DNA from: an uncultured Candidatus Binatia bacterium | Lineage (GTDB): Bacteria; Desulfobacterota; Binatia; Bin18 | Assembly: GCA_965214605.1 (NCBI GenBank) | Contig: OZ243961.1 | Coordinates: forward strand, 2,080,001-2,144,000 | Direction: 5' to 3' | Length of the DNA: 64,000 nt | Shown: one piece after another, positions 1 to 64,000 of the stretch | How the letters are laid out: each line of letters opens with the position of its first letter | Position numbering within the stretch: position 1 is the first letter of the stretch | The notes under the pieces: generated by a model | Databases searched by the model: none | Seen by the model: only the letters and a program-made list of their open reading frames with translations | Told to the model about the DNA's origin: nothing | Position numbers and translations under genes: made by a program

Positions 1-562
1 TGTCAAGTCTGGCCCATGTATGTATTTTGTTTACATACATACGTCGAGGGTTGGTCCTGAGTGCTTGGGACCGACCGTTGGGGGTAAGTCCTAAGCGCTT
101 GACAATGCCGCGCGCCTCATTCAGCGTTCCTTTTCGGACCGGAATTGCCGTCTCAAGCTGAACCCGGAAGCCCTGAACAGCGGCGGTTCTCACGGCCGTT
201 TTTGGAGAATGCCGACCTGCTTGAGGATGCGAATTGCCTTTTTGACCCCTTCGATAGAGGCTGCGACCTGGTTGGCGATTTGTCGGACCGAGATAATCGC
301 TTGGCGCACGGCAACGCCCTCAAGGACTTGCCGGACCTCCCATTGCAGGGGGGCAAGGAGGACTTCTCCCTGTTGCGGAGAGACTTGGGACTGACGGTCA
401 GTCCCAAGTCTATTTTCAGCAACGGAAGGACCGACCGTTGGTCCTAAGGACTTGACGGACTCCGACGAGGGATAAAAGCCGTTCCGGGCGGCGGGGAGCC
501 GGGCGGCCGAATTTGTCTTTCCAGCGCTCCTGATCGGACTGTTTTTTACGCAGCGCTGTCAT
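1..562 (-). pseudogene. Frameshifted winged-HTH, replication-protein-like gene
   Basis: ATG at 562 follows the ParA relic. A frame at about 378-190 reads ...ISVRQIANQVAASIEGVKKAIRILKQVGIL (HTH-like). At least two frame breaks; contains iteron-like repeats. Confidence 0.4.
50..456. repeat. Iteron-like direct repeats and inverted repeats
   Basis: GGACCGACCGTTGG at 68-81 and 428-441; GTCCTAAGnnCTTGAC at 88-103 and 441-456; perfect 15-bp inverted repeat AGACTTGGGACTGAC-G-GTCAGTCCCAAGTCT at 381-411. Confidence 0.65.
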
Positions 563-757
563 GCGTCCGTCCCCATCCTCGGCCTTCTGGATGATCGGTT
601 CCAGACCCAGGCGGCTCAACACTTCTCTGCCCAGCGTCATGAAATCCCGGGCGCCCGTGCTCTTTCTGTCATGCTGGAAGATCGACTTGCCCTCCGTGCT
701 GGTCTCTTCAAGCTTGACCGAGGGGCTGATGGTCGTATTAAAGGCTGGTTTCTTCAG
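560..757 (-). pseudogene. ParA/Soj C-terminal fragment
   Basis: AFNTTISPSVKLEETSTEGKSIFQHDRKSTGARDFMTLGREVL matches the typical ParA C-terminus; N-terminal Walker A region is absent. Confidence 0.65.
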
Positions 758-803
758 ACCCCGGCTGCGCCGCCCACCTAAAGGTGGTATTTGCCCGCCT
801 TCT

Positions 804-823
804 CCCCCCGCGAGAGCGGGGGG
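804..823 (-). terminator. GC-rich hairpin just downstream of ardC
   Basis: CCCCCCGC-GAGA-GCGGGGGG, 7 nt past the ardC stop; no clear U-tract. Confidence 0.3.
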
Positions 824-830
824 CGGGTAA

Positions 831-1727
831 TCAAGACGCCTCTTCCGCGGCCTGGCTGTCCAGGCCGAGCATATAATCGGCGGCCCGCTGGGCCTGGGAA
901 GCGGCCTGCACCAGTAGCCGCGGGTCATTGCTCAACTTGTCCCGCCACCCTTGCACATAGCCCGCGCTGGTGGCCGGCGTGCGGTTTTCAATCCCCGCTA
1001 CCCCACACAGAAAGGCGGCCCCCATCTCGACTACCAGCTCCTCCTTGCTATAGTGGGTATCCCCGAAGCGGACCGCGTCAACCAGCGTCGCGCGATTCAA
1101 CCGCCCGGCGTGGCCGGTGGCGTGTGTCAGCTCATGAAAAAGGGTCGAATAGTACCGCTCCGGGGCCTCGAAGCTGCCCGCCGCCGGCATCGTCACCTGG
1201 TCAACGCGCTGTCGATAAAAAGCAGCATCCCCCCCGTGCGTGATAGCCGGCCGCCCCGGCATATCCGCCACAATCTTTTCACACGCGGCGATTTTTTGGG
1301 CGGGGGCCATGTCCGGCACACCCACCTGCGTCCGCTCTGCCCACGCCTCGGGTAATACGCAGTGCGCGGCGTTGAACACAGTATACGCGCGGGCCAGGGC
1401 GTAGCCGCCCCGCTCTGTGCGGTCCTGCTCTCCGTCCTGCGCGCGCCCCGTGCGGGCCATGAATTTCCAGAATATGACGGTCTGGCCTTTCGCCCCTTTT
1501 TTGACGTGGCCGCCTCTCTGTGAGGCTTGCCGATAGGTCAACCAAAACGGCGACCCCTCGTGCTGATGGGACAAGAGAAACACATTCAGCCCCCGGTACG
1601 GCTTCCCACTGATGAGAGTGCGCGGCGCGCCCTCGGCCGCGGTCCACGGGCGATGCCACGGCACCACCCCGGCTTTGAGGGCGGAAACGATCCGGTCAGT
1701 AATTGTCGTGTACACGTCCGGGCTCAT
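831..1727 (-). CDS. ardC: ArdC-family antirestriction protein (ssDNA-binding DUF1738 + zincin-like domain)
   Basis: YTTITDRIV..L..GVVPWHRPW, YRGLN, WLTYRQA, YYSTLFHELTHATGH, YSKEELVVE motifs; AGGAGG RBS before ATG 1727. Confidence 0.9.
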   Translation of the reverse strand: MSPDVYTTITDRIVSALKAGVVPWHRPWTAAEGAPRTLISGKPYRGLNVFLLSHQHEGSPFWLTYRQASQRGGHVKKGAKGQTVIFWKFMARTGRAQDGEQDRTERGGYALARAYTVFNAAHCVLPEAWAERTQVGVPDMAPAQKIAACEKIVADMPGRPAITHGGDAAFYRQRVDQVTMPAAGSFEAPERYYSTLFHELTHATGHAGRLNRATLVDAVRFGDTHYSKEELVVEMGAAFLCGVAGIENRTPATSAGYVQGWRDKLSNDPRLLVQAASQAQRAADYMLGLDSQAAEEAS

Positions 1728-1761
1728 TTGGGCCTCCTGCTCTCCTTCACAACACAGATGC

Positions 1762-1799
1762 TTGTTTTCGGTTCTCACCACTGCCCGGACCGAAAACAA
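1762..1799 (-). promoter_or_regulatory. Conserved upstream hairpin, copy 1 (before ardC)
   Basis: 11-bp perfect stem with 16-nt loop CCGGGCAGTGGTGAGA; a related hairpin precedes the HNH gene at 16564-16603. Confidence 0.55.
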
Positions 1800-1855
1800 T
1801 CGGAGAGCAGCCCGTAGGGCGCACGAAACCGAGTCCGCCGCCGGCCGGCGCATCC

Positions 1856-1963
1856 GTGCCAGGTTCGCGGAGCGGGGCCGGCGTGCGATGCGGCCGGCCG
1901 GCGCGCCATACTGGAGCCGAGGCCATCAGCTAGGTGTGCTAGGTTCGCGGAGCGGGGCTGGCG
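1856..1963. repeat. 28-bp imperfect direct repeat upstream of ardC
   Basis: GTGCcAGGTTCGCGGAGCGGGGCcGGCG at 1856-1883 and GTGCtAGGTTCGCGGAGCGGGGCtGGCG at 1936-1963. Confidence 0.7.
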
Positions 1964-2448
1964 CCGCTTGGCGGCCGGGAGGCGGCGCGCTGTCTTGGGC
2001 GTGGCAAGGGGCGACCAGAGCCTGCTGTGGTCGCCCCTTGCTCGGTCTTCGGGGGGGGGGTGCTCGGTGTGGCCCTCTACACGGAGCGGCGGGCAGCGCG
2101 GGCGGGCGGGCCGCGGACCTGGGCACCAGCGCGCCCGCCCGCGCGGCAGGTCCTGGGGGGGGCCCCGGCGCTTCTCCTGGCTTGGGCGGGCTCTGTGGGT
2201 TCGTCCCACTGAGCTGGGGGCGCTGGCCCGCGTGGTCGGTGATGCGGACCTGGGCACGCCGGCGACGTGGGCCAGCGCAATCCTGGGAGGGAGGGAAAGA
2301 GTGACCGCCTTGAACGCGCCCTCAAGGGAGGTGTGGAGGGGAAAAGAATCGCCCTGGGCGACCTTGCGAAGCGCCCCGCTCGGTTGCGCGCGGGGCCATC
2401 AGGACACGGCTGTACCAGGCCTGACCCCGCCCGGCTGGGGGACAGGGC

Positions 2449-2682
2449 CTAGGCGGTGCGCCGTAACAGCTCGGCGAACACTTCCCCCTGGCGTTCGAGC
2501 GCCTTGCCCAGCACGTCAATTTCCTTGTTGCGACGTTCGCCCGCGGCCTGCATCTGGAAGAGCCCCCAGACAATGCAGCCCAAGCCTACGCCGCTGACGA
2601 GAAGCTGGGCGATCTCTACCCCGCGCGGCCCCTGCAGCGCGGCGGCCGCCGCCCGCGCCAACGGTAAAAATTCAGTTTCCAT
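2449..2682 (-). CDS. Small single-TM hypothetical protein
   Basis: AGGAGG RBS before ATG 2682; hydrophobic LLVSGVGLGCIVWGLF followed by a coiled-coil-like tail. Confidence 0.55.
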   Translation of the reverse strand: METEFLPLARAAAAALQGPRGVEIAQLLVSGVGLGCIVWGLFQMQAAGERRNKEIDVLGKALERQGEVFAELLRRTA

Positions 2683-2724
2683 ACCGTCCTCCTGCCGGAC
2701 ACACAAAGGCAGGAAGCATCTGCC

Positions 2725-3411
2725 CTAAAGAATAGCGCCCAAAGGGCGAACCTTACAGGCCGGTTTTCCGGCCGCGCCTTTTCTGTGCTTCATAGAGCCC
2801 CTGCGCCGCCACCTCCGCTCCCCACTCATCTGCCGGGCTCTTGATCCCCAACTCCTTGTTTTCCACCGTGGGCTCTCCCAGCGCTTGCCCCTGGCGTAGC
2901 GAGTGAGCGCCGGCGCCACTTCCCCCTCGTATTGCGGGTGCTCACGCACGAGGTTCCGCAAGGCGTGGATTCCGCCGACGCGAACCGCAAGAAAATCGTG
3001 CCCCAGCATTGCCACGGCGCGCTGGTAGCGGGCATCCAGCACCCCCTTTTCCGCGACCGTGACTTACCGCTGGGCAACGAGGCTCCGCCACAGCGCCCAG
3101 CCCAGCGCCAGCAGCCCGCCCCCCATCAGGACAAGGTTTCTGATCGGCTCTGCTTCCCGTTTGAAAAATTCCCATGACCAGACCGCAACAACGACCGCCA
3201 ATACGAGGAAGCCCACAGGACAAACCAGGGCGATTTGTCCGCCCCTCCCCGTCTCCGCTTCATCAAGGTGGGCGGTGTGCTGATGCGCTTCCGCCCACTC
3301 CGCCGCTTCCGCCCCGTTTTTCCCCTCCCGTGCTATCCGCATACGCCCGGCTTTGCCCGCCGCCGCCCATACCTCCTCAAAGCGTCCTTCCCTTCTGCGC
3401 CTCACTCCCAC
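2725..3411 (-). pseudogene. Membrane protein resembling the N-terminal region of pentapeptide-repeat proteins, interrupted
   Basis: Two TM helices, an in-frame TAA at 3064-3066, then RYQRAVAMLG..LAVRVGGIHALRNL in the same frame; true start uncertain. Confidence 0.5.
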
Positions 3412-3441
3412 TCATACGCCCTTCCGCCTCCCGCCCCGGCC

Positions 3442-4126
3442 TTAAATATGTCTCCGCACAATCTCATCCAACGAGACCTCCTCCGGCAGGCGGTTGTAGA
3501 GTTGCGTCGTGCGGGTCGAGGCATGCCCGGCAATGCGCGCCGCCGTCTCCAGCGGGCCCCCGGCCCGCAGATATTCCGTAATACCGGTGCCCCGGAAGCT
3601 ATGCGCGCAGACCTCACCCGGCAAGCCCGCGCGCTTCGCCCGCCGCTTAATCATCTTCAAGGCAGCCGCGCGACCGAGCGGCTGCCGGCTCAGCCGGTCG
3701 ATCCCCCGTTGTCTGCCCGCCGACAGAAACAACGGGCCTTGCGGATTGGCCGCCAGGCCGGCCCGGGCGATGTCGTCATCCGTCCAGGCTTGCGCCCTAT
3801 GGTGCGCGGGAAGGACCAGATACTTGCCGCCCTTCTCGTGCAGCCGAAAAAAGGACCGCTTGCCCTGGGTGTAATAGTCCGCCACCCGCATCGCCAGCGC
3901 CGCGCTGATGCGCACGAAGCCGTACACCATCAGACCCAGCAACGCCCGGTCCCGCAGCCCGATGAGCGAGCCGGTCGAGCAAGCGCCGGGCCTCTTCCGC
4001 CGTCAATACGGGGGTCTTGCCCGTGGTGATGAGCTGCTTCGGCCCGCGGCCCGCCCCCGCCGGATTGCTGGGGATCACCTGGCCCCCGACGAGCCAGGCA
4101 AAGATAAACGGCTGCTGGGATACCAT
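3442..4126 (-). pseudogene. Tyrosine recombinase/integrase, frameshifted and N-terminally truncated
   Basis: Catalytic RIS, EKGGK, HSFR, AGH and TTQLY residues in 3442-3942; upstream GKTPVLTAEEARRLLD lies in another frame. Confidence 0.8.
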
Positions 4127-4411
4127 GATATTCGCATAGGTAATCAGCCTGATAATCGTCTCACCAAATTCATTACGATTAACCTACCACAACGGTTGCC
4201 AAAATCCCGGAAGCAGTTTGATCAAAACAAAGACCTATTAGAAGCCTTTGCAACCAAAAAATAAAGTTTGCGGAATTGACCACCCAGGTGCGACGACGCA
4301 CTAAAAACACCTAGACCGTTCCCCCCCTCTCCACCGCACCAAAAAGAGCGGCCCGTATACGTCCGCCCTACAGGTCAGCTCAAACAGGGAAAAAGGGAGC
4401 GGCAAGCCGAG

Positions 4412-4558
4412 TCATTTCATGCGCTCGTCAGGCTTTCGATTCAAGAGTCCGGCTACACGCGGCCGGAGTCCCTGTAGGGTTTCCGGGTGGATCGCGTCCA
4501 GCCGCTGCACGGCCATACGCCCGGTGTTCAACGTGACGTGCAGAATCCGCTGGTTCAT
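4412..4558 (-). CDS. Small ORF, 48 aa (MNQRILHVTLNTGRMAVQRLDAIHPE...), possibly a truncated plasmid gene
   Basis: Strong AGGAGGAGG RBS; preceded by a degenerate copy of the upstream motif (CCGGGC..GGCGAGAACCG); below the ORF-track cutoff. Confidence 0.4.
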   Translation of the reverse strand: MNQRILHVTLNTGRMAVQRLDAIHPETLQGLRPRVAGLLNRKPDERMK

Positions 4559-4920
4559 TGCCTCCTCCTGGTCGGTTCTCGCCCGCCCGGCCCGCTGTGT
4601 GGTACGCTAGGCGCTCAATCTGCTTGAGCGTCCTCCGCTCGGATTCATACTCAATAGGAGCACCGACATAGATTTCCATGGCGGATGCCTCGTCGCCTAT
4701 ACCGTTGATTCCCGTCTCCTTGGTCGGGAGCTCGCCAATTACGTAGCCGCCCTTCCCATAGTCATGGAGCCTTGCTTCCTAAATCTCGTTTGCTCAGAGA
4801 AAGGTAGCTGAGATCATCCTTGGCACTGTCTCGACGTGTCACGGCCTCATGGCGTACGGACGCAGGAGGCTACGCATCCTTCACCACGTTTGGCGTGATC
4901 CTGGGGGCTCCCAGCCATGT

Positions 4921-5934
4921 TCAAGCCGACCCGGCCGTCTTGATAATCCGCTTAGCCAGTTGTCTGAAATCACAGTGCGCGTCCCGGACCGCAGCAGCAT
5001 GGCTCCCGATAGCCCCGTCGGCTGGGGTGAGAGAGAAGATAGGCTTCCGGCTCTCCTGTGCCATCGGGACCAGACTGCGGTAATGCTTGACGGTGGCCAG
5101 GCAATGTTGGTCTTCGGCTGGCGAAGCAGGAAACTGCCCGTTTGTCTGATCAAGCAGATTTCTGGCGTACTCTTCCGGCATCCGGTTGATCCATCGGTCA
5201 TACGCTTTGACCGGGCGGCTGAGGCGGACACTGTGCTGTTGCACGATATACCCAAGGGGTTCCATGCGGCCCACAGGCAAAGGGAATGCTGGCGACGACC
5301 AGTTTACTCGTCTCTTCTCCCACTCTTGACGCCAGCGCCTGAGCGTTGGACCGAGGTTGCGCAGGCCCTGCAGGGAAAACAGATCAGCGCCCAGGGGAAC
5401 GATGACATGATTGGTGGCGATGAGGGCGGAGCGATTGATGGCGCCAAGATTGGGGCCAACATCAGCCAGAATGACCGTCGCGTCCATCTCTTTCGCGCCC
5501 AACTGCATCACGGTCCAGAACGAGGTCAGAATCCGAAACGGCCGATACAGATTGGCAGAGCCCAAGGCGTCTGGCCATTCACCAGATAACGTGTCCTCAA
5601 ACCCGGACAGCGCCAGGGCGCCGGGGAGCAGGTTGAGAGACGAGGTGATTTTTTGGAGTGCGGGAGGCAACAAATCCCCGACCTCTAACAGAGGCTTGAC
5701 GCATTCGAAAATGGTTCTGCCAGTGCTTTTACCACACGCCCCCACCCCTCCGTCCCAAAGCGTTTCCAGCTGTTCTTCGTCCAGAAACGCGGCAGACAGA
5801 TTGGCTTGCGGATCCAGGTCGCAGGCGAGCACCCGATGGCCGGTCTGCGACAGCATCCAGGCCAGATTGTAGGCCAGGGAAGTTTTGCCGACGCCACCCT
5901 TGTTGTTGAAGAAGGTCAGTACGGGGATAGTCAT
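4921..5934 (-). CDS. ParA/MinD-superfamily ATPase (AAA_31-like), island-associated subfamily
   Basis: Deviant Walker A NNKGGVGKT, DLDPQANLS, DVGPNLG; start overlaps the upstream stop (ATGA). Confidence 0.88.
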   Translation of the reverse strand: MTIPVLTFFNNKGGVGKTSLAYNLAWMLSQTGHRVLACDLDPQANLSAAFLDEEQLETLWDGGVGACGKSTGRTIFECVKPLLEVGDLLPPALQKITSSLNLLPGALALSGFEDTLSGEWPDALGSANLYRPFRILTSFWTVMQLGAKEMDATVILADVGPNLGAINRSALIATNHVIVPLGADLFSLQGLRNLGPTLRRWRQEWEKRRVNWSSPAFPLPVGRMEPLGYIVQQHSVRLSRPVKAYDRWINRMPEEYARNLLDQTNGQFPASPAEDQHCLATVKHYRSLVPMAQESRKPIFSLTPADGAIGSHAAAVRDAHCDFRQLAKRIIKTAGSA

Positions 5935-7139
5935 GATGAGCGCCCCCGGATGGTCACCTGGACGAAGGTATCCTCAACGATGAATTCCGGCTCGGGATGG
6001 CCATAGTCCTTCAACGCCTTTTTTGCGGCGGGAATGCCGACCCCGAAACGCTGCACATAGCCGAACACTTTCAGAGCCTCCGCCACATTCGGATTCCGAT
6101 AGTCGGTCACACCGGGCTGGCCAAAATTCTCCCGAGTCACGATACCAAAGGCGCCACCCGGGTTCTGGACTTCAATCCGGTCGTTGAACCAGGAGACCCG
6201 TACCGGCGCGTTGGTGGCCTCATAGGCGCGGTGCATCACCGCATTGCGCGTGATCTGCTGAAGCGCCACCAGGGGGTAGGTCGGCTCGCGCCGCTCCCAG
6301 TCCGCCCCGGTCAGGTCGATGCTTGTGCTGATATGGGCCTTCATCTTCTCATCAATGCGCCGCACGATCTCTGAAAGCGTTCCGTCTATGGTTTCCTCGT
6401 CGACGATGGGATCTGACCACGCGGTTCCGTCGATACGCAGGAACTGGATATAGGAATTGGTGATAAAGTCTCGGGGACGTTTGCCGAGCACTAGGAGGCC
6501 CAGCACGGTAGCTGTAGGATTGGCGATGGAAGCGATCATCTTGGTCGTCGCAAGGCGCTGGTTCGTGCTACGCTCGTTCGCTTCGAGGATCTCGGCACTG
6601 AACGCCCGCGGCAGATATTCCTCATCGAACTGACGCAGGCTGAGGTCGGAGACGGCGGTGCCGGGTACGGACTGAATATCGAACGGGATGGCGCCCGACC
6701 GCCGCTTCTCGGTGAGAATGCGTTCCTCATGTTCGGTCGCGATCGCCCGTTGGGGGCCGCCCCGCACGTGAATGGCACCTTTGTAGCGAACAGGCGGGGA
6801 GTCCGATGGCAACACGGTTACCACGGCGACCTCCTTGCCCCGCAGGGTCCGTTTTTCGACCAGCAGGGACGGCGGAGGAACAATGTTGCCATCGGTCTTA
6901 ATATTGCCCAGCTGCGTGAGCAGTTCATCGTCAATGTCAAGGCCACTGGGCTCCCCGTTATCTCTCAGGCCAACGAAGACCACCCCAGCTTGCCCGGAGC
7001 CGGGCAAGTCATTGGCAAATGCACAGACGGCCTCTCGGATCCTGGTTGGCGCTTTACCCTTCAACGTTTCCTTGTACTCAACACGGAAGCTCTCGCCCTG
7101 ATCCATTACCTCTACCAGTTCTCTATCGGTCAGTCGCAT
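5931..7139 (-). CDS. Schlafen/AlbA_2 domain + HATPase_c_4-like (RecG-C-terminal-like) protein
   Basis: GESFRVEYKE, VCAFAND, GVVFVGLRDNG (AlbA_2); ALQQITRNAVMHRAY, RIEVQNPG, YRNP, GYVQRFGVGI (HATPase_c_4). Confidence 0.85.
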   Translation of the reverse strand: MRLTDRELVEVMDQGESFRVEYKETLKGKAPTRIREAVCAFANDLPGSGQAGVVFVGLRDNGEPSGLDIDDELLTQLGNIKTDGNIVPPPSLLVEKRTLRGKEVAVVTVLPSDSPPVRYKGAIHVRGGPQRAIATEHEERILTEKRRSGAIPFDIQSVPGTAVSDLSLRQFDEEYLPRAFSAEILEANERSTNQRLATTKMIASIANPTATVLGLLVLGKRPRDFITNSYIQFLRIDGTAWSDPIVDEETIDGTLSEIVRRIDEKMKAHISTSIDLTGADWERREPTYPLVALQQITRNAVMHRAYEATNAPVRVSWFNDRIEVQNPGGAFGIVTRENFGQPGVTDYRNPNVAEALKVFGYVQRFGVGIPAAKKALKDYGHPEPEFIVEDTFVQVTIRGRSS

Positions 7140-7268
7140 CACCTTAGCTCTTGGTCTTAGGATATGGGGAAAGGGTGGATATTTCCAGCCGTCCACTGGG
7201 CGTCCTACCCTACTCACTGGGCCTCAGTAGGTGAGCCGCCCCCCGGTTTTCCACCTTGGCGCTACCAG

Positions 7269-7874
7269 CTACCCATCCGGCAGCGCCAGATAGCGGTACA
7301 GCGTAGACCGTGAGATATGGAGCGTCTGGCAAATATCCTGCACCTCATGCGTGCGGTCCTGATAGAGTGCCTTGGCCATCTGCACCCGGGGATCGTGCGG
7401 GTCCAGCGACGGCCGCCCGCCTAGGCGTCCGCGCGCCCGCGCCGCGGCCAGCCCGGCCCGCGTCCGTTCCTGAATCAGCCGCCGTTCAAACTGCGCCAGC
7501 GCCGAAAAAATATTAAACACCAGCTCGCCCGACGCCGTCGTCGTATCAATGGCGCCGTCACAGATCGACCGAAAGCCGATGCCCTGCTCCTGCAGCTCCT
7601 CCACCAGCGTCACCAAGTGCGCCATCGACCGCCCCAAACGATCCAGGCGCCAGACCAGCAGCAGGTCGCCGGCCTCCAAGGTCTCCAGACATTTGGTCAA
7701 ACCCGGCCGGTCCGCCTTCGCCCCCGATGCCTTATCCACAAAGATCAGTTCCTCTCGACACCCCTGAGCCTTCAGTGCATCCACCTGCATGCGCAGCTCC
7801 TGCTCCGTTGTACTGACCCGAGCATAGCCAATCGTCCTCCCCGCCTCCCGAGCCCCATTTTTCTTCCGTGTCAT
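7269..7874 (-). CDS. Serine recombinase (resolvase/invertase) with C-terminal HTH
   Basis: [49 protein letters not shown]. Confidence 0.93.
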
Positions 7875-7879
7875 CGCGT

Positions 7880-7990
7880 ATATGATACACAGATTTTTGA
7901 GACGGGTAATATAGAATACATTTCTCCGTCTCGGCTCCCCTACCCGACCCGTCGTGTCGCTGTCTCGCAAAACCTCGTTTGCCAAGACAC
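7880..7990. promoter_or_regulatory. Putative res site / resolvase promoter
   Basis: GTCTC/GAGAC-type half-sites (TTTTTGAGACG; TGTCTCGCAAAACCTCGTTTGCCAAGACAC) directly upstream of the resolvase. Confidence 0.4.
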
Positions 7991-8199
7991 GGGACAGCAG
8001 TCGCGTACTGTGGCGTGCCGCCGTGCATCAAACACACGGCAGCTGCTCGACGCCGCCACGGCCGCCCGGCTCGGCGAGATCGAGCGCGGGGTGACTTGGG
8101 CTGTGGTCAAGATGATGGGCGAGAAGGGAAGGGACCATGAATAGCCCTATCATCGCTGCCGTTGAGGAGCATCTTGTCACCTAGAAGGGATTGAATGTT

Positions 8200-8305
8200 T
8201 ACCAGCTCACTGTATTTTTATTAGAGCTGTATATTTTTTAATAATCAGCTCTTGACATTAATTTTTTTGAGCTGATTTTTTTGCAAAACAGCTCTCATTG
8301 GAGGT
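8200..8305 (+). promoter_or_regulatory. AT-rich promoter with phased CAGCTC/GAGCTG operator-like sites
   Basis: TTGACA at 8252-8257; alternating hexamers at 8203, 8224, 8246, 8269, 8289; GGAGG RBS at 8300. Confidence 0.55.
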
Positions 8306-8311
8306 TGAGAC

Positions 8312-9420
8312 ATGCAAGTGACCTTTCCAGCCATGCGCTCACAAATGGGGGGGCGCAATTACTACGCCACTACGATGGTACTCTCGGAGATACCTCGCCT
8401 CTTCAAGTTCAATGACTGGGAGCGATTCAGCTGCGAGCCCAGCGAGTTCTGAACGAGTCGCGGGTTCCTGTGATCGCAAAGTACATCGTGGACAATGAGG
8501 ACTCCTATTTGTTCTCGTCGATCACGGCGTCTTACTCATCAGACACCATCAAATTCAAGCCGACATCGAAGAACCAGCCCGATATCGGCTACATCGAACT
8601 TGCACTTGAGGAGATGGAATTTGTGATCAACGACGGCCAGTACCGATGTGCGGCTATCGCACAGGCATTAAAGGAAAATCCTACCCTCGCCAAAGATCGC
8701 ATCTCTGTTTTGCTCTTCCCCATGGAGAACATCGACTGGATGCAACAGATGTTCTCAGACCTAAACCGGTTCGCTCAGCGGTCGTCAAAGTCGCTCAACA
8801 TCTTGTACGACCACCGTGACAACCTTGCGGCGCTCACCAATGTCGTTGTGGAAAAAGTCGACGTCTTTCGCGGTCTTGTAGATATGGAGCGTGTGTCTAT
8901 TCCCATCCGCTCGGAGAAACTGTTTGCGCTTTCCACGCTCTACGATGCGAACAAAGAGCTACTGGGCAATAAGATCGATCCGGCTGGCTCAGGTCCGTAC
9001 GAGAAGACATGTGATCGCGCGGTGAACTACTGGAATGCCTTGGCAGAGATCATGACAGACTGGAAGAAGGTTTCTGAGGGTCTTGTTCCCGCCGCTGCGG
9101 TCCGCCAAGAGAAAATCAGTACGCACGCCACCGTGCTCCGTGCGCTCGGTGGAGTTGGTCGTATTCTGAACGAGTACCATCCAGATCAGTGGCGTAAACA
9201 TCTCAAGTACCTTTCTCAGGTAGACTGGCGAAAGAGCGTAGGCGGCAAAGTCAATCCAATGTGGGATGGTGTCTGCATCTCCGCTGGCTCCGTTATTGCA
9301 AACCGCTAGGCTCGCCTTGCCACACTCGAAACCCTGTGTCGCGCAACGCACGTCGCCCAAGACAGCATCCCGGGTATGCGCAAACGCGGCCGGCCTCGTA
9401 AGGCAAACAAGAAGGATTAA
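8312..9420 (+). pseudogene. DndB-like / DGQHR-domain protein (frameshift near 8430, premature TAG at 9307)
   Basis: MQVTFPAMRSQMGGRNYY..., RAQRVLNESRVP, INDGQYR, QQMFSDLN, LYDHRD; the frame continues past TAG to KRGRPRK...KD*. Confidence 0.75.
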
Positions 9421-9559
9421 ATCATGAACAACAACACTCTTTTCGAGACCTTACTTCATGCGGAACATGAGAACGCTGTGATCGACGTACTGGATAAGGT
9501 CGGCTACTCCCTGCGAGGCCGAGATCTTTCTCTCGGGTGCTCTTGAATTTACTCGCCAC

Positions 9560-10282
9560 ATGCTCTTACGCCGCAGCAACTTCGCTCGCGCGGTGTTGTT
9601 GCGACTCGGACAGGTAACCCTAGACTGCCGTGACTTCGTGCCCGACCGGAGCGAGCTTGCGGAGAGGCTGCCGGCGCTCGTCGAGGAGATGCTCTCCGGT
9701 CTTGACGAACTGGTAGAAAGTTGTCGGGAATCGGGCATTCCAAAAAATGCTATCACTGGCCGAAAGCTTCTGCTCCATCGAAGCGCAGTTGGGTTGGAAG
9801 AGGATCGGCGGGTAAGCCATACGATCCGGCTCCCTCGGTTAGTATTTACGTCGCCACCGTATCCAGGGGGCCATGTTCTTTACAATCGCTGGCAATGCCG
9901 AGGAAGGCGTGAGACTCCTGCTCCTTACTAGATTGCTAACGTCAGCGATGGATACGGCCCCGCTTACTACTGCGGCGGAAGTCGAACGCCGACTGGTCTG
10001 CATAAATACTTCCAGATGATCATACATGCTTTTACATCCGTAAAACGGGTCATGCATCCAGACGGACGGGTCGTCCAGATCGTGGGTTTCTCTGACGTAC
10101 AGTCTCAATTACCCACCTACCTCGAAGCGATGGAGCATGCGGGGTTTCGGGAGGTTCGCTCCTCTGAGTTCGGCGGTGAGTTTTTACAACGTAGGGTGGC
10201 AAACCGCAGATGGTACGCAAAGGTTAAGGGTGATATCGATGCCTCCACCGAATTTCTGCTCGTGCACCGCGTTCGGCAGTAG
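9560..10282 (+). pseudogene. N4-cytosine/N6-adenine DNA methyltransferase C-terminal fragment
   Basis: LVFTSPPY catalytic motif; in-frame TAG at 9929-9931; same frame resumes to 10282; N-terminus missing. Confidence 0.7.
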
Positions 10283-10637
10283 GCAATGGCCCTTATCCGC
10301 AAGAGCGGTCCACCATTCGGTGTGTGGCGCAACAGCTCCTCTGAAGCTCGGCAAACACATCGAATTCTCGATTCCGCTGCTGGCGCTTCAATTGTCGCCA
10401 GCAGCGTCTGCCGGAAAGTGGGCTTGATCCGAAGCTGCTCGTGCAGGCCCCATAACAGCTGTTATGGGCGACGGCGGCGGCCCCTTGAGCAGGTTGGATA
10501 AAAAGAGTTAAGACGCATACGCAAGGCGCCAGCCGAAGAGGGAGGAAGCGAGCGACCGGGAGCAACCGTCCGACGGGCGTAGGGCGTGACGCCCCTGACT
10601 GTCGGCAGCTAGGGTTAGAAGATTTTTCAGCAACCTG

Positions 10638-11255
10638 CTACGCTTGAGCTAGGACAGTCGCGACAAAACGATTCCCATATACACGCCCAGCCTGTGAAGC
10701 CGACAAGTACTGGACCACCAATATTCCGATATAGATGGAAGCGTCTCTCAGCGGCACAAGCCACAATACCAAAAAAGGTATAGCGGCCAACAGAAAAAGA
10801 GCACTGAATGCAGTGTAGTCGCGTGCGAGAAGAAATAGACGGTGCACATCCGCCACCTTCGGCACCTCTTGCACGGTCTTATAGAACTGATACCACTGCC
10901 GGTTTTGTTCTCCTGGATCAACCGGCAGTGGACCCAAACGCTCTACGACCATTTTTGGTTGCACTCGCGAATCCGAATGGAGGATCTCGGAAAAGGCACG
11001 TGTACCCGGTAGCGGATGTCTCCACCGCCAGAACACCAAACGCGCTTTGTTGTCCGCACTCACTAATCCGTTGATGATGTGGACGAGGAATGGCAATGCA
11101 GCTCCACCAACGATCTGTTCCAGATCTGCCCAAAGACTAGTCCAGCCTTGGGCGAGAATATCCTGGACTTTGAGCACGCCAATAAGTGCTACCGCGTTGA
11201 TGCTTAGAAAAATGGTATGGCCGAGCACGTTTTTTTCTTTAAGTGTCTTCGCCAT
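10638..11255 (-). CDS. Four-TM membrane protein, third gene of the MBL/E2-E1-JAB operon
   Basis: Four hydrophobic segments around a soluble loop (FWRWRHPLPGTRAFS...QNRQWYQFYK); starts 14 nt after the E2-E1-JAB stop. Confidence 0.75.
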   Translation of the reverse strand: MAKTLKEKNVLGHTIFLSINAVALIGVLKVQDILAQGWTSLWADLEQIVGGAALPFLVHIINGLVSADNKARLVFWRWRHPLPGTRAFSEILHSDSRVQPKMVVERLGPLPVDPGEQNRQWYQFYKTVQEVPKVADVHRLFLLARDYTAFSALFLLAAIPFLVLWLVPLRDASIYIGILVVQYLSASQAGRVYGNRFVATVLAQA

Positions 11256-11269
11256 GACAAAAGAACCTT

Positions 11270-13579
11270 CTAGTCTCCCTCTGGACGGGCATCTGCACTA
11301 TCAGCAAGAATCGCGTGGAAATCAGCCGGCGCCCATATCAGAAGAACCGATGGTGTGAGACGTGCCAAGGAGACTGCTCTCGCGGTCGCCTGATCTGTCC
11401 CAGAAGGGCCGCTTGCGGAAAGATGGCTGTGCCAGGTTCCCAAGCAGTAGAGTGACCATCCTACGGCCTCCGAGTATGTCTTCATCTGTTGGCGCAATCC
11501 CTTTGTCCCAAGGATAAATCCGCTCGCTGAGCGCTTGCTATCCTCCGGCGCGTCCAACACGTCGACGATATGAGCGACTTGGGATGCCTCCGAAACCCTG
11601 CCCATCAGCACGCCCCCGGTCTCAACCTTTGCCCAGCGCGTGGCCGCCTTCCGAATCTTTGCCACAGCACGTGCATGAACGTGAATACGCCATGATGCAC
11701 TGTTCGTCGTCGGAACAACAGTCACAGGTGGAATCTTATGGGGGCGCCATGTCAGTCCACAACCATCTTCAGACAGCCGGCCGATAAGTACCTCCCCTCC
11801 ATCGGGCGACAACCCTTCACGCTGCCGGGTCAACAAATATTGAGCCATAGCGGCTGCGAACAGGGACAGCTGTCCGTCCGACATCACCATGGTCAGAGAG
11901 CCACAGCCTTGGCCGATGCTTTGCCGTGATACCGTCTCAGCGCCGTCGAAGACGATGGGAGCCACAGCTGAATCCTCTCGCAGGAGCGCATAATATTCAG
12001 CGATAAGATCGGCGGTGTTCGGATTCCGGCCTGGCCCTTCGGTGGTGATCATCCCGACACGGCCACCGGCAAAGAGCGATGTTTCAACGACTCGCGTGGG
12101 CATGAGACGAGTGGCAGCAAGAGCTTCACGAACGGCCAGGGATGCCGTGGCATTCACAACCGCCCAGGAACGCTTTGACCAGGCGCGTTTTGCTAGGGCT
12201 TTGGACGTGAGAACCTTTACAGCATTCTTCATGATCGGCGTCGCCTTCTGGTTCAGTCCTCGTAGTGACTCGCACAGACCCCGAGCCTTTGCATCTGCCC
12301 AGAGAAGTTGCATATCGCCCGGCGCCGGGATAAGCGCATGGCGCGCAGCGTTGTGTGGCATCATTGTCGATTTATCAAGAACGACTTCCGGACCTTGTCC
12401 AGCCCGCGCGAGATGAAGCGCCAGCTTCGAGCCCAGGCTACCGGCCCCGATAAGCGTCCAGCGTGGCCGTTTCGAGGTCGCCGCGCCCCCGCTCATTTGA
12501 GCAAGAAGGGGGCGTGTTATGGCATGACGATGTCCAGCTGGTCGAACCGCCGTTGCACTGCTATTGGGGAACAGATCAGGGAAACAAATGTTCATGATAT
12601 ACGGGCACAACTCGACGGGGCTCTGACTGCCAATAACGTTGAACGGCCGGCGGGCGAGGAGGATTATCGCCAGCGGAAACGGCCCCGCCTGTCGGTACTT
12701 TGACAGGCATTGCTTCAGCCAGTTGAGGCCGGCATTGAGTCCGTTTGCGCAGCCATACTGCGCCGCGCGTTCCTTCAAGTCATCGACACTGCTGACCGTT
12801 TCCGGGAGATAGATGTCACAGATAGCCTGTTCGCCTTTATCCGGCCGTACGACGAGCGCCAACGATTTACCGTGAGAGAGGCACGAGGTTCTGTCTCCCT
12901 GGCCTTCTCCAAAAAGATTTGCTACAGCAGCGCGATTGACCTTGAGCGTATTGACTGAAATCTGGCCGTGGATAAATTCTGAATGGCCGTTACCACCCAT
13001 CTTTAGGTAACGCAGTTCATGGAAACTGTGTCCACCTCTGCGGTTCACCAGCTGACGAAGGCCATCGGCGTCAGCGACGAGATAATCTTTGAGGGAATCG
13101 CGCCGGACAGGTTCCCACCCCTGTTCTGGATCAATGAGCGTGTCGGAAGCGGCACGCTCAAGCCAGACGGCAGTCTGGTCTAGGATGGCGGCCAGTCCTC
13201 CTTCGTGGAGCAATTCGTCCAGGCTTCCATCATAGATACAAGGAACGGGCCGGCCTTCCGTTAAGTATGGCTGTATGTGCGGCAGATTCCGGGGGAAGTC
13301 GGTGCGCAGCGAGAGGCCGGGCGGATACAGGGGGAAGTTGCTTGGGAAGTCAAAACGCACGACCTCTTTTTGCCTGACACCTAAAGGACTTTCCCCGCAT
13401 GGCTTCCACTCGCTCGGTAGATTGACGTTGAAGACCACATCAACGGTGGTAGTCCCATTTGCTTCATGAAGAGAAAGGTCTTCCACATCGGACACGGCGG
13501 GATGCTTGCACATCAAAGCTCGCGCGCGCAGGAGTGCTTTCCTGTGTCCGCGGTCAGAGGCCATCGTTATTTGTCTCAC
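11270..13579 (-). CDS. Prokaryotic E2 - E1(ThiF) - JAB peptidase fusion (Cap2-Cap3-like)
   Basis: E2: FPSNFPLYPP...PHIQP...PCIYDG. E1: IGAGSLGS, HNAARH, VNATAS, GQGCGS. JAB: ETGG, WHSH...PSGTD. GTG start overlaps the MBL stop. Confidence 0.88.
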   Translation of the reverse strand: MRQITMASDRGHRKALLRARALMCKHPAVSDVEDLSLHEANGTTTVDVVFNVNLPSEWKPCGESPLGVRQKEVVRFDFPSNFPLYPPGLSLRTDFPRNLPHIQPYLTEGRPVPCIYDGSLDELLHEGGLAAILDQTAVWLERAASDTLIDPEQGWEPVRRDSLKDYLVADADGLRQLVNRRGGHSFHELRYLKMGGNGHSEFIHGQISVNTLKVNRAAVANLFGEGQGDRTSCLSHGKSLALVVRPDKGEQAICDIYLPETVSSVDDLKERAAQYGCANGLNAGLNWLKQCLSKYRQAGPFPLAIILLARRPFNVIGSQSPVELCPYIMNICFPDLFPNSSATAVRPAGHRHAITRPLLAQMSGGAATSKRPRWTLIGAGSLGSKLALHLARAGQGPEVVLDKSTMMPHNAARHALIPAPGDMQLLWADAKARGLCESLRGLNQKATPIMKNAVKVLTSKALAKRAWSKRSWAVVNATASLAVREALAATRLMPTRVVETSLFAGGRVGMITTEGPGRNPNTADLIAEYYALLREDSAVAPIVFDGAETVSRQSIGQGCGSLTMVMSDGQLSLFAAAMAQYLLTRQREGLSPDGGEVLIGRLSEDGCGLTWRPHKIPPVTVVPTTNSASWRIHVHARAVAKIRKAATRWAKVETGGVLMGRVSEASQVAHIVDVLDAPEDSKRSASGFILGTKGLRQQMKTYSEAVGWSLYCLGTWHSHLSASGPSGTDQATARAVSLARLTPSVLLIWAPADFHAILADSADARPEGD

Positions 13580-14742
13580 CCGTGGGAAAGAGGCTGGCTG
13601 CTTATGATCCCTGGGCCGGAGGCAGCGCTCTTTCTCATAAGTGTCGTCCGTAGGCGTGGTCCATGCCCAGTGACCTCAAACTCCATGGCATCGGGCGACT
13701 CCTCCGACGGGTATTCACCGACACATTTGAACTCCCCGTGCACGCCGTCCACAATTTCTTCATACTCGCGCTTTGCGCCGATGCAAGGCGGATCGTTGTC
13801 GTCATCTTTGATGGGATTGCTGCTGGAGACGATTGTCGCTCCGTCTCGTGCTTGCGAGAGAGCAGCGCGTGCGTCCTCAGACACCTCGGCCTCTCCGTCC
13901 GATTCGCTCCAACTTTCATACGACAGACTGTGCCATGAGCAGTGGTGGGGTGCCTGGAGAATGTCATAGGACAGTCTCTTCGGGTACTCGCGATGACGCT
14001 GCCAGAGCCTCTCCCAGATGGCGACTTCGGTATCCCCTGCGGTAAAAAATATACACTTAGCGGCGATTCCATCCCCGGCTAGGGAAAACCGAAGGATCGT
14101 GCTCGAATTATTTTTCGATAACGTCTCTTCTTCATCGTCGTTATCTGTCTTGGGGAGTGGGCCAAGGAGTCGAGCCGTCATCGACGTATCCTTCTGACCG
14201 TTGATACGCGAGAACTCCTCATCCACACGGATCAGAATCTCTTCGAGATCGTCGGTCTTTCCATCCTCATCTTCGCCAAGAATAAGGATGCGGTCACCGT
14301 CTTCCACGGCTCCATTCATGTCGCGGAATTTCTTGACCCGGCGACGCGCTTCGCTATTGAACGCCTTGGCGTCTTTAGAGAGGGTATGGTGTCGTGAGGC
14401 ACGTCGAAACACCATCGGCGATGACCATAGCTCCCGAATGAAGATTTTATCCGCGTCCGCAGACCATTCGCCTAGTGGCCCGAGGTGAAAATGCTTTTGG
14501 AGCCCGGCGCAGTGGTCTTTATCAGGATGACTGAGAAGCAGGGCATCTACATACAGCCGTCCGTCGTCATCGCGGTCGAGGCGGTCTCGGAGCATTTCAG
14601 CGACATCCGGCGTATCATCGTCCAGATTGTCCGCATCGGCTCGAATGTTGAGGTCTAGCAGGAGCTTGCGGCCGGATTCCGTCTTAATGAGGGTCATATC
14701 GCCGTTGCCCACCGGAAGAAACGCCAGGGTTGCTTTAGCCAT
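13576..14742 (-). CDS. Metallo-beta-lactamase-fold (ComEC-like) hydrolase
   Basis: VGNGD, SHPDKDH, NNSS, AGD, APHHCSWHS motifs; GGAGAGGAG RBS before ATG 14742; ends ...PLSHG. Confidence 0.88.
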   Translation of the reverse strand: MAKATLAFLPVGNGDMTLIKTESGRKLLLDLNIRADADNLDDDTPDVAEMLRDRLDRDDDGRLYVDALLLSHPDKDHCAGLQKHFHLGPLGEWSADADKIFIRELWSSPMVFRRASRHHTLSKDAKAFNSEARRRVKKFRDMNGAVEDGDRILILGEDEDGKTDDLEEILIRVDEEFSRINGQKDTSMTARLLGPLPKTDNDDEEETLSKNNSSTILRFSLAGDGIAAKCIFFTAGDTEVAIWERLWQRHREYPKRLSYDILQAPHHCSWHSLSYESWSESDGEAEVSEDARAALSQARDGATIVSSSNPIKDDDNDPPCIGAKREYEEIVDGVHGEFKCVGEYPSEESPDAMEFEVTGHGPRLRTTLMRKSAASGPGIISSQPLSHG

Positions 14743-14767
14743 GATCTCTCCTCTCCACTTTGGTTTA

Positions 14768-14856
14768 TGACGGTCCGACCCTTGGCATTGCCGGACTCGC
14801 CATGCTAAGCATGACGGCATGATAGACCATCGTAAATATACCGTCAAGGTTAAAAT
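14768..14856. promoter_or_regulatory. Divergent promoter with TGACGG operator repeats
   Basis: Minus-strand TTGACG(14847-14842)-N17-TATCAT(14824-14819); TGACGG at 14768 and 14812, inverted CCGTCA at 14841. Confidence 0.6.
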
Positions 14857-14868
14857 GGCGATATCGAC

Positions 14869-15225
14869 ATGAAAAAGAACCCATCTACGGCTTTCAAAGA
14901 CCGTCTTCGGACGGCGCGCGATGAATTACGCGGCATGAGCCAAGTCGCACTCGCGAAAGCGACAGGCTTACCGCCAAGTTCGATTGCTCACTTCGAAGGA
15001 GGCACCCGCAAGCCTTCTTTCGACAACCTGCGCAAACTTGCCACCGTCTTGAATGTGACGACGGACTACTTGCTGGGTCGGATCGACGAGCCGGAGGTCG
15101 CCGCCACGGCCGATCCGCTCTACCGCTATGGGGCAAGGCTGACTGACAAAGACCGCTTACTCGCAGCGGAATTCATGCAGATGTTAGAAAAACTTGATCG
15201 CAAAGATCGAGAGACCAGCGAATGA
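14869..15225 (+). CDS. XRE-family HTH regulator (CapH-like)
   Basis: RLRTAR..RGMSQVALAKATGLPPSSIAHFEGGTRKPS...VTTDYLLG. Confidence 0.9.
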   Translation: MKKNPSTAFKDRLRTARDELRGMSQVALAKATGLPPSSIAHFEGGTRKPSFDNLRKLATVLNVTTDYLLGRIDEPEVAATADPLYRYGARLTDKDRLLAAEFMQMLEKLDRKDRETSE

Positions 15226-16118
15226 GCCAGAAGACCGAGCCGCGTGGATTTCTCCTGATGCGGCAGGCCAAGCGCCTTCTGAGGGATGAGGAGTTATTGC
15301 GTCTTCCCGTTGACCTCGAAAGCCTTGCCAGGACCCGCGATATTGTCATTGGACGGATGCCCGGCCCTAACACCGGTGTATCAGGGATGCTCGTTCGCCA
15401 CGGCAATACCTTCGGTATTCTGTATGCCACGGCCATTCCTAACGAAGGCTTCCAGCGTTTCAGTATTGCTCATGAGCTTGGCCACTTCTTTATTGACGGG
15501 CATATCGACCATATCCCGTTCGACGGGGCTCTGCACGAATCATACGCGGATTTCGTCTCCAACGATCCATACGAGCGTGAAGCAGACTATTTTGCTGCCG
15601 GCTTGCTCATGCCGGAAACTCCCGTATGCGGCATCATACGGGAGCAACCGGACGGGCTTTGCACCATTGAAGCCATCCAGCACGCAGCCCGGGCCTCTCT
15701 GACTGCCTCGGCCATCCGATACGTTGGACTGACAGAGAGTGCGACAGCCGTGATCGTTAGCCAGGGCGACAAGATTGACTACTGCTTCATGTCGAACACC
15801 CTGATGAAATCGTTCAGGGACCTCACCTGGCCTCGGAAGGGGGATCCAATCCCATCTGGAACGGTTACAGCGTCGATAGCACGGAAGCCGGATCAGTTGC
15901 GGCGCGACGCTCGGGACTCGGATGAAATCGACGCTATGGAATGGTTCGCCTGTGAACGATCCGTGCAAGCGCTTGAGGAGGTCGTAGGGCTCGGCAGCTA
16001 CGGTCGAGTTCTCACGGTTCTCACCTGTCCTAACCTTTTAGACGATGCCTTTATGGAAGAAGAGGAGGACTCGGACGAAGCCTTGGAAGAAAGCTGGACT
16101 CCTCACTTTCGGCGTTAG
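15222..16118 (+). CDS. ImmA/IrrE-family (M78) metallopeptidase (CapP-like)
   Basis: RFSIAHELGH zinc motif, EREADYFAAGLLMP; ATGA overlap with the HTH gene. Confidence 0.9.
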   Translation: MSQKTEPRGFLLMRQAKRLLRDEELLRLPVDLESLARTRDIVIGRMPGPNTGVSGMLVRHGNTFGILYATAIPNEGFQRFSIAHELGHFFIDGHIDHIPFDGALHESYADFVSNDPYEREADYFAAGLLMPETPVCGIIREQPDGLCTIEAIQHAARASLTASAIRYVGLTESATAVIVSQGDKIDYCFMSNTLMKSFRDLTWPRKGDPIPSGTVTASIARKPDQLRRDARDSDEIDAMEWFACERSVQALEEVVGLGSYGRVLTVLTCPNLLDDAFMEEEEDSDEALEESWTPHFRR

Positions 16119-16563
16119 ATGCGTCCACGCTGGGGTTGCATAGCTCTGACGACCGTCTCCTCCTTCATCGGACGTAGCATATGCACGAAATAGATACCTA
16201 TAGTCCGTGGACGTAAGGTCATCATCTCTGATCTGCTAGAATCATGAACAAGAGTGTCGATGACGATATCAGAGTCGTCCCCTCCGCCTGCCTCCTGCAC
16301 TTGGTGTGGCCCTCCGTCGCTCCACGCCCCGCTCTGTCGGCGCGGGTCGGGGTCCGTCGGGGGATCGCGGCAGTCTGTCGGTGCGGGTCTGGCTCTGGCG
16401 GTACGGGTCGGCCAGTCAAAGCCCTGACCGCTTCCGCCCTCTGTCCCTGACTCCGCCCTCTGTCCCTCCTCCCGCAAGACTGCGCCGCCCTGGCAACCCG
16501 CGCCAAGCAGAGCTTGTCACGGGCCGCGCGGCAGGAGGCTTTCCACGTCGGGTGTCCCTTCGC

Positions 16564-16603
16564 TTTTTTTCCGGTCCGAGCCTGGGTGAGAACCGGGAAA
16601 AAA
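16564..16603 (+). promoter_or_regulatory. Conserved upstream hairpin, copy 2 (before HNH gene)
   Basis: TTTTTTTCCGGT-CCGAGCCTGGGTGAGA-ACCGGGAAAAAA; loop 12/16 identical to the ardC hairpin and at the same distance from ATG. Confidence 0.55.
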
Positions 16604-16637
16604 CGTCTTTCTTTTTTGCGCAGGAAAGGACCACGCC

Positions 16638-17066
16638 ATGAATCGCCACGGAATGAACTGGATACGCCGAGAAAAGCGGCTGGCGCTGCACCTGCGGGAT
16701 GGGCTGGTGTGTGTGTACTGCGGCGCGGCCGGCGAGGACGGCGGGCAGCTCACCCTGGACCATCTGCGGCCTGTCAGCAAGGGCGGAACTAACGACGCGA
16801 GCAACCTGGTCACGGCGTGCTAGCAGTGCAACAGCAGCCGGGGCACTCGCAGCGTCCGGGGCTTCTGCAGGGAGGTGTCAGGCTACCTGGAGCATGGCAT
16901 CAGCGCCGGTGAGATCGAGCAGCACGTTCGGCGCTGTGCCGCCCGGCAGACCGACGCCCAAGCCGCAAAGGCGCTGATCGGCGGAGCGGGGCGACTGGAC
17001 CCAATGCCTCACAATGTAAAAGCTAAATTGTATTGCATTGCGCTACACGATATAATACAAAATTAA
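16638..17066 (+). pseudogene. HNH endonuclease with premature stop
   Basis: RDGLVCVYCG...LDHLRPVSKGGTN..SNLVTAC*QCN; TAG at 16821-16823 interrupts CxxCN and the frame continues. Confidence 0.8.
17028..17060 (+). promoter_or_regulatory. Sigma70 promoter overlapped by an inverted repeat
   Basis: TTGTAT(17028)-N17-TATAAT(17051); TTGTATT...AATACAA inverted repeat spans both boxes. Confidence 0.6.
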
Positions 17067-17085
17067 GAAGGAAAGGAGCAAGATT

Positions 17086-20000
17086 GTGTCTAAAGAATCA
17101 GAAAACCCCGCACATCCCGGCATTTTCATCAAGGAGTATGTCATCCCAGCAGGTATGTCGGTGACGGACGCGGCAAAGAGGTTAGGCGTGGGCAGACCCG
17201 CCTTGTCGAACCTGCTGAACGGCAATTCGTCGCTGTCCCCCAAGATGGCCGTCAGATTAGAAAAATCGTTTGGGACCGACCGCCAGAACCTGCTTGATCG
17301 GCAGGCGGCGTTCGACCTCCATCAGCGGCGCGGGAAAGAGAAGACCGTTGCGGCTCATGCCTACGTTCCGGCTTTTCTGACTATCAAGGCCCGGCAGATA
17401 GAAGAGTGGGCGGAGAGGAACCTTGACGCTCGCCATACGCTGGCGGTGCTGCTGCGCAAGCTGGTTCATTCGACTGGCCACGACCTGCGTCAGGTTGATT
17501 TCCCGGGCTACGACAACGCAGAGCGTCAGGGTTGGGATGGCTGGATCAAGGCTGAGGCGGCCACGCCGTGGATTCCCGAAGGCAAATCCGGCTGGGAGTT
17601 TGGTACGAATAAGAATCCGAAAGGCAAGGCCGAGAGTGATTATGCGGCCCGCCTCACTTCCATTTCTCCGTCCGAGCGAGCCGCATGCACTTTCGTCTTT
17701 GTCACCCCACGCAAGTGGCTGGGCAAGACCGACTGGGCCAGAAGCAAAAACGCAGAAGGCGACTGGAAAGCGGTGAGGGCGTTCGACGCGAGCGACCTTG
17801 AGCAGTGGCTGGAAGAGGCGATTCCCGCGCAGATGTGGCTTGCCGAACAACTCACCATGCCAGTCAGTGGATTCGAGACGCTAGATCGGTCCTGGCGACG
17901 CTGGGAAGAGGCGAGCGAGCCGAAGATGACGCCCACAATATTCGAGCCTTCAATCAGTGCGTACCGCAAGCCTTTCAAAGACTGGCTCGAAAAATCGAGC
18001 GAAAAGCCATTCGTGGTCGCAGCCGATTCCACAGATGAGGCGCTCGCGTTTCTCGCATGTCTGTTCCAGGACTTCGCCACGCGTTCGGAAGACCTTGCTA
18101 CAGTGTTCAAGTCGGCTGAGACGTTGCGGAGCCTGGCAGATTCGTCGTCACCGTTCATTCCAATCGTCTACACCGAAGAAGCCGAACGCGAACTGGCAGT
18201 CCTCTATCGCCGTCTGCACTCCATCATCGTTTGTCCCCGCAATGCTGTTGATTCAAAGCCGGATATTGCTCTTGACCTGTTGAATCACGAGACCTTTGAG
18301 AAGGCCCTTGCCGAGATGGGCATCAAAGATGACGAGGCTGAACGACTTGCGAGAGAGTCGGGCCGCTCTCCGACCATTCTGCGGCGGCGACTCTCGAAGA
18401 TCGACGCTATCAGGAAGCCCCAATGGTCCGGGGATGCGCAGGTCGCCAAGAGCCTGATCCCGATGACCTTGATCGGTGCATGGCACGTCCCGTCCAAGGC
18501 TGATTGCGAGGTTATATCCTGCCTTGCGGCGGGCAGGCCCTATCAGGATACTGAAGAGTGCATTGCCCGTTTGCTCCAATTCGACGACTGTCCTATCTGG
18601 TCCGTCGGAGAGTATCGTGGCGTTGCCTCGAAAATCGACGCCCTCTTCGCGATCCACAAGGACGTGACTGGAGACAATCTCAAGGATTTCTTCTTTCTCG
18701 CTGAATATGTGCTTTCCGAGAGCGACCCGGCGCTTGATTTGCCGGAGGACCAGAGATGGGCCGCAGGACTATATGGGAAGGTGCGTGATTACTCGACCGC
18801 GCTACGTGAGGGCATCTGTGAAACCCTCGTCATCCTCTCTGTCCACGGCAACAATCTGTTCCAAGAGCGCCTCGGGATAGACGTCGAGGTCCGGGTCTCC
18901 TCACTCATCCGGGGGCTCCTGACACCGCTCACCCTCGACAAACTGCTCTCGCATGACAGAGACCTGCCACACTACGCAGAAGCAGCGCCGGACGTGTTCC
19001 TGAGATTGCTTGAGGAAGACCTGCGACAACCTCAGCCAGTCGTACTCGGTCTTTTAAAGCCCGTTGAAAGCAGCTTGTTCATGTCACTGCCACGAACAGG
19101 GCTCTTGTGGGGGCTGGAATGCCTTGCCTGGCAACACCTTGGGCGCGTGAGCTTGATACTCGCGAAGTTGTCGGAAACCGGTATCAACGACAACTGGGCC
19201 AACAAGCCGGTCTCGAGCCTTCATGCGACTTATTGGGCGCGGTTACCGCAAACCGCCGCTTCGCTCGAAGAGCGGATGCAGGCCCTTGAGATGCTGACCA
19301 AGCGGTTTCCGGATATCGGCTGGCGGATTTGTATTGATCAGTTCAAGGTTATTCCAGGGGTAGGACATTATAGCTACCGGCCGCGTTGGCGTAGTGACGC
19401 TTCGGGCGCCGGCCGGTCGATGCCGCCGCAGAAAGAACGCTACGACTTCATACGGAACGCGCTTAATCTAGCACTCGCATGGCCAGAGCACGACCAGAAG
19501 ACGCTTGGCGATCTTGTTGAGCGCCTCCCGGTAACCGAGGAAGGCCGACCTTCGGTTTGGGACTTGATCGATACATGGGCAGCTTCGGAAACCGATGAAA
19601 ATGCCAAAGCCAGCCTTCGTGAGCGGATTCGTCACATCTCGTTCACGCGGCGAGGGCGGCGACTGGAGGACACAACAAAAGCCCGGGCGCGCATGGCGTA
19701 CGAAAAGCTGCAACCGCGCGATCTCAGTGTCCGGCACGCTTGGCTCTTCGCCCAGCACCGGATTGAGCCTTCCGCCGACGAGCTTCAGGATGAGAACTTC
19801 GACTACTCCAAACACGAGGAGAGGATAGGCAAGCTTCGCGGCGCGGCGATGAAAGAGATATGGGCAAAACATGGGTTTAAAGGCGTGGCTGCGCTCCTGT
19901 CTCGCAGCGATGCACCTGATACCGCCGGATATGCTCTGGGGATGAGCATGACAGGTGCGAAGGCACAGGCTGATTTTTTGCGGCAATGCCTCTCCTCTGC

Positions 20001-21150
20001 TCGTGATCTTGAGAGGAAAGGTGATGCCTGCATGCAGGGTTTCCTGATGGCGGTGAGCGACGAAGAGCGGGGTGCGGTGCTCTTAACCTGTGCCGAGGAT
20101 CTCGACACTGATCGGCTCGTGCGGTTGCTCCGGAGTGCTCCGTTTAAACAGGATACGTGGCGTTTGCTCGACCGATACGACACAACAATTCAGGATCGCT
20201 ATTGGCGGGAAGTCCTACCACAATGGAACCGCTACAGTGAAGCGGAATTGATCGAGATCATTGATCGCCTGCTTGAAGCACGGCGCCCCCGCGCCGCTTT
20301 CCATGCCGTCCATTTAGACTGGAGCAGGGTCGAGACCTCACGACTGAAACGGCTCCTTCTCGCCGTTGCCACCGTGGATGCCGAGCCGGCGGATTGGTAT
20401 AGACTGGACGCTTACCGCCTTTCGGAGGCGCTGGATTCGCTCACCGGCCGCTCTGGCGTCAGCCCGGACGAGATGGCGCGGCTTGAGTTCCTGTTCCTAA
20501 CAGCCCTTGAGGACAGCGACCATGGTATCCCCAATCTGGAACAGCAGATTGCCGAGTCTCCGACCCTCTTCGTTCAAGCGCTGGCTTTTGCGTTCAAACG
20601 TGAGGACGACGGGCAGGACCCGCCCGAATGGCGGATCGAAACCCCCGAGCGCCGGACCGAACTGACCTTCGCAGCCGATAGCCTTCTTCGTCGGATCAGA
20701 CGTATCCCGGGTACTGGGCAGGACGGCAAGGTCAATGCTGAAGCGCTGCTGAACTGGATAACAGAGGTGCGGCAGCTCTGCGCTGAACACGGCCGTGTCG
20801 AGGTCGGTGATGAGATGATCGGTGAACTGCTGTCCAAGACTCCTGTCGAAGAAGGCGGCGGCTGGCCGTGCCTTCCGGTCTGCGAGGCGATGGAAAAGAT
20901 TGGTTCCCAGCGGATTGGCGAAGGCTTCAACATCGGTGTTTTTAATGGGCGCGGTGTATATTCGCGCGGAAGGGACGAGGGGGGCGTCCAGGAACGCGAG
21001 CTCGCCACACAGTACCGGGGCTGGGCAAAGCTCCGCGCCTTCGACTTTCCCTATGTCAGCAGTGTCCTTGAAAGTATCGCAGCCAGCTATGACCGCGATG
21101 CGAAGAGGGAAGACACAGAAGAGAGAATCAGAAAGAGGCTGGGACATTGA
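17086..21150 (+). CDS. HigA-type HTH fused to a restriction-endonuclease-like domain, a central region and a long helical C-terminus; putative defence protein
   Basis: HPGIFIKE...SVTDAAKRLGVGRPALSNLLNG...MAVRLEKSFG (HigA); GWDG...PWIPEGKSGWEFGT...KAESDY (PD-(D/E)xK-like); intact 1354-aa ORF. Confidence 0.75.
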   Translation: MSKESENPAHPGIFIKEYVIPAGMSVTDAAKRLGVGRPALSNLLNGNSSLSPKMAVRLEKSFGTDRQNLLDRQAAFDLHQRRGKEKTVAAHAYVPAFLTIKARQIEEWAERNLDARHTLAVLLRKLVHSTGHDLRQVDFPGYDNAERQGWDGWIKAEAATPWIPEGKSGWEFGTNKNPKGKAESDYAARLTSISPSERAACTFVFVTPRKWLGKTDWARSKNAEGDWKAVRAFDASDLEQWLEEAIPAQMWLAEQLTMPVSGFETLDRSWRRWEEASEPKMTPTIFEPSISAYRKPFKDWLEKSSEKPFVVAADSTDEALAFLACLFQDFATRSEDLATVFKSAETLRSLADSSSPFIPIVYTEEAERELAVLYRRLHSIIVCPRNAVDSKPDIALDLLNHETFEKALAEMGIKDDEAERLARESGRSPTILRRRLSKIDAIRKPQWSGDAQVAKSLIPMTLIGAWHVPSKADCEVISCLAAGRPYQDTEECIARLLQFDDCPIWSVGEYRGVASKIDALFAIHKDVTGDNLKDFFFLAEYVLSESDPALDLPEDQRWAAGLYGKVRDYSTALREGICETLVILSVHGNNLFQERLGIDVEVRVSSLIRGLLTPLTLDKLLSHDRDLPHYAEAAPDVFLRLLEEDLRQPQPVVLGLLKPVESSLFMSLPRTGLLWGLECLAWQHLGRVSLILAKLSETGINDNWANKPVSSLHATYWARLPQTAASLEERMQALEMLTKRFPDIGWRICIDQFKVIPGVGHYSYRPRWRSDASGAGRSMPPQKERYDFIRNALNLALAWPEHDQKTLGDLVERLPVTEEGRPSVWDLIDTWAASETDENAKASLRERIRHISFTRRGRRLEDTTKARARMAYEKLQPRDLSVRHAWLFAQHRIEPSADELQDENFDYSKHEERIGKLRGAAMKEIWAKHGFKGVAALLSRSDAPDTAGYALGMSMTGAKAQADFLRQCLSSARDLERKGDACMQGFLMAVSDEERGAVLLTCAEDLDTDRLVRLLRSAPFKQDTWRLLDRYDTTIQDRYWREVLPQWNRYSEAELIEIIDRLLEARRPRAAFHAVHLDWSRVETSRLKRLLLAVATVDAEPADWYRLDAYRLSEALDSLTGRSGVSPDEMARLEFLFLTALEDSDHGIPNLEQQIAESPTLFVQALAFAFKREDDGQDPPEWRIETPERRTELTFAADSLLRRIRRIPGTGQDGKVNAEALLNWITEVRQLCAEHGRVEVGDEMIGELLSKTPVEEGGGWPCLPVCEAMEKIGSQRIGEGFNIGVFNGRGVYSRGRDEGGVQERELATQYRGWAKLRAFDFPYVSSVLESIAASYDRDAKREDTEERIRKRLGH

Positions 21151-21488
21151 ACAACACCGAAGGAGAGGCGTGTAAAATGTAATCTCGTTTAGAGTTTGGG
21201 GTAGCTTCTTGTCAGCCCACCGATTCCCGCTGGCCAGCGGCGAGATTGAGCGCGGGATGATATGGGTCGTGGCACACATGGCGTGCGGAAAGGGCGGTCA
21301 GTGAGCCAGCCGCTGTCAGTGGCCGGGAGGAGTACGTCGATGAGTGAAATAGAGAAGGCGGAAGACATGGAACAACACACGGCTGCACGCTTTCCCCAGC
21401 CCTCGGAGAAAACGCAGCGGACGAAACGAGTCGTGCGAAACGGGGCAGAGCAACGCCAGATTGAGACAAGCTGGGGGAAAGGTGAGTC

Positions 21489-22280
21489 ATGCAAGCAAAA
21501 CATCGTAGCATGGAACAGGTAAACATCCCCACAGTTGGGGCTCACGATGATAAGAGTCTCAAACGCTGCAAGACAACGCGAAAAGACGCGGTTAAAATAT
21601 TGCCGGCGACCGATGTTCTGGATACCCTCTCACATGCTCCGAAGACTGTGAAAGCCGTTATCCTTGATCCATGGTATAACAGGGGTGTCGGTGGGCAGAG
21701 AGAAGACTACAACGAATGGCTCACGACAGTTATTCAGGCAGCGTGCCGGGTTGCCGGGCATGTTTTTGTATGGGGATTTCCTGAGATACTGGCCTATCAG
21801 ATTGCCTCTATCCCCACCCATTGCAAGCTTGTGGCGTGGCTGACGTGGTATTATAAGAATTGTCCCTCCGTCATCCGTGGGTGGCGCTCCGCCCAAAACG
21901 CGTGTCTCCATATTGCGACAGATGAGGCACCGACCTATCCCGAGCATTTTTTGAGTCTAGCTCAGTTCCAGAAATGGAAAGAGGGGAAGATGCGTTTCAT
22001 CCCAGGTCCGCCCTCTGTCCTTGAGGCTCCCTTAAACATAGGATTTGTCGGAAAAGACGAGCAAACCGAACATCCAGCGCAGAAACCGCTCTCGGTCATA
22101 GAGCCACTGATTTTGATGTCTACACAAGAGAACGATGTCGTGCTTGATCCTATGTGCGGTTCAGGAACAACAGGAGAAGCTTGTCTCCGATTGAATAGGC
22201 GGGCGGTCTTGTGTGACCATGATCTCAAATGGGTGGCGCTTACACGGAACCGTATAAAAGAGTGCCATCATCCCGCGTAG
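21489..22280 (+). CDS. Orphan beta-class N6/N4 DNA methyltransferase
   Basis: ILDPWY (motif IV variant) precedes HPAQKP and VVLDPMCGSGTT (motif I); start uncertain. Confidence 0.85.
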   Translation: MQAKHRSMEQVNIPTVGAHDDKSLKRCKTTRKDAVKILPATDVLDTLSHAPKTVKAVILDPWYNRGVGGQREDYNEWLTTVIQAACRVAGHVFVWGFPEILAYQIASIPTHCKLVAWLTWYYKNCPSVIRGWRSAQNACLHIATDEAPTYPEHFLSLAQFQKWKEGKMRFIPGPPSVLEAPLNIGFVGKDEQTEHPAQKPLSVIEPLILMSTQENDVVLDPMCGSGTTGEACLRLNRRAVLCDHDLKWVALTRNRIKECHHPA

Positions 22281-22318
22281 TGTGGTGGTAATGTCATGGA
22301 AACCCGAAACGCCGTCAT

Positions 22319-22546
22319 CTAGTGAGATTTGCAGGCTTCCTGCCAGTTGCCGACAGAAGGGCGAAGGGTCGGTCCACCATCTGTCTCCTCAACCGACCAC
22401 TCAGTTGGACCGAGCGGCGTCCTGATCTTTGAGCCGCAGCCACAGGCGCACAGGTGTGCTACGGCGCCGAATTGTTCCGAAACGTAGAGTACGCCAGGTT
22501 CCAGGTCCTTCGGCATGTAGTGGACCCGCTGCAATCTAATCTTCAC
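22319..22546 (-). pseudogene. DUF6527-like Cys/His protein, C-terminally truncated
   Basis: LEPGVLYVS...HLCACGCG..I.TPL...W...LRPSVGNW..CKSH then TAG. Confidence 0.6.
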
Positions 22547-23729
22547 TAAGCTCGAAGTCCCCTACAGTCTTAAGGTCGCTCACTTCCAAGAGGAGATGGC
22601 AGTAGGGAACCTCCTCAAAATAGAAGCCGCGGAGCGGCTTGAACCTGATAACTGCCAAGCATGTGTTGAGAGCGTTGAGTTCACTGATTTGGATGTTCGT
22701 CCGATATTCATCGTCCGGGCTGTCCACCAGTGGGGCCAATTTTTTGTCCCGAATTACCTGTCCATGTTCGGCAGAATGATACGTCGTGCGCAACATGCCA
22801 TTGAGTGGACCTCTCTTGCGGTTTAAGTCCATGCCTGCATCAATGAACGGAATACCCTTTGAGATGAGCAAATCAAAGATGCCTGCTCGGGCCACACCTT
22901 TATCAACACAGACAAATGCAAAGGTCACACCGTCCAAATCGTTAAGGCATGAAGCATCGAGAAAAGTGCGACTCGTGGAAAGGCCCGTGCGGAAGTTCTC
23001 ATAGCGGCCGCGATAGACTTGCGCCTTAGGCTGGCCGAGTTCAGTTTTCTCTAGCCGGCCCGGGGAGCGAAAGGCGTTGCGGACGCAGAACAAATCTCGG
23101 TCGAATGCCCGGATTTCACGGACAGGGGTCTTTACAATGAAGTCTAGGACATATGCCCCTGTGCCGCCTAAGCCTGTCACAGCGATCACATCGTCTTTGA
23201 GCTTTGAAGCAAGATCAGTGATCTCTGCCCCACTCGTTAGTGTGTCGTGAAACTTGAAAACTGAATCAGACGGAATGTCCCCCACGAGGCGAAATGTGTA
23301 GGGGCTGACGCCATGCAATTCTGTCGCTGGCCCCGAGATTATCGCGACATAGCTTTCGATTTTATCGAAAAAATCCGAGAACTTTCCAGCGGGCTCTGGT
23401 TTGTTAGCAAATGAGCGCTCTCCGATTACGTCTTTACTAGCCTCACTCAGCGCAATCTGAGCAGGCCCGCCACCCAGATTTGGGATCGGCTTCCGATCCA
23501 ACCCGTGCGGCACAGACCCGGCGAAGAAGACTTGGGGGGCCGTCTGCCTGACGTGCTCCTGGTCTCTGAATTCAACCTTCGCAACGATTGCGCCGAACCG
23601 CAGCTGGTTTTCACTGTCCAGATACGGAATGTCCCGGACAACCAGGTGATTGCTGTCGAAGGCAACTGCGTAACCCCTTTTGACTCAACGCTGGAGGTCG
23701 TCGTTATGATTGACCAGTTTTTGTAACAC
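22536..23729 (-). pseudogene. DUF6791-like + ThiF/E1 adenylyltransferase with premature stop
   Basis: GTG at 23729, in-frame TGA at codon 15 (23685-23687), then VRDIPYLD..., GLGGTGAYVLD, NAFRSPG, FVCVD, NIQISELNALN. Confidence 0.75.
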
Positions 23730-23757
23730 TGAAGATCATCTCCTCTCTAATCTGTAT

Positions 23758-24027
23758 GGAGACGCCCGCCGCTCGACCCCCGGGATCCCCGGGTACAGAT
23801 GGCCAAGGCGCTCTACCAGGCCCGGACGCATGAGGTGCGGGATATTTGCCAAACCCTCCATATCGCCCGCTCGACGCTCTATCACTATCTGGGGGATACA
23901 GGGTGAGAACGCTGCACGGCGGTTTAGCCTCCATATCGCCCGCTCGACGCTCTATCACTATCTGGCCCTCCCGGATGCAGAGCCTGCAGGGCCAGGAGGG
24001 AAGCGGAAGGATGGAGGACGGCGGTAG
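23758..24027 (+). pseudogene. Resolvase C-terminal HTH remnant, inverted relative to 7269-7874
   Basis: Reads [36 protein letters not shown], nearly the same as the intact resolvase C-terminus. Confidence 0.8.
23855..23965 (+). repeat. 38-bp perfect direct repeat with 35-bp spacer
   Basis: CCTCCATATCGCCCGCTCGACGCTCTATCACTATCTGG at 23855-23892 and 23928-23965. Confidence 0.85.
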
Positions 24028-24247
24028 AAAAGTTGCGTCCAGGGATGCTGCCGGGCCGTCGGTATCGGCCGGCTTCATCGTCCGGCTCTGCCCGGCGAGC
24101 ATGTTGGTGCTGGAAACAAAGGACTAGCACAACGGATCAGACCAAACGCCGACTTCTGGGACTTCTGGATGAATAGGTCCAGGCGGTCACTGTTCACCTC
24201 GGCTTTGGTCGCTGGTCCTGGGACGTGTCTGCAGCCCTTTGCGACAT

Positions 24248-25651
24248 CTAAGGTTTGTCATTCTTCATCACGGCAAAGACGAGCCTTGCTGCCGCTGGGA
24301 CGGCCAGCCCATACTTCTCAATTTTGCGATACAAACGCTGCCGATCAATACCTAACAGACGGGCTGCCTCATTCTTATTGCCCTGACTCCTTCCCAACGC
24401 CGCGTCGATAAGGCTCTTTTCCATCTCTTCCAGAGTGGGAAGCCGGGCCTCAGTCTGAAGCATAGTTGGCGCACCACTTCGGCTGGCGATCGGCTCCGGC
24501 AAGTCGCTCAGGCCAATCTCATGCCCCGGACACAGCGCAAACAAACGCTCAATCACATTTTGCAACTCACGGATGTTGCCCGGCCACGCATAGGCTTGCA
24601 GCTTGGCCAGAGCCTCGGGAGCGAGCGCTTTTGGCTCGACCTTGTAAGCCGCGCTAAAAGCCGCAATAAAGTGGTCGATTAAGAGCGGGATATCATCCCT
24701 CCGCTGGCGCAGCGGTGGCAGATGGATCGGAATCACGTTCAGCCGATAGAACAAGTCTTCTCGGAACGCGCCTTTTTCCACCTCTTGGGAAAGATTGCGG
24801 TTACTGGCAGCAATAATCCGCACATCAACGGTGACCGGTTTGTTGGCGCCGAGCGGGGAGACTTCGCGTTCTTGGATAGCGCGCAAAAACTTGACCTGGA
24901 GAGCAAGGGGAATCTCGGTGACCTCATCCAGGAATAAGGTTCCACCGTGGGCGGCCTGGAAAACTCCGTTGTGATCGGCAATCGCTCCGGTAAAAGCGCC
25001 CCGTCGGTGTCCAAAGAGCTGGCTGTCAAGCAAGGTCTCTGACATAGCTCCACAATTCAGGGCCACAAACGGACGGGCAGCCAAAGGCCCCTTTTGGTGA
25101 ATTGTGCGCGCCACCAGCTCCTTACCGGTGCCGCTCTCACCGGTAACAACGACCGTACTTTTGTTGGTACTGACCGCCTGAATGATCGCATAGATCTCCC
25201 GCATTGCCGGACTCTTGCCGATCAGTTCGCCAAACTTCTTATACGCCCAGACCTCACGCCGCAGTTGACGGACCTCTTGCTGTAAGCGTTTGGTTTCGAG
25301 CAGTTTCTCAACCTTGATGAGCAGCGCATCCGGACTGCACGGTTTAGTCAAATAATCCGTCGCCCCGCACTGCATGGCCTCGACGGCACTCTCAATGGTC
25401 CCGTACCCGGTGAGGACGATAACGGCACAGCCCCGCTCCTCGATATTCATACGGTGCAGCAACTGCATACCGCCCATGACCGGCATTTTTAGATCGGTGA
25501 TGACGATGTCAAACGGAGCGGCATCAAGCTGACGGAGCGCCTCTTTGCCATTGCCTGCCGTGCTGACGACATAACCCCGGCGTTGAAGGATCTTGGCCTG
25601 CGTTTTGGCCATATTGACTTCGTCTTCGACCAACAGAACTCGAGCAGGCAT
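24248..25651 (-). CDS. Sigma54-dependent response regulator (NtrC family)
   Basis: Receiver (LLVEDE, TDLKMP), GESGTGKE, GAFTGA, WPGNIREL, Fis-type HTH. Confidence 0.95.
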   Translation of the reverse strand: MPARVLLVEDEVNMAKTQAKILQRRGYVVSTAGNGKEALRQLDAAPFDIVITDLKMPVMGGMQLLHRMNIEERGCAVIVLTGYGTIESAVEAMQCGATDYLTKPCSPDALLIKVEKLLETKRLQQEVRQLRREVWAYKKFGELIGKSPAMREIYAIIQAVSTNKSTVVVTGESGTGKELVARTIHQKGPLAARPFVALNCGAMSETLLDSQLFGHRRGAFTGAIADHNGVFQAAHGGTLFLDEVTEIPLALQVKFLRAIQEREVSPLGANKPVTVDVRIIAASNRNLSQEVEKGAFREDLFYRLNVIPIHLPPLRQRRDDIPLLIDHFIAAFSAAYKVEPKALAPEALAKLQAYAWPGNIRELQNVIERLFALCPGHEIGLSDLPEPIASRSGAPTMLQTEARLPTLEEMEKSLIDAALGRSQGNKNEAARLLGIDRQRLYRKIEKYGLAVPAAARLVFAVMKNDKP

Positions 25652-25691
25652 GGCGGTCTTTGCCCCTCTGCTCCCCGCCTCTGATAGTATG

Positions 25692-26990
25692 TCACACGGA
25701 CGGGGGCCGATTTTGGTTGGTGGAGTTATTGGAATGGCTTGACGCGGGAGAATCTTCATCACATGGACACGGCAGATCGATCAGAAAGGTGGTGCCCCGA
25801 TCCGGCTCACTCTGGACGGTGATATTCCCCCGATAGCGTTTGATCACCGAATGTACGACAGACAAGCCTAGCCCCGTACCCTGGCCTGGATCCTTGGTGG
25901 TGAAAAACGGGTTGAAGATGTTGCTGAGGTGCTCCTGAGCAATGCCACCGCCGGTGTCACCAAATTCGATCCGCACTTGCAGTGGGTCGTGTCGCTGGGT
26001 GCGGACCCGCAGTTCTCCGCCCTGCGGCATGGCCTGAACGGCGTTGGTAACCAGATTCAAAAACACCTGCCGCAGAGCGTTTTGATTCGCTAAACAGGTC
26101 CCAACCTCACCCCACGAGGTGGAGGCTTTGACGTTATGATTTTCCAGGTATTTATGCATGAGCTGGAGCGTCTTGCGTAACAGCTCATTGAGATTGACCG
26201 GCTCCAGCTCGGTACCGCTGTCGCGCGAAAACTCCAGCAGGTTGGTAATGATTTCCTGGGCACGGGCGATCTCTTCCTTGGCAATCTGGAGGTCTTCAGC
26301 GATTTCGGGATTATCCGTATTGGCAATCTGGCTCAGATCATAGATCGTGTTCAGAATAATGCCCAGCGGATTGCGAATCTCGTGTGCAATGCCGGCCGCC
26401 AGTTGGCCGATCGCTGCCATCTTTTCCGACTGGATAAGCTGGCTCTCCAGCCGTTTATGCGTTTCCTGCTCGTTGCGCAGCGCTTCCTCGTGCGCCTCGA
26501 CAAAAAAATCGGTAATGTGCAAAATCCGCTCGGAGAATTCTTGGTCCAACAGGCCCACCAGCTCGGCCAGGCGTTGGCGGTCCTCGGCATAGGCCACCTG
26601 GAGTCGGTCAACCAGAAACAAGCGAAGCTTCATCTGGCAGGATAAAAACCGTGATGCTGGCGAGTGCGAGATAAACCCGTGACGAGCGTGCTGCTGGAGA
26701 TAGGCGTAGGTCTCGATATCGGACGGGTCTTCAATATGATTGGCCCAGCGCACCAGGGCGTCGTACATACTGCGCGAGATTTCCGGGATCAACGTGCTAG
26801 GCAGATGAAAGGCAGGCACAATGAGCGGCGTCCATTCTGAGATGACCTCTGCGGCCTGGGTGCGGATAAAGCTCGCCAACTCGGTCCGTAGCGGGCTAGG
26901 CTGACGCGGCCAGGGAGTCAGCACACAGCCGCGCATATAGTCTTCAATTCGCTGGAGATGGCCTTCGAGAGGCTGTTCAAAGATTGGCAC
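25692..26990 (-). CDS. Soluble sensor histidine kinase
   Basis: AHEIRNPL H-box, NLVTNA, DTGGG, FFTTK, GTGLGL; no TM segments; start uncertain (GTG 26990). Confidence 0.9.
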   Translation of the reverse strand: MPIFEQPLEGHLQRIEDYMRGCVLTPWPRQPSPLRTELASFIRTQAAEVISEWTPLIVPAFHLPSTLIPEISRSMYDALVRWANHIEDPSDIETYAYLQQHARHGFISHSPASRFLSCQMKLRLFLVDRLQVAYAEDRQRLAELVGLLDQEFSERILHITDFFVEAHEEALRNEQETHKRLESQLIQSEKMAAIGQLAAGIAHEIRNPLGIILNTIYDLSQIANTDNPEIAEDLQIAKEEIARAQEIITNLLEFSRDSGTELEPVNLNELLRKTLQLMHKYLENHNVKASTSWGEVGTCLANQNALRQVFLNLVTNAVQAMPQGGELRVRTQRHDPLQVRIEFGDTGGGIAQEHLSNIFNPFFTTKDPGQGTGLGLSVVHSVIKRYRGNITVQSEPDRGTTFLIDLPCPCDEDSPASSHSNNSTNQNRPPSV

Positions 26991-27147
26991 GGCGAACTCC
27001 CCTTTTTCCTCTCCCCTAGCGTCTCTAGGTGGGTGAAACAAGCCCCCGGCAGCTCTTCATTTTATGGTCTGTCCTCGCTATGCTAGACAGTCTTGGGTTA
27101 CAGACAAGACATGAACGAGCGTAACCTCGCGTGCGCATAGATGTTTG

Positions 27148-27750
27148 ATGAAGCAGAAAGAGCGTCGTCCTATCCGGGAGGACCCCGATGTGCAGCTCAT
27201 GCTGCGCTTTCAAGATGGAGACACAGAAGCGTTTAATGAACTCTTCCAGAGATATTCTCCAGCGGTCGTCAACTTTGTCGCCCAGTTCCTCGGCAATCGG
27301 GCTCGGGCTGAGGAAATCGCCCAGGACGTGCTGCTCAAAGTCTATGGTCAGCAGCGCCAGTATGAACCCACCGCCAAGTTTTCGACCTGGCTGTTTAAGA
27401 TTGCGCACAACCATTGTCTCAATGAAGTGCGCAAGCGAGAGTACACGGTTAGGCTGGAACCGGTCGAGCCGCAAGGAGAGGAGGGTGAGCCGAACCTGCC
27501 AAGCCCACAGGCAGGGCCAGACAAGGTCTTGGAGGGAGAAGAGGTAGCAGCTAAAATACGCGATATACTGCTCAATATCCCGGATAATCAACGCACGGCA
27601 ATTTTGCTCAGCCGTCAAGAAGGGATGTCGTATCAAGAGGTCGCAGCGGTGATTGGATGTACTGAGAAAGCCGTCAAAAGCCTAGTCTTTCGTGCCACCC
27701 AACGCCTCAGAGCAGGGCTTCAGGATATGGTAGACGGGGATGAAACCTAA
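27148..27750 (+). CDS. ECF sigma-70 factor
   Basis: AEEIAQDVLLKVY, FSTWLFKIAHN, GMSYQEVA...VKSLVFRA. Confidence 0.93.
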   Translation: MKQKERRPIREDPDVQLMLRFQDGDTEAFNELFQRYSPAVVNFVAQFLGNRARAEEIAQDVLLKVYGQQRQYEPTAKFSTWLFKIAHNHCLNEVRKREYTVRLEPVEPQGEEGEPNLPSPQAGPDKVLEGEEVAAKIRDILLNIPDNQRTAILLSRQEGMSYQEVAAVIGCTEKAVKSLVFRATQRLRAGLQDMVDGDET

Positions 27751-28495
27751 GTCAGAAACACAAATCATGCCTGACCTAGTCGCCTATCTTGACGGTGAAC
27801 TCTCAGAGCGGGACCACGGCCGCGTTGCCGCCACCGTAGGGAACTCCTCGCACCTGCAGAGGGAGGCCGTCCGTTTTGAGCGGGTTGGCTCTTTGGTCGC
27901 CGAGTTGGCTCGCGTCGCCCCGTCGTCAGATTTTGCCGATACCTTTTGGCGGCGTCTTGAGCGTGAAGGCCAGATTGAGCACGAGTCTCAGTTCGCCCGC
28001 TGGCACCGGAAATGGTCTGAAGGGCCCGCCTGGTTCATTGCCGGAGAAGGCTGGAAAGAATGGCTGAGCGGTGGGCCCTGGACGCCAAGCGTGGTTCCGG
28101 TTGCCAGCCTATGCCTTATTCTGGCGGCCCTGTTCTCAGGGATGTCCTCGCTCTCGCCGCCCGGTCAACGAACTCAGTCGGAACAGCTTCTCGTTCAAGA
28201 ACCGCCCCGGCGGCCGACTTGGTTAGAGCAGATTCCGCCTCAGGTGATGGAGAATGCGACCTTTTTCCGTGACTACTGGCTGGCTGCGCGTTTAAAGTGC
28301 TGGACGCATTTTGATGAAATCATGCGGACCCAGGTTCCGCGCCGCCCCAGCACCCTGACCCAGGAGCAGGTCCCTCCCACGCTTATTGAGAACCCCAACT
28401 TTTTTATGCATTATCAGATTCTCCGCCGGATGGATCAGTTTCAGTATTTTGAATCCGTCCAGAGTGTTTCGTTTGACCAGGCAGACCAAGGGTAA
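27740..28495 (+). CDS. Anti-sigma factor (single TM)
   Basis: LVAYLDGELS N-terminal motif, central TM, overlaps the sigma gene. Confidence 0.75.
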   Translation: MKPKSETQIMPDLVAYLDGELSERDHGRVAATVGNSSHLQREAVRFERVGSLVAELARVAPSSDFADTFWRRLEREGQIEHESQFARWHRKWSEGPAWFIAGEGWKEWLSGGPWTPSVVPVASLCLILAALFSGMSSLSPPGQRTQSEQLLVQEPPRRPTWLEQIPPQVMENATFFRDYWLAARLKCWTHFDEIMRTQVPRRPSTLTQEQVPPTLIENPNFFMHYQILRRMDQFQYFESVQSVSFDQADQG

Positions 28496-28522
28496 GGCTG
28501 ACAGCACGAGCGAGGAACAGGT

Positions 28523-28894
28523 ATGGCGGTTCGGTCCCAACAGATCATCCGAGGCATGGTTGCCGGCGTGCTACCATTCATGCTTGGACTAGCCTGTTTC
28601 CCAGGATGGGCAGCAGCAGACGACTCCTCTTTTGGTTTCAGCCTAGTTAACCGGAGCTGGGAAGAGATGTCTCTAGCCGAGCGGCAACGAGCCCTGAGAA
28701 ACTTCCGCCGCTTCCAGCGGCTCCCAGAAGGGCGCAAACAAGACTTACAAAATGCCTATGACACGTGGCAGCAGCTCCCCGCCGCAGAGCGTGAGCGCAT
28801 TCAACACAACTATCAGCGCTACCGGGAGATGAACTCATACGAGAAAGAAGAATTTCGCCTTAAGTATAAGCACTGGCAATCGCAGCAACGCTAG
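28523..28894 (+). CDS. DUF3106-like exported protein
   Basis: Signal peptide; repeated W/F-x-x-L-P/S-x-x-E-R units; typical third gene of ECF/anti-sigma operons. Confidence 0.7.
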   Translation: MAVRSQQIIRGMVAGVLPFMLGLACFPGWAAADDSSFGFSLVNRSWEEMSLAERQRALRNFRRFQRLPEGRKQDLQNAYDTWQQLPAAERERIQHNYQRYREMNSYEKEEFRLKYKHWQSQQR

Positions 28895-28994
28895 CTCCTG
28901 CGTACCCCCTCCTTGCCCTTCCATCGCTCCATCAACCTCACGTCACTTCTTTGCGACCCTTTCTTCGGTCGGATTTGAACGCTAGGATACGGTC

Positions 28995-31900
28995 ATGGCC
29001 TACCCAGACTCTGCTCTCCCTCCTGTGTCTCCGCTTGCCCAAGACCTGCTCGCCCTGCTGGCCGATCGTATCCTCCTGTTCGACGGTGCTATGGGCACCT
29101 CAATACAAGACCGTCAGCCCGATGCCGCTACATTTGGCGGGGCTGACTACGAAGGCTGTAACGAATATCTCGTGCTCACGGCTCCACACCTCATCGCCGA
29201 TATCCATGCCGGGTTTCTCCAAGCCGGGTCCGACATTATTGAAACGGATACCTTTGGCGCGACACGTATTGTCTTGGCCGAATACGGGCTTGAGGACAGA
29301 ACCATGGAGATCAACCACACCGCGGCCGAAATTGCTCGGCAGGTGGCCGGCCAATACAGCACACCAGCCAAACCCCGCTTTGTAGCCGGCTCAATGGGGC
29401 CGACGACGAAGACGATCTCAGTGACCGGCGGGGTGACGTTTGCCAAGATGCGAGCCGCCTACGCTGAACAGGCTGAGGGGCTGCTGCGCGGCCACGTCCA
29501 TCTGCTCATCCTAGAGACCGCCCAAGACGCCCTTAACCTGAAGGCCGGTCTGATTGGCATTGATGATGCCTTCCATACCCTTGGTCTGCGGGTGCCGGTG
29601 ATTGTGTGTGGCACGATCGAAACCATGGGGACCACGCTGGCCGGTCAAAGCATTGAAGCGTTGTACGTTTCGCTGGCCCACAAAGATTTGCTGGCTATGG
29701 GTCTGAACTGCGCAACCGGTCCGGACTTCATGACCGACCACTTGCGCACTCTGTCTGAGCTATCCCGCTTCCCGGTCATGTGTATGCCTAATGCAGGCCT
29801 ACCGGATGAAAACGGGCATTACAACGAATCCCCCGAGCTGCTGAGCGCCAAACTAGAGCGCTTTGTCAACCAGGGCTGGGTGAATATAATGGGCGGCTGT
29901 TGCGGCACCACCCCCGCCCATCTGCGGCTCTTGTCGCAGATGCTCACAGGGAAAAAGCCGCGCCAACACCAAGGACCACGACGCAGCGTTGTGTGTGGCC
30001 TTGAACCGTTGGTGATTGACGAAGACAAACGGCCAATCCTGGTTGGGGAACGGACGAATGTTATTGGGTCGCGAAAATTTAAACGCCTGATCACCGAAGG
30101 GGCGTTTGAAGAGGCGGCAGAGATTGGACGGCGCCAAGTGCGGGGTGGTGCCCAGGTGGTTGATGTGTGTCTGGCCGACCCAGACCGTGAAGAAGGCGAA
30201 GATATGACGACCTTTTTGGAGATCTTGGTCAAAAAGGTCAAAGTCCCGCTGATGATTGACTCGACCGATGCGCAAGTCATTGAGACAGCGCTTGAGCGCT
30301 GCCAAGGCAAGGCTCTTATTAACTCGATTAACCTCGAAGATGGTGAGGAACGATTTCAAAAAATCATCCCACTCGTCAAACGCTACGGTGCGGCCGTGGT
30401 GGTCGGCTGCATTGACGAAGACCCTGTGCAGGGCATGGCAGTCACCCGCCACCGCAAACTTGAAATCGCTCGACGCAGTTACGGGCTGCTTACCCAAAAG
30501 TATGGCTTGGACCCGGAAGATTTGATCTTCGACCCGCTGGTATTTCCGCTCGGCACAGGCGACCAAAACTATATTGGTGCTGGCCAAGAAACGATCGAAG
30601 GCGTCCGGTTGATTAAACACAACTTTCCCGCGTGTAAAACCATCCTTGGCATCAGCAATGTCTCTTTCGGTCTGCCGTTGGCCGGCCGCGAGGTGCTGAA
30701 CTCGGTCTTTTTGTACGACTGTGTCAAAGCCGGCCTAGATATGGCGATTGTCAACGCCGAAAAGCTCGAGCGCTACGCCTCGATTTCGGAAGAAGAGCGG
30801 TGTCTGTCAGAGGACTTGATCTACTGGCGTGGCGAGGACCCGATCGCCGCCTTTACTGCTCACTTCCGCCACCGACAAACGAGCAATAAACCGGAGACGG
30901 ACCGGGATCGGCCGCTGGATGAACGTCTGGCACGCTATATTATTGAGGGCTCGAAGGACGGTCTGATTGACGATCTGAACGAGGCCCTGCAAGACAGAAA
31001 GCCGCTCGATATCATTAACGGTCCGCTCATGGCCGGTATGGACGAGGTCGGCCGCCTGTTCAATAACAATGAACTCATCGTCGCTGAGGTCTTACAGAGC
31101 GCTGAGTCAATGAAAGCTGCGGTCGCCCACCTTGAGCCGCTTATGGAAAAAACCGCGGAGGCGCTCAAGGGCACGGTCATTTTGGCCACAGTCAAAGGTG
31201 ATGTCCACGATATTGGCAAAAACCTCGTTGAAGTTATCCTAGGCAATAACGGCTATCGGGTCATCAATCTAGGCATTAAGGTCCCGCCGGAAACCCTGAT
31301 TGATGCTTACCGGGAACACCAGCCCGATATGATTGGCTTGTCCGGTTTGCTGGTCAAATCTGCCCAACAGATGGTGGTGACGGCTCAAGATTTACACAAT
31401 GCTAGGGTTCAGTGTCCGATTCTGGTTGGCGGAGCCGCTCTGACCGCTCGGTTTACCGCCAACAAGATTGCTCCGGAGTATAAAAATCTGGTCTGTTATG
31501 CCAACGATGCGATGAACGGTCTTGATTTGGCCAACCAGCTAGTTAATCCCGGCAAACGGGCCCACCTCGTCCAGAAACTCGCGGCGGAACAGGAACGTTT
31601 GACTCGGCAGGCGGCAGAGCCGGTACGTGTCTCCAGGAATGGGCGGACGGCTCCCCAAACTTCCTCGGTGACCCACGAACATCCCATACCAAGTCCACCA
31701 GACCTGCGTTTGCATGTGATTGAGGATCACGACCTCGAAGAGATTTTCGCCTATGTCAACCCGACGATGCTGTATAGCAAACACTTGGGGCTCAAGGGCA
31801 ACCTCGACACCCTGCTCGAACAGCAGGATGAGAGAGCCGTGGGTCTACACGCTCAGGTTCGCGCCCTGCAGGACCGCATCCTAGAGAAAAATTTGATGCA

Positions 31901-32525
31901 CGCAAAGGGAGTCTACAAGTTCTTTCCCGCTCAGTCTGACGGCAATACTCTGCTCGTCTATAACGCGGCGGGCAGTCAGGTGGTTGCAACTTTCGCGTTT
32001 CCGCGCCAGTTGCACGGCGAAGGGTTATGTCTGAGCGATTTTGTTGTCCCGCAGGCTGCCGGCCGGATGGATTACATTGCGCTCTTTGCGGTGACCTGCG
32101 GCGGTGGTATCCGAGAACTATCGGAGCACTACAAACAGGCTGGACAGTATTTTGTATCGCACGCCGTGCAAGCCTTGGCGATTGAAAGTGCCGAAGGTTT
32201 TGCCGAACTCCTGCACCGCCGTCTGCGCGAAATGTGGGGCTTTGCCGACCCGGCCGACATGACCATGCGCGACCGCTTTAAAGCCCGGTATCGGGGGGTT
32301 CGGGTCAGTTTTGGCTATCCGGCCTGCCCACGTTTAGAAGACCAATGTATCCTCTTTCGGCTCTTGTCTCCAGAGACCGTCGGCCTCCAGCTCACCGAAG
32401 GCTTTATGATGGAGCCAGAGGCATCGGTCTCAGCGCTCGTTTTCCATCATCCCCAGGCGCGCTACTTTAGCATTCTGGAAGAAGAGTTGAGGGAATTTGA
32501 ACAAGGGCTGGGCGTCATCAATTGA
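28995..32525 (+). CDS. metH: B12-dependent methionine synthase
   Basis: DGAMGT, GLNCATGP, GGCCGT, GERTN, GDVHDIGKN, FGYPACP. Confidence 0.97.
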   Translation: MAYPDSALPPVSPLAQDLLALLADRILLFDGAMGTSIQDRQPDAATFGGADYEGCNEYLVLTAPHLIADIHAGFLQAGSDIIETDTFGATRIVLAEYGLEDRTMEINHTAAEIARQVAGQYSTPAKPRFVAGSMGPTTKTISVTGGVTFAKMRAAYAEQAEGLLRGHVHLLILETAQDALNLKAGLIGIDDAFHTLGLRVPVIVCGTIETMGTTLAGQSIEALYVSLAHKDLLAMGLNCATGPDFMTDHLRTLSELSRFPVMCMPNAGLPDENGHYNESPELLSAKLERFVNQGWVNIMGGCCGTTPAHLRLLSQMLTGKKPRQHQGPRRSVVCGLEPLVIDEDKRPILVGERTNVIGSRKFKRLITEGAFEEAAEIGRRQVRGGAQVVDVCLADPDREEGEDMTTFLEILVKKVKVPLMIDSTDAQVIETALERCQGKALINSINLEDGEERFQKIIPLVKRYGAAVVVGCIDEDPVQGMAVTRHRKLEIARRSYGLLTQKYGLDPEDLIFDPLVFPLGTGDQNYIGAGQETIEGVRLIKHNFPACKTILGISNVSFGLPLAGREVLNSVFLYDCVKAGLDMAIVNAEKLERYASISEEERCLSEDLIYWRGEDPIAAFTAHFRHRQTSNKPETDRDRPLDERLARYIIEGSKDGLIDDLNEALQDRKPLDIINGPLMAGMDEVGRLFNNNELIVAEVLQSAESMKAAVAHLEPLMEKTAEALKGTVILATVKGDVHDIGKNLVEVILGNNGYRVINLGIKVPPETLIDAYREHQPDMIGLSGLLVKSAQQMVVTAQDLHNARVQCPILVGGAALTARFTANKIAPEYKNLVCYANDAMNGLDLANQLVNPGKRAHLVQKLAAEQERLTRQAAEPVRVSRNGRTAPQTSSVTHEHPIPSPPDLRLHVIEDHDLEEIFAYVNPTMLYSKHLGLKGNLDTLLEQQDERAVGLHAQVRALQDRILEKNLMHAKGVYKFFPAQSDGNTLLVYNAAGSQVVATFAFPRQLHGEGLCLSDFVVPQAAGRMDYIALFAVTCGGGIRELSEHYKQAGQYFVSHAVQALAIESAEGFAELLHRRLREMWGFADPADMTMRDRFKARYRGVRVSFGYPACPRLEDQCILFRLLSPETVGLQLTEGFMMEPEASVSALVFHHPQARYFSILEEELREFEQGLGVIN

Positions 32526-32828
32526 GAGACGCGGCACCAGACCAAAACCGAGGTCCGCAGTCTTCCGCTTCCGAATTGAATTTTGCAGCGATGCAGGAGC
32601 GGAGGAGTCTAGCAGCTTTTGTTCAAGTCCAACCGCAAACCGGGCAAGACCGGATCACCAGATAGCAGCATGCACCGCGGTCCTCGTAGTTGCCTCTATG
32701 ACATACCATCCCAACTAAACACACATAAAATCTTACCTGCTGTCCCAATACGGAGCGGCCAGGTCTTCTCTTGACAAAGCCCAGCCAGCCGATTAGTCAG
32801 GGGACAGCTTTTTTCCTGAGAGGGGCAT

Positions 32829-33626
32829 ATGCCAACAAAATACGTCGATGTTGACGGCTATGCGGTCCATTATTTTCATACCGGCCAAACAACCCTGCCC
32901 CCAGTCGTTCCAGATGTCAGCCAGGGTAAACTGATCCTGTATCTTCACGGGGCGGGGAGTAATGGGCATTTTGCCCACAAGTTGCTCGGTCCCCTGTCGG
33001 CCAAGCACAGCCCCCTCTCCTTCGATTTTCCGGCCCACGGCCGCTCGAGCGGCATCGATAGCCTAGGAAATATCACGGCCTATAGCGATTTCACCTACAG
33101 TTTGTGGCGAACGCTCGGCATTCGTCCGGCGGTGTTGATGGGCCATTCCATGGGTGGGGCGATTGCCATGGACTTAGCTCTCCGTCATCCCGAGATGGTC
33201 GATGGCCTGATCCTGACTTGCACGGCCGCCACATTCAACATTCCGGACGAGCGGATTGAGACCTGGGCACAGGTCATGAAGGGCCGCCAATCCCAGCCGT
33301 TTACTAAAGATTCCTGCTCGCCCAAGACGCCGCAAGACATTGTCCGGCAGGGCTGGATGGAACAGATTAAGACCGACCCGCGCGTCCGCTACTTCGATTT
33401 GGTTGCCTGCCAACAGGTCGATCTGAGATCCAGACTGGGCGAGATCAGGACACCAACGCTGATTCTGGCCGGTCAAGACGATACCGCCACGCCAGTCGCC
33501 CAGAGCGAGGAACTCTGCGCCCAAATTCCCGGCGCCCAGCTCAGCGTTATCGAAGCTGCTGGCCACTGGCTCCCAATCGAAAAGCCACAGGCGGCGTGCG
33601 ATGCTATTGAGGCATTTTTTGGCTAA
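32829..33626 (+). CDS. Alpha/beta hydrolase
   Basis: LHGAG, GHSMGG, GQDD, AGH catalytic triad motifs. Confidence 0.92.
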   Translation: MPTKYVDVDGYAVHYFHTGQTTLPPVVPDVSQGKLILYLHGAGSNGHFAHKLLGPLSAKHSPLSFDFPAHGRSSGIDSLGNITAYSDFTYSLWRTLGIRPAVLMGHSMGGAIAMDLALRHPEMVDGLILTCTAATFNIPDERIETWAQVMKGRQSQPFTKDSCSPKTPQDIVRQGWMEQIKTDPRVRYFDLVACQQVDLRSRLGEIRTPTLILAGQDDTATPVAQSEELCAQIPGAQLSVIEAAGHWLPIEKPQAACDAIEAFFG

Positions 33627-33647
33627 TCTAGTGAAAGAGGACAGATC

Positions 33648-34796
33648 ATGAGCATTAGAGGAAAAACCGCCGTCGCTGGCGTGTACGAGCATCCGCTCCG
33701 CTGGGCGCCGCACAAAACCCAGTACCAGATTATGGCTGAGAGCGCCCGTGGCGCGCTGGAGGACGCTGGTCTGACGCTGAAAGACGTCGATGGCCTGTTT
33801 ACCTCTGGGGTGAGCGGGATGGGTATCGTCTCTCTCGCAGAGCACCTGAATCTGAACCCCGATTATCTGGACTCCAATTCTATCGGGGGCTCGTCTTTTG
33901 TGTCGCATACCGCCCACGCGGCCGCAGCGATTGCAGCTGGCTACTGCAACGTTGGCCTGATTTTGTACGGGAGCAAATGGTCGTCTGACCGGTTTGCGAT
34001 TGGCACGGCCGGAGGGGCATCAGGAGATCCGCCCGATCAGCAGGAAAACAGCTTCGGGCCAACTACGGTTGGAGCCTATGCTCTGGTTGCACAGCGTCAT
34101 ATGCACGAATTTGGGACGACCAGCGAGCAACTGGCTGAAATAGCAGTGGTCACCAGAAAGCATGCCTCACTCAACCCCAATGCTAAGTTCCGCGACTTGA
34201 TCAGCGTCGAAGACGTGATGAAATCGCGAATGGTGTCGTCTCCCCTCCACCTGCTGGACTGCTGCATGATCTCAGACGGCGGGGGGGCGGTTGTGGTCAC
34301 CTCGGCCGAACGCGCACGTGACCTGAGAAAGAAACCCGTCTACATCCAGGGGGCTTCCGAAGCCTGCTATCATACCAGCGCCGGCCTGCGGGATTTGACC
34401 GATGCGGCGGCCAAACAGTCAGGCCCCAAGGCCCTGCAGCGGGCTGGTGTTGCGCATAAAGACATCGACATGGCAATGATCTACGACTCTTTCACCATAA
34501 CCTTGTGCGTTACCCTGGAAAGCTTAGGCTTTTGTAGCAAGGGAGAGGGGGGCTCATTTGTCCAAAATGGACGGATTGGGCTGGGCGGCGAGCTGCCGAT
34601 CAACACCGATGGCGGTGGTCTGTCATCAAATCACCCCGGCATGCGCGGCATTTTTCTAGTTATTGAAGCCACTAAGCAGCTGCGCGGCGAATGCGCAGAC
34701 CGTCAGGTCCACGACTGTCAGCTAGCATTCTGCCATGGAACCGGAGGGTCCCTAGGACTGCGACATAGCGGAGCGAGCTTGGTATTGAGTGTGTAA
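33648..34796 (+). CDS. Thiolase-fold protein (SCP2/Ltp2-like, lacks nucleophilic Cys)
   Basis: IGGSSFV, LDCCMISDGGGA, IYDSFT, NTDGGGLSSNHPG. Confidence 0.88.
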   Translation: MSIRGKTAVAGVYEHPLRWAPHKTQYQIMAESARGALEDAGLTLKDVDGLFTSGVSGMGIVSLAEHLNLNPDYLDSNSIGGSSFVSHTAHAAAAIAAGYCNVGLILYGSKWSSDRFAIGTAGGASGDPPDQQENSFGPTTVGAYALVAQRHMHEFGTTSEQLAEIAVVTRKHASLNPNAKFRDLISVEDVMKSRMVSSPLHLLDCCMISDGGGAVVVTSAERARDLRKKPVYIQGASEACYHTSAGLRDLTDAAAKQSGPKALQRAGVAHKDIDMAMIYDSFTITLCVTLESLGFCSKGEGGSFVQNGRIGLGGELPINTDGGGLSSNHPGMRGIFLVIEATKQLRGECADRQVHDCQLAFCHGTGGSLGLRHSGASLVLSV

Positions 34797-34808
34797 GGGG
34801 GATTTTCT

Positions 34809-35231
34809 ATGGCTGAAGAAAAAAAATACCGAAAACCCTTGCCTCGCCTTGACGAGGAAAACCGCCCCTTTTGGGAAGCCTGCGCACGGCACGAACTCTA
34901 TGTGCAGAAATGCCGCGGCGACTGTGGTAGGGTCTTTTATTACCCACGCGCTTTTTGTCCGGAAGATCTGTCCACTGACTTTGAATGGCTCAAATGCAGT
35001 GGCAAAGGTACCGTCTACACCTATACCGCGACCTACCAGAATCAGAGTGCCGGCTTCCGCAACAACCTGCCCTACATCATGGCCTATGTGGAGCTGGAAG
35101 AAGGCGTGCGCATGCTGACAAATATTGTCGACTGTACCCCTGAAGAGGTCACCATCGGTATGCCGGTCGAAGTTACCTTTGAGGATGCCACGCCGGAGAT
35201 CTCTCTTCCCCTGTTTCGCCCGGTCCGGTGA
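34809..35231 (+). CDS. DUF35 Zn-ribbon/OB-fold protein
   Basis: PFWEA, QKC..C...YYPRAFCP, GKGTVYTYT, VELEEGVRMLTNIV. Confidence 0.9.
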   Translation: MAEEKKYRKPLPRLDEENRPFWEACARHELYVQKCRGDCGRVFYYPRAFCPEDLSTDFEWLKCSGKGTVYTYTATYQNQSAGFRNNLPYIMAYVELEEGVRMLTNIVDCTPEEVTIGMPVEVTFEDATPEISLPLFRPVR

Positions 35232-35375
35232 GAAAACCGTCCGCCTAGACCGACCATACGCACGGTGTCCGGATAGTCTGCTGTCCATTGCCAGACCAGG
35301 GTAGTTCTGGCACAATGGACATTCATATCGACCAAAAGCTGAGCCGTTCGGCAAGCTATTTAGGGCAGATACACT

Positions 35376-36044
35376 ATGGCACGTATTATTGATCTCCACT
35401 CGCACTCCGAAGCGTCGGACGATAGCCGCGCGCCTGTCGAGGCGTACCTGAAATGGCTGGCTCGCAAACGTGAAGAACGCCCTCTCGATGGTTTAGTCTT
35501 AACCGAGCACCGTAAATTTGATTCTGCCAGCGACTACCGCGCCCTCGAAGACAAATATGGTCTGCTCATCCTCAAAGCCTCGGAGGTTGAGACCGAGTAT
35601 GGCCATATTCTGGTCTACGGGGTCAACGATGATATCCTCAAACGCTTTGATTTCTCCAACGTTCGACTGCCGGCCCAACAGGTCATCAGCGAGGTCGCTC
35701 GTATGGGCGGCATTGCCATGCCGTGCCATCCCGGTCGACCGACCATCGGCCTCATCGAACATTACGAACAGAGGCCCCCGCTCGAGGGCGTGTATGGGAT
35801 TGAAGCCCTCAACGGAGGCAGTAAAAAAGGCGAAAATGAGCGGGTGGCCGAGTTGATCGACCAGTACGGTTACCACGCGTTCGGCGGCAGCGACTCGCAT
35901 CTGGTGAGCTTCATCGGCATCTGCGCCACCGAATTTGACCAGGACATCAGCTCCACCGAAGATCTGGTCAACGCTCTACGCAGCGGCGGCTACCGGCCGG
36001 TAGATTTCCGGGTTCGTAGAGCCCGGGCCTCAAGCGCATCCTAA
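35376..36044 (+). CDS. PHP-domain phosphoesterase
   Basis: DLHSHS, LTEH, GHILVYG, CHP, GGSDSH. Confidence 0.85.
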   Translation: MARIIDLHSHSEASDDSRAPVEAYLKWLARKREERPLDGLVLTEHRKFDSASDYRALEDKYGLLILKASEVETEYGHILVYGVNDDILKRFDFSNVRLPAQQVISEVARMGGIAMPCHPGRPTIGLIEHYEQRPPLEGVYGIEALNGGSKKGENERVAELIDQYGYHAFGGSDSHLVSFIGICATEFDQDISSTEDLVNALRSGGYRPVDFRVRRARASSAS

Positions 36045-36055
36045 AGGACACGACT

Positions 36056-36499
36056 ATGGCGCTCGATTTTGATCGTTCCATTTTGGGGACCGTCTTTGAT
36101 GAGACCTCATTTGTTCCCATTACCAAAGAAGAGATTCTGGAATTTGCGGCAGCCCTAGGAGAGACCAACCCGCTCTATACGGATGAGGCCGCCGCAGCCA
36201 ACGGTCCGTACGGTGGCTTGGTTGCTCCGCCGACGTTTATCACCAAGCTGCGTCCGAACAAAATGACGCCCGAGAATATGCCGAAGTTCGGCAAAGTTGG
36301 CTTTGACGGCGGGAGAGATCTGGAGGTATTTGAGCCGGTTCGACCCGGCGACACGCTCAAGATGGTCAGTAAGATTCACGACATCTATGAAAAAACTGGG
36401 CGCAGCGGCAGCATGTATTTTATCGTCCTCCGCAACGAGGTCAGCAATCAGAACGGTGAAAAAGTGGCCGTGATCGACCATAGGATTATGCAGCGATGA
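36056..36499 (+). CDS. MaoC-family dehydratase (N-type subunit)
   Basis: FAAALGETNPLY, APPTF, PVRPGD, KTGRSG. Confidence 0.88.
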   Translation: MALDFDRSILGTVFDETSFVPITKEEILEFAAALGETNPLYTDEAAAANGPYGGLVAPPTFITKLRPNKMTPENMPKFGKVGFDGGRDLEVFEPVRPGDTLKMVSKIHDIYEKTGRSGSMYFIVLRNEVSNQNGEKVAVIDHRIMQR

Positions 36500-36918
36500 G
36501 CAGCTTATACTTTGAAGATGTTGAAGAGGGCGACGAGTTCCCCACCCTGGACATGTTTCTGACCAAGAATCAGGTCCGCCGCTATGCGCGGACCGCCAAT
36601 ATGGATTTTCCACGCTTTACCGATGACGAGGGTGCCCGCAAGGAGGGCCTACCCGGCATGATTGCGCCCGGTGTCATGAGCATGGGACTGCTAGCACGTA
36701 TGATCAGCGACTGGAACCCCGCCGCCTGTATTACCCGCATCGGAACGACGTTCCGCAGCCCGGTCCTGCCCGATAACAATATTCACCTGTGCGGCGCGGT
36801 CACCCAGAAAGACGAACGGACTCATACTGCCGAATGTGACATTTGGATGGAAAACGACGACGGTGAACGCTGGGTTATTGGCACCGCAACGGTTGCCTTG
36901 CCGACAAAATCGGCCTAA
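36496..36918 (+). CDS. MaoC-family dehydratase
   Basis: YFEDVEEGDE, A...GLPGMIAPG, FRSPV; ATGA overlap. Confidence 0.85.
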   Translation: MSSLYFEDVEEGDEFPTLDMFLTKNQVRRYARTANMDFPRFTDDEGARKEGLPGMIAPGVMSMGLLARMISDWNPAACITRIGTTFRSPVLPDNNIHLCGAVTQKDERTHTAECDIWMENDDGERWVIGTATVALPTKSA

Positions 36919-36992
36919 TGTTCCTCCCCTACTCGTCTGCCTCTGAACGTTCTCTATCCTGGAATAAAGGATAAGGGAGAGGGAGCTCTCAC

Positions 36993-37736
36993 ATGATCAG
37001 TCGAATCGTTCTTATGTCGCTTGTGTTGCTGAGCCTGTGCTTTATGAGGGGCTGGTCGACTCCTGCCCAGGCTCAGTTCGACACCGGTCTTGAAGACTCC
37101 TTAGACGCACCCGCCCAGGTCTATAAAAATTCTCGGCTCGAAACCTTCAACGAAGCCATGTTTGACGTCAACCTGTGGCTGGACGAGAAACTCCTGCGGC
37201 CGGTTGCCAGGAGCTATGAAAAAGTCGTTCCTGAGGGCGCCCGTCTGGGCGCACGACGCTTCTTTCTCAATCTGGGCTTCATTCCGCGTGCCGCCAATAG
37301 CCTCCTTCAGCTCAAGTTCGACGGGGCGGCGCGAGAAGTGAGCCGCTTCATGCTCAACACGACAATCGGCGGACTCGGCTTCTTCGATGTGGCCAAGAAC
37401 CAGTTTGGGATTCAGGAGAGCAACGAAGACTTCGGGCAGACACTAGGCCATTACGGCGTAGAAGACGGAGGGTATCTTGTCCTCCCCTTTTTGGGTCCGT
37501 CAACCGTACGCGACACCGTGGGTTTTGTGATCGATGGAGCGATGGATCCCAAACAGTATATCCTGTCCGGCACACACAACTTTGCGATTAGTAGCGGAAC
37601 GACCGTCACCAACGCCGTCAACGAACGCTCGTTGAACCTAGAGCTGTTTGAGCAGGTTGATCGCTTCTCGCTGGATCTCTACAGCGCCGTCCAGGACTTC
37701 TACCTGCAGCGCAGAGAGCAGCTGATCGAGGAATAG
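36993..37736 (+). CDS. mlaA: MlaA/VacJ-family lipoprotein-like protein
   Basis: ETFNEAMF, RFMLNTTIGGLGFFDVA, EDFGQTLG, LPFLGPSTVRD, DLYSAVQDFYLQRR. Confidence 0.88.
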   Translation: MISRIVLMSLVLLSLCFMRGWSTPAQAQFDTGLEDSLDAPAQVYKNSRLETFNEAMFDVNLWLDEKLLRPVARSYEKVVPEGARLGARRFFLNLGFIPRAANSLLQLKFDGAAREVSRFMLNTTIGGLGFFDVAKNQFGIQESNEDFGQTLGHYGVEDGGYLVLPFLGPSTVRDTVGFVIDGAMDPKQYILSGTHNFAISSGTTVTNAVNERSLNLELFEQVDRFSLDLYSAVQDFYLQRREQLIEE

Positions 37737-37742
37737 GGCGGC

Positions 37743-38369
37743 ATGCGATATCACCGAGAGATGATGATGGAGTTATGCCGCCGTCCGGTCCAAGTCTGGA
37801 TTTGGCTCGCCTTGGGTTTGGTACTCGCCTGTGCCGGACCGGCACAGGCCGAGACTCCGCCCCAAATGACACGGGAGTTGATCGAGTCTATTATCGCCTG
37901 TGCAACAGCGGACGGGGCTCAACCGAGCGGCTGTGATGTTGAAAAAATCGAGGGGCATCTGGCCCTCGCCCAGCTCGCCCGCTGGCTGATGGGCCCCCAC
38001 TGGCAGGATCTAGGCCAGCAAAAACAGAACGATTTCGCTGCCTTACTCGCCCGCCTGCTGCGTGATGTCGCCTATCCGCGAGCGGCCGAGTTCTTATCCA
38101 GCAATCAAATTGTGTACGGCCAGAATCATGTTGACGGTAAGGAAGCTATTGTTGAAACCTCGCTCGTCAACGCCGAAGAAGGGCAGGTCGTGATCAAGTA
38201 CCGCTTACACCTCATTGACGATAGGTGGAAAGTCTGGGACGTGTATCTCGACGGGGTGAGCATGGCAGGCAACCTGCGCAAACAGGTTCAGTCTATCATG
38301 GCTCGCAAGTCCTACGGGGAGTTGGTTGAGCGTATGCAGAAAAAACTCAATTGGGACGATCCTCAGTAG
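37743..38369 (+). CDS. MlaC/Ttg2D-family lipid-binding protein (HpnM-like)
   Basis: LMGPHWQDL, YRLH....WKVWDVYLDGVSM; lies between mlaA and hpnN. Confidence 0.8.
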   Translation: MRYHREMMMELCRRPVQVWIWLALGLVLACAGPAQAETPPQMTRELIESIIACATADGAQPSGCDVEKIEGHLALAQLARWLMGPHWQDLGQQKQNDFAALLARLLRDVAYPRAAEFLSSNQIVYGQNHVDGKEAIVETSLVNAEEGQVVIKYRLHLIDDRWKVWDVYLDGVSMAGNLRKQVQSIMARKSYGELVERMQKKLNWDDPQ

Positions 38370-38386
38370 GCGGTGGAGAACCACGC

Positions 38387-41215
38387 GTGCCTTCGTCTGC
38401 CCCTTCTGCCCCCCTCTCTCCACCGCACTTGACGTGGGAACAGCATACCCTGCATTCCCTGGCCCGCCTGACCACGACCTATCCCATCACGATTCTGACC
38501 GTGTGCCTAGTCTTGGTCAGTGTGGCGCTGAGCTATACCGCCTCATATCTGGAGTTTGTCACTGGCCGGAATGAGCTCATTGACAGCAACAAGCCGTATA
38601 TCAAGCTAGAGGAGCAATACGCCGAGGAGTTTAGCAGCCTTGACCAGTTCTTCGTTGTGGTCGAGCCACAAGATATTGAGCAGGGCCAAGCCTTTATGGT
38701 CCGGCTTGGCGAGCTTCTGACCCGGGAGACGGGCTATATTGAGGACGTCTTCTATCAGGTTGATACCACCTCGCTCGACGGCAAAAAGCTCCTCTACCTG
38801 CCCACCGAGGACTTGCAGAGCCTATTCGGCGATATTTCCGACTCTCGGGATCTGATCCAGGAAATCACCGTCGCCCCGGGCCTCAACACCCTGTTTGAGG
38901 CTATTAACCGGCAGATCAGCGCCGCCACCGTCTCCCACCTCATTGGCAGCCTGTTGGGTCTAGGTCTTCCCGAAGACGAACCACAGGAGGAAAATCGAGA
39001 AACTCCGGACGAAACGCCGACGCCGCAGATCGGCCTTCTCAATTCTCTGCTGTATGAGATGGACCAGGCGCTCAGCAACCCGGCTCATCGCTATCAGTCA
39101 CCCTGGGAAGAGTTCTTTGGCGATACCCAAACGCTGTCGGACGAGGGCTTCCTCGTGTCCGGCAACCGTCAGTTTCTCTTCATGCTAGTCGAACCCGCAG
39201 ATCCGGAAGAGGCCGGACTGACCGAGCTGCAAGACGCCATTACTACGATTCGGCACATTATTCATGACTTGCGATCGGACTTCCCCGGACTCGACGCCGG
39301 TCTGACCGGCATTGAGGTCCTCGACACCGATGAGATGACCAGTGCCCAGAGCGATGCACCGGCGGCAACGCTCGCGACAGCGCTGGGTATTGGTCTATTG
39401 TATCTGACCTTTTTTCAGCGCATCAGGCACCCGGTTCTTATTCTCTCCTCGCTGCTGGTCGGACTATGCTGGACTATGGGCTTTGTCACCCTGGCGGTCG
39501 GTCACCTAACGATTATCAGCCTGTTTGTCGCTCCCCTGCTGCTAGGTTTAGCCGACGATTTCGGTGTCCACTTTATGACCCGCTACGAGGAAGAACGCGG
39601 CGCCGACAGAGACCCGATTGCTGCTCTCCATCAGGTCTATATTCATACTGGACCGAGCATTATCGCCGGGGCATCCACAACGGCTCTGGCCTTTGCAGCC
39701 ATTATGCTGGCCGATTTCCGAGGCATGCAAGAACTCGGCCTAATGTCCAGCGTCGGTATCTTGCTGTCCATGTTGGCCATGTTCAGCTTTCTGCCCGCTC
39801 TAGTCGTGGTAGTTGAGCGTATCCGTCCCTGGCGGGCGCACTCGACCCGCCCGAGTTTTTTGAGTACCCCCTTCACCGCGTTGGGGAGGCTGGTGGAGAA
39901 CAGGCGGCGGTCGGTTTTGGTGTTAGCTGGTCTGCTAACACTGGGGGCGCTGGGAGCACTCCCGACCGTTCGGTTTGACTACGACCTGCTCAACCTCCAA
40001 GCCCATGGCACCCCTTCGGTTGAGTGGGAGAGACGTATCATTGCCCATTCGGAACGCGCCTCCTGGAATGCCTTGGCAACGGCTTCAACCCCCCAGGCTG
40101 CCATGCGGAAAGCGGCAGCGTTTGAAGCCCTGCCAGTCGTCGAAACGGTCGAAAGTATGGCCTCTTTTATCCCCGCCGGTCAGGCTCAGCGGATGGCGCT
40201 GGTCCACGATCTACAGCCCCTGCTGGCTGACCTCCCCCCGGTTCTGGCGAGGCCCTCGCCCGTTATGGTGTTCGACCTCCAGCGTTCTCTTGATCAGATT
40301 CGGTTTAAAGTTCGAGAGAGTAATGAAGACTGGGACCCTGAAAAAAAACCTACAGAAAGTGAGTTGAGCACGGCCCGCAGCCGGCTGAAAACCATTGTCA
40401 CCCGTTTACAAAACCTCCCCCAGAACGAAGCCCGGGCTGCGCTCAGCCGGTTTCAGGCCGATCTGTTTCAAGATTTTGCCGATGTCTGGAGCCTCCTGTG
40501 GAATAATATCCATCCCTCCGGTCCAATTACTCTGGCCGATATTCCACCCCAGCTCAAAAAACGCTTTGTGAGCCGCAACGAGGACAAGTTCTTACTCCAG
40601 ATCTATCCCAAGCACAATATTCGTGAGCAGCAGGCGCTCGAAGCCTTCATCCAGCAGCTGCGCGAGGTTGACCCTGATGTCACGGGCTCGCCGGTCATTG
40701 GCTACGAGTCGATCCGTGCCATGCAGCAGGGCTATATCGAAGCCGCGATGTACGCCCTGATTGCGATTGTGATTGTCACCTTTAGTACCTTGCGGAGTGT
40801 CACCGATACCCTGCTTGCTCTCCTGCCGCTAGGTCTGGGGATGGTTTGGGCCGGCGGCCTGATGTGGCTGTGCAAGCTCCAGTTCAACGTTGCCAACCTG
40901 GTGGCCGCCCCCCTCATTATTGGCATCGGCATCGAAAACGGTATTCACCTCGTCCACCGTTTTCGAGAAGACCCGCAGACGACACCAGCCAGTTTAATCG
41001 CGGGCAGTACAGGCCAAGCTGTAGCCCTGTTTTCGCTAACGACTATGGTCGGCTTCGGTAGCCTGATGATCGCCAAATACTATGGCGTTTTTAGTATGGG
41101 CTTGCTACTGTCGTTGGCAGTAGGCGGCGTCCTGGTCGCCTCCCTTGTTGTGCTCCCGGCGTTTTTGTCTTGTCCGGCACGTCACAGGGCACCTTATGAG
41201 AGTGACCGCGCCTAG
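38387..41215 (+). CDS. hpnN: MMPL/RND hopanoid transporter
   Basis: Two 6-TM repeats with GLADDFGVH and GIGIENGIH motifs; hpn context; start uncertain. Confidence 0.85.
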   Translation: MPSSAPSAPLSPPHLTWEQHTLHSLARLTTTYPITILTVCLVLVSVALSYTASYLEFVTGRNELIDSNKPYIKLEEQYAEEFSSLDQFFVVVEPQDIEQGQAFMVRLGELLTRETGYIEDVFYQVDTTSLDGKKLLYLPTEDLQSLFGDISDSRDLIQEITVAPGLNTLFEAINRQISAATVSHLIGSLLGLGLPEDEPQEENRETPDETPTPQIGLLNSLLYEMDQALSNPAHRYQSPWEEFFGDTQTLSDEGFLVSGNRQFLFMLVEPADPEEAGLTELQDAITTIRHIIHDLRSDFPGLDAGLTGIEVLDTDEMTSAQSDAPAATLATALGIGLLYLTFFQRIRHPVLILSSLLVGLCWTMGFVTLAVGHLTIISLFVAPLLLGLADDFGVHFMTRYEEERGADRDPIAALHQVYIHTGPSIIAGASTTALAFAAIMLADFRGMQELGLMSSVGILLSMLAMFSFLPALVVVVERIRPWRAHSTRPSFLSTPFTALGRLVENRRRSVLVLAGLLTLGALGALPTVRFDYDLLNLQAHGTPSVEWERRIIAHSERASWNALATASTPQAAMRKAAAFEALPVVETVESMASFIPAGQAQRMALVHDLQPLLADLPPVLARPSPVMVFDLQRSLDQIRFKVRESNEDWDPEKKPTESELSTARSRLKTIVTRLQNLPQNEARAALSRFQADLFQDFADVWSLLWNNIHPSGPITLADIPPQLKKRFVSRNEDKFLLQIYPKHNIREQQALEAFIQQLREVDPDVTGSPVIGYESIRAMQQGYIEAAMYALIAIVIVTFSTLRSVTDTLLALLPLGLGMVWAGGLMWLCKLQFNVANLVAAPLIIGIGIENGIHLVHRFREDPQTTPASLIAGSTGQAVALFSLTTMVGFGSLMIAKYYGVFSMGLLLSLAVGGVLVASLVVLPAFLSCPARHRAPYESDRA

Positions 41216-41220
41216 GCTGC

Positions 41221-41724
41221 ATGCGGAAAATTACCCCCATGATCATCGGGACCGACTTTCTCAAGACGCTGCGTGCTGAAGGCTTCGATTTTTTCACCGG
41301 AGTGCCCTGCTCGCTGGTCAAGAGTTTGATTGCCCGCCTCGAAGAGGAAGGGCCGTATATTCCGGAAACCCGCGAAGACGCAGCGGTCGGCCTAGCGGCT
41401 GGCGCCTATATGGCCGGTAAACAGCCAGTCGTTATCATGCAAAATTCGGCCTTAGGAGTGTGTCTCAACGCCCTCGCCTCGCTGAGTCTGATCTACGATC
41501 TGCCGTGTCTGTTGCTCGTCACCTGGCGCGGTTATCAGGGAAAAGACGCCCCCGAGCATCTCATCATGGGAAACATCTCCCCCCGCTTATTCGAGACCTT
41601 GCGCATTCCGTATCGGGTGTTGAGTGTCGAGACTACCATGCAAGACGCCGGGTGGGCTGCCGATATCATCCATCACGGCAAAAAACCGGTGGCTCTGTTA
41701 CTCCCTCCGGGGGTGCTTGAGTGA
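41221..41724 (+). CDS. TPP-dependent phosphonopyruvate/sulfopyruvate decarboxylase, alpha subunit
   Basis: FFTGVPCSL, REDAAVGLAAG, MQNSALG, WRG....DAPEH. Confidence 0.88.
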   Translation: MRKITPMIIGTDFLKTLRAEGFDFFTGVPCSLVKSLIARLEEEGPYIPETREDAAVGLAAGAYMAGKQPVVIMQNSALGVCLNALASLSLIYDLPCLLLVTWRGYQGKDAPEHLIMGNISPRLFETLRIPYRVLSVETTMQDAGWAADIIHHGKKPVALLLPPGVLE

Positions 41725-42284
41725 AGCTGGCAGACGCCTTAGGGATAATGATTCCCCTGCTGCACGACGAGCTCGTCGTGCATGCCAACGGTTTTATTTC
41801 GCGTGAATCCTTCAATCTCAGTGACCGGCCGGGCAACTTCTATATGATCGGCTCTATGGGGCTTGCCTCATCTATCGGTCTGGGCGTTGCCCTCAATCGT
41901 CCCAATCGTCGTGTTGTGGTCTTTGACGGCGACGGCAATGTCCTCATGAATATGGGCTCCTTGGCACTGATTGGCGCCACCCAACCGCCCAACTTCGTTC
42001 ACATCGTTTTCGACAATGAAGCCTATGGCTCAACTGGTAATCAGCGCACGATCTCGGGTCAAGTCGCCCTGGAAGATATCGCCCGCTCCAGCGGCTACCA
42101 GCACGTCGGCAGGGTTGGCACACCGGGAGGTCTTAAAGCTGCGGCAGGCGAATTGCTCGGTCAGGCCGGACCCTCGTTTCTGTTAATTAAGATTGAACCT
42201 GACTGGCAAGAACGCAAAATCGGCCGTATCACGCACGAACCGCCCCAGATTGCGCGGCGATTTATCGAAGCCATTAAAAAATGA
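41721..42284 (+). CDS. TPP-dependent phosphonopyruvate/sulfopyruvate decarboxylase, beta subunit
   Basis: NGFISRE, NFYMIGSMG, DGDGNVLMN, DNEAYGSTGNQ. Confidence 0.88.
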   Translation: MKLADALGIMIPLLHDELVVHANGFISRESFNLSDRPGNFYMIGSMGLASSIGLGVALNRPNRRVVVFDGDGNVLMNMGSLALIGATQPPNFVHIVFDNEAYGSTGNQRTISGQVALEDIARSSGYQHVGRVGTPGGLKAAAGELLGQAGPSFLLIKIEPDWQERKIGRITHEPPQIARRFIEAIKK

Positions 42285-42375
42285 AGAAACGTCGAATGAT
42301 AAAACGCAACGGTCAAAAGGAAGACACGGGAAAATACGGTTCTTCACGTGTTGACCCTTGACTTCTGAGTTCTCC

Positions 42376-43449
42376 ATGCAGCCCATCCTCCTCAACCCCG
42401 GCCCGGTTAACGTCTCCCCGTTCGTACAAGAGGCCCTTTTGGGTGGAGACCTCTGCCACCGTGAAGAAGAATTCTCAAACCTGTTGCGTGCCATCCGCTC
42501 AAAACTCCTCAAGGCCTTTGCCCACCAACACTATACCTCGGTCGTCATCAGCGGTTCAGGCACCTCAGCGGTAGAAGCAATGGTGTCCTCAGCCCTGCCC
42601 CCAGGGAAAAAACTCTTGGTCATCAATAACGGTGTCTACGGCGAGCGTATGCTACGTATGGCTAGAGCTCATAGAATACCAAGTGTCGAATTGCGCTACA
42701 GCTGGACCGAGCCACCCGACGTCGGTCAGATCGAATCCAGGCTTCAGGCTGATCCGTCTATCGGCGGTGTCGCCCTAGTCCATCATGAGACAACCACCGG
42801 ACTGTTGAATCCGGTTTCCGAGGTCGGATCCCTGACTAGGCGGCTAGACCGTGTGTTCCTCCTCGATGCGGTCAGCGCCTTGGCCGGCGAAGATCTCGAC
42901 CTTGTTCGCGACCAGGTCGATCTGTGTGCCTGTACGGCCAACAAATGTGTGCAAGGCTTGCCCGGTGTGGCCTTTGTTTTGGTTCGGTCTGCCCTGATGC
43001 GGGCTATGCAACACCACGAACCCAGCTCGCTCTCTCTTCACTTGCCTCTCCACTGGGAAGCCCAGGAACGCAACAGTGTCCCTTTTACGCCGTCGGTGCA
43101 AACCTGGTACGCCCTTAACGCCGCTCTTGATGAACTCCTAGAGGAAACTGTGGCGGCGCGTATCCAGCGCTACCGGGCGGCCTCGCAACTGCTGCGGGCA
43201 GGTTTCGATCGCCTGGGGCTGCGGTTTCTTTTGCCGCCCGAACTGCGGGTCAATTCGCTCACCGCGCTGTTCTTGCCTGACGACATGAGCTATCAAGACC
43301 TGCACGACCAACTCAAGAAACGTGGATTTGTTATCTATGAAGGTCAAGGTCAGCTCCGTCCCGATATCTTCCGGATTGCCAACATGGGGCATCTGAACCT
43401 TGACGACTTTCGCCGCTTCCTCCAAAGCCTCGAAGACGTTCTGCGCTAA
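42376..43449 (+). CDS. 2-aminoethylphosphonate aminotransferase-like (class V PLP)
   Basis: LLNPGPV, SGSGT, NNGVYGERM, VHHETTTGLLN, DAVS, ANKCVQG, PFTP. Confidence 0.88.
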   Translation: MQPILLNPGPVNVSPFVQEALLGGDLCHREEEFSNLLRAIRSKLLKAFAHQHYTSVVISGSGTSAVEAMVSSALPPGKKLLVINNGVYGERMLRMARAHRIPSVELRYSWTEPPDVGQIESRLQADPSIGGVALVHHETTTGLLNPVSEVGSLTRRLDRVFLLDAVSALAGEDLDLVRDQVDLCACTANKCVQGLPGVAFVLVRSALMRAMQHHEPSSLSLHLPLHWEAQERNSVPFTPSVQTWYALNAALDELLEETVAARIQRYRAASQLLRAGFDRLGLRFLLPPELRVNSLTALFLPDDMSYQDLHDQLKKRGFVIYEGQGQLRPDIFRIANMGHLNLDDFRRFLQSLEDVLR

Positions 43450-43474
43450 TCTTTTCAGGGCGTACGTACACGTT

Positions 43475-44212
43475 ATGAAAGCCATTATTCTTGCCGCCGG
43501 TATCGGCAAACGCTTCAAAGCTCCCACCGACCAGATCCCCAAGTGTTTAATTGAAATACAAGGTCGAACCCTCTTAGAGCGGACCTTATCCGCTCTTGGC
43601 GCGGCTGGGGTTAGCCGGGCGGTGGTAGTCGTTGGCTATCGAGGTGAGATGATTGAGAACACAATTGGGGCGAGGTGTGGCCACGTCCAGGTCTCATACA
43701 TCACCAACGCCCGCTATGATCGGGGAGCGATCCTGTCGCTATGGAGTGCCCGCCAGGAATTTGACGATGATCTCCTTATCATGGATGCCGACGTCCTGTT
43801 CCCGACCGCAATGATCAGCCGTCTGGTCGAGTCTCCCCATCCGAACTGCTTTTTGCTCGACCCCAGCACAACTCACACCGGAGAAGAACAAATGCTGTTG
43901 ACCCGTGGCGGACGGGTGGTGACAATTGTTCGGGGGGGATCTGGGGACTATGATCTAGTCGGCGAGTCCATCGGGTTTCTCAAGATTTCCCGTCAGGATG
44001 CACCTCTCCTGCGCACAATTCTTGACGATCAGATTGCCCAAGGGCGGGATACGATCGAACATGAAGAAGCCTACCCGATGTTCCTCGCTCAGCGGTTTGT
44101 CGGTTTTGAGCAGGTTGAAGATCTTCCGTGGATAGAAATAGATTTTCCCCAAGATTTAGAGCAGGCCAAGCGGGAAGTTCTGCCACGTATTCTTGCTCTT
44201 GATCGGCCATAG
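43475..44212 (+). CDS. Phosphocholine/phosphonate cytidylyltransferase (LicC/PntC-like)
   Basis: KAIILAAGIGKR, PKCL, DADVLF, GESIGF, WIEIDFPQDL. Confidence 0.85.
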   Translation: MKAIILAAGIGKRFKAPTDQIPKCLIEIQGRTLLERTLSALGAAGVSRAVVVVGYRGEMIENTIGARCGHVQVSYITNARYDRGAILSLWSARQEFDDDLLIMDADVLFPTAMISRLVESPHPNCFLLDPSTTHTGEEQMLLTRGGRVVTIVRGGSGDYDLVGESIGFLKISRQDAPLLRTILDDQIAQGRDTIEHEEAYPMFLAQRFVGFEQVEDLPWIEIDFPQDLEQAKREVLPRILALDRP

Positions 44213-44252
44213 GCCGAATCCTCTTGTACCCTCTCCCTTCGTTACCAAAAAG

Positions 44253-46025
44253 ATGTTCGTGATGTCCAATCGAACGAAATGCGCCCACGAACATCTTTTA
44301 CTCCCCTCCCCCCTCAGGCCCCTAGTCCGCCTGTCTCCACCCGCCCTAGCAAGCCTGTTTGTCATTGTGGCCGGTCTCATTTTCTTTTGGCGACTGGGCG
44401 AAGGACCAATTTATCGGACCATGGAAGGGCGGGAAGCCCTCGTTATGCAAGAGATGCTGCGTACCGGCAATTGGGTGCTGCCTTTACGCAACGGAGAGAC
44501 GATTCCTTCCAAGCCGCCGTTGGTGCACTGGGTTGGTGCCGGCGTTGCCCATCTGAGCGGGGAGATGTCGGAATGGGCAGCCCGATTTCCGTGTGCTCTG
44601 TTCTCGGCCCTGAGTGTCGGCCTGACCTGTTTCCTCGGCTGTCGGGTGGCCAATCGCGAGGTCGGCATCCTGGCCTCCCTGCTTGTCCTCACCACACCTC
44701 TGTTTGTCGAAATGGCCCGTGAAGCCTGGGTGGATTCGGCCTTGGCCTTTTTTGTCCTAGCCAGCCTCACCAGTTTTGCCTGTATGTATAAAGCCGACGA
44801 ATGGCAGGGTTGGCGAAGCCTGGCCTTTGCGCTGTCCCTAGCCGGCGCAAGCCTCAGCAAAGGACCGATTGGTATCATTCTGCCCGCTCTCGTGATCGGG
44901 CTCTACCTCACGGCTCAGGGGCAACTGTCGCGCATCCGGCAGCTGTTGAGCCCAACCAACGTCGTGGTGGCCGTTGGCATTCCGCTGACCTGGTACGCGC
45001 TAGCGCTCAACCAGGAGGGGTGGGCATTTTTTCAGAAGCAGCTCCTACAGGAAAACATCCTACGCTTTACCTCTGGCTCGGGCAAACGGATCCCTTCCTC
45101 CGCTTTTTTTTTCTTGCCGTTTGTCTTAAACGGATTGCCCTGGAGCCTGCTGTTCGGCTTTGGCTTGTGGCACTTTGCCCGTCAGGCCCCCATCCGGGAG
45201 AAGGGGGTGCTGGCCCTGCTGTGGTGCCTGGCCCTCATCGCTTTTTTTTCGATCGCGGCGGGCAAGCGTGACGTCTATCTGCTGCCCCTGTACCCGGCAA
45301 TGGCATTGTTTGCTGCGGAATGGGGCTGGCCGCGGGTTCCCCGCCAGACCGCACCACTCGCCTCCTGGCTGAGCGCCGGGCTTGTCCTAACCGCTCTCGG
45401 TGCCAGCTTAGCGACGCTGTTGGCTGCAGTCTCGGTCGCCCTTGACTGTCTCACCATTGACTCGGCTGCGGTGGAGCTGGTTTTTGGCGAGGACAAATGG
45501 AAGAGTGCGGCCCGGTTCATTCGTTTTGTGGACGAGCAGCCGGTGTATGGCACGACCTTGCTGGCCGTCTTGTGCAGCTGTGGGGTGGGGGCGGTTTGGG
45601 AGACGACTCGGGGCTTTTGGCAGACAAGCCTGTGGCTGGTGCTCTGTATGCTCCTGCTGACGACCGCCGGTCTGTATCCTTTTACCCGGGCGTACGCAAA
45701 AGAGTTTAAATCCTTAACCGGCTTTGCCACTCAGATCAGCCAGGCTGTTGGAGCTGAACAGCCACTGTTCTTTTACACTCCACAGACCTACTCTTCGGAG
45801 TTTGACGAATTTTCTCAGATCTATTTTTACCTGAACCGTCCGGTTCGCCTTGCTCCGTGCGCCGAACACAGCGACTTTTCGCGCTGTCAACCTGGCTATT
45901 ACGTGCTCCGGGAGCGGTTTTGGCGGTCGCTCCAACACACCCCGAACACCCGTCTGGTGGTCGACAGTCAAAGCGGCTCAGGACCGGACGCACGGCCACA
46001 CCTGGTGCTGGTTCGACGGGATTAA
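44253..46025 (+). CDS. ArnT/GT83-family (GT-C) membrane glycosyltransferase
   Basis: EGRE..V.QEM...GNWVLP..NG....KPPL, SKGPIG, KRDVYLLPLYP; multi-TM; start uncertain. Confidence 0.88.
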   Translation: MFVMSNRTKCAHEHLLLPSPLRPLVRLSPPALASLFVIVAGLIFFWRLGEGPIYRTMEGREALVMQEMLRTGNWVLPLRNGETIPSKPPLVHWVGAGVAHLSGEMSEWAARFPCALFSALSVGLTCFLGCRVANREVGILASLLVLTTPLFVEMAREAWVDSALAFFVLASLTSFACMYKADEWQGWRSLAFALSLAGASLSKGPIGIILPALVIGLYLTAQGQLSRIRQLLSPTNVVVAVGIPLTWYALALNQEGWAFFQKQLLQENILRFTSGSGKRIPSSAFFFLPFVLNGLPWSLLFGFGLWHFARQAPIREKGVLALLWCLALIAFFSIAAGKRDVYLLPLYPAMALFAAEWGWPRVPRQTAPLASWLSAGLVLTALGASLATLLAAVSVALDCLTIDSAAVELVFGEDKWKSAARFIRFVDEQPVYGTTLLAVLCSCGVGAVWETTRGFWQTSLWLVLCMLLLTTAGLYPFTRAYAKEFKSLTGFATQISQAVGAEQPLFFYTPQTYSSEFDEFSQIYFYLNRPVRLAPCAEHSDFSRCQPGYYVLRERFWRSLQHTPNTRLVVDSQSGSGPDARPHLVLVRRD

Positions 46026-46206
46026 TTTGTCCCGAGCACAGACCGCCACTCGATACGGCTCGCTCAGTCTTATGATCGACGATCCGTCTGGATTCAAACT
46101 CACCTTGGCTCTCAGAGGTATTTTCGCTAATCTGACATCCCTGGGCTCATGGAGGCGTCAGTTGTTCGCACCTATTGCCTAGAACACCACAACGATAAGA
46201 GACCCT

Positions 46207-46971
46207 ATGGCTCCTGAGGCATCACCCTCTCCCTCCTCCCCTCCCCCGCTTGGAGAACGTCCGGCTGGCCTGGTACAGAGCGGCTTTACCGCTTGGCTGC
46301 GCCGGCGGCGGCGGATATTGCCCATTCCTCTGTGTGTCCTCGTGCTCATATTCCTTCCCCCCACCTACCCTCTGGCTAGCCCGAAGCTTGACTTGGTCAG
46401 CGATATCTTTGGCACAGCGGTGTGTCTGCTCGGTCAGTGGATGCGGGGCTGGGCCTGGGGGAGTAATGCCGAAGTCGGCAAATTTGGCCTACGTGAACGC
46501 GGTCCATACGCGCTTATGCGTCATCCCCTGTACAGCGGCAACTTTCTCATTGTGCTGGGATTAGTCATAGTCTACCATAACCTGTGGGTCTATCCACTCT
46601 TTCTTCTGCCCTTTGCCTATCTGTACAACGCCATTACCAAGATGGAAGAACAACGCCTACACTGGCGCTTTACCCACGACTACGAAGGCTATCGGGAAGT
46701 CGCTGTGCCCCGCTTTATCCCAGCCCTGGCGCATCTGGGCAGGGCGGTCGACACAACGCTGCCATTTGGCTGGAAGCTGGCGTGGCGAAAAGAGTACGAG
46801 TCAGTATGCGGCTGGCTAGCTGGCATTATTGGTATTCAGATCTACGAACAGGTTGAGGCGTATGGCTGGATCGTCACCTGGCCCTCCACCCGCCTGTGGT
46901 TCAGCCTCTTAGTCGTGATCGGCCTTGCCAATGTGAGTCTCAAGACGCTGGGACGCCTGTCACGGCGTTGA
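46207..46971 (+). CDS. ICMT/PEMT-family membrane methyltransferase
   Basis: GPYALMRHPLYSG, EEQRL...F...Y..Y...VPRFIP. Confidence 0.85.
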   Translation: MAPEASPSPSSPPPLGERPAGLVQSGFTAWLRRRRRILPIPLCVLVLIFLPPTYPLASPKLDLVSDIFGTAVCLLGQWMRGWAWGSNAEVGKFGLRERGPYALMRHPLYSGNFLIVLGLVIVYHNLWVYPLFLLPFAYLYNAITKMEEQRLHWRFTHDYEGYREVAVPRFIPALAHLGRAVDTTLPFGWKLAWRKEYESVCGWLAGIIGIQIYEQVEAYGWIVTWPSTRLWFSLLVVIGLANVSLKTLGRLSRR

Positions 46972-46975
46972 ACCT

Positions 46976-47863
46976 ATGACCGCTCTCAGGCGCAAACGCC
47001 TCATCGTCAATGGCGACGATTTTGGCCTGTCCGACCGGGTCAACGAGGCGATCCTCCACGCCCATCAGCACGGGATTCTGACCAATACCAGCCTGATGGT
47101 CGGCGCTCAGGCATGGCATGAGGCGGTCGAGTTGGCAAGGGCTACACCGAGCCTTCAGGTCGGGCTCCACCTGACCCTGGTCCAAGGTCAGTCGGTCCTA
47201 TCACACCGCCATATCCCACAGCTGACCGATCACAGCGGAAATTTTCTCCATAATCCGACCCGGGCCGGGCTGCGTTACTTCTTCTCGCCCCGCGCCCGGT
47301 CTCAAGTCCAGGACGAATGTCGGGCCCAAATCGAACGCTTTCTGGCCACCGGTTTACCGCTGGCCCATATTGATGGGCACGTCAATATACATCTGCATCC
47401 CGTCGTCTTGAACAGCCTGTTGGGTCTGGCCAAGGAATATGGCGTCCGGGCCATGCGGCTGACCCAGGAAGATCTGGCCTGTAGTCTGACGCTTGATCCA
47501 CGTGCTGCGATTCGCAAACGCTGGGAGTCCTTCATCTTTATCCGCCTGGCCCGACACGCGGAAAAGAAGCTGGCCGCGGCCGGCCTTGTCTGGCCGGATG
47601 CGCTGTTTGGACTACACCAGACCGGAAGAGTGGATGAACCCTACCTGCTGAAGCTCCTGCCCCGTCTCCAAGCCGGCGTTACCGAACTATACTGTCACCC
47701 CGCCTTTCTGCCCTGCCCGGAAGTCCAGCGCTGGACACCAGGCTATCGACGAGACGTCGAGTTAGCCGCCCTGACTAGCTGGGCCGTTCGGCAGATGCTC
47801 CAACACCAGGATATTGAGCTGATTGGCTACCGAGATCTGTACCAACAGGTTCATACCGCCTGA
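46976..47863 (+). CDS. hpnK: Hopanoid-associated deacetylase (YdjC/ChbG family)
   Basis: IVNGDDFG, GLHLTL, HIDGHVNIHLHP, ELYCHP; converges on hpnI. Confidence 0.88.
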   Translation: MTALRRKRLIVNGDDFGLSDRVNEAILHAHQHGILTNTSLMVGAQAWHEAVELARATPSLQVGLHLTLVQGQSVLSHRHIPQLTDHSGNFLHNPTRAGLRYFFSPRARSQVQDECRAQIERFLATGLPLAHIDGHVNIHLHPVVLNSLLGLAKEYGVRAMRLTQEDLACSLTLDPRAAIRKRWESFIFIRLARHAEKKLAAAGLVWPDALFGLHQTGRVDEPYLLKLLPRLQAGVTELYCHPAFLPCPEVQRWTPGYRRDVELAALTSWAVRQMLQHQDIELIGYRDLYQQVHTA

Positions 47864-47893
47864 GCGTCACCCATTCGCCCGCTATCCGGCCCT

Positions 47894-49084
47894 CTAGTCA
47901 CAGCCGGGCTCCGAGGTTTCGCTATGTGAGACGTCGGGCAAGACGTCTGCGGCGTCAATGAGCACCATCGTGCCATCCCGACGAACCCGAAAGGTATGCT
48001 CTCGCCAGCGGACGGTGTTCCCGCCTAGACTCCAGACCCAAATCCCAAACGATAAGAGATCGGTGATAAGGACAAGTCCAAACGTCGTCGTTAGGGGGAG
48101 CCTGACGCCCAGAAAATATCGCCCTAGCAGCGTGGCCGAGAGACAACGGACCGCCAGAGTCAGTCCGGACAGGACAGCTAGAGGTGTTGCCCAACCAGAC
48201 ACAAGCCCTAGCACGGCCCAGACCGTACCATACGTCACCACCGTCCCCACATAGCCGGACGGGCGGCATACGCGTTGGGTACGCGCCCAGCGCAGCTGGT
48301 GGTACAAAAGTCCCCGCAGACTCGCGACATCGGGATAGGTCTCTACAACATAGGGCAGGATGCGTGCTTGATAGCCGGCTTGAGTGGCCAAGTTCCCCAG
48401 ATAATAATCATCGGCCAGATAATCGGCCAGAGCCGCAAAGCCCCCAATCGCCTCAACGCACGAACGTGTCACCGCTATGGTCGCACCAAAGGCGTACCTT
48501 GTCCTCTCGATTTGGCTGGCAAGTAGGACAGAAGGCATAAAGGAGGTATTGATCAGCACTGATTCGAGGAGAGCGGGCAGGGGCTGTCGAGTGGCGCTGC
48601 GGTACGGACAGGTCACGACTCCAACCTGTGGGCCGCTCAGGGGAGGAATGATACGCCGGAGATAGTCCGAAGCGACCCGAACGTCGCTGTCGCTGATCGC
48701 AAAAATATCATACTTGGCCTGCTGTGACAGAGAGTGCAGGGTGCTCACCTTATAATTGCTGCCGATCACCTCGGGATTGACAACGAGCGAGATATCACAC
48801 TCTGGGAAGTCGTGCTGTAAGCGTTGGACGACTGTAATCGCGGGATCACGCGGATCGCGAACGCCGAACAATAGCTGAAAAGCTGGATAATCGATTCGAC
48901 AGAAACTCGCCAAATGCCCGTACAAGTCGGGCGTCATTCCCTTGAGGGGTTTAAAGACAGAAACCGGCGGACACGCAACTGGGGAAGCTGGAAGCTGTCG
49001 AAACAGTCGCCAGGCAGCATACACAGACAAGAGGTAATACAGACAGGCTATACATAACAAAACGGCGAAAAATGTCGTGGCCAT
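47894..49084 (-). CDS. hpnI: Bacteriohopanetetrol glucosamine glycosyltransferase (GT2)
   Basis: KPLKG, GSNYKV, SDSDVRV, LADDYYLG, HQLRWART. Confidence 0.88.
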   Translation of the reverse strand: MATTFFAVLLCIACLYYLLSVYAAWRLFRQLPASPVACPPVSVFKPLKGMTPDLYGHLASFCRIDYPAFQLLFGVRDPRDPAITVVQRLQHDFPECDISLVVNPEVIGSNYKVSTLHSLSQQAKYDIFAISDSDVRVASDYLRRIIPPLSGPQVGVVTCPYRSATRQPLPALLESVLINTSFMPSVLLASQIERTRYAFGATIAVTRSCVEAIGGFAALADYLADDYYLGNLATQAGYQARILPYVVETYPDVASLRGLLYHQLRWARTQRVCRPSGYVGTVVTYGTVWAVLGLVSGWATPLAVLSGLTLAVRCLSATLLGRYFLGVRLPLTTTFGLVLITDLLSFGIWVWSLGGNTVRWREHTFRVRRDGTMVLIDAADVLPDVSHSETSEPGCD

Positions 49085-49137
49085 AAGGTGGACAGACAGC
49101 GAGAGGAGTAATGCTCAGTCCCTTCTGGCAAGATGTC

Positions 49138-50583
49138 CTAGGCGGGTGGTGAGGCGCTCTTCCCAGTCATCTGACGTCGGGTGCGCATGGTCCGAAAAAA
49201 ATCTTTGCCTTCTTGCCACATCCGTTTTCGTTCTTCGGAATCAGTGGCCATCTTTTTAACGGCTTTCAAGATGTAGCGGGGACGCAGATAGTAGGAGGTG
49301 TAAAACCGCTCCACCGTCGAGAATATCTCCTCGCTCGACAGATGGGGATAATTCATCACACATTTTTGATAGCCCGTCTCGTCAACCATGTCTTCCGGTT
49401 TGATGAAGCCGTGCTCCACAGCGTGGTCGTAGAAGGCGGTACCGGGATAGGGCGAAGCTAAGGAGACCTGAATCGTCTCGGGGGCCATTTCTCGGGCAAA
49501 ACGCATGGTCTCTTGCATAGTTTCCCGCGTCTCACCGGGTAGGCCCAAGATAAACGTACCGTGAATCAAAATACCAAGCTTATGGCAGTCTTTGGTAAAG
49601 CGCCGTGCGGTTTCGAGCGCAACGCCTTTTTTAATGTTCTTCAGAATCTGGGCGTTGCCGGACTCATAGCCAATAACAAACAGGCGTAGTCCGCCCTCCT
49701 TCATGATCTTGAGCGTTTCGTAGTCAACATTCGCTCGCGAGTTTGTCGACCAACAGAGGCCCAGCGGTTTGAGTCGCCGGGCGATCTCCCGCGCCCGCTT
49801 GGGGTTGGCCGTAAAGGTGTCATCGTCAAAGAAAATCTCCTTCATACCCGGAAACAGACGGACCATTTCCCGGACCTCTGCAATGACATTGTCCACCGAG
49901 CGGGTCCGATACGCGTGACCAGTAGTGACCTGAGGCCACAGGCAGAAGGTACAGCGCGCCGGGCAACCACGGCCGGTATACAGGGACACATACGGGTACT
50001 GGCAGTAGGGGCTATTATACTTCCGGAAGTCCAGATCCCGGGCATAAATAGAGGTCACAAAAGGCAGACGGTCCAACTCCTCGCTGGTCAGCGGCGTCCG
50101 ATCGAGATTGTGCACAATCTGCCCATTCTTTCGATAGCTAATACCTCGAATCTGACCCCAGTCCAGGCCCTCGGCAACCTCTTTCATCGACCAGTCAAAC
50201 TCTTTGCGAGCAGCGATATCAATGGCTGTGGACGCTTGCAGGGTCTGGGCGGGCATGGAGGTTGGATGGCCGCCCACAAAAGCGACGACCGCCCCCGGAT
50301 TGCCGTCCTTGATCATCTCCGCGGTTTGCACATCCATTTTGAACGAGGGGGTACTGGTATGCAGGACAACGAAGTCATACGCCTTGGCAATCTCCACGCT
50401 CTGCGCTTGATTGAGCCCCTCAGGTGGAGCATCAAGCACACGGCTATTTTGAATCATACCAGCCGGATAACACAGCCAAGTTGGATACCAGAAGGACCAC
50501 ACCTCCCGCGTTGCCTGATACCGAGATCCCGCCCCACCGTCGAAGTTGTCGTAAGCCGGGGGGTTTAAGAACAACGTACGCAT
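49138..50583 (-). CDS. hpnJ: Hopanoid-associated radical SAM protein
   Basis: LFLNPP..NFDGGAGSRYQATRE..SFWYPTWL, CPARCTFCLWPQ. Confidence 0.92.
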   Translation of the reverse strand: MRTLFLNPPAYDNFDGGAGSRYQATREVWSFWYPTWLCYPAGMIQNSRVLDAPPEGLNQAQSVEIAKAYDFVVLHTSTPSFKMDVQTAEMIKDGNPGAVVAFVGGHPTSMPAQTLQASTAIDIAARKEFDWSMKEVAEGLDWGQIRGISYRKNGQIVHNLDRTPLTSEELDRLPFVTSIYARDLDFRKYNSPYCQYPYVSLYTGRGCPARCTFCLWPQVTTGHAYRTRSVDNVIAEVREMVRLFPGMKEIFFDDDTFTANPKRAREIARRLKPLGLCWSTNSRANVDYETLKIMKEGGLRLFVIGYESGNAQILKNIKKGVALETARRFTKDCHKLGILIHGTFILGLPGETRETMQETMRFAREMAPETIQVSLASPYPGTAFYDHAVEHGFIKPEDMVDETGYQKCVMNYPHLSSEEIFSTVERFYTSYYLRPRYILKAVKKMATDSEERKRMWQEGKDFFRTMRTRRQMTGKSASPPA

Positions 50584-50676
50584 TCCCTTCTCCTTACCTC
50601 ATCTGCATCCAAGTCGCCCCCTTACATAACAAAGAACGGACAGCCGGCATAGGGGGCGACGGCACAGCCCGACCGC

Positions 50677-51714
50677 CTAGGGCAGTGTCTCGGGTAGCAC
50701 CGGAGGAGGCTCCTCAGCCCGCCAGGCATAGCCGGCGCGTGTCAAGAAAACCAGACCGATCCCGTTATAGACCGCCTCCCGCGCCCGTTTCAGAACCATC
50801 AGGGCCAGCCCAGCCCCGACATCGATCCCGAGCATACGGCTCAAAAAGACCCCCGCGGTCTCTCTGACGCCCAGCGCACCGGGAATCACCAGAGCCGCAG
50901 CGGTCATAGGTTGCACCATGGATTCGATAATCAGCGCCTCGACCGGACTGACCCGTATACCGATCAGGGTAAAGATAACCCAGATTTCGACCGCTCCCAG
51001 CAACCAGCCCAACAGGTGGTACAGGGTTGCGGCGAGAAAGATATGCGGATTTCTGTCGTACAGCTGGCGCAACTGGGCATCGATACGCCGGGCCCCGGCT
51101 TGCCAGCGTTGCAGGGCGGACCAGGTTGGAAACCAGCGCCCCAGACCGCGAACAAGCTTTTCCATCAGACCGCGCCGCTGCCAATGGATCAGACCCAGGA
51201 CAAAGCCGTAGGAGACCGCCATTAGCAGACCCATCACCCACCAGCTGTGCAGCCCCCAGCCAAGGCGGAACAGAAAAAACGGCAGACCTATAAGAATAAA
51301 GATGACTTGAGACACGGTCAGCGCGGTTTTAGCCGCCACAACCGAGGCCATGCCCACCTCGGAACGAATCCCACGCCGGCGTAACAAGTAGACCTTGAAG
51401 GCTTCGCCGCCGATAGAGGCGGTCGGGGTGAGGTTATTGACCGACTCTCCAGCAATCCGGCTCAGCGAGAAATACCACAGCGGGATGGGGCGAACAGAGG
51501 CGTCTTGAGGAACTAGCCACGCCCAGCCTTTGGCGTCACATGCGGCAATAGCGGCGTAGGGCAGGAGCACGATTGGGGCGAACCAACCCAGCCGAACCAT
51601 GTAGCTGACAACATCAGACAGCCCTATCGTCCATGCCAAGACGCCGAGGAGGCCCAGGCCAACAGACACGGACAACAGTTGGATGCCACGGTGTTTGCTA
51701 GTGCTAATGGTCAT
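50677..51714 (-). CDS. Flippase-like / LPG-synthase TM protein (HpnL-like)
   Basis: GESVNNLTPTASIGGE, IPGALGVRE, KRARE; multi-TM; upstream of hpnJ. Confidence 0.8.
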   Translation of the reverse strand: MTISTSKHRGIQLLSVSVGLGLLGVLAWTIGLSDVVSYMVRLGWFAPIVLLPYAAIAACDAKGWAWLVPQDASVRPIPLWYFSLSRIAGESVNNLTPTASIGGEAFKVYLLRRRGIRSEVGMASVVAAKTALTVSQVIFILIGLPFFLFRLGWGLHSWWVMGLLMAVSYGFVLGLIHWQRRGLMEKLVRGLGRWFPTWSALQRWQAGARRIDAQLRQLYDRNPHIFLAATLYHLLGWLLGAVEIWVIFTLIGIRVSPVEALIIESMVQPMTAAALVIPGALGVRETAGVFLSRMLGIDVGAGLALMVLKRAREAVYNGIGLVFLTRAGYAWRAEEPPPVLPETLP

Positions 51715-52308
51715 GCGGGCGGGAGACTCATCAGGGCCGACTTAGGAATCTTGAGACTCCAAGCCCGCTAATTTTCGGAGCGCCGTACTCAATACGCCCC
51801 AGTCGTGAGGTCTCCGCGCACGTGCATGTCGGCAGCCACAGGGGCTGACACCGCTCAATAGCATCGGGTGAACAGGCCGGACAAATCCACCGCTTGGCCG
51901 CGGCCTCGGGACGACAAAAAACAGGCGCAGCAATGGAATGCATCCCTTTGGTTCGATAATGTCGGTCGAGTTCTTGGCCGATATCGGGCGACACCGTGCT
52001 CATATCAAACCTGGAGTTGCCTGGCGCAAGGCCAGCCAGCACGCCGAGGGGGATCGCCCGCAATGCGGCGTTATCGGCCAGAATGCTAAGCACAATCCCA
52101 TGTTGCTCGGCCAGGGACCAAGGCGTAGCCGCTCGTGTTGCACCACCCAAGCTGTCAGCCCGAGCGACTGTTCGATTGAAAACCGACGGGGAATGATCCG
52201 CCTGGGGCGAATGCTGGGCCAGCGGCAGCCCCATGTTGTCCGCACCAATAAGACCGTGCATAAGGAAAGACTACTCAAAAAGCTCAACAATAAAAACACG
52301 GCCCAACT

Positions 52309-52698
52309 TTATTGCAACGCAGTTGGCTCACTCAGGGTGAACTCGGCAATCTGCGCGTCAAACCGCTCTCCTCCGGTAGTCACCATTTGATACGTCCCAT
52401 GCATCGAGCCAAAGGGAGTCGGCAGGGGACAGCCCGAGGTGTATTCAAACGACTGGCCCGGACTGAGGACGGGCTGCTCACCAACCACTCCCGGACCTTT
52501 GACTTCTTCTACATGGCCGGTTGCGTCGGTAATAATCCAGTGGCGGGAGAGTAACTGGGCAGTCTCTTTGCTCTCGTTTGAAATCCGGACCGTGTATAGA
52601 AAGAACCACCGATTCAGCTGCGGCATAGATCGGCTGGGATCATACTGGGTCGTTACACGGACCCGAATACCTTTTGTCATTGCTTCAGATCTCGCCAC
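52309..52698 (-). CDS. apaG: ApaG protein
   Basis: QLLSRHWIITD, GPGVVGEQP, FEYTSGCPL.TPFGSM.G.Y. Confidence 0.95.
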   Translation of the reverse strand: MARSEAMTKGIRVRVTTQYDPSRSMPQLNRWFFLYTVRISNESKETAQLLSRHWIITDATGHVEEVKGPGVVGEQPVLSPGQSFEYTSGCPLPTPFGSMHGTYQMVTTGGERFDAQIAEFTLSEPTALQ

Positions 52699-52769
52699 AA
52701 CTCACCTCTTTGCTCGGAGACACTCCCGTTTCATAGCAGCTTAGCGGCTTGTCTGGGAGAGGGGAAACT

Positions 52770-53189
52770 TCAGGTCTTTAGTTGGGCCGCAATGGCCTGG
52801 GCCAGGCGAGCCCCGTCCTCAGTGCGCAATGAGCCAGCCGACCAGTCAATCCCAAGCCCAGACCCGTCAGAGAATTTCGGGATGATATGAAAATGCACGT
52901 GCATGACGGCTTGGTGGGCACTGCCGCCGTTGTTCTGGAGGACATTAAAATCCCGAGCTCCAGTCACCCGTAGCACTGCTCGACTCAGCCGTGGCAAGAC
53001 CCGCCCCAGGGCAGCCGCGGAGTCGTCCGACAACTGATCGAGCGTCTCAGCAGACTCTTTGGGAATGACCAAGGTATGACCTGTGCTGAGCGGACCGATA
53101 TCCAGAAAAGCCAAGACCTTCTCATCCTCGTACACCCGATGACAGGGAATTTCTCCGGCGATAATCCGTGTAAAAATCGTGTCAGGCAT
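52770..53189 (-). CDS. HIT-family hydrolase
   Basis: IF.RIIAGEIP, GHTLVIPK, HVHFHIIP. Confidence 0.93.
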   Translation of the reverse strand: MPDTIFTRIIAGEIPCHRVYEDEKVLAFLDIGPLSTGHTLVIPKESAETLDQLSDDSAAALGRVLPRLSRAVLRVTGARDFNVLQNNGGSAHQAVMHVHFHIIPKFSDGSGLGIDWSAGSLRTEDGARLAQAIAAQLKT

Positions 53190-53192
53190 GGG

Positions 53193-53570
53193 TCAAGAGT
53201 AACCTAAGCTCTCAGAGCAAACCAGCCCCAGACGTATCACGGGGCGAATAACCGTGCCGTTGGGAAACTCCAGGCTCGTCAGCACCCTCACAGACTTAAC
53301 CGTCCGGCGCAAGCCACAACAGGCTCGCCGGCTTGGGCTCTTCGCCGCCAAACAAATCGTACCCAAGATGACCGATGTAAGCCCGCCCTTGGGCATCCGC
53401 CATCATATCGTTGGTATTGCCAACCGCCAGGCTACTCAGGTCAGCGACGGGGGTAAGGCCGTCCCGATCGAGGCGGAGCGGCTGACGGTTTTGTATAGCA
53501 ACAATGAAGAGGCGACCATCGGGTAAAAAACCGAGCCCTGAAGGTCGTTCCGCCACCTCGGCCCCCCCAC
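53193..53570 (-). pseudogene. SMP-30/gluconolactonase fragment
   Basis: PSGLGFLPDG, NDMMADAQGRAYIG, then a frameshift to LEFPNGTVI; both termini missing. Confidence 0.7.
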
Positions 53571-53716
53571 GTGCATTGCCAGACCGATCAACCGTCAGGA
53601 CCTAACCGGCAAATAAATCCGAAAACGACAACTTGCTGTCGCACCACTGCGGACCCTCTCAGAAGACCTGGCCGTCAGGCAGAATTTCGGGGCGTACCAT
53701 GCAGTTTCTCCTTTGC

Positions 53717-54514
53717 TCAACGCCCCCGAAAAACCGGCCGGCGCTTTTCCATAAACGCGGCCACGCCCTCTCTATGGTCCTCCGTCTGGCCGCAGCGAAG
53801 ATGCGTCTCGGCCTCGCGGTCTAGCATCGTCCGAAAATCGACCGTGGGAGAGGCGTTAATATTGGCCTTCATATAGCGGTAGCTGACCAGCGGGCCCGAG
53901 GCGATACGCTCGGCGATCGCCATGGCCTCTTCCATCAGCATCTCATGCGGGAAAACCCGATTCACCAGGCCGAGGGTGTGGGCCTCTTGGGCTGAAATCA
54001 TATCTGGGAGAAAGAACAGCTCTTTGGCCTTGGCCTGGCCGACCAGATGCGTCAGTTGCCACGTCGTCCCATAATCTCCTCCGTAGCCAACCCGCGCATA
54101 CGCTGTGCCAAACCGTGCCCGCTCAGACGCCAAGCGCAGATCACACGACAAGGCCAGGCCCAGCCCAGCACCGGCCGTCGGCCCGTTCACGACCGCGAGA
54201 ACCACCTTAGGATAGCTGTACAGCAGCCAGGGTAGGCTATGACTCTGGCGCAGTTGATCAATCTTGTCTTCCAGAGTTGAGGTTTTCCCTCCGATTTCAG
54301 TGCCTTTGTGCATAGCCGCAACATCCCCGCCGGCACAGAATCCGCGACCGGCGCCGGTCAGGATCACCGCCCCCACGTCCTGGTCATGCCTCCATTCTTG
54401 AAGCGTCGCTACCCCAATGTCACCCATTTGGCGGGTCAGGGCATTCAGTTTGTCCGGACGGTTCAAGGTCAGAACGCCGACGCGATTTTTAACACTCACT
54501 TCTATCTCCGCCAT
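53717..54514 (-). CDS. Enoyl-CoA hydratase/isomerase
   Basis: LNRPDKLNAL, FCAGGD, AGAGLGLALSCD, DHREGVAAF; AGGAGG RBS. Confidence 0.93.
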   Translation of the reverse strand: MAEIEVSVKNRVGVLTLNRPDKLNALTRQMGDIGVATLQEWRHDQDVGAVILTGAGRGFCAGGDVAAMHKGTEIGGKTSTLEDKIDQLRQSHSLPWLLYSYPKVVLAVVNGPTAGAGLGLALSCDLRLASERARFGTAYARVGYGGDYGTTWQLTHLVGQAKAKELFFLPDMISAQEAHTLGLVNRVFPHEMLMEEAMAIAERIASGPLVSYRYMKANINASPTVDFRTMLDREAETHLRCGQTEDHREGVAAFMEKRRPVFRGR

Positions 54515-54622
54515 TCCCTTAACCTCCTTACATGCGAGACGACACACCAAACGCTTGCACTCTAGCGTGTTTTGCGCATAAAGGAAAAGTGCGCAACGGA
54601 GAAAGTCAATAAGGAGGCTCCT

Positions 54623-55249
54623 ATGACTGCTGTTGATTCCCACCGTATTTCGACCGTGGACGAACTTCGAACCATTATTGGCCTGCCCGGCGACCTCGTG
54701 CCCCACAAGCTGTGGACAGCTCTGGACGAAACCTGCGTTGATTTTATTCAGCGCTCACCCTTTTTACTGCTGGCCACCTCCGACGCTGAGGGCGACATAG
54801 ACGTTTCGCCCAAAGGCGACGGCCCCGGCTTTGTTGCCGTAGAAGGTGAAACGACACTGCTCATTCCAGACCGCAGCGGCAACAAGCTAGTCTTTGGCCT
54901 GCAAAATATTCTGGCCAACCCACACGTTGGGCTGATCTTTCTCATTCCCGGCACGGGCGAAACGCTGCGGGTCAACGGCACGGCAGAATTGACCAACGAC
55001 CCGGCCATTCTCGAGCGCCTATCGGCCCGGGGTAAACCGGCCGTTGTTGCCATCCGGGTCAACATCAAAGAAGTCTTTTACCACTGCGCCAAGGCATTTC
55101 TGCGGGCCCAGCTGTGGAAGTCCGAAACCTGGCCGGAAAAGAAAAAACTGTCATTTGGCAAAATCCTGGCCGGCAAAATTGGCGGCAACGACAAGATGGC
55201 CGAGCAGATTGATCAATTTGTGGAGCAGGACTATAAGACGAATTTATAG
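54623..55249 (+). CDS. Pyridoxamine 5'-phosphate oxidase-like FMN-binding protein (MSMEG_1061 type)
   Basis: DVSPKGDGPGFV, PDRSGN, ETLRVNG, HCAKAFLR. Confidence 0.88.
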   Translation: MTAVDSHRISTVDELRTIIGLPGDLVPHKLWTALDETCVDFIQRSPFLLLATSDAEGDIDVSPKGDGPGFVAVEGETTLLIPDRSGNKLVFGLQNILANPHVGLIFLIPGTGETLRVNGTAELTNDPAILERLSARGKPAVVAIRVNIKEVFYHCAKAFLRAQLWKSETWPEKKKLSFGKILAGKIGGNDKMAEQIDQFVEQDYKTNL

Positions 55250-55290
55250 AACTGGCCTGGGCGAGAATTCCTCACAAGAAGAAAGCGTCA

Positions 55291-55872
55291 ATGCGCAGTC
55301 ACTTCTTTGCCTACCTGTCGCGTATGAAATTCATCCGTCGCTGGGGACTGATGCACAGCACCTACCCGGAGAACATCCAGGAACACAGTTCCCAGGTGGC
55401 GCTGGTGGCCCATGCTCTGGCCATCATTCACAACCGAGTGTTTTCTGGTCGGGTCAACCCTGACCGGGTGGCGACCCTGGCTCTGTATCATGATGCTGGT
55501 GAGGTCCTGACCGGCGATCTGCCCACCCCGGTGAAATACTTCAACCCCGATATCAAGACCGCCTATCGTGCCATTGAACAGACCGCCAATATGAAGCTGC
55601 TGAGTATGGTCCCGGTCGAACTCCAAGCGGATTATCAGGCCTTCTTTCAGCCCCAGGCAGCGGATGCCCGCTGCCTCGCACTGGTCAAGGCAGCCGATAA
55701 ACTGTGCGCCTACATGAAATGCGTTCAAGAGGTCAGCGTGGGCAACAAAGAGTTCAGCCAAGCCGAAAAGACACTTAGAGCGGCGGTGGAAAGCCTGCAG
55801 GTCCCCGAAGTACGCTATTTCCTCGACACCTTCGCGCCGAGTTTTAAGCTGACCCTCGACGAACTCAACTAA
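55291..55872 (+). CDS. yfbR: 5'-deoxynucleotidase (HD family)
   Basis: SHFFAYLSRMKFIRRWGLM, ENIQEHS, YHD..E.LTGDLPTPVKY, KAADKLCAY. Confidence 0.92.
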   Translation: MRSHFFAYLSRMKFIRRWGLMHSTYPENIQEHSSQVALVAHALAIIHNRVFSGRVNPDRVATLALYHDAGEVLTGDLPTPVKYFNPDIKTAYRAIEQTANMKLLSMVPVELQADYQAFFQPQAADARCLALVKAADKLCAYMKCVQEVSVGNKEFSQAEKTLRAAVESLQVPEVRYFLDTFAPSFKLTLDELN

Positions 55873-56416
55873 GCTTGCCAAGCAGGATGTCTTGCAGGCT
55901 ATAGCGGTCCTGGAACTCGACCAGCGCCGTCTCAAACGCGGAATCTAGGTCGGCGCTCAGGTTGGTGTTCGACACGGTCCGCTTGAGGTGCGAAATCCAG
56001 TCCTGCCACTCGGCGCGCTGATCGTCATCTTGGGGGAGGGTAGTGGTATAGTGAGTTGTACAGTCGGCGCTCAGGAAAATTACGGCCAAGCGCTCCTGGC
56101 GGGGTAATTTATCCAACAGCGCGACATCCGCGGCCCGGCGCGGGTTCAGGAAGAACACCCCGGCTTTTGTCTCACCGAAGCTCGGGTACAACTGATAGGC
56201 AATGGCCGCCAGCCACACGCCCTGGCCACTCTGCCAGGTACACAGAGACACAGCGAGCGGAAGATCCGTCTCCACAAACCATTCTAGCTCCTCAACCCGA
56301 ACGACGAGAGCCAGTTCGTCGGTCCCGTCTCGATCAAGGAAGCGGACCGAATACAAGGGTTCGTCCTGAAGCAGTAGCCAACTGTCTCGGCTGATCACAA
56401 CGCCCGTTTTCTCCAT
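55865..56416 (-). CDS. Hypothetical protein
   Basis: 183-aa ORF with GAGGAAGG RBS and globular composition; no recognised motif. Confidence 0.55.
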   Translation of the reverse strand: MEKTGVVISRDSWLLLQDEPLYSVRFLDRDGTDELALVVRVEELEWFVETDLPLAVSLCTWQSGQGVWLAAIAYQLYPSFGETKAGVFFLNPRRAADVALLDKLPRQERLAVIFLSADCTTHYTTTLPQDDDQRAEWQDWISHLKRTVSNTNLSADLDSAFETALVEFQDRYSLQDILLGKLS

Positions 56417-56903
56417 TGGTGGGCCTTCCTCTATCCTTTTTGAGCGCTCTCGATCATGTATCCGGGAAAGAAGGAGTACAGCATAGGGCCAACGCGGCAA
56501 TCCTTACCATTGGCTCGGCACTCTTGCCAGGCCGGATCGTGGACACGAACTCGGCCTGGGATGGCCGGACGTCTGACCGACATCGGGGTCAATCTTTTTA
56601 CAAGACGATTGTGGACGATAAGCCGGATCAGACAAAAGTTGTCTCGAAGGGCTGATTGCCAGCAGCCTACCGGCACCGCACCGGCTCTTAGTCGGCAGAC
56701 ATGGTGAAAGCGACTGAACCGCTTGCTCGCCCGAGTCGTCCGGATACGCGCCAGCAGCGATCTCGGCTTGGCGATCTCCTCCCTGCCTGATCGAGCCGAT
56801 AGGTCTGAAAATCCAGCCCGAGGTTGGACATTCTTAGCCACAACCGCAAACATTTTAGAATCCGCCCCTATACTACGGAGGCCAGACCGGACTCGGCTGA
56901 GCT

Positions 56904-57911
56904 TTAACCTCCCGTTCTTGGCACATGTGGCTCCGTCAGGGGGCGTGAGCGGACCGCTTCCAAAAGATTGGCCAGCTTACGGGCCGCACTGCGGCCAGGC
57001 TGCTGCGCCCAGCGAGTGGCAACACCGCCTTTTCCTCCCACAGCTGTGAGTCCGATCCGGCCAAGCTCATGGCGCAGCTCAGCGACGGCCCAGACAATTT
57101 CCTGCTCTGCTCGTTGTAAGCCGAGCATTCGATTTGCTTGGAGATACTGGTAGTGATCAGCAATTGCCGCCTCCAGCCGGTCAAGATTCATGTTACTCAG
57201 GGCGCTGACGGCCAGAACAGGAGTTGACCAGCCAGATGCATCCGAGCGTGGTTCAATCGCTAAAGCGGACCTGACCTCAGCGACGGCTCTATCGGCCAAG
57301 GCCGCATCGTCGGCCTTATTGACGGCTAAGATATCCGGAATTTCCATCACTCCGGCTTTGATAAACTGTAGCACATCACCGGAAAAGGGCTGAACGACCA
57401 CCACTACGGTATCGGCAATATTGGCAATGTCGGTCTCACTCTGCCCAACTCCGACCGTTTCGACCAAGACGACATCACAGATATGACGCAGTAAAAAAAC
57501 GGCAAAAAACGCCTCTCGGCTTAAACCACCCAGCCGGTCACGAGCGGCAAAGCTGCGGACATATACCGTGGCCGCGGGCGGAATTTGCATCCGGCTGCGG
57601 TCGCCCAACAACGCCCCCCCAGAAACCTTGCTTGATGGATCAACTGCAACGACGCCAAGCCGACACTTGGCTTGGACGGATCGCGCAATCAGACGCGCAA
57701 TCAGTGAGCTTTTGCCAACCCCAGGCGGACCGGTCATCCCGACCACCTGGGCCGGGGCCGACAGAGCCGCTATGTCGTCAAGCAGAGCCAGGGCGTGTTC
57801 TTGGCGCTCGGGGCGATGATCTTCGAGCAGGTTGAGCGCAGCCGCTATTGCTTTTCGTTCAAAATTCAGGAGGGCTTGAAGGTCGATGGCACGGACAGGA
57901 GGAATGGGCAT
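56904..57911 (-). CDS. meaB: MeaB/ArgK GTPase chaperone of B12 mutases
   Basis: GPPGVGKSS, VDPSS..SGGALLGDR, ETVGVGQSE, NKAD. Confidence 0.92.
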   Translation of the reverse strand: MPIPPVRAIDLQALLNFERKAIAAALNLLEDHRPERQEHALALLDDIAALSAPAQVVGMTGPPGVGKSSLIARLIARSVQAKCRLGVVAVDPSSKVSGGALLGDRSRMQIPPAATVYVRSFAARDRLGGLSREAFFAVFLLRHICDVVLVETVGVGQSETDIANIADTVVVVVQPFSGDVLQFIKAGVMEIPDILAVNKADDAALADRAVAEVRSALAIEPRSDASGWSTPVLAVSALSNMNLDRLEAAIADHYQYLQANRMLGLQRAEQEIVWAVAELRHELGRIGLTAVGGKGGVATRWAQQPGRSAARKLANLLEAVRSRPLTEPHVPRTGG

Positions 57912-57917
57912 ATATGT

Positions 57918-59894
57918 CTACCAACCCGCCTCTTCGGCCATCTCGACCATATCCGACACAATTTGGACCATATCAAAGTCTTTCGGCGTATACACACGTG
58001 CCACTCCGGCTCGACATAGGGACTCGGCGTCATCCTCGGGAATAATCCCGCCCACCACAACCGGCACGTGGCCGAGCCCTTCGGCTTTGAGGCCGTTGAG
58101 GATTTCCGGGACCAAGCGCAGATGTGATCCAGATAAGACGCTCAGACCAATGATATGCACGCCTTCATCGCGGGCACTAGCGACGATTTGGTCTGGGGTG
58201 AGTCGAATCCCTTCATACACCACTTCCATACCCGCATCCCGACACCACACCGCGACCTGCTCGGCGCCGTTGGAATGGCCGTCCAGACCGGGCTTGCCGA
58301 CCAAGACTCTAAGCGGCCGACCCAGTACCTCGGCCGAACGGCAGACACGCGTGCGGACGGCTTCCAGCGGATCGGCCTTGGTCCCCTCGACCCGATGCGC
58401 GACCGGAGCCATGCCAACGCCGGTCGGAGCCCGGAATACGCCAAAGACCTCCCGCAGTATGCTCGTCCACTCACCAGTTGTGACTCCAGCATGGGCACAC
58501 CGAATCGAGGCAGGCATAATGTTCGCCCCGCCGCTCGCGGCATCGGATAAACCGGTCAGCGCAGCCTCCACCTCAGCCTGGCTCCGAGCCTTCCGAAACG
58601 CGCTCAAGCGCTCGATTTGATCTCGTTCAGCCGCTTCGTCAACCTTAAGAATAGCGGAGGACTCACCATTATACAGCGGCGACGGTGCGGTCTCAGTGAA
58701 GGCGTTCACCCCAACGACGAGCTGCTCCTTGGCATTAACCCGTCGCACACGCTCGGTATGGCTGGCTACTAGCTGCTCCTTGACAGAATCCAGGGCCGCG
58801 ATCACCCCACCCATGTCCAACACGCGCTCAAGCTCTTGGCAGGCCGCGGCTTTCATGGCGTCGGTCTTACTTTCAATGACCGTGCTGCCCTCAAAGATAT
58901 CCCCGTACTCAAGGATATCGGTCTCAAAGGCCAAGATTTGTTGAATCCGCAGACTCCACTGCTGGTCCCACGGCCGGGGCAAGCCCAGAGCCTCATTCCA
59001 GGTCGGCAGCTGCATGGCCCGGCAACGAGCGTCTTTGCTGAGGGTAACGCCCAAGGCTTCTAAGACGATGCGAGGGACGTTGTTCTCAGGCTGCGCCTCC
59101 GTCAGACCCAAAGAATTGACCTGCACGCCGTAGCGAAAACGGCGCAGCTTTGGTTCCGTGACCCCGTAGCGGTCACGGGCCACGGCATTCCACAACTGCC
59201 CAAAGGCGCGCAATTTACAGACCTCCTCAATGAACCGGACGCTGGCGTTGACAAAGAAACTCATCCGGCCAACCGCCGCAGCCAGCTGATCGGCGCCGAG
59301 TTGATCAGAATCGCGCACCGTATCAAGAATAGCAATCGCCGTACTGAGCGCATACGCAACCTCCTGGACCGGCGTCGCTCCGGCTTCCTGTAGATGGTAG
59401 GAACAGACATTGACCGGGTTCCATTTGGGAACGTGGGCCACGGTGTAGGTGATGATATCGCTGATCAGACGCAAGCTGGGCTGGGGCGGAAAAATATACG
59501 TCCCGCGTGACAGATATTCCTTGACAATGTCGTTCTGGGTCGTACCCTGGAGCGCGGTCTGAGCTATGCCGCGACGCTCGGCCAGAGCTATATACAGCGC
59601 TAACAGCCAGGCAGCCGTGGCGTTGATTGTCATCGAGGTATTCATCTGCCCGAGCGGGATTTCATAGAACAGCGTCTCCATATCGTCCAAATGGCAGATC
59701 GGTACGCCAACTTTTCCGACCTCACCTCGGGCCAGACTATGATCGCTGTCATAGCCGGTTTGGGTCGGTAGATCGAAGGCGACCGACAGGCCGGTCTGGC
59801 CCTTGCTCAGGTTCAGACGATACAGTTCATTACTGGCCTTTGCCGTTGAGTGACCGGAGTAAGTGCGCATGACCCAGGGTTTGTCTCGTTGCAT
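57918..59894 (-). CDS. ecm: Ethylmalonyl-CoA mutase (MeaA/Ecm)
   Basis: DKPWVMRTYSGHS, GLSVAFDLPTQTGYD, LGLPRPWDQQWSLR, GLDGHSNGAEQ. Confidence 0.88.
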   Translation of the reverse strand: MQRDKPWVMRTYSGHSTAKASNELYRLNLSKGQTGLSVAFDLPTQTGYDSDHSLARGEVGKVGVPICHLDDMETLFYEIPLGQMNTSMTINATAAWLLALYIALAERRGIAQTALQGTTQNDIVKEYLSRGTYIFPPQPSLRLISDIITYTVAHVPKWNPVNVCSYHLQEAGATPVQEVAYALSTAIAILDTVRDSDQLGADQLAAAVGRMSFFVNASVRFIEEVCKLRAFGQLWNAVARDRYGVTEPKLRRFRYGVQVNSLGLTEAQPENNVPRIVLEALGVTLSKDARCRAMQLPTWNEALGLPRPWDQQWSLRIQQILAFETDILEYGDIFEGSTVIESKTDAMKAAACQELERVLDMGGVIAALDSVKEQLVASHTERVRRVNAKEQLVVGVNAFTETAPSPLYNGESSAILKVDEAAERDQIERLSAFRKARSQAEVEAALTGLSDAASGGANIMPASIRCAHAGVTTGEWTSILREVFGVFRAPTGVGMAPVAHRVEGTKADPLEAVRTRVCRSAEVLGRPLRVLVGKPGLDGHSNGAEQVAVWCRDAGMEVVYEGIRLTPDQIVASARDEGVHIIGLSVLSGSHLRLVPEILNGLKAEGLGHVPVVVGGIIPEDDAESLCRAGVARVYTPKDFDMVQIVSDMVEMAEEAGW

Positions 59895-59934
59895 TCGTGG
59901 GTGTCCTTGAGGGTGTTCGAAGAGGAGTGGGGCT

Positions 59935-60768
59935 TCAGCGTGACAACAGCTGGAGCAGCACGCCATGGGTATGCCTGGGACTGATCATGGCCATATCACC
60001 AGCTGTGCCTCGAATCACATTGGCTTTGATCCCTCTGCTGGTCAGGGCCTGGAGCGCGCCCTCTAGATGATCAACGTCTAGCGACAGCAGGTACATGCCC
60101 TCGCCCTTTTTGTCGATGAACTGGCCGATTGGGCTTTTGTCTCCCAGGGGGGTGACGATTTCGATTTTCGCATCCCCAATTGGCAAAAACGTATTGCGCA
60201 GCCCTAAAACCGGTACGTCCTTGGCTGCTTCCCGCTCAAGCCTAAAATTGTGCTGATAGGTCGCAACCGCCCCCTCGAGGTCCTTGACCGCAATCACCAC
60301 ATGATCGATCCGTTTGGTGGTGAAAGGCCGGTCTCGTCCTTGGCTCAGCAGAGACGCGTGCTCGGAATGATCGACCGGTTGGACGTATTCGACCAGGACA
60401 CTGCAACACGCCTGGGGGTGCAGAAAAGCGATGATCCCAGCCAGGCCGTTGCGAGGCTGCTGGTCAATCAGCCGGAGCCCCTTGTCTTTGGCCTCTTGGA
60501 GCTCGGTTTCGATATTGTCGGTCTCGAAACACACATGATGCAGCCCGCCGCCCTTTTTCTCCAGGAATCTGGCGACCCCGGAATCCGGAGTAATCGGCTC
60601 AAGCAACTCAATTTCACTGTCCCCAACAGGCAGCAGGGCGGCTTTGACGCCCTGGTCTTCTAGAGTCGCCGTTTTGCCCAGTGACAGCCCAAGGGTATCG
60701 CGATAAAACGGGTAGGCGTCTTCAAGATGACGGACAACAATGCCAACGTGGTGAATTTTTGACAGCAC
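59935..60768 (-). CDS. Methylmalonyl/ethylmalonyl-CoA epimerase with tandem VOC domains
   Basis: IHHVGIVV...IELLEP...GGLHHVCF, then a second IDHVVIAV...IEIVTP...GEGMY domain. Confidence 0.85.
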   Translation of the reverse strand: MLSKIHHVGIVVRHLEDAYPFYRDTLGLSLGKTATLEDQGVKAALLPVGDSEIELLEPITPDSGVARFLEKKGGGLHHVCFETDNIETELQEAKDKGLRLIDQQPRNGLAGIIAFLHPQACCSVLVEYVQPVDHSEHASLLSQGRDRPFTTKRIDHVVIAVKDLEGAVATYQHNFRLEREAAKDVPVLGLRNTFLPIGDAKIEIVTPLGDKSPIGQFIDKKGEGMYLLSLDVDHLEGALQALTSRGIKANVIRGTAGDMAMISPRHTHGVLLQLLSR

Positions 60769-60779
60769 TGTACTCTCTC

Positions 60780-61817
60780 CTACCCGACCCGTCTCATCTG
60801 CTCTAGAATATCGTAGCCGGTAATGGCCTTGCTCTTAGCCGCCTGTTCCGCCAGATAGGCCTGCTCAACCGTACCGGCCTGGGCAGCTTTTGCCAGATCC
60901 ATCAGAGCGATCTTGACCGTTGCTTCATCAATCATCTCTCCCGTCTGAGGGTCGGGCATTGAACCGCCGCCCTTCTCATGGTAGAGATCAAGGACACGGG
61001 TGGCATAGCCAACCTGCTCCTCGGTAGGAGTAAAGCAAGCGTTGGCGATGGCGGCCTGTTGAGGGTGGATGACCCAGGTGCCGTCCATACCGATGTTGGC
61101 CGACCCAACATTTTTCTCGCGTAGGCCGGTCTTGATCTCAGTAACTTTTTCGGGCGGATCGTCTCTGCGCCACAGCGGCAAATAGACATTGTCAATGGCG
61201 TGCAGCCCGGCCGCTTTAGCAGCGACTACGACAGCCTGCTTGGAGTAGTGAAAGTTGATGTTTTGATCTTTGACGATATCCCGAATCCCAAGGGTAGCGG
61301 CAAAGTCGGCAATCCCAAAAATCAGCCCAGCCATCCGGTCTGAGGCGCTGGCGATGTCGTAGGCCCTGACCACGGCCTGGGGGATTTCGATCAGCGCTTC
61401 GATCTGAATCCGGCTCTTCCAGCCCGCCTGTTTCTCCAGAGTATTCAGCAAGCTGGACACATATTTAATGTCATCCGACCCGTGGACTTTGGGGAGAACA
61501 AGACCGTGGAACTTGTCCACCGCCCCCAGCACAATCGCCTCTAAGTCCCCCAGGAAGAACTCTGAACGGATATTATTGGGCCGCACGGTCACGACTTTTT
61601 TACCAAAATTCAAAGTATTGAGCGCCTCCACAACACACGCACGGCTCTGGGGACCTTTGAACTCGTAGGGGCAGGCGTCCTCGAAGTCCATCATCACATG
61701 ATCAACCGGTGATTTGACCGGATCGGCCGCGTTCTGGTGAAGCTTCATCCTGTGACCGGGATAGGTCATCTCGGTCCGTGGGATAACAAAACGGTTGCCT
61801 TCATCGAGCACAAACAT
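60780..61817 (-). CDS. CitE-family CoA-ester lyase (malyl-/beta-methylmalyl-CoA lyase-like)
   Basis: MDFEDAC, VRPN, LPKV, LIE, FGIADF, GTWVIHPQQ; upstream of epimerase and ecm. Confidence 0.8.
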   Translation of the reverse strand: MFVLDEGNRFVIPRTEMTYPGHRMKLHQNAADPVKSPVDHVMMDFEDACPYEFKGPQSRACVVEALNTLNFGKKVVTVRPNNIRSEFFLGDLEAIVLGAVDKFHGLVLPKVHGSDDIKYVSSLLNTLEKQAGWKSRIQIEALIEIPQAVVRAYDIASASDRMAGLIFGIADFAATLGIRDIVKDQNINFHYSKQAVVVAAKAAGLHAIDNVYLPLWRRDDPPEKVTEIKTGLREKNVGSANIGMDGTWVIHPQQAAIANACFTPTEEQVGYATRVLDLYHEKGGGSMPDPQTGEMIDEATVKIALMDLAKAAQAGTVEQAYLAEQAAKSKAITGYDILEQMRRVG

Positions 61818-61962
61818 GGAATCCCCCTGTATGTCAGTAGTAGTAATAGAGGAATCTTGTTTAGCAGATTCGTGCCTGCTTCCCAACTGCCCTAGCCCAG
61901 ATTCAGAGTGGATGGTATGGCTGTGCGGTCACCCCTAGTAGATCCGCGTTAAGGAGATCCGT

Positions 61963-63600
61963 ATGACCGACGTACTGCGGCAGACTGAGACGATTGTAGA
62001 CGCCCTGCAAAAAGTCCGCGACGAAGCCCTCCGCCACGGCCGTAGCCTGACCAACAACGGGAAAGCCATTGACGAGCACCAAGTCCATGCCGAACGGCTA
62101 GCCTACCTAGCGACCGAGGTCGAAGCCGCCCACACCTTACTCGTCTACGCCAAGGCCGCAACCCAAAACGGCGATACTGTGATCGGCGACAAGGCGCTCG
62201 GTTTTGTGGCCGAGGTCGGCTACAAGCTCCTCGCCCAGACCGATATTCATCTGACTGACTTTGGTTTTTCCGAGGCATTTTTGGCCGATACGCTGGGCGG
62301 TGCTACGGTCAAGGCGGCCATTCGCTCAGGCGCAAAAGAGGACCGCTTTCGACTCATTGGGCGGTCCGAGTTGTCCGCTCAGGGCGTCAACAACTCATGG
62401 CTGGAGAGCGATATCGCGCTGATGACCCGTGATTCAGCGCGGCAGTTTGCTAAGACCGAAGTGGCCCCGCTTGCCGAAGCCGTGCATCGCAATGACGCGC
62501 TTATCCCGGAGCCCATTATCACCAGCATGGCCGAACTCGGCTATTTCGGCATGTCGGTCCCCGAAGAGTACGGCGGCGGTAACATGGGCAATCTGGCTAT
62601 GATTCTTGCCACCGAAGAGCTGTCGGCGGCCTCGCTGGGCGTAGCCGGCAGCTTGATTACACGACCGGAAATTCTGATCAAGGCCCTGCTACGGGGTGGC
62701 ACCCAAGCCCAAAAACAGAAGTGGCTCCCTCCGGTTGCGGCCGGACAGCTAATGGTCGCCATTTCGGTCACCGAACCCGATACCGGTTCGGACGTCGCGT
62801 CAGTGGCGTGCAGAGCTGAGCAGGCCACTGTCGGCGGTAAGGCCGGCTATGTCCTAAACGGCGCAAAGGCGTGGTGCACGTTTGCTGGGCGGGCCAATAT
62901 CATCGCTCTGTTAGCTCGGACCAATCCCGATATGAGTTCTGGGGCGCAGGGCCTGTCACTGTTTATTGTCGAGAAGGACGCTTTTGATGGGCATTCGTTT
63001 CAGATGACACAGGCCACGGGTGGAGTGATGCAGGGCGACGCGATCCCGACCCTGGGCTACCGAGGCATGCACTCGTATGTGTTGAACTGTGATCAGTACT
63101 TTGTGCCGGCTGAAAATCTGGTGGGTGAAGAAGCCGGGCTCAACAGAGGCTTCTATCTACAAATGGCAGGATTTGCCGCCGGACGCTTACAGACCGGCGG
63201 GCGGGCTACCGGTCTAGCCCAGGCCGCCTTAGAAGTTAGCGCTGGCTATGCTCGCGAGCGCAGGCAATTCGGGACCATGCTAGGCGCCTTTCAGCTCACC
63301 CAGTACAAGTTGGGCCGTATGGCTAGCCACCTGGCCGCCGCTCGGCACCTGACCTATGCGGCAGCACCGGCCATGGATAAAGACGAGTCGGCCAGCCTGA
63401 CCGCAGCCATGGCAAAGCTGCTGGCCTGTGATGCGGCCGTGTGGATCAGCCAAGAGGGCCAGCTGATACACGGCGGCTGGGGGTACGGTGAGGAGTACGC
63501 CATCTCGCGCTACGTGGTCGACGCTCTAGTCCTACCGATCTTCGAAGGCGTCAAGCCGGTGCTGGAGCTCAAGGTTATTGCTAGAACTCTGTTGGCGTAG
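61963..63600 (+). CDS. Acyl-CoA dehydrogenase, likely methylsuccinyl-CoA dehydrogenase
   Basis: TEELS..SLGVAGSLITRPEI, TEPDTGSD, GYRGM, HGGWGY, IFEG; N-terminal extension; divergent from the ecm operon. Confidence 0.8.
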   Translation: MTDVLRQTETIVDALQKVRDEALRHGRSLTNNGKAIDEHQVHAERLAYLATEVEAAHTLLVYAKAATQNGDTVIGDKALGFVAEVGYKLLAQTDIHLTDFGFSEAFLADTLGGATVKAAIRSGAKEDRFRLIGRSELSAQGVNNSWLESDIALMTRDSARQFAKTEVAPLAEAVHRNDALIPEPIITSMAELGYFGMSVPEEYGGGNMGNLAMILATEELSAASLGVAGSLITRPEILIKALLRGGTQAQKQKWLPPVAAGQLMVAISVTEPDTGSDVASVACRAEQATVGGKAGYVLNGAKAWCTFAGRANIIALLARTNPDMSSGAQGLSLFIVEKDAFDGHSFQMTQATGGVMQGDAIPTLGYRGMHSYVLNCDQYFVPAENLVGEEAGLNRGFYLQMAGFAAGRLQTGGRATGLAQAALEVSAGYARERRQFGTMLGAFQLTQYKLGRMASHLAAARHLTYAAAPAMDKDESASLTAAMAKLLACDAAVWISQEGQLIHGGWGYGEEYAISRYVVDALVLPIFEGVKPVLELKVIARTLLA

Positions 63601-63686
63601 GGGGCCGCCCTTCTGAATGCTGTTCCTCACTGGTCAAATTTTTTGCCACTTCCCCCTTGGAGCCCCCTACATTCCACCGACTCCCC

Positions 63687-64000
63687 TTAAATCAAGCTCT
63701 GATACCGCTCCATAAACCGCTGATCAATCCAATCTTTTAGCTTCCATGCCCAGCGACTGTAGGAAACGAGCCTCTTATAGCGCAGCAGCGCCCTGCCATC
63801 CGCCGTATTCAGAATCGATAAAAAACCGGACTGCGGCCTATAACGCGGGAGCGGGCTGCCGTTCAGGCTTGCAATCAGGCTCTCCCACAGCACCGGCCCC
63901 TGACGGACCGCGTATACTCCGGCTTTGGCAGTGCGGCTATAGTCAGCCAAGGTAGCACAATCGCCAACGCCGAACACACGCCTGTCGTCAAGCGCGTGCA
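63687..64000 (-). CDS. FAD-dependent oxidoreductase (SelD-associated/NDH-2-like), 3' part only
   Basis: VFGVGDCA, KAGVYAVRQGPVL, W.LKDWID.RFM; frame open to the window edge. Confidence 0.8.
   Translation of the reverse strand, partial: HALDDRRVFGVGDCATLADYSRTAKAGVYAVRQGPVLWESLIASLNGSPLPRYRPQSGFLSILNTADGRALLRYKRLVSYSRWAWKLKDWIDQRFMERYQSLI

Follow-up and report, generated by a model that had tools for sequence, protein, structure and literature searches.

Five genes in a 64,000-nucleotide stretch of the genome of an uncultured Candidatus Binatia bacterium (hereafter the window) raise two questions: whether an operon that joins an E2-E1-JAB fusion to a metallo-β-lactamase-fold (MBL) hydrolase and a small membrane protein is a new variant of a CBASS-like defence or a further copy of a known one, and what part the membrane protein plays in it. 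The first-pass annotation had favoured a variant. We find that the locus is a further copy of a catalogued system, 6A-MBL, from which nothing essential sets the window apart. Probably the copy is intact, serves against phage, is controlled by CapH/CapP and forms part of a mobile element's cargo.

Identity and layout of the locus

All five open reading frames of the first-pass annotation are confirmed in the ORF list with the same coordinates, and the 4-nt GTGA overlap that it described between the stop of the MBL gene and the start of the fusion gene is present in the sequence. These two genes are adjacent and co-oriented, and profile scores assign families to all four named proteins (MBL, Cap2_3, CapH and CapP). 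The E2-E1-JAB fusion, Cap2_3 (11270..13579, minus strand; 769 aa), scores 598.1 bits with NF058523 (‘anti-phage 6A-MBL system cap2_3’; cut-off 320), over profile positions 3-665 of 665. The MBL enzyme (13576..14742, minus strand) scores 429.4 bits with NF058524 (‘6A-MBL_enzyme’; cut-off 220), over positions 1-346 of 346, and a search of control genomes with this model gave a match in 0 of 14. Both scores bear out the earlier assignment to the 6A-MBL class.

Within Cap2_3, the E2 domain spans approximately residues 42-172, the E1/ThiF-like domain 370-583 and the JAB domain 626-756. Pfam recognises Prok-E2_A (97 bits) and Prok-JAB (34 bits); its ThiF model reaches 24.7 bits, under the gathering threshold of 28.1, in a region that NF058523 spans. 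The E1-E2 and JAB models of PADLOC match the fusion as well, in keeping with the analogy to Cap2 and Cap3 drawn at first sight. Alignment of 13 fusion sequences revealed invariant H101 and C114 in the E2 domain, G378, G380, G383, K385, R392, D402 and C559 (within GQGCGS) in the E1 domain, and E653, H717, H719, S726 and D729 in the JAB domain. Equally invariant among 15 MBL sequences are D50, H107-x-D109-x-D111-H112 (the HPDKDH metal motif), D272, H301 and H302, and the catalytic motifs are thus intact, as had been claimed.

The locus shares homologous E2-E1 and JAB modules with type II CBASS (Cap2 E2-E1 ligase, Cap3 JAB peptidase and CD-NTase), in which the substrate enzyme likewise has a flexible tail with a Gly at its C terminus and the JAB peptidase is presumably the eraser. 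However, the operon is without a CD-NTase or a cyclic-nucleotide receptor effector, its Cap2 and Cap3 are fused, and the conjugated enzyme would, by analogy, be the MBL-fold hydrolase. Type II CBASS was rejected as an assignment because searches of the five proteins against PADLOC and Pfam gave no cyclase or effector, save for JAB-fusion models hit via the JAB domain. That an MBL stands where CBASS has its cyclase had been presented as a novelty, but this arrangement is operon type 6a, described together with 6b (CBASS) in the section on these operons of Iyer, Burroughs & Aravind 2006 (PMC1779556), for which NCBIfam models and a defence-system name now exist. A recent preprint names 6A-MBL among jumbo-phage defences (bioRxiv 10.1101/2025.09.30.679545), and passages of later papers list it as anti-phage, citing an experimental test. 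Defence catalogues use the name ‘6A_MBL’.

On the other side of a 126-bp gap, and transcribed away from the operon, lie genes for a CapH-like XRE-family HTH repressor (14869..15225, plus strand; 118 aa) and a CapP-like M78/IrrE-family metallopeptidase (15222..16118, plus strand; 298 aa), the start of the second overlapping the stop of the first by 4 nt. The repressor scores 86.4 bits with PADLOC capH (E 5.8e-25) and 55 bits with Pfam HTH_3; the peptidase, whose translation contains HELGH (HExxH), scores 204.9 bits with PADLOC capP (E 3.2e-61, profile positions 6-241 of 242) and 47 bits with Pfam Peptidase_M78. Both models of the pair are therefore matched by genes that stand together beside the operon, and in the divergent upstream placement of the HTH and M78 HExxH proteins nothing notable differs from the damage-responsive CapH/CapP pairs related to DdrO/IrrE. 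Such regulators had been taken for a trait of a variant; the order CapP-CapH-...-metallohydrolase-E2/E1/JAB-hypothetical is already printed, in the part of Lau et al. 2022 that covers it (bioRxiv 10.1101/2022.04.27.489752), for a Methylobacterium 6a operon, and regulators are common among the 19 loci surveyed below (HTH and/or M78-type in 8, WYL-type in 4). Consensus matching places in the divergent control region (14743..14868, 126 bp) a promoter-like site that would serve the MBL operon (TTGACG-17-TATCAT, 14847 to 14819, minus strand) and, overlapping it, a 24-nt imperfect inverted repeat (14797-14820 / 14838-14861) that is a candidate CapH operator. The promoter-like site is not statistically special, since a scan of the whole 6.2 kb found two sites where 3.0 were expected from shuffles.

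Around the locus lie genes for ArdC, a ParA-like protein, a serine recombinase, a DndB-like protein and a methylase. The statement that neighbouring genes are pseudogenes is borne out only in part, by three damaged-looking ORFs, called on reading frame or profile coverage: a methyltransferase-like frame with an in-frame stop at 9929-9931, a DndB-like ORF without about 50 N-terminal profile positions, and an HNH ORF that spans profile positions 1-37 of 47. It does not extend to the recombinase, the ParA-like protein, a 1354-aa protein and the DNA methylase, which look whole.

The MBL enzyme and its glycine tail

The longest ORF of the MBL gene occupies 13576-14847 on the minus strand, and the true start is likely the ATG at 14740-14742, behind GGAGAGGAGAG (RBS), which gives a protein of 388 aa. 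The best match in a fold search is the β-lactamase-like domain of ComEC, 9ic4 (E 2.3e-12; TM-score 0.71, target-normalised), and the next are Pce, PNGM-1 and RNase J, a set that includes a phosphorylcholine esterase; the sequence match to the 9ic4 chain is weak (E 0.0026). With this DNA-uptake nuclease domain the window MBL shares an N-terminal G-x-G-D and the H-x-D/H-x-D-H motif, but it is a stand-alone soluble protein, unfused to a channel, approximately 120 residues longer, and bears a conjugation tail. Its function is most likely that of a phosphodiesterase or nuclease, with ‘nuclease’ the likeliest guess.

The AlphaFold2 (AF2) model of the enzyme has a pLDDT of 85.3, which falls below 50 over residues 368-388, so that the last 21 residues appear disordered. 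The protein ends in ...QPLSHG, following a family pattern of QPLxHG. The pair H422-G423 is invariant in the 15 aligned MBLs, ten of which stop at the Gly and five of which have a short extension; among the best 120 database homologues, 112 end in HG exactly and the other eight have HG and a short tail. Stand-alone MBLs of the PDC-M48B family have a C-terminal Gly in 0 of 9 cases, and the disordered tail ending in His-Gly is confined to MBLs partnered by Cap2_3. Sequence and model together suggest that the window MBL carries the C-terminal Gly available for adenylation. In this tail, as in the catalytic residues and the order of an MBL gene followed by an E2-E1-JAB fusion, the window is like other 6A-MBL loci.

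The membrane protein across related loci

The third operon gene (10638..11255, minus strand; 205 aa) starts 14 nt past the Cap2_3 stop and belongs to an unnamed family that we call TM-A. The earlier call of four transmembrane helices stands, with three strong hydropathy peaks and a fourth helix in the confident, all-helical AF2 model (pLDDT 90.6), and with four peaks in homologues. TM-A matched no family in Pfam, NCBIfam or PADLOC, and a fold search found no look-alike among solved structures. Fifty homologues were found, all unnamed, and the TM-A alignment (A1) has 15 invariant columns. Hydropathy and charge predict a conserved cytoplasmic domain at approximately residues 65-131. A Lys directly after membrane helix 2, predicted to face the cytoplasm, is conserved in TM-A (K70 in the window) and in a second family, TM-B.

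The first-pass annotation regarded the membrane gene as the mark of a variant. On the contrary, a small membrane-protein gene of one of at least three families is present in 19 of 19 6A-MBL loci examined, all found via their core genes and the window included, a figure that overstates independence as it includes kin (L020/L021 and L013/L014). By tblastn, MBL and Cap2_3 genes are adjacent and co-oriented in L026, in 13 of 13 loci of other genomes and in five further loci; L003, on a 2.9-kb contig of genome G013, has an MBL fragment only. The distribution is patchy, with scores over the cut-off in four of 61 relatives and six of 401 genomes of the phylum. TM-A occurs in four of the 19 loci and TM-B in 11 others. 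The membrane gene of L013 is PDC-M48A (215 bits), and that of L014, which was outside that scan, is near-identical to it by resemblance. Comparison of membrane families with hhalign gave a probability of 20.6%, and that of TM-A with a PDC-M48A-type protein 1.3%, values that do not establish homology; it is by their position that these families suggest a shared role. Cap2_3 of the window is 54-65% identical to that of L013, L014, L015 and L026, loci with other membrane families, and the cores of TM-A loci are just 35-37% identical to the window. The membrane gene has therefore been exchanged between cores.

The membrane gene also has company outside 6A-MBL. TM-A follows a stand-alone MBL (PDC-M48B) in three of three loci without Cap2_3, and PDC-M48B genes elsewhere precede TM-A or TM-B genes. 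The PADLOC candidate system PDC-M48 (A, a small membrane protein; B, an MBL-fold protein) thus resembles the window in that a ComEC-like MBL is paired with a membrane protein of several passes, but PDC-M48B has neither the Gly tail nor a ligase. Membership of the window in PDC-M48 itself was rejected, as TM-A matches 0 PADLOC families and PDC-M48B aligns with the MBL only at residues 98-139, with 22.5 bits. These observations speak for extending the annotation models of 6A-MBL and PDC-M48 to the two unnamed membrane families.

The first-pass annotation correctly recognised a catalogued defence system, and as a single copy the locus adds little. The survey, in turn, sharpens the question of what the ubiquitin-like ligases of the CBASS, Pycsar and MBL groups attach their enzymes to. 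New here are the Gly tail exclusive to ligase-bearing loci and a membrane protein that travels with the MBL, ligase or not, in the loci examined. The question therefore becomes a concrete one, namely whether the membrane protein is the partner of the MBL or the target of its conjugation.

Proposed mechanism and rival readings

By analogy with Cap2/Cap3 of type II CBASS and with CapH/CapP, the operon might work as follows. CapH would repress transcription from the divergent promoter region until DNA damage or infection led CapP to cleave it, upon which expression would rise. The E1 domain of Cap2_3 would adenylate the terminal Gly388 of the MBL, which could then pass as a thioester from C559 to Cys114 of the E2 domain and be ligated to a target, priming or localising the enzyme. 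The JAB domain would remove the conjugate and, in relatives with residues past the Gly, would also trim this pro-tail. The MBL would be the effector, most likely as a phosphodiesterase or nuclease, and the four-helix protein its membrane partner, taken over from a more ancient pair of genes for membrane protein and MBL (PDC-M48); it may hold the MBL to the membrane or be a further effector.

Because the Gly tail is confined to loci with a ligase, the membrane gene recurs throughout the loci examined and TM-A also follows stand-alone MBLs, 6A-MBL looks like a membrane protein and MBL module to which a switch was added. We tentatively suggest, as a possibility short of an even chance, that 6A-MBL is a three-component system, in which a Cap2/Cap3-type switch has been inserted into a PDC-M48-like module of membrane protein and ComEC-like MBL. 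For the MBL, the membrane protein would be an indispensable partner and perhaps also the conjugation target, for which the Lys conserved in TM-A and TM-B would lie on the cytoplasmic side. Ligation would then tether the nuclease at the inner membrane, the site of phage DNA entry.

Defence systems often use small multi-pass membrane proteins as effectors, and the membrane protein, rather than the MBL, could be the killing component, with conjugation or MBL activity triggering membrane disruption and abortive infection as CBASS transmembrane effectors do. Its gene is swapped between families as effector modules are, and its conserved, predicted cytoplasmic domain could receive a signal. However, the metal ligands of the MBL are kept in every sequence, which suggests that catalysis matters, searches with TM-A matched no pore-former or other fold, and PADLOC, Pfam and NCBIfam show no second-messenger synthase among the five proteins; we consider this reading rather unlikely.

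More doubtful still is that the membrane gene has nothing to do with the system, as a passenger or as whatever gene follows on the mobile element, and that the unit is a two-gene 6a operon with regulators. Type 6a is described as ‘usually with two genes’ in the relevant passage of Iyer et al. 2006 (PMC1779556), NCBIfam models just two components, and the membrane families are at least three, without demonstrable homology; moreover, the gene lies upstream on the opposite strand in L024 and 131 nt downstream in L035. Against this, at least two transmembrane segments are found in 17 of 18 designated membrane neighbours but in only six of 144 other flank ORFs, the membrane gene overlaps the Cap2_3 stop by 4 nt in L017, L020 and L021 and stands 14 nt from it in the window, and its attachment to stand-alone MBLs recurs in other contexts. 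Least probable of all, and by a long way short of likely, is that the operon mainly serves the mobile element, for example by processing DNA, excluding entry or responding to stress by way of a ComEC-like nuclease at the membrane: the nearest fold is indeed that of the ComEC DNA-uptake domain, ArdC, ParA-like and recombinase genes adjoin the locus, and such regulators respond to DNA damage generally (bioRxiv 10.1101/2022.04.27.489752, in the portion that treats them), yet NCBIfam and the catalogues name the family anti-phage, with an experimental test cited in the later papers mentioned above, CapH/CapP- and WYL-type regulators are typical of defence operons, and the distribution is patchy.

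The three-component reading may be likened to ComEC, in which a channel is coupled to the same nuclease fold.

Identity and layout of the locus

The operon in the window is a known system, 6A-MBL, operon type 6a of Iyer et al. 2006, and both its regulators and its membrane gene are usual for that system. A review (PMC13276650) lists 6A-MBL among defence systems that have ubiquitin-related parts and credits Van den Berg et al. 2024 with testing it, a preprint counts it among the known jumbo-phage defences (bioRxiv 10.1101/2025.09.30.679545), and a 2026 paper records '6A_MBL' in an archaeon. A literature search by system name found no mechanism, the papers it retrieved doing no more than name 6A-MBL. 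The first-pass annotation had described a ligase locus with an MBL in place of the CBASS cyclase, which is not new as such, the system being already named in the literature and in NCBIfam. It was right in assigning the locus to the 6A-MBL class, as both NCBIfam models matched above cut-off: NF058523 ('6A-MBL system cap2_3') gives 598 bits on the fusion (cut-off 320, entire profile covered) and NF058524 ('6A-MBL system MBL-fold protein') 429 bits on the MBL (cut-off 220). A type II CBASS variant was rejected, the locus being without a cyclase.

The ORF list places the five genes exactly where they had first been put. On the minus strand lie the four-helix (4TM) membrane protein (10638-11255, 205 aa), the E2-E1-JAB fusion Cap2_3 (11270-13579, 769 aa) and the MBL (longest ORF 13576-14847, 423 aa), and on the plus strand the HTH protein (14869-15225, 118 aa) and the M78 peptidase (15222-16118, 298 aa). 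The GTGA overlap reported earlier is present, with the minus strand reading ...TCC CAC GGG TGA and the GTG start of the fusion overlapping the MBL stop, and the TAG of the fusion is followed after 14 nt by the ATG of the membrane gene. For the MBL, the ATG at 14740-14742, behind GGAGAGGAGAG, is the most likely start, giving 388 aa and agreeing with the point where its relatives begin; the longer TTG start was rejected, since the relatives start at a Met before 'A-x-L-x-F-x-P-V-G-N-G-D'. The locus region has a G+C content of about 0.54-0.58, whereas the window's 1-4 kb segment reaches 0.66-0.69.

Pfam recognises Prok-E2_A (residues 42-172, 97 bits), ThiF (residues 370-501, 24.7 bits, under the 28.1 cut-off) and Prok-JAB (residues 636-749, 34 bits) in the fusion and gives no family for the MBL. 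The regulators match the PADLOC models capH (86 bits) and capP (205 bits, profile positions 6-241 of 242), the latter also Pfam Peptidase_M78, and the membrane protein has no match in Pfam, NCBIfam or PADLOC. We aligned the fusion with 12 relatives from other genomes, excluding those of two loci, L014 (in-frame stop) and L023 (truncated). Invariant across these 13 sequences are H101 and C114 of the E2, G378, G380, G383, K385, R392, D402 and C559 (in G-x-G-C) of the E1, and E653, H717, H719, S726 and D729 of the JAB domain; among 15 MBLs the same is true of D50 (in GNGDM), H107-P-D109-x-D111-H112, D272, H301 and H302. The earlier list of intact catalytic motifs is therefore correct, including its reading of the second MBL motif as HxDxDH; HxHxDH was not seen there.

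Interrupted Cap2_3 frames also occur elsewhere. In a metagenome-assembled genome (L014:7001-9259) the open frame stops at 7513 and tblastn aligns on to 9259, which would mean a pseudogene or, alternatively, a fault in the assembly. At locus L038, Cap2_3 is broken into three ORFs, and between them lies a 94-aa ORF on the opposite strand.

The MBL and its C-terminal tail

The MBL is likely the 'ubiquitin' of the locus, by analogy with other systems that carry a Cap2-like ligase. According to Ye et al. (PMC11601596), the fused E2-E1 of type II CBASS, Pycsar and MBL pathways conjugates their enzymes to unknown targets. Type II CBASS CD-NTases likewise have a flexible, Gly-ending tail, and among the MBLs examined such a tail is confined to those encoded with a Cap2-like ligase. 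A terminal His-Gly is invariant in all 15 MBLs; ten end exactly there, the window's (...SQPLSHG) included, and five run 4 to 10 residues further. Among the best 120 of 3119 database homologues (E <= 1e-10), 112 end in HG and the other eight carry HG plus a short extension, while stand-alone relatives of the PDC-M48B type (the MBL-fold component of the PADLOC candidate system PDC-M48) from loci lacking a ligase have no terminal Gly or such tail (0/9). The AlphaFold model of the MBL has a pLDDT of 85.3, with residues 368-388 below 50. As a minority of MBLs carry short extensions past HG, we propose that the JAB domain would trim these back to the Gly. The exclusiveness of the Gly tail to ligase-linked MBLs is a new, if modest, point.

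The only solved sequence relatives of the MBL are ComEC MBL domains, which match weakly (9ic4_A, E 0.0026; 30bt_A, E 0.028). The best fold match is clearly 9ic4 (E 2.3e-12; target-normalised TM 0.71), with Pce (a phosphorylcholine esterase), PNGM-1 and RNase J ranking next, and a 73%-identical homologue is named 'ComEC/Rec2 family' by one database source. Our best guess from these likenesses is that the MBL would be a phosphodiesterase, most likely a nuclease.

The membrane partner and its link to PDC-M48

The survey covers 18 further 6A-MBL loci, comprising 12 of 13 from a related-locus search, L026 from a relative and five from a phylum sample of 401 genomes; L023, cut at a contig end, lies outside the 18 and was used for its MBL alone. 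All 19 clusters, the window's included, encode a small predicted membrane protein, a count to be read with the loci recruited via core genes, some of them kin, and ORFs called mechanically. The membrane gene is hence typical of the system rather than the variant feature it had been taken for. Under a fixed criterion of >= 2 hydropathy segments, 17/18 designated membrane genes pass, compared with 6/144 other ORFs of 150-360 aa <=3 kb from the cores.

The window's family, TM-A, is found by HMM or tblastn also at L020, L021 and L035. A second family, TM-B (about 250 aa, N-terminal Y-x-x-x-A-R-x-x-P-A, 2+2 helices; alignment A2), occupies eleven loci (L015, L016, L017, L019, L022, L024, L025, L026, L036, L038 and L039), and its 11 proteins have no real match in Pfam. 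L013 and L014 have the PDC-M48A type, the small membrane protein of PDC-M48, the former by scan (215 bits) and the latter by a near-identical N terminus and size. L037 encodes a 164-aa membrane protein of no family, and L018 a 226-aa protein with one strong segment that adjoins a PDC-M48B gene. Comparison of TM-A with TM-B by hhalign (probability 20.6%, E 0.0011, 145 colinear columns) is suggestive, though too little to establish homology; paired with the PDC-M48A type, TM-A reaches a probability of 1.3%. Cap2_3 of the window shares 54-65% identity with its counterparts in L013, L014, L015 and L026, where the membrane gene is of another family, and only 35-37% with those in the TM-A loci. The membrane gene has thus been exchanged between lineages. 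That the partner is universal in the survey yet exchangeable, with neither TM-A nor TM-B having a Pfam or PADLOC model and TM-A also lacking one in NCBIfam, is a further modest addition.

Six clusters (L013, L016, L018, L025, L036 and L038) hold an additional MBL gene of PDC-M48B type, which lies beside or near the membrane gene in five of them and, in L013, upstream on the other strand. A TM-A profile search of the same 401 genomes finds the family in five; two of these are 6A-MBL loci, and the remaining three have TM-A immediately downstream of a PDC-M48B gene and no ligase in the vicinity. Membrane protein and MBL therefore form a module of their own, and 6A-MBL looks like that module with Cap2_3 and the Gly tail added. 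The link to PDC-M48, on which a literature search by name found no paper, is again new in a modest way.

For TM-A there are 50 homologues in the database, none of them named or bearing a Pfam domain. In alignment A1 (27 sequences), 15 columns are invariant, clustered in K-A-R-L-V-F-x-R-W-x-x-x-L-P-G-x-R-A-F-S plus a later R-D-Y. The model is all-helical and confident (pLDDT 90.6), with strong hydropathy segments at 10-28, 48-66 and 149-167 and a fourth helix at ~169-190. The conserved 65-131 domain should lie on the cytoplasmic side by the positive-inside rule, as it holds ten Lys/Arg against none in loop 30-46. No solved look-alike was found, Foldseek giving a best E of 0.79 and VIA-align a best Z of 6.4 to designed helical bundles, which is noise level for helical proteins, and so no fold is assigned. 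A protein atlas returned unnamed clusters only, the automatic name 'putative Transposase' on one being distrusted for want of a common Pfam family. Complex prediction of the MBL (alignment A3) with the 4TM protein (A1), run without controls, scored 0.00 in both runs, a value that weighs neither for nor against an interaction.

Regulators, island and distribution

The regulators had also been read as a variant feature, and they too prove typical of 6A-MBL loci. Separate HTH and M78 genes occur in the window, L016 (HTH from the ORF list only) and L019, a fused HTH-M78 in L013, L014 and L017, an HTH alone in L035, a capP-like gene in L036, and a WYL-domain regulator in L018, L020, L021 and L037; a 218-aa neighbour in L026 has the N-terminal motif of the WYL group and no Pfam match. 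The Methylobacterium 6a operon listed by Lau et al. 2022 (bioRxiv 10.1101/2022.04.27.489752) runs CapP, CapH, hypothetical, metallohydrolase, E2-E1-JAB and second hypothetical, and the window shares this layout with one gene fewer. The window's 126-bp divergent region holds a promoter-like site (by consensus match) facing the MBL operon, overlapped by a 24-nt imperfect inverted repeat that is a plausible candidate for the CapH operator. At the divergent locus L039 (859-2047), a small ORF with an HTH-like N terminus and a reverse transcriptase (RVT_1, 56 bits), rather than a CapP-type peptidase, lie upstream of the membrane gene, and Cap2_3 is only 620 aa.

The setting of the locus is that of mobile-element or defence-island cargo. 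To its left (831-7985) are mobile-element genes, namely an ArdC-like antirestriction gene (831-1853), a ParA-like ATPase (4921-5934), a Schlafen AlbA_2 and HATPase_c_4 protein (5931-7217) and a serine recombinase (7269-7985). Its neighbours at 8470-10282 and 16638-16823 look decayed: a DndB-like ORF misses about 50 positions at the N-terminal end of its profile, a stop at 9929-9931 breaks a methyltransferase-like frame (TSPPY motif), and an HNH ORF matches profile positions 1-37 of 47. To the right, a 1354-aa protein (17086-21150, plus strand), in which nothing but an XRE-type HTH at the N terminus (HTH_3, 37 bits) can be recognised, is possibly a large defence or regulatory protein, and is followed by an N6/N4 DNA methylase (21489-22280). 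A second E1-like gene (22536-23513, minus strand), in which Pfam finds a fusion of DUF6791 (51 bits) and ThiF (36 bits), may belong to a further ubiquitin-like or defence module; immediately upstream of it, 23510-24251 has stops in its frame. From about 24.2 kb onward the genes are ordinary ones, a two-component system and methionine synthase, placing the right border by gene content at roughly 23.5-24.2 kb. No tRNA that could serve as integration site and mark the island's border lies within the 64-kb window.

NF058523 scores above cut-off in 4/61 relatives, the window's own genome counted, and NF058524 in 6/401 genomes of the phylum sample. One of the relatives (G027; locus L028, G027:C1:1122000-1140000) carries a broken second Cap2_3 in three pieces besides an intact copy.

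Follow-up and report, generated by a model that had tools for sequence, protein, structure and literature searches.

A 6A-MBL operon whose MBL-fold enzyme is the probable conjugation substrate of a fused E2-E1-JAB protein

A copy of the 6A-MBL system

The window, which is the whole 64,000-nt stretch of DNA that was analyzed, contains an operon on the minus strand and a divergent pair of control genes, with intergenic gaps of 11, 14 and 126 nt:

10638..11255, minus strand: 4TM membrane protein, 205 aa, of an unnamed family recognized by its motif and MBL-fold hydrolase neighbors
11270..13564, minus strand: E2-linker-E1-JAB fusion, 764 aa (6A-MBL cap2_3; NCBIfam NF058523, Pfam)
13576..14742, minus strand: 6A-MBL enzyme, 388 aa (NCBIfam NF058524)
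13579..13650, minus strand: C-terminal tail of the MBL, residues 365-388, with a P-L-x-H-G end (model and homolog alignment)
14797..14861, no strand: intergenic inverted repeat with 24-nt arms, 79% complementary, a candidate CapH operator
14869..15225, plus strand: CapH-type HTH repressor, divergent from the operon (PADLOC capH, E 5.8e-25)
15222..16118, plus strand: CapP-type metallopeptidase (PADLOC capP, E 3.2e-61; Pfam Peptidase_M78)

A sigma-70-like site (14847-14819, minus strand) lies under the inverted repeat, in an intergenic region where promoter-like matches are no more frequent than in shuffled sequences.

The MBL passed its NCBIfam model, NF058524, with 429.8 bits (cut-off 220), and the adjoining fusion, a single polypeptide in the order E2, E1 and JAB by Pfam and NCBIfam, passed the curated equivalog NF058523 with 598 bits (cut-off 320). 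This is the architecture of operon type 6a, an MBL followed by an E2-E1-JAB triple fusion, in Table 1 of Iyer, Burroughs and Aravind 2006 (PMC1779556), here extended by a gene for the 205-aa membrane protein and by CapH+CapP control. Judged from its sequence, the locus is thus a typical example of the anti-phage system named 6A-MBL; according to a review, anti-phage activity has been reported for the family. The CD-NTase that would mark type II CBASS was not found among the operon proteins in Pfam, PADLOC and NCBIfam scans.

In the fusion, Pfam placed Prok-E2_A at residues 38-168, ThiF at 366-497 (under its cut-off) and Prok-JAB at 632-745. The expected sites are present: Cys109 of the E2, the GxGxxG motif (373-378), D397, R408 and crossover-type Cys554 of the E1, and E648, H712, H714, S721 and D724 of the JAB. 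Since C109, G373/G378, D397, R408, C554, E648, H712, H714 and D724 are invariant in 105 sequences, the fusion has the intact E2, E1 and JAB centers of a 6A-MBL protein. Its closest solved relatives are Cap2 structures 7tsq/7to3, with sequence similarity limited to the E1 nucleotide-binding region.

The MBL reading frame (14742-13576, minus strand) encodes 388 aa and ends in ...RKSAASGPGIISSQPLSHG before the stop codon. Pfam has no family for the protein, and its AlphaFold2 model (mean pLDDT 93) shows a ComEC-like metallo-beta-lactamase fold, the top structural match being the ComEC MBL domain 9ic4 (E 1.3e-13). The ComEC domain is also the best sequence match and shares the HxDxDH motif with the MBL; metal-site residues H72, D74, D76, H77, D237, H266 and H267 are invariant or nearly so in the homolog alignment. 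We read the MBL as a ComEC-like metal-dependent phosphodiesterase, probably a nuclease, although it shares only 13% identity with ComEC and lacks membrane and competence domains, and a terminal Gly is not conserved in proteins of ComEC length.

A conserved C-terminal His-Gly on a flexible tail

The earlier note on this DNA had marked 13576..13660, approximately residues 361-388 and the stop codon, as a flexible, low-complexity tail with a terminal Gly. The C-terminus reads ...SGPGIISSQPLSHG. Residues 365-388 have no secondary structure in the AlphaFold2 model and the last two ten-residue blocks have pLDDT values of 50 and 59, compared with at least 90 for most of the core, so the tail is predicted to be flexible, as the note had said. 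'Low-complexity' was an overstatement, with the last 20 residues ranking 120th of 369 windows by entropy. The NCBIfam model does not include the tail, because its match spans residues 8-361.

Taken alone, the terminal Gly is weak evidence: among 1791 long ORFs of the genome, 10.7% end in G, and 0.22% in HG. The note had suggested checking homolog C-termini for a conserved Gly or Ala, and in the alignment HG is present in all 120 close homologs listed (query included), as the very last residues in 112 and followed by 1-4 further residues in the other eight. By this comparison, the conservation is far above chance expectation. Of 150 distant representatives listed, 84 full-length proteins were kept and 66 dropped (fragments, fusions, motifs absent). 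By tail classes that were defined after the tails had been seen, 42 of the 84 end in xG and 14 in YA/SA, 25 have HG/YG/WG/RAG followed by 1-9 residues (background for a motif with a short extension, 154/4481 internal windows, 3.4%), and three have no tail motif. The 25 would need trimming, because residues follow their Gly. C-terminal extensions as a purpose-built pro-form were rejected: in seven of ten cases the extension results from an ATGA overlap with the gene that follows, and five of these seven loci are near-identical. Other MBL-fold proteins do not have the motif: second MBLs in the loci end in G in 2/12 cases and in HG in 0/12, and complete weak MBL-fold matches, mostly ComEC-length, end in G in 3/21 and never in HG. 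In two MBLs an AGS_C domain replaces the tail; a plasmid search returned no full-length MBL-AGS_C fusion.

The tail upstream of HG varies while the terminal HG stays conserved. At 36 HG loci, the His codon is CAC in 19 and CAT in 17, and the Gly codon GGC in 16, GGG in 10, GGT in 6 and GGA in 4. Because both vary synonymously, HG is conserved at the protein level, which rules out a DNA-level explanation. Selection for the MBL fold, for instance if His387 were a metal ligand with an autoinhibitory role, or for translational coupling to the next gene could also keep a His-Gly end, and would fit the close gene spacing and a His387 that is invariant in the HG class (sequences picked for that class). 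This account is very improbable, since Tyr, Phe, Trp or Ala replace His in other classes, the tail is undocked in the model, and codons, stop codons and spacing vary. Gly388 is instead the predicted residue for conjugation, and SAASGPGIISSQPLSHG the predicted tail remnant on lysines after trypsin.

As the earlier note had stated, the operon has no gene for a ubiquitin-like protein, and its gaps leave no room for one. Four small downstream ORFs matched no Pfam family over the cut-off, and 85 related loci showed no recurrent family of small Gly-ending ORFs beyond duplicate pairs. A 90-aa Gly-ending ORF (10293-10565) was rejected as a candidate, having neither a family over the cut-off nor a match in the 85 loci. 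The locus thus differs from Bil and Bub operons, which share E1, E2 and JAB enzymes with it and encode a true beta-grasp ubiquitin-like protein. Bub operons are frequently under CapH+CapP control, and Bub functions without catalytic cysteines (2024 preprint), a lack that does not apply here. A Bub-type remnant lies 9 kb from the operon.

Alternatively, the fusion might use a ubiquitin-like protein encoded elsewhere, such as a housekeeping ThiS/MoaD, the MBL tail being a docking or structural element. Iyer et al. 2006 (PMC1779556) raised the use of available ThiS/MoaD, and the genome has seven ThiS-family matches outside the window; it also has the Bub-type remnant. Prok_Ub had no match in the genome; nor did Multi_ubiq, in a search whose positive control was likewise silent. 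We consider an external modifier quite improbable, because it leaves unexplained a conserved last residue that is only ever Gly or Ala and shifts with the E1 clade.

Tails follow the E1 and resemble those of CD-NTases

A disordered tail, a conserved terminal Gly/Ala and no ubiquitin-like gene are the features of a Cap2-type cargo, and the locus shares them with type II CBASS, together with a related E1, the cysteines of both E2 and E1, and the JAB motif. It departs from type II CBASS in several respects: an MBL-fold hydrolase takes the place of the nucleotide cyclase as cargo, the JAB is part of a fusion, the E2 belongs to family A, and no second-messenger effector is known. Among CBASS operons, only those with Cap2/Cap3 conserve the terminal G/A, and conjugation depends on it.

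We compared tail classes with phylogeny using quick trees, one of which, that of the E1, was flagged for long branches, and with small non-HG classes (14/51 rows). Tail class requires three changes on the E1 tree, which is the minimum, and seven on the MBL-core tree, and AU tests rejected monophyly of the GFA-tail MBL cores and likewise of the HG-tail cores. On these trees, the tail motif tracks the clade of the partner E1, not the MBL core. Some coupling is expected, because both are adjacent DNA that can move as one cassette.

The same tails occur outside the MBL family. GFA- and RYA-tail MBLs precede the Cap2 of PADLOC CBASS families PDLC00855 and PDLC00836, and CD-NTases adjoining the matching Cap2 genes have tails similar to those of the related MBLs, with GFA and RYA common to both. 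One GFA-type CD-NTase tail was identical to eight GFA MBL tails at a mean of 11.5/25 positions, and to 49 HG MBL tails at a mean of 1.4/25 in a comparison of the same type. One related MBL tail class also matches KPGGFA, a remnant of a Bacillus cyclase whose conjugation is proven. The HG class was not seen on any CD-NTase in the loci examined.

A broader reading, which we offer tentatively and think unlikely in its full extent, would make tail and E1 a portable cassette with four or more address codes (HG, RAG, GFA, RYA), grafted repeatedly onto unrelated enzymes, both CD-NTases and MBL hydrolases. The MBL would then occupy the CD-NTase slot, gated by ligation, and the 4TM protein would be a dedicated third component, a membrane anchor or killing effector, outside the two-gene 6A-MBL definition.

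A proposed ligation cycle and its acceptor

At the sequence level, conservation, the catalytic residues, tail-E1 coupling and the CD-NTase tails strongly support the claim that the C-terminal Gly of the MBL is the E1 substrate and that the link is undone by the fused JAB. We put a probability of about 85% on the reading of the locus as a 6A-MBL anti-phage operon whose fusion protein activates Gly388 and ligates the whole MBL to an amine acceptor, the JAB cutting the link. The analysis shows the genes and the families they belong to, their conservation, that the catalytic residues are intact and that tail and E1 are coupled; all of the chemistry, the acceptor, the substrate of the MBL and the way in which regulation runs are inferred. 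CapP would be activated by DNA damage or by single-stranded phage DNA, and would cleave CapH and turn the operon on. The E1 would adenylate Gly388, and the tail thioester would pass from Cys554 to Cys109 of the E2. The MBL tail would then be joined by an amide to lysines of host or phage proteins, and the fused JAB would cut the MBL-acceptor link. The last 5-25 residues of the MBL may form a portable tag by which an E1 of the matching clade recognizes it.

The earlier note had taken the enzyme itself for the modifier. Ligation of the whole enzyme fits our evidence; as to a tag that marks its target, the analogy with CBASS favors reading the MBL as regulated cargo, and ligation most likely controls the MBL, by priming or localizing it, rather than marking the acceptor. 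The idea that the enzyme itself is conjugated is not new: the system is named, and a 2024 preprint by Ye et al. describes 'MBL pathways' that conjugate their own enzyme (PMC11601596). The Ledvina preprint does not mention 'MBL' or 'lactamase', and according to a 2025 review, no system other than Cap2 is known to activate a protein without a beta-grasp fold. Direct proof of MBL conjugation was not found in the accessible literature. The locus is therefore one more example, to which are added comparative support and, as a candidate accessory component, the membrane protein. Experimental confirmation would make it a clear example of a full-size hydrolase under ubiquitin-style ligation, carrying the CBASS principle to another fold. 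The four tail-E1 pairs offer a ready set of orthogonal ligation tags.

The acceptor is the point on which a second account departs, and the only one. It is possible, if clearly less probable than lysines of other proteins, that the tail stops at the thioester, or joins the fusion or other MBLs (self-conjugation, chains) or a non-protein amine such as a lipid. Jenson et al. left a lipid acceptor open, cGAS was found on Cap2's own cysteines and lysines, Cap2 resembles ATG7, and no third gene is constant among the related loci. Against this, conjugation in the CBASS systems tested went mainly to protein lysines (130 sites and PspA).

The earlier note had also named the 4TM protein as a ligation target, and a dedicated acceptor would tether the MBL to the membrane via Lys70 until the JAB freed it. 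The protein had no Pfam, PADLOC or NCBIfam hit and only unnamed clusters in ESM Atlas; its family has the motif K70-A-R-L-V-F-W-R-W..L-P-G.R-A-F-S and is often accompanied by MBL-fold hydrolases. Lys70 is kept in 49/50 homologs, the family adjoins MBL and E1/JAB genes in 12 of the 15 plasmid records examined (of 19) and co-occurs with all four tail classes, and PspA is a precedent for a membrane-associated acceptor. Nevertheless, we regard this role as improbable and, as an obligatory one, rejected it: the gene is present in just 17/85 related MBL loci, and K70 is kept in three copies without annotated E1/JAB genes nearby, one of which adjoins a tail-less MBL. The persistence of the conserved Lys in loci without an E1 makes the 4TM protein a weak candidate. 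Elsewhere among the related loci, a different membrane protein, a second MBL or a patatin is present.

The operon and its predicted machinery

Three genes lie in a row on the minus strand with spacers of 11 and 14 nt, and capH and capP diverge from this row (PADLOC E 5.8e-25 and 3.2e-61).

The three-gene row and the adjoining repeat (window positions)
14742-13576, minus strand: MBL enzyme, 388 aa; NCBIfam 6A-MBL_enzyme, 429.8 bits (cut-off 220)
13564-11270, minus strand: E2-E1-JAB fusion, 764 aa; NCBIfam 6A-MBL_cap2_3, 598 bits (cut-off 320)
11255-10638, minus strand: membrane protein (4TM), 205 aa; third gene in the row
14797-14861: spacer of the MBL and capH genes; inverted repeat, arms of 24 nt, candidate operator for CapH

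Both the 6A-MBL system and the idea of conjugation through the tail are already known. The Nature version of Ledvina 2023 reportedly discusses MBL operons. The operon type matches row 6a of Iyer, Burroughs and Aravind 2006 (PMC1779556, in excerpt), and Ye et al. 2024 (PMC11601596) state that in MBL pathways the enzyme itself is what gets conjugated; excerpts of a 2026 review name 6A-MBL as an anti-phage component, and those of a 2025 preprint list it among jumbo-phage defence systems. No direct experiment on an MBL tail was found in these excerpts or those of PMC13373217, PMC10097602, PMC12355090, PMC10419184 or the Ledvina and Krüger preprints; one may exist, as may tail alignments, for example in Ledvina 2023 (Nature), van den Berg 2024 or supplements. 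The distribution of the MBL family is patchy: among 401 genomes from the phylum, 6 pass the cut-off, the present one counted. As the earlier note had stated for the operon itself, no Ubl (ubiquitin-like protein) gene was found within it, nor was one found beside it; elsewhere in the genome we found seven ThiS-family matches, and Prok_Ub matched nowhere in it.

The fusion has the Pfam order Prok-E2_A, ThiF, Prok-JAB. Across 105 aligned fusions, C109 of the E2, the E1 nucleotide loop, D397, R408 and C554 are invariant, and so are the JAB residues E648, H712, H714 and D724. Its nearest solved structures are Cap2, with single-sequence similarity confined to the E1 nucleotide-binding stretch. The MBL core is nearest to the ComEC MBL domain (9ic4, E 1.3e-13, 13% identity) and has invariant H72, D76, H77, D237, H266 and H267; this likeness and these residues suggest a metal-dependent phosphodiesterase, and probably a nuclease.

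The MBL's C-terminal tail

The MBL ends in ...RKSAASGPGIISSQPLSHG, which confirms the terminal Gly. In an AlphaFold2 model built with 95 sequences (mean pLDDT 93), secondary structure is absent beyond residue 364 and the last two blocks have pLDDT 50-59. The description of this tail as low-complexity did not hold, its entropy ranking 120 of 369. Among 1791 long ORFs of the genome, 10.7% end in Gly and 0.22% in HG. Conservation of a terminal G/A, which the earlier note had proposed to check, was borne out: the 120 close homologs listed, the best of 3119 matches, end in HG in 112 cases and in HG plus 1-4 residues in the other eight. From 150 distant representatives listed out of 1020 matches, we retained the 84 that are full-length with both metal motifs; 56 of them end in xG (42) or YA/SA (14), 25 carry the motif plus 1-9 residues (background rate for this class 3.4%), and three have none. 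Complete MBLs occur in 82 of 85 related loci, with 68 distinct tails (49 HG, 5 RAG, 8 GFA, 4 RYA and 2 other), and the His and Gly codons at the tail end vary freely. As controls, G is the last residue in 2 of 12 second MBLs of these loci and, among 21 complete weak matches (most of them of ComEC length), in 3, and no member of either group ends in HG; in the same comparison all six matches above the cut-off finish in HG or WG. Residues after the tail Gly are mostly due to gene overlap (ATGA junction in 7 of 10 loci), and such extensions would need trimming, a predicted task of the JAB.

Two 6A-MBL-like relatives (P0125, P0165) have an AGS_C domain where the Gly tail would be. In two others (P0148, P0159) a partial MBL is continuous with an E2(-E1-JAB) protein in one ORF, which may reflect deletions or assembly errors.

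Tail class, E1 clade and the predicted reaction

A partner ORF of at least 450 aa is present in 60 loci, and trees were built from 50 non-redundant loci plus the window (51 rows). Tail class requires three changes on the E1 tree, as few as there can be, and seven on the tree of MBL cores trimmed of their tails; these are quick trees, and the E1 tree carries a warning of long branches meeting. AU tests, picked after the MBL-core tree result, covered 35 rows of the 51, with 16 HG rows omitted that were mostly near others; they reject a single clade for the GFA cores (p 7e-9) and the HG cores (p 2e-99). Part of this coupling is explained by joint transfer, because tail and E1 gene adjoin; what speaks for function is that the last residues are kept.

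The GFA and RYA MBLs are followed by separate Cap2-like and Cap3-like genes, with Cap2 in the PADLOC CBASS families PDLC00855 and PDLC00836, and despite these CBASS-type partners the 6A-MBL model still gives them more than 400 bits. Beside the closest Cap2 homolog (plasmid, one locus fetched), a CD-NTase ends in the GFA-type tail ...FPAHPVTPNKSAGFA, whose mean identity over 25 positions is 11.5 with the 8 GFA MBL tails and 1.4 with the 49 HG tails. At the four RYA-type plasmid loci, the CD-NTases next to the closest Cap2 homologs likewise have tails resembling those of the MBLs (...GGRHA, ...GGRYG, ...ERYA, and ...GGRYA plus five residues). Between CD-NTase and MBL cores, 20 pairs gave only one weak match (62 columns, E 0.001). 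According to an excerpt of the Krüger et al. preprint, KPGGFA is the remnant ligated to PspA lysines, so relatives of the window MBL bear a tail of a class proven as a Cap2 substrate. In seven loci with GFA-tail MBLs (L027, L030, L046, L051, L070, L072, L083), the Cap2-like partner keeps the E2 Cys but lacks one where the E1 catalytic residue aligns, possibly an alignment effect.

Tail conservation, intact machinery and tail-E1 coupling thus make the earlier proposal, that the MBL tail marks a conjugated modifier, well supported at the level of sequence. In the reading we favour (probability about 0.85), the fusion would adenylate Gly388, the tail would be handed through Cys554 and Cys109, the entire MBL would be ligated to an amine, and the JAB would undo this link and trim extensions. 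By analogy with CBASS, ligation may regulate the MBL enzyme: it primes cGAS in the systems of Ledvina (preprint) and Jenson (PMC10097602), both in excerpt, and part of the Krüger preprint proposes that it stores and inhibits the cyclase. We lean towards priming or localising of the MBL at roughly even odds. Control by CapH and CapP, if it operates as in the excerpted PMC13373217, would tie operon expression to DNA damage.

The 4TM protein and the defence island

The earlier note had also offered 4TM lysines as a target, which the distribution of the family speaks against. It occurs in only 17 of the 85 loci, across all four tail classes and at varied positions, and K70 is conserved in 49 of 50 homologs. 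Among 19 plasmid records with the family, 15 were examined; 4TM adjoins fusion matches in seven by coordinates, and in eight fetched records it stands beside MBL and E1/JAB genes in five (two broken) and not in three. These three copies all keep the lysine, one of them after a different, tail-less MBL. Since K70 is kept without neighbouring E1/JAB genes, 4TM seems to accompany MBL hydrolases and not to serve as an E1 substrate. At other loci the place of 4TM is taken by a different membrane protein, by an MBL of the PDC-M48 type or by a patatin. The boldest reading, a portable tail-E1 cassette with a dedicated 4TM component, seems unlikely.

The family, which has no name, shows near-invariant K-A-R-L-V-F-W-R-W..L-P-G.R-A-F-S, D.R, N..W-Y and R-D motifs and is met repeatedly next to defence genes of the MBL fold, whether an E1 is present or not. 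A second, tail-less MBL (PADLOC PDC-M48B type) often lies 3' of the fusion gene (L003:9511-10572, L008:8309-9415, L052:5457-6527, L073:8462-9325). Locus L091 (CP155473.1) contains, in row, a WYL regulator, an MBL-like protein ending ...TQG, an E2-E1-JAB fusion and a patatin phospholipase, which we read as a CBASS-like effector within an MBL operon.

Other genes of the island (window positions)
22319-23665, minus strand: Bub-like operon remnant with no Ubl gene seen; a 325-aa DUF6791-ThiF (E2-E1-like) ORF, its upstream part absent or in a different frame, then a 75-aa DUF6527 ORF
17086-21150, plus strand: protein of 1354 aa; HigA-type HTH domain at the N-terminus, large remainder without Pfam or PADLOC match
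4921-9309 and 21489-22280: ParA-like ATPase, Schlafen/AlbA_2-HATPase protein, DndB-like protein and N6/N4 DNA methylase
7269-7985: recombinase-like ORF among these neighbours

Follow-up and report, generated by a model that had tools for sequence, protein, structure and literature searches.

Conserved linkage of aminoethylphosphonate and hopanoid genes in Binatia points to an undescribed carbon-phosphorus membrane lipid

The window, a 64,000-nucleotide stretch of a Candidatus Binatia genome, contains thirteen genes between positions 36993 and 51714, and all of them (13/13) were recovered as open reading frames and assigned by homology. The first gene on the + strand (36993-37736) encodes an MlaA-family outer-membrane lipoprotein (PF04333, 216.5 bits) of the kind designated 'HpnS', a candidate hopanoid transport factor, in the accessible part of bioRxiv 10.1101/2025.07.29.667474; mlaA also lies 5' of hpnM/hpnN in the compared loci L008, L015, L018, and L019. 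It is followed by an HpnM-like periplasmic lipid carrier of the MlaC family (37743-38369, +; PF05494, 75.6 bits) and an HpnN-like RND (HAE3/MMPL) inner-membrane lipid exporter (38351-41215, +; PF03176 MMPL, 128.8 bits), which scored below the cut-offs of the HpnM model (TIGR03481, 46.4 vs 160.1 bits) and the TIGR03480 model (562.1 vs 751.85 bits), respectively. Only 5 nt after hpnN, the genes of the phosphonopyruvate decarboxylase subunits PpdA (TPP N-terminal domain, 41221-41724, +) and PpdB (TPP C-terminal domain, 41721-42284, +) begin, overlapping by 4 nt. They are followed on the same strand by genes for a class-V 2-aminoethylphosphonate (AEP) aminotransferase (42358-43449), a PntC-like phosphonate cytidylyltransferase (43475-44212), an ArnT/PMT-like membrane glycosyltransferase of the GT-C fold (44193-46025), a membrane methyltransferase of the PEMT/ICMT/LmtA kind (46207-46971), and HpnK, the YdjC-type deacetylase of the BHT-glucosamine pathway (46976-47863; TIGR03473, 344.1 bits, cut-off 232.6), with + strand junctions of -50 to +181 nt. 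Converging on these genes from the - strand are hpnL, encoding a flippase-like LPG_synthase_TM membrane protein (50677-51714; PF03706, 106.9 bits; TIGR03476, 194.5 bits, below the cut-off of 195.65), hpnJ, encoding the B12-binding radical SAM protein of cyclitol-ether formation (49138-50583; TIGR03471, 723.3 bits, cut-off 577.6), and hpnI, encoding the BHT glucosamine glycosyltransferase (47894-49084; TIGR03472, 387.4 bits, cut-off 310). Thus, with the reading frames in place and family profile scores to name them, the gene order and the 5-nt hpnN-decarboxylase gap described in the initial annotation were real.

The decarboxylase, transaminase, and cytidylyltransferase had been read as an AEP-activation module, and the homology data agreed with that reading. 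PpdA matched positions 1-154 of TIGR03297 with 125 bits, and the best solved relative of PpdB, the sole protein in the genome with a strong Ppd match, was 9iz3_B (E 5.6e-35), a 'putative phosphonopyruvate decarboxylase beta subunit'. The transaminase was the top match in the genome to TIGR03301 (PhnW-AepZ; 359 bits, just under the cut-off of 360.8), the runner-up reaching 196 bits. The frame of the PntC-like enzyme (43400-44212) opens at a TTG at 43400, and the ATG at 43475 is the likely start. Among solved structures, the product was nearest to PntC Tde1415 (6pd1/6pd2, E 3.4e-14), followed by LicC (1jyk, E 6.7e-9), and its R38 and K48 align with R15 and K25 of Tde1415, residues named in the accessible part of PMC6697681. 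The resulting four-gene module was conserved in 61 of 80 AEPT-seeded loci.

The search for pepM had a mixed outcome. A PEP-mutase/nucleotidyltransferase fusion was found 1.2 Mb from the window (G000:C1:3324016-3325731), but it is non-canonical, as its motif is EDNIFPKRCS (EDNxxxxxCS) rather than EDKxxxxxNS and its TIGR02320 score of 286.5 bits lies below the cut-off of 319.55; no canonical PepM motif was found anywhere in this genome. Since the fusion neither carries EDKX5NS nor reaches the cut-off, C-P bond formation by it is putative. The motif form EDNxxPKRCS combines features of the PepM motif (EDKxFPKxNS) with those of the lyase motif (EDQxxPKRCG), and it was invariant in 80/80 loci and 120/120 close homologue clusters. 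This hybrid, the sub-threshold TIGR02320 score, and the fit of PpdA and PpdB to sulfopyruvate decarboxylase models, which is about as good (123.1 bits for PpdA on the alpha model), would suit a PepM-like enzyme that, with Cys for the conserved Asn, catalyses another reaction, so that the downstream enzymes handle another 3-substituted pyruvate and AEP is not made. We regard this as highly improbable, because the whole protein matches solved PEP mutases (5unc, 278 bits; 1m1b, 226 bits) far better than it does lyases (≤134 bits), canonical PepMs are closest to it at 50% clustering (80/150) with intermediate EDNx5NS forms also present (13/150), the transaminase reaches its 359 bits on an AEP model, and nucleotidyl activation requires a phosph(on)ate. 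Moreover, the nucleotidyltransferase fusion is shared with about 60% of PepMs, according to the accessible part of PMC6697681. Of 151 sampled Binatia genomes, 56 carried the PepM-like fusion together with Ppd-beta, 3 the fusion alone, 2 Ppd alone, and 90 neither. Both genes were ≤5 kb apart in 31 of 47 same-contig cases, and the remaining 16 all came from the window's own family. A small terpene-cyclase-fold protein was encoded beside the PepM-like gene in 36 of 40 Binatia-type loci (L117-L156), an association that favours the hopanoid link.

The run of genes described in the initial annotation also includes those for the GT-C enzyme (PMT_2/PMT; PF13231, 64.3 bits) and the methyltransferase (PF04191 PEMT, 31.3 bits). 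They are not likely to perform the transfer step: both were absent from most Binatia versions of the AEP-hpn cluster, the GT-C gene appeared in only three AEPT-seeded loci (L008, L016, and L019), and the pair adjoined hpnK in L199 and L201 with no AEP genes within ~8 kb. The methyltransferase always followed the GT-C gene where the pair was found (L197-L201 and L204). As far as gene content and context tell, the pair forms an accessory unit of its own that goes with hpnK and lies outside the conserved AEP module. The target of AEP could instead be lipid A/LPS or a different glycan of the envelope, with the pair taking part in the decoration and the hopanoid genes as mere neighbours, since ArnT and LmtA are lipid A phosphate modifiers, the window proteins resemble them in the GT-C fold and the ICMT/PEMT-type methyltransferase, and an ArnB/ArnC-like fusion, an oxidoreductase, and another GT-C accompany the pair in L016, L198, and L199. 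However, the scores on the ArnT model (107.5 bits, cut-off 567) and on TIGR04571 LmtA (60.9 bits, cut-off 325) are far below the curated cut-offs, and the pair neighbours hpnK, not lipid A genes. GT-C enzymes use polyprenyl-phosphate sugars as donors, not CMP conjugates, and profile scores gave no LicD-like or sulfatase-type phosphotransferase in the cluster. AEP decorations characterised in bacteria are mostly on glycans in the accessible part of PMC6697681, which favours a glycan acceptor; with the pair missing from most AEP-hpn clusters, such an acceptor is nevertheless very unlikely.

Linkage conservation had been set beforehand as a point on which the proposal could fail, and the linkage was kept. 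Ppd-beta and HpnJ were encoded on one contig in 38 of the 151 genomes and ≤24 kb apart in 38/38, although these counts overstate independence because kin share synteny and the strong counts all come from one class. The closest relative, L008, has all 13 genes in identical order, and L019 holds in a single locus mlaA-hpnM-hpnN-ppdAB-aepT-NT-SCl-GTC-hpnK, then hpnI and hpnJ, and then a transferase. That relatives keep gene order by descent would allow the adjacency to be functionally meaningless, which we consider unlikely. The linkage spans at least four Binatia families and outlasts rearrangement, as AEP and hpn genes stay side by side in at least four gene orders (the window type; L175/L177/L192; L205; and L207, in which hpnK is followed by PepM*-ppdAB-NT-transferase and then hpnL). 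It also recurs in L026 and L028, labelled as other lineages; in the unrelated L026, hpnH/shc/mlaEFD/hpnM-like genes on one side and an hpnN-like gene on the other enclose the complete phosphonate set. The tight junctions (5 nt and -4 nt) likewise speak against mere descent. Accordingly, the arrangement of phosphonate and hopanoid genes is more than chance. HpnJ was undetected in 8 of 58 Ppd-carrying Binatia genomes, and 41 genomes carried HpnJ without Ppd, so the hpn genes do not need AEP. This genome also encodes shc and an hpnH homologue, two further genes that had been named for checking.

A likely enzyme for AEP transfer, on homology and context, is a 419-aa DIPPS/AF2299-like CDP-alcohol phosphotransferase encoded 1.9 Mb from the window (G000:C1:4005630-4006886) with the motif D-x2-DG-x2-AR...G-x3-D-x3-D. 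It and the CDP-alcohol transferase whose gene lies immediately 3' of the nucleotidyltransferase gene in Nitrospira and Scalindua are reciprocal best hits. Its best solved relatives, AF2299 and IPCT/DIPPS of Archaeoglobus (4o6m and 4mnd; E 2.9e-21 and 3.3e-11), share the signature motif and a cytosolic N-terminal domain joined to a transmembrane catalytic domain. Unlike those enzymes, which use inositol- or glycerol-type CDP-alcohols, the Binatia protein has CMP-AEP as the sole activated alcohol-like donor encoded nearby. Inositol-3-phosphate synthase was not found in this genome, and its gene adjoins the transferase in L026 and L028. In other Binatia, the transferase gene adjoins hpnJ and hpnL; its distance from hpnJ was ≤5 kb in 15 genomes and ≤30 kb in 31 of the 45 sampled genomes that have both on one contig. 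An HpnL-like gene lay 3' of it in 45/80 AEPT-seeded loci. The three separate loci, with the PepM-like fusion, the AEP genes of the window, and the transferase, co-occur and behave as one system.

The acceptor can be read in two ways. Where the CDP-alcohol is soluble, the classical acceptor of a CDP-alcohol phosphotransferase is diacylglycerol (Kennedy pathway), and transfer from CMP-AEP to diacylglycerol is a known eukaryotic route. Diacylglycerol is universal, and the product would be a phosphono-analogue of phosphatidylethanolamine, co-regulated with hopanoids as one of two outer-membrane lipids with common export via HpnL, HpnN, and the Mla-like route. The core set matches the seven-gene 'Burkholderiales_CDP-OH' core in the accessible part of PMC8942020. 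Nitrospira and Scalindua carry the same phosphonate genes, transferase, and HpnL-like protein, and none of five genomes with this type of set (0/5) had HpnJ over the cut-off. Moreover, shc was not found in three such MAGs (L182, L170, and L176), although in two of these three the transferase match was only 25-29% identical. Among tested other-phylum carriers of the PepM-like fusion, 23/40 had shc over the cut-off. Hopanoid cyclitol ethers are thus not the general acceptor of the transferase family. However, the glycerolipid reading does not explain why AEP and hpn genes are interleaved in several orders, why, in L202 and L206, which lack phosphonate genes, the interval between hpnI-J and hpnK holds the transferase gene and one for an HpnL-like protein, or why 14 of the 17 genomes tested with the transferase in the AEP locus had shc over the cut-off; the nearest transferase families (DIPPS, AIP/PIP synthases, and AF2299) also use inositol-phosphate-type alcohols and are not diacylglycerol enzymes. 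A hopanoid acceptor of CMP-AEP is tentatively preferred, at somewhat less than an even chance, and we hold a diacylglycerol acceptor to be only slightly less probable. As the AEP, transferase, and HpnL-like set occurs without HpnJ and sometimes without shc, the hopanoid is plausible and a co-transported lipid is a live alternative.

For the hopanoid reading, we infer the following enzymatic activities, acceptor, and export route. The PepM-like fusion would form phosphonopyruvate, which the split PpdA/PpdB would convert to phosphonoacetaldehyde and the class-V transaminase to AEP; the PntC-like enzyme would then yield CMP-AEP. The CDP-alcohol phosphotransferase may move the phosphonyl-ethylamine group onto a lipid alcohol, presumably an extended hopanoid from HpnI, HpnK, and HpnJ (BHT-glucosamine or BHT cyclitol ether). 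The amine-bearing product would be flipped by HpnL and delivered to the outer membrane via HpnN, the MlaC-like carrier, and MlaA. The locus is best explained as an operon that serves both the head groups of membrane lipids and lipid export, and the conserved linkage points to an undescribed carbon-phosphorus membrane lipid.

Compared with known systems, the window contains the hpnI-hpnK-hpnJ(-hpnL) route to BHT-glucosamine and BHT cyclitol ether, reportedly worked out in Burkholderia, with HpnI, HpnJ, and HpnK over the curated cut-offs and HpnL 1 bit under. In contrast to that route, phosphonate genes and the CDP-alcohol phosphotransferase gene are interspersed among the hpn genes in Binatia. 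The status of HpnL is treated in bioRxiv 10.1101/2025.07.29.667474, the accessible part of which does not mention such a transferase and contains 'phosphon' 0 times. The consecutive mlaA-, mlaC-, and hpnN-like genes at the operon head resemble the candidate HpnN-HpnM-HpnS hopanoid transport system outlined there; unlike in that system, the HpnM and HpnN matches are below cut-off and the transport genes run straight into AEP biosynthesis. The PntC-like enzyme aligns with Tde1415 of Treponema denticola (6PD1/6PD2) over residues 26-265 with counterparts of both named residues kept, but it is a separate protein, not AEPT-fused, of low similarity (56 bits) and putative substrate preference. Close parallels are the 'Group 1' and 'Burkholderiales_CDP-OH' clusters, predicted phosphonolipid clusters of uncharacterised product (grouping by Yu et al., as cited in the accessible part of PMC8942020). 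They share a Ppm-nucleotidyltransferase fusion, Ppd, AEPT, a second stand-alone PntC-type enzyme, a CDP-alcohol phosphotransferase, and a second lipid-related gene. Unlike 'Group 1' as described there, the Binatia locus has no alpha-ketoglutarate oxygenase, its Ppd is in two subunits, its Ppm carries EDNx5CS instead of EDKx5NS and would fail that source's own filter, and in this genome the set is spread over three loci, the central part being inside a hopanoid operon. In our reading, the Binatia set is a new variant of these predicted phosphonolipid clusters.

All 13 genes that the initial annotation had named in the cluster were found as open frames, and the family assignments agreed. HpnI, HpnJ, and HpnK scored 387.4, 723.3, and 344.1 bits, respectively, above the curated NCBIfam cut-offs of 310, 577.6, and 232.6. 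In the case of HpnL, the score of 194.5 bits on TIGR03476 was 1.15 short of the curated cut-off of 195.65, and the protein met PF03706 (106.9 bits, cut-off 33.4). Since the RND pump (562.1 bits on the HpnN model, curated cut-off 751.85) and the MlaC-like protein (46.4 bits on the HpnM model, curated cut-off 160.1) were both below their cut-offs, they are named HpnN-like and MlaC/HpnM-like. The hpnN-like gene and ppdA were separated by 5 nt, ppdA and ppdB overlapped by 4 nt, and the widest gap on the + strand was 181 nt, ahead of the methyltransferase gene. A scan of window positions 36400–52800 found 6 promoter-like sites, where 6.9 were expected, and no terminator in an informative intergenic spot. 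The window genome is 4.37 Mb in size, and its nearest public relative, a locus labelled Candidatus Binatia (L008; L-numbers denote related loci from other genomes), showed 86% identity across the transaminase.

At 16 nt from hpnL, a 176-aa open frame on the minus strand (window 51731–52261) comprised just the NAD-binding N-terminal domain of the 6-phosphogluconate/3-hydroxyisobutyrate dehydrogenase family; with 56–57% identity in L013 and L015, it represents a short protein or else a remnant. The segments 28995–32525 and 56904–59966 flank the cluster, with a B12-dependent methionine synthase on one side and MeaB and methylmalonyl-CoA mutase on the other; the position of these B12 genes around a cluster that holds the B12-binding radical SAM protein HpnJ may be a coincidence. 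The stretch at 400–23600 resembles a mobile or defence island. Its genes encode an ArdC-like antirestriction/metallopeptidase protein, a ParA-like ATPase, a Schlafen/AlbA_2 protein, a resolvase, DndB, a protein of the prokaryotic E2 + JAB kind with a ThiF/E1-like partner, an IrrE-type M78 peptidase, a 1354-aa HTH protein, and a DNA methylase, and the GC content reaches 0.68 at 2–4 kb versus approximately 0.57 elsewhere.

PpdA and PpdB matched the two halves of TIGR03297 with 125 and 172.8 bits (the cut-off of 312.5 is for the single-chain form), about equal to their scores on the sulfopyruvate decarboxylase models (123.1 and 178.5 bits). The best solved relative of Ppd-beta was 9iz3_B, the beta subunit of a two-subunit "putative phosphonopyruvate decarboxylase" (E 5.6e-35). 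The 2-aminoethylphosphonate (AEP) transaminase matched TIGR03301 (PhnW-AepZ) over the full length of the model (1–355) with 359 bits, missing the cut-off of 360.8 by 1.8. A genome search returned strong Ppd and AEP transaminase matches only from the cluster. The nucleotidyltransferase was closest to the characterised PntC Tde1415 (6pd1, E 3.4e-14; LicC 1jyk, 6.7e-9), and its residues R38 and K48 aligned with the catalytic R15 and K25 of Tde1415. By these comparisons it is a PntC-like, putative AEP cytidylyltransferase, nearer to characterised PntC than to LicC.

Two other readings of this module were weighed. In the case of a sulfopyruvate decarboxylase and taurine, the HMMs do not separate the activities, and the context, namely a PEP-mutase-like (PepM-like) fusion, the transaminase, and the nucleotidyltransferase, argues against it. 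Catabolism, with PhnW degrading AEP, was rejected: the catabolic model TIGR02326 gave a lower 276.4 bits versus 400.8, the transaminase gene lies between those of the decarboxylase and the nucleotidyltransferase, and the cluster holds no phosphonatase-type gene. Chemistry other than AEP is considered highly improbable. Among 80 loci collected through the AEP transaminase, PpdB, the transaminase, and the nucleotidyltransferase were found together in 61, the transaminase alone in 12 (with Nitrospina-type labels), and hpnN, hpnK, hpnI, or hpnJ in 15. Separately, L207 and L208 (Binatia families f3 and f90) carry fusion-ppdA-ppdB-nucleotidyltransferase-transferase without the AEP transaminase; these clusters might activate a different phosphonate, e.g., one formed from phosphonoacetaldehyde by reduction or oxidation.

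A genome search for pepM, as suggested in the initial annotation, gave a single candidate, a 572-aa PEP-mutase/nucleotidyltransferase fusion encoded 1.2 Mb from the window cluster (G000:C1:3324016–3325731, where G000 is the window genome; the same as L007:10014–11732, minus strand), with a non-canonical motif and a score below the cut-off. It carries IEDNIFPKRCSF at residues 128–139, including EDNIFPKRCS, where solved PEP mutases have EDKxFPKxNS, and a six-frame scan found no EDKX5NS anywhere in the window genome. The fusion scored 286.5–289 bits on TIGR02320 (curated cut-off 319.55), which was still its top model (phosphonopyruvate hydrolase, 256.1 bits; PrpB, 195.1 bits), and in comparisons with solved structures it was overall much closer to PEP mutases than to lyases of the superfamily. 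In a sample of 151 genomes from the class Binatia, each at least 85% complete (the phylum-wide sample had too few Binatia), and with a Ppd threshold of 120 bits chosen after the score list had been seen, the fusion and Ppd-beta were both found in 56 genomes, the fusion only in 3, Ppd-beta only in 2, and neither in 90; they therefore co-occurred in 56 of the 61 genomes holding either. Where the two genes shared a contig (47 cases), they were no more than 5 kb apart in 31, and the other 16 cases were all from the window's family. Because the fusion is closer to PEP mutases than to lyases and co-occurs with Ppd-beta, it is read as a divergent PEP mutase with predicted activity.

The variant motif is widespread. 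ED[N/S]xxPKRCS was present in all 80 closest loci of the species-genome collection, with labels including Binatia, Nitrospirota, Polyangiaceae, Acidobacteriota, Planctomycetota, and Bdellovibrionota, and the variant was found in 120/120 of the 90%-clusters listed for the fusion. Among the best 150 50%-cluster representatives, a sample biased towards the query, 80 had canonical Kx5NS, 21 had [N/S]x5CS, and 13 had Nx5NS, while the remaining 36 were split evenly between other residue combinations (18) and sequences without a motif match to the search pattern (18). NCBI names such proteins just "isocitrate lyase/PEP mutase family protein", and no paper describing an EDN...CS variant of PepM came up in literature searches. 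In the parts of two phosphonate censuses that were consulted (PMC6697681, PMC8942020), EDKX5NS is the defining PepM filter, by which the EDNx5CS relatives, a coherent clade across several phyla, would be dropped. Phosphonate-making capacity may therefore be under-counted in nitrite oxidisers, anammox bacteria, and soil Binatia.

Adjoining the fusion gene, a 327-aa cytoplasmic protein with squalene-hopene-cyclase-type repeats is encoded at L007:8957–9940 (minus strand), the same as G000:C1:3322959–3323939. It was beside the fusion in 36 of 40 Binatia-type loci (L117–L156) and within the AEP/hopanoid cluster in L019 and L161. Its AlphaFold model (pLDDT 88) has an alpha/alpha toroid fold, with class II terpene cyclases as the closest structures (7xqz, E 1.6e-5; 8paj, TM 0.62), and an invariant DLDTTSHP stretch is reminiscent of DxDDTA, the motif of these cyclases. 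No homologue was found beside the fusion in the Nitrospira locus L048, where a 198-aa open frame was not similar (E 0.17).

The GT-C protein scored 107.5 bits on the ArnT model against a curated cut-off of 567, and the methyltransferase 60.9 bits on the LmtA model against 325; both resemblances are of fold and family only. Both genes occurred in only three of the transaminase-seeded loci (L008, L016, and L019), and a search seeded with GT-C gave only 5 loci. The pair was also directly upstream of hpnK in L197–L201 and L204, with no AEP gene within approximately 8 kb upstream in L199 and L201. As GT-C is absent from most transaminase-seeded loci and stands beside hpnK without AEP genes in L199 and L201, it was rejected as the AEP transferase; the pair is read as an accessory module linked to hpnK, for sugar or methyl modification, and not as the AEP transfer step. 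In L016, L198, and L199, an ArnB-type aminotransferase-GT2 (ArnC-like) fusion, a GFO/IDH/MocA oxidoreductase, and a second GT-C lie between the methyltransferase gene and hpnK (L016/L198:5726–10630; L199:11759–16641), a putative Arn-like amino-sugar module joined to a hopanoid gene.

A different candidate for this step was found in related loci. In the Nitrospira (L048) and Scalindua (L025) loci, ppdA-ppdB-aepT-nucleotidyltransferase is followed by a 432–471-aa CDP-alcohol phosphotransferase; in L048, an HpnL-like flippase-type protein (164 bits on the HpnL model) comes after it, and the PepM-like fusion is just upstream. The transferase was present in 49/80 and an HpnL-like gene in 45/80 of the transaminase-seeded loci. 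The window genome has one clear homologue, a 419-aa protein (C1:4005630–4006886; 36% identity) encoded amid unrelated genes 1.9 Mb from the window cluster. It was the reciprocal best hit of the cluster-encoded Nitrospira and Scalindua enzymes, and its DCIDGEVARVKFLESPLGAWLDITLD at residue 266 fits the signature D-x2-D-G-x2-A-R-x(7-12)-G-x3-D-x3-D, a pattern shared by the L048 and L025 proteins. It scored 38 bits on PF01066 (cut-off 22), and its closest solved relatives were AF2299 and IPCT/DIPPS. Inositol as the activated alcohol was rejected for the window genome, in which no inositol-3-phosphate synthase was found (29.8 bits; no tblastn hit). Such a synthase does lie between the transferase and the hpnN-like pump at L026:14534–15607 and L028:4140–5213 (511 and 501 bits), an HpnL-like gene also being there in L026, which hints at inositol phosphate as a substrate in those lineages.

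The hopanoid gene shc (655.5 bits) and an hpnH homologue (45% identity to HpnH of L026), which the initial annotation had left to a genome search, were both present in the window genome. The linkage of AEP and hpn genes also held across genomes. Ppd-beta was found in 58/151 Binatia genomes and HpnJ over the cut-off in 91/151 (one unpublished genome, G280, included), with both in 50, Ppd only in 8, and HpnJ only in 41. The two were at most 24 kb apart in 38/38 same-contig genomes and at most 15 kb in 34/38. The transferase and HpnJ were at most 5 kb apart in 15 genomes; of 45 same-contig Binatia cases, 31 had them at most 30 kb apart, and the 14 distant cases were all in the window's family.

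Gene orders differed. In the window type, hpnN-[AEP]-hpnK faces hpnI-J-L. In L175, L177, and L192, hpnI-hpnJ is divergent from PepM*-ppdAB-aepT-NT-transferase, where PepM* is the fusion and NT the nucleotidyltransferase. L205 has PepM*...NT-hpnK, then hpnI-J and the transferase; L207 has hpnK, PepM*-ppdAB-NT-transferase, and hpnL; and in L019 every element is found at a single locus, with the transferase and the small cyclase-fold protein among them. L026, labelled "uncultured bacterium", reads hpnH, shc, mlaE-F-D, hpnM-like, PepM*, ppdAB, aepT, NT, transferase, HpnL-like, inositol-3-phosphate synthase, and hpnN-like, and L028 has the same tail. The L202 and L206 families lack a Ppd or PepM-like gene, yet the transferase and an HpnL-like gene stand between hpnI-J and hpnK. 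In a third such family, L203, these two genes are preceded by a different putative donor set, namely a HAD hydrolase, a nucleotidyltransferase, a class-III aminotransferase, and a weak (24% identity) GFO-type oxidoreductase match. Synteny is shared by descent among relatives, and the counts are therefore not independent events. A neighbourhood without functional coupling is considered unlikely. Twelve contigs labelled "uncultured Enterobacteriaceae" or "Klebsiella pneumoniae" MAGs (L010, L014, L015, L125, L132, L133, L140, L143, L147, L161, L200, and L201) carry Binatia-like genes with 56–79% identity, and these labels look wrong.

Outside Binatia, shc was over the cut-off in 14/17 tested genomes with the transferase in the AEP locus and in 23/40 tested carriers overall (one unpublished genome, G363, included). 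HpnJ was over the cut-off in 0/5 non-Binatia carriers, and no shc was found in 3 genomes with transferase-bearing loci, all of them MAGs and two with only 25–29% transferase identity. The carriers without HpnJ or shc count against a hopanoid acceptor, and cyclitol-ether hopanoids therefore cannot be the general acceptor of the transferase family.

The pathway steps best supported by homology and linkage were assembled as follows. The PepM-like fusion would convert PEP to phosphonopyruvate, PpdAB would yield phosphonoacetaldehyde, the transaminase would form AEP, and the PntC-like enzyme would activate it to CMP-AEP. The CDP-alcohol phosphotransferase would then move the group onto a lipid alcohol, HpnL would flip the product, and HpnN, the MlaC-like carrier, and MlaA would export it. 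The acceptor may be the hopanoid made by HpnI, HpnK, and HpnJ, a reading that we favour with somewhat less than even confidence. Carriers without HpnJ or shc make diacylglycerol a simple alternative, with regulation and export shared with hopanoids in the window cluster, and we regard it as a serious possibility. Attachment of AEP to a glycan or LPS is considered very unlikely. If the hopanoid is the acceptor, the products would be undescribed composite hopanoids, bacteriohopanepolyols with an AEP head group, whose C-P bond is made by the EDNx5CS clade, whose head group is attached by a DIPPS-like transferase, and for which HpnL is a dedicated flippase. Such a system in Binatia, and possibly in Nitrospira, Scalindua, and Methylomirabilota-like bacteria, is proposed tentatively.

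Hopanoids, which serve as geological biomarkers, are among the major membrane lipids of bacteria, and to our knowledge none carries phosphorus. In the collection of papers searched, neither a phosphorus-bearing hopanoid nor this linkage between hpn and phosphonate genes was reported. The locus joins two problems, hopanoid chemistry and the products of uncharacterised phosphonolipid clusters, and offers a testable hypothesis in which CMP-AEP is the donor, HpnL is a candidate flippase, and a candidate transferase and an export route are named. AEP-hopanoids, if real, would give a function to HpnL, whose role is called "unclear" in the part of a hopanoid preprint consulted (bioRxiv 10.1101/2025.07.29.667474), and would represent a hidden microbial source for the environmental phosphonate pool and a new family of phosphorus-bearing biomarkers. 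Two carriers not marked as MAGs in their record names, Nitrospira sp. NS4 and Nitrospira sp. Kam-Ns4a, may allow direct lipid analysis.

Phosphonolipid clusters are abundant in genomes, and the products of large predicted groups have never been characterised, according to the sections consulted of PMC8942020. The "Group 1" CDP-OH phosphonolipid cluster described there is defined by seven core genes within a single neighbourhood, one of them an alpha-ketoglutarate-dependent oxygenase. In contrast, there is no oxygenase among the window genes, and the PEP-mutase/nucleotidyltransferase fusion and the CDP-OH transferase are encoded 1.2 and 1.9 Mb away, respectively. The window system falls with the predicted phosphonolipid systems, as a new variant.
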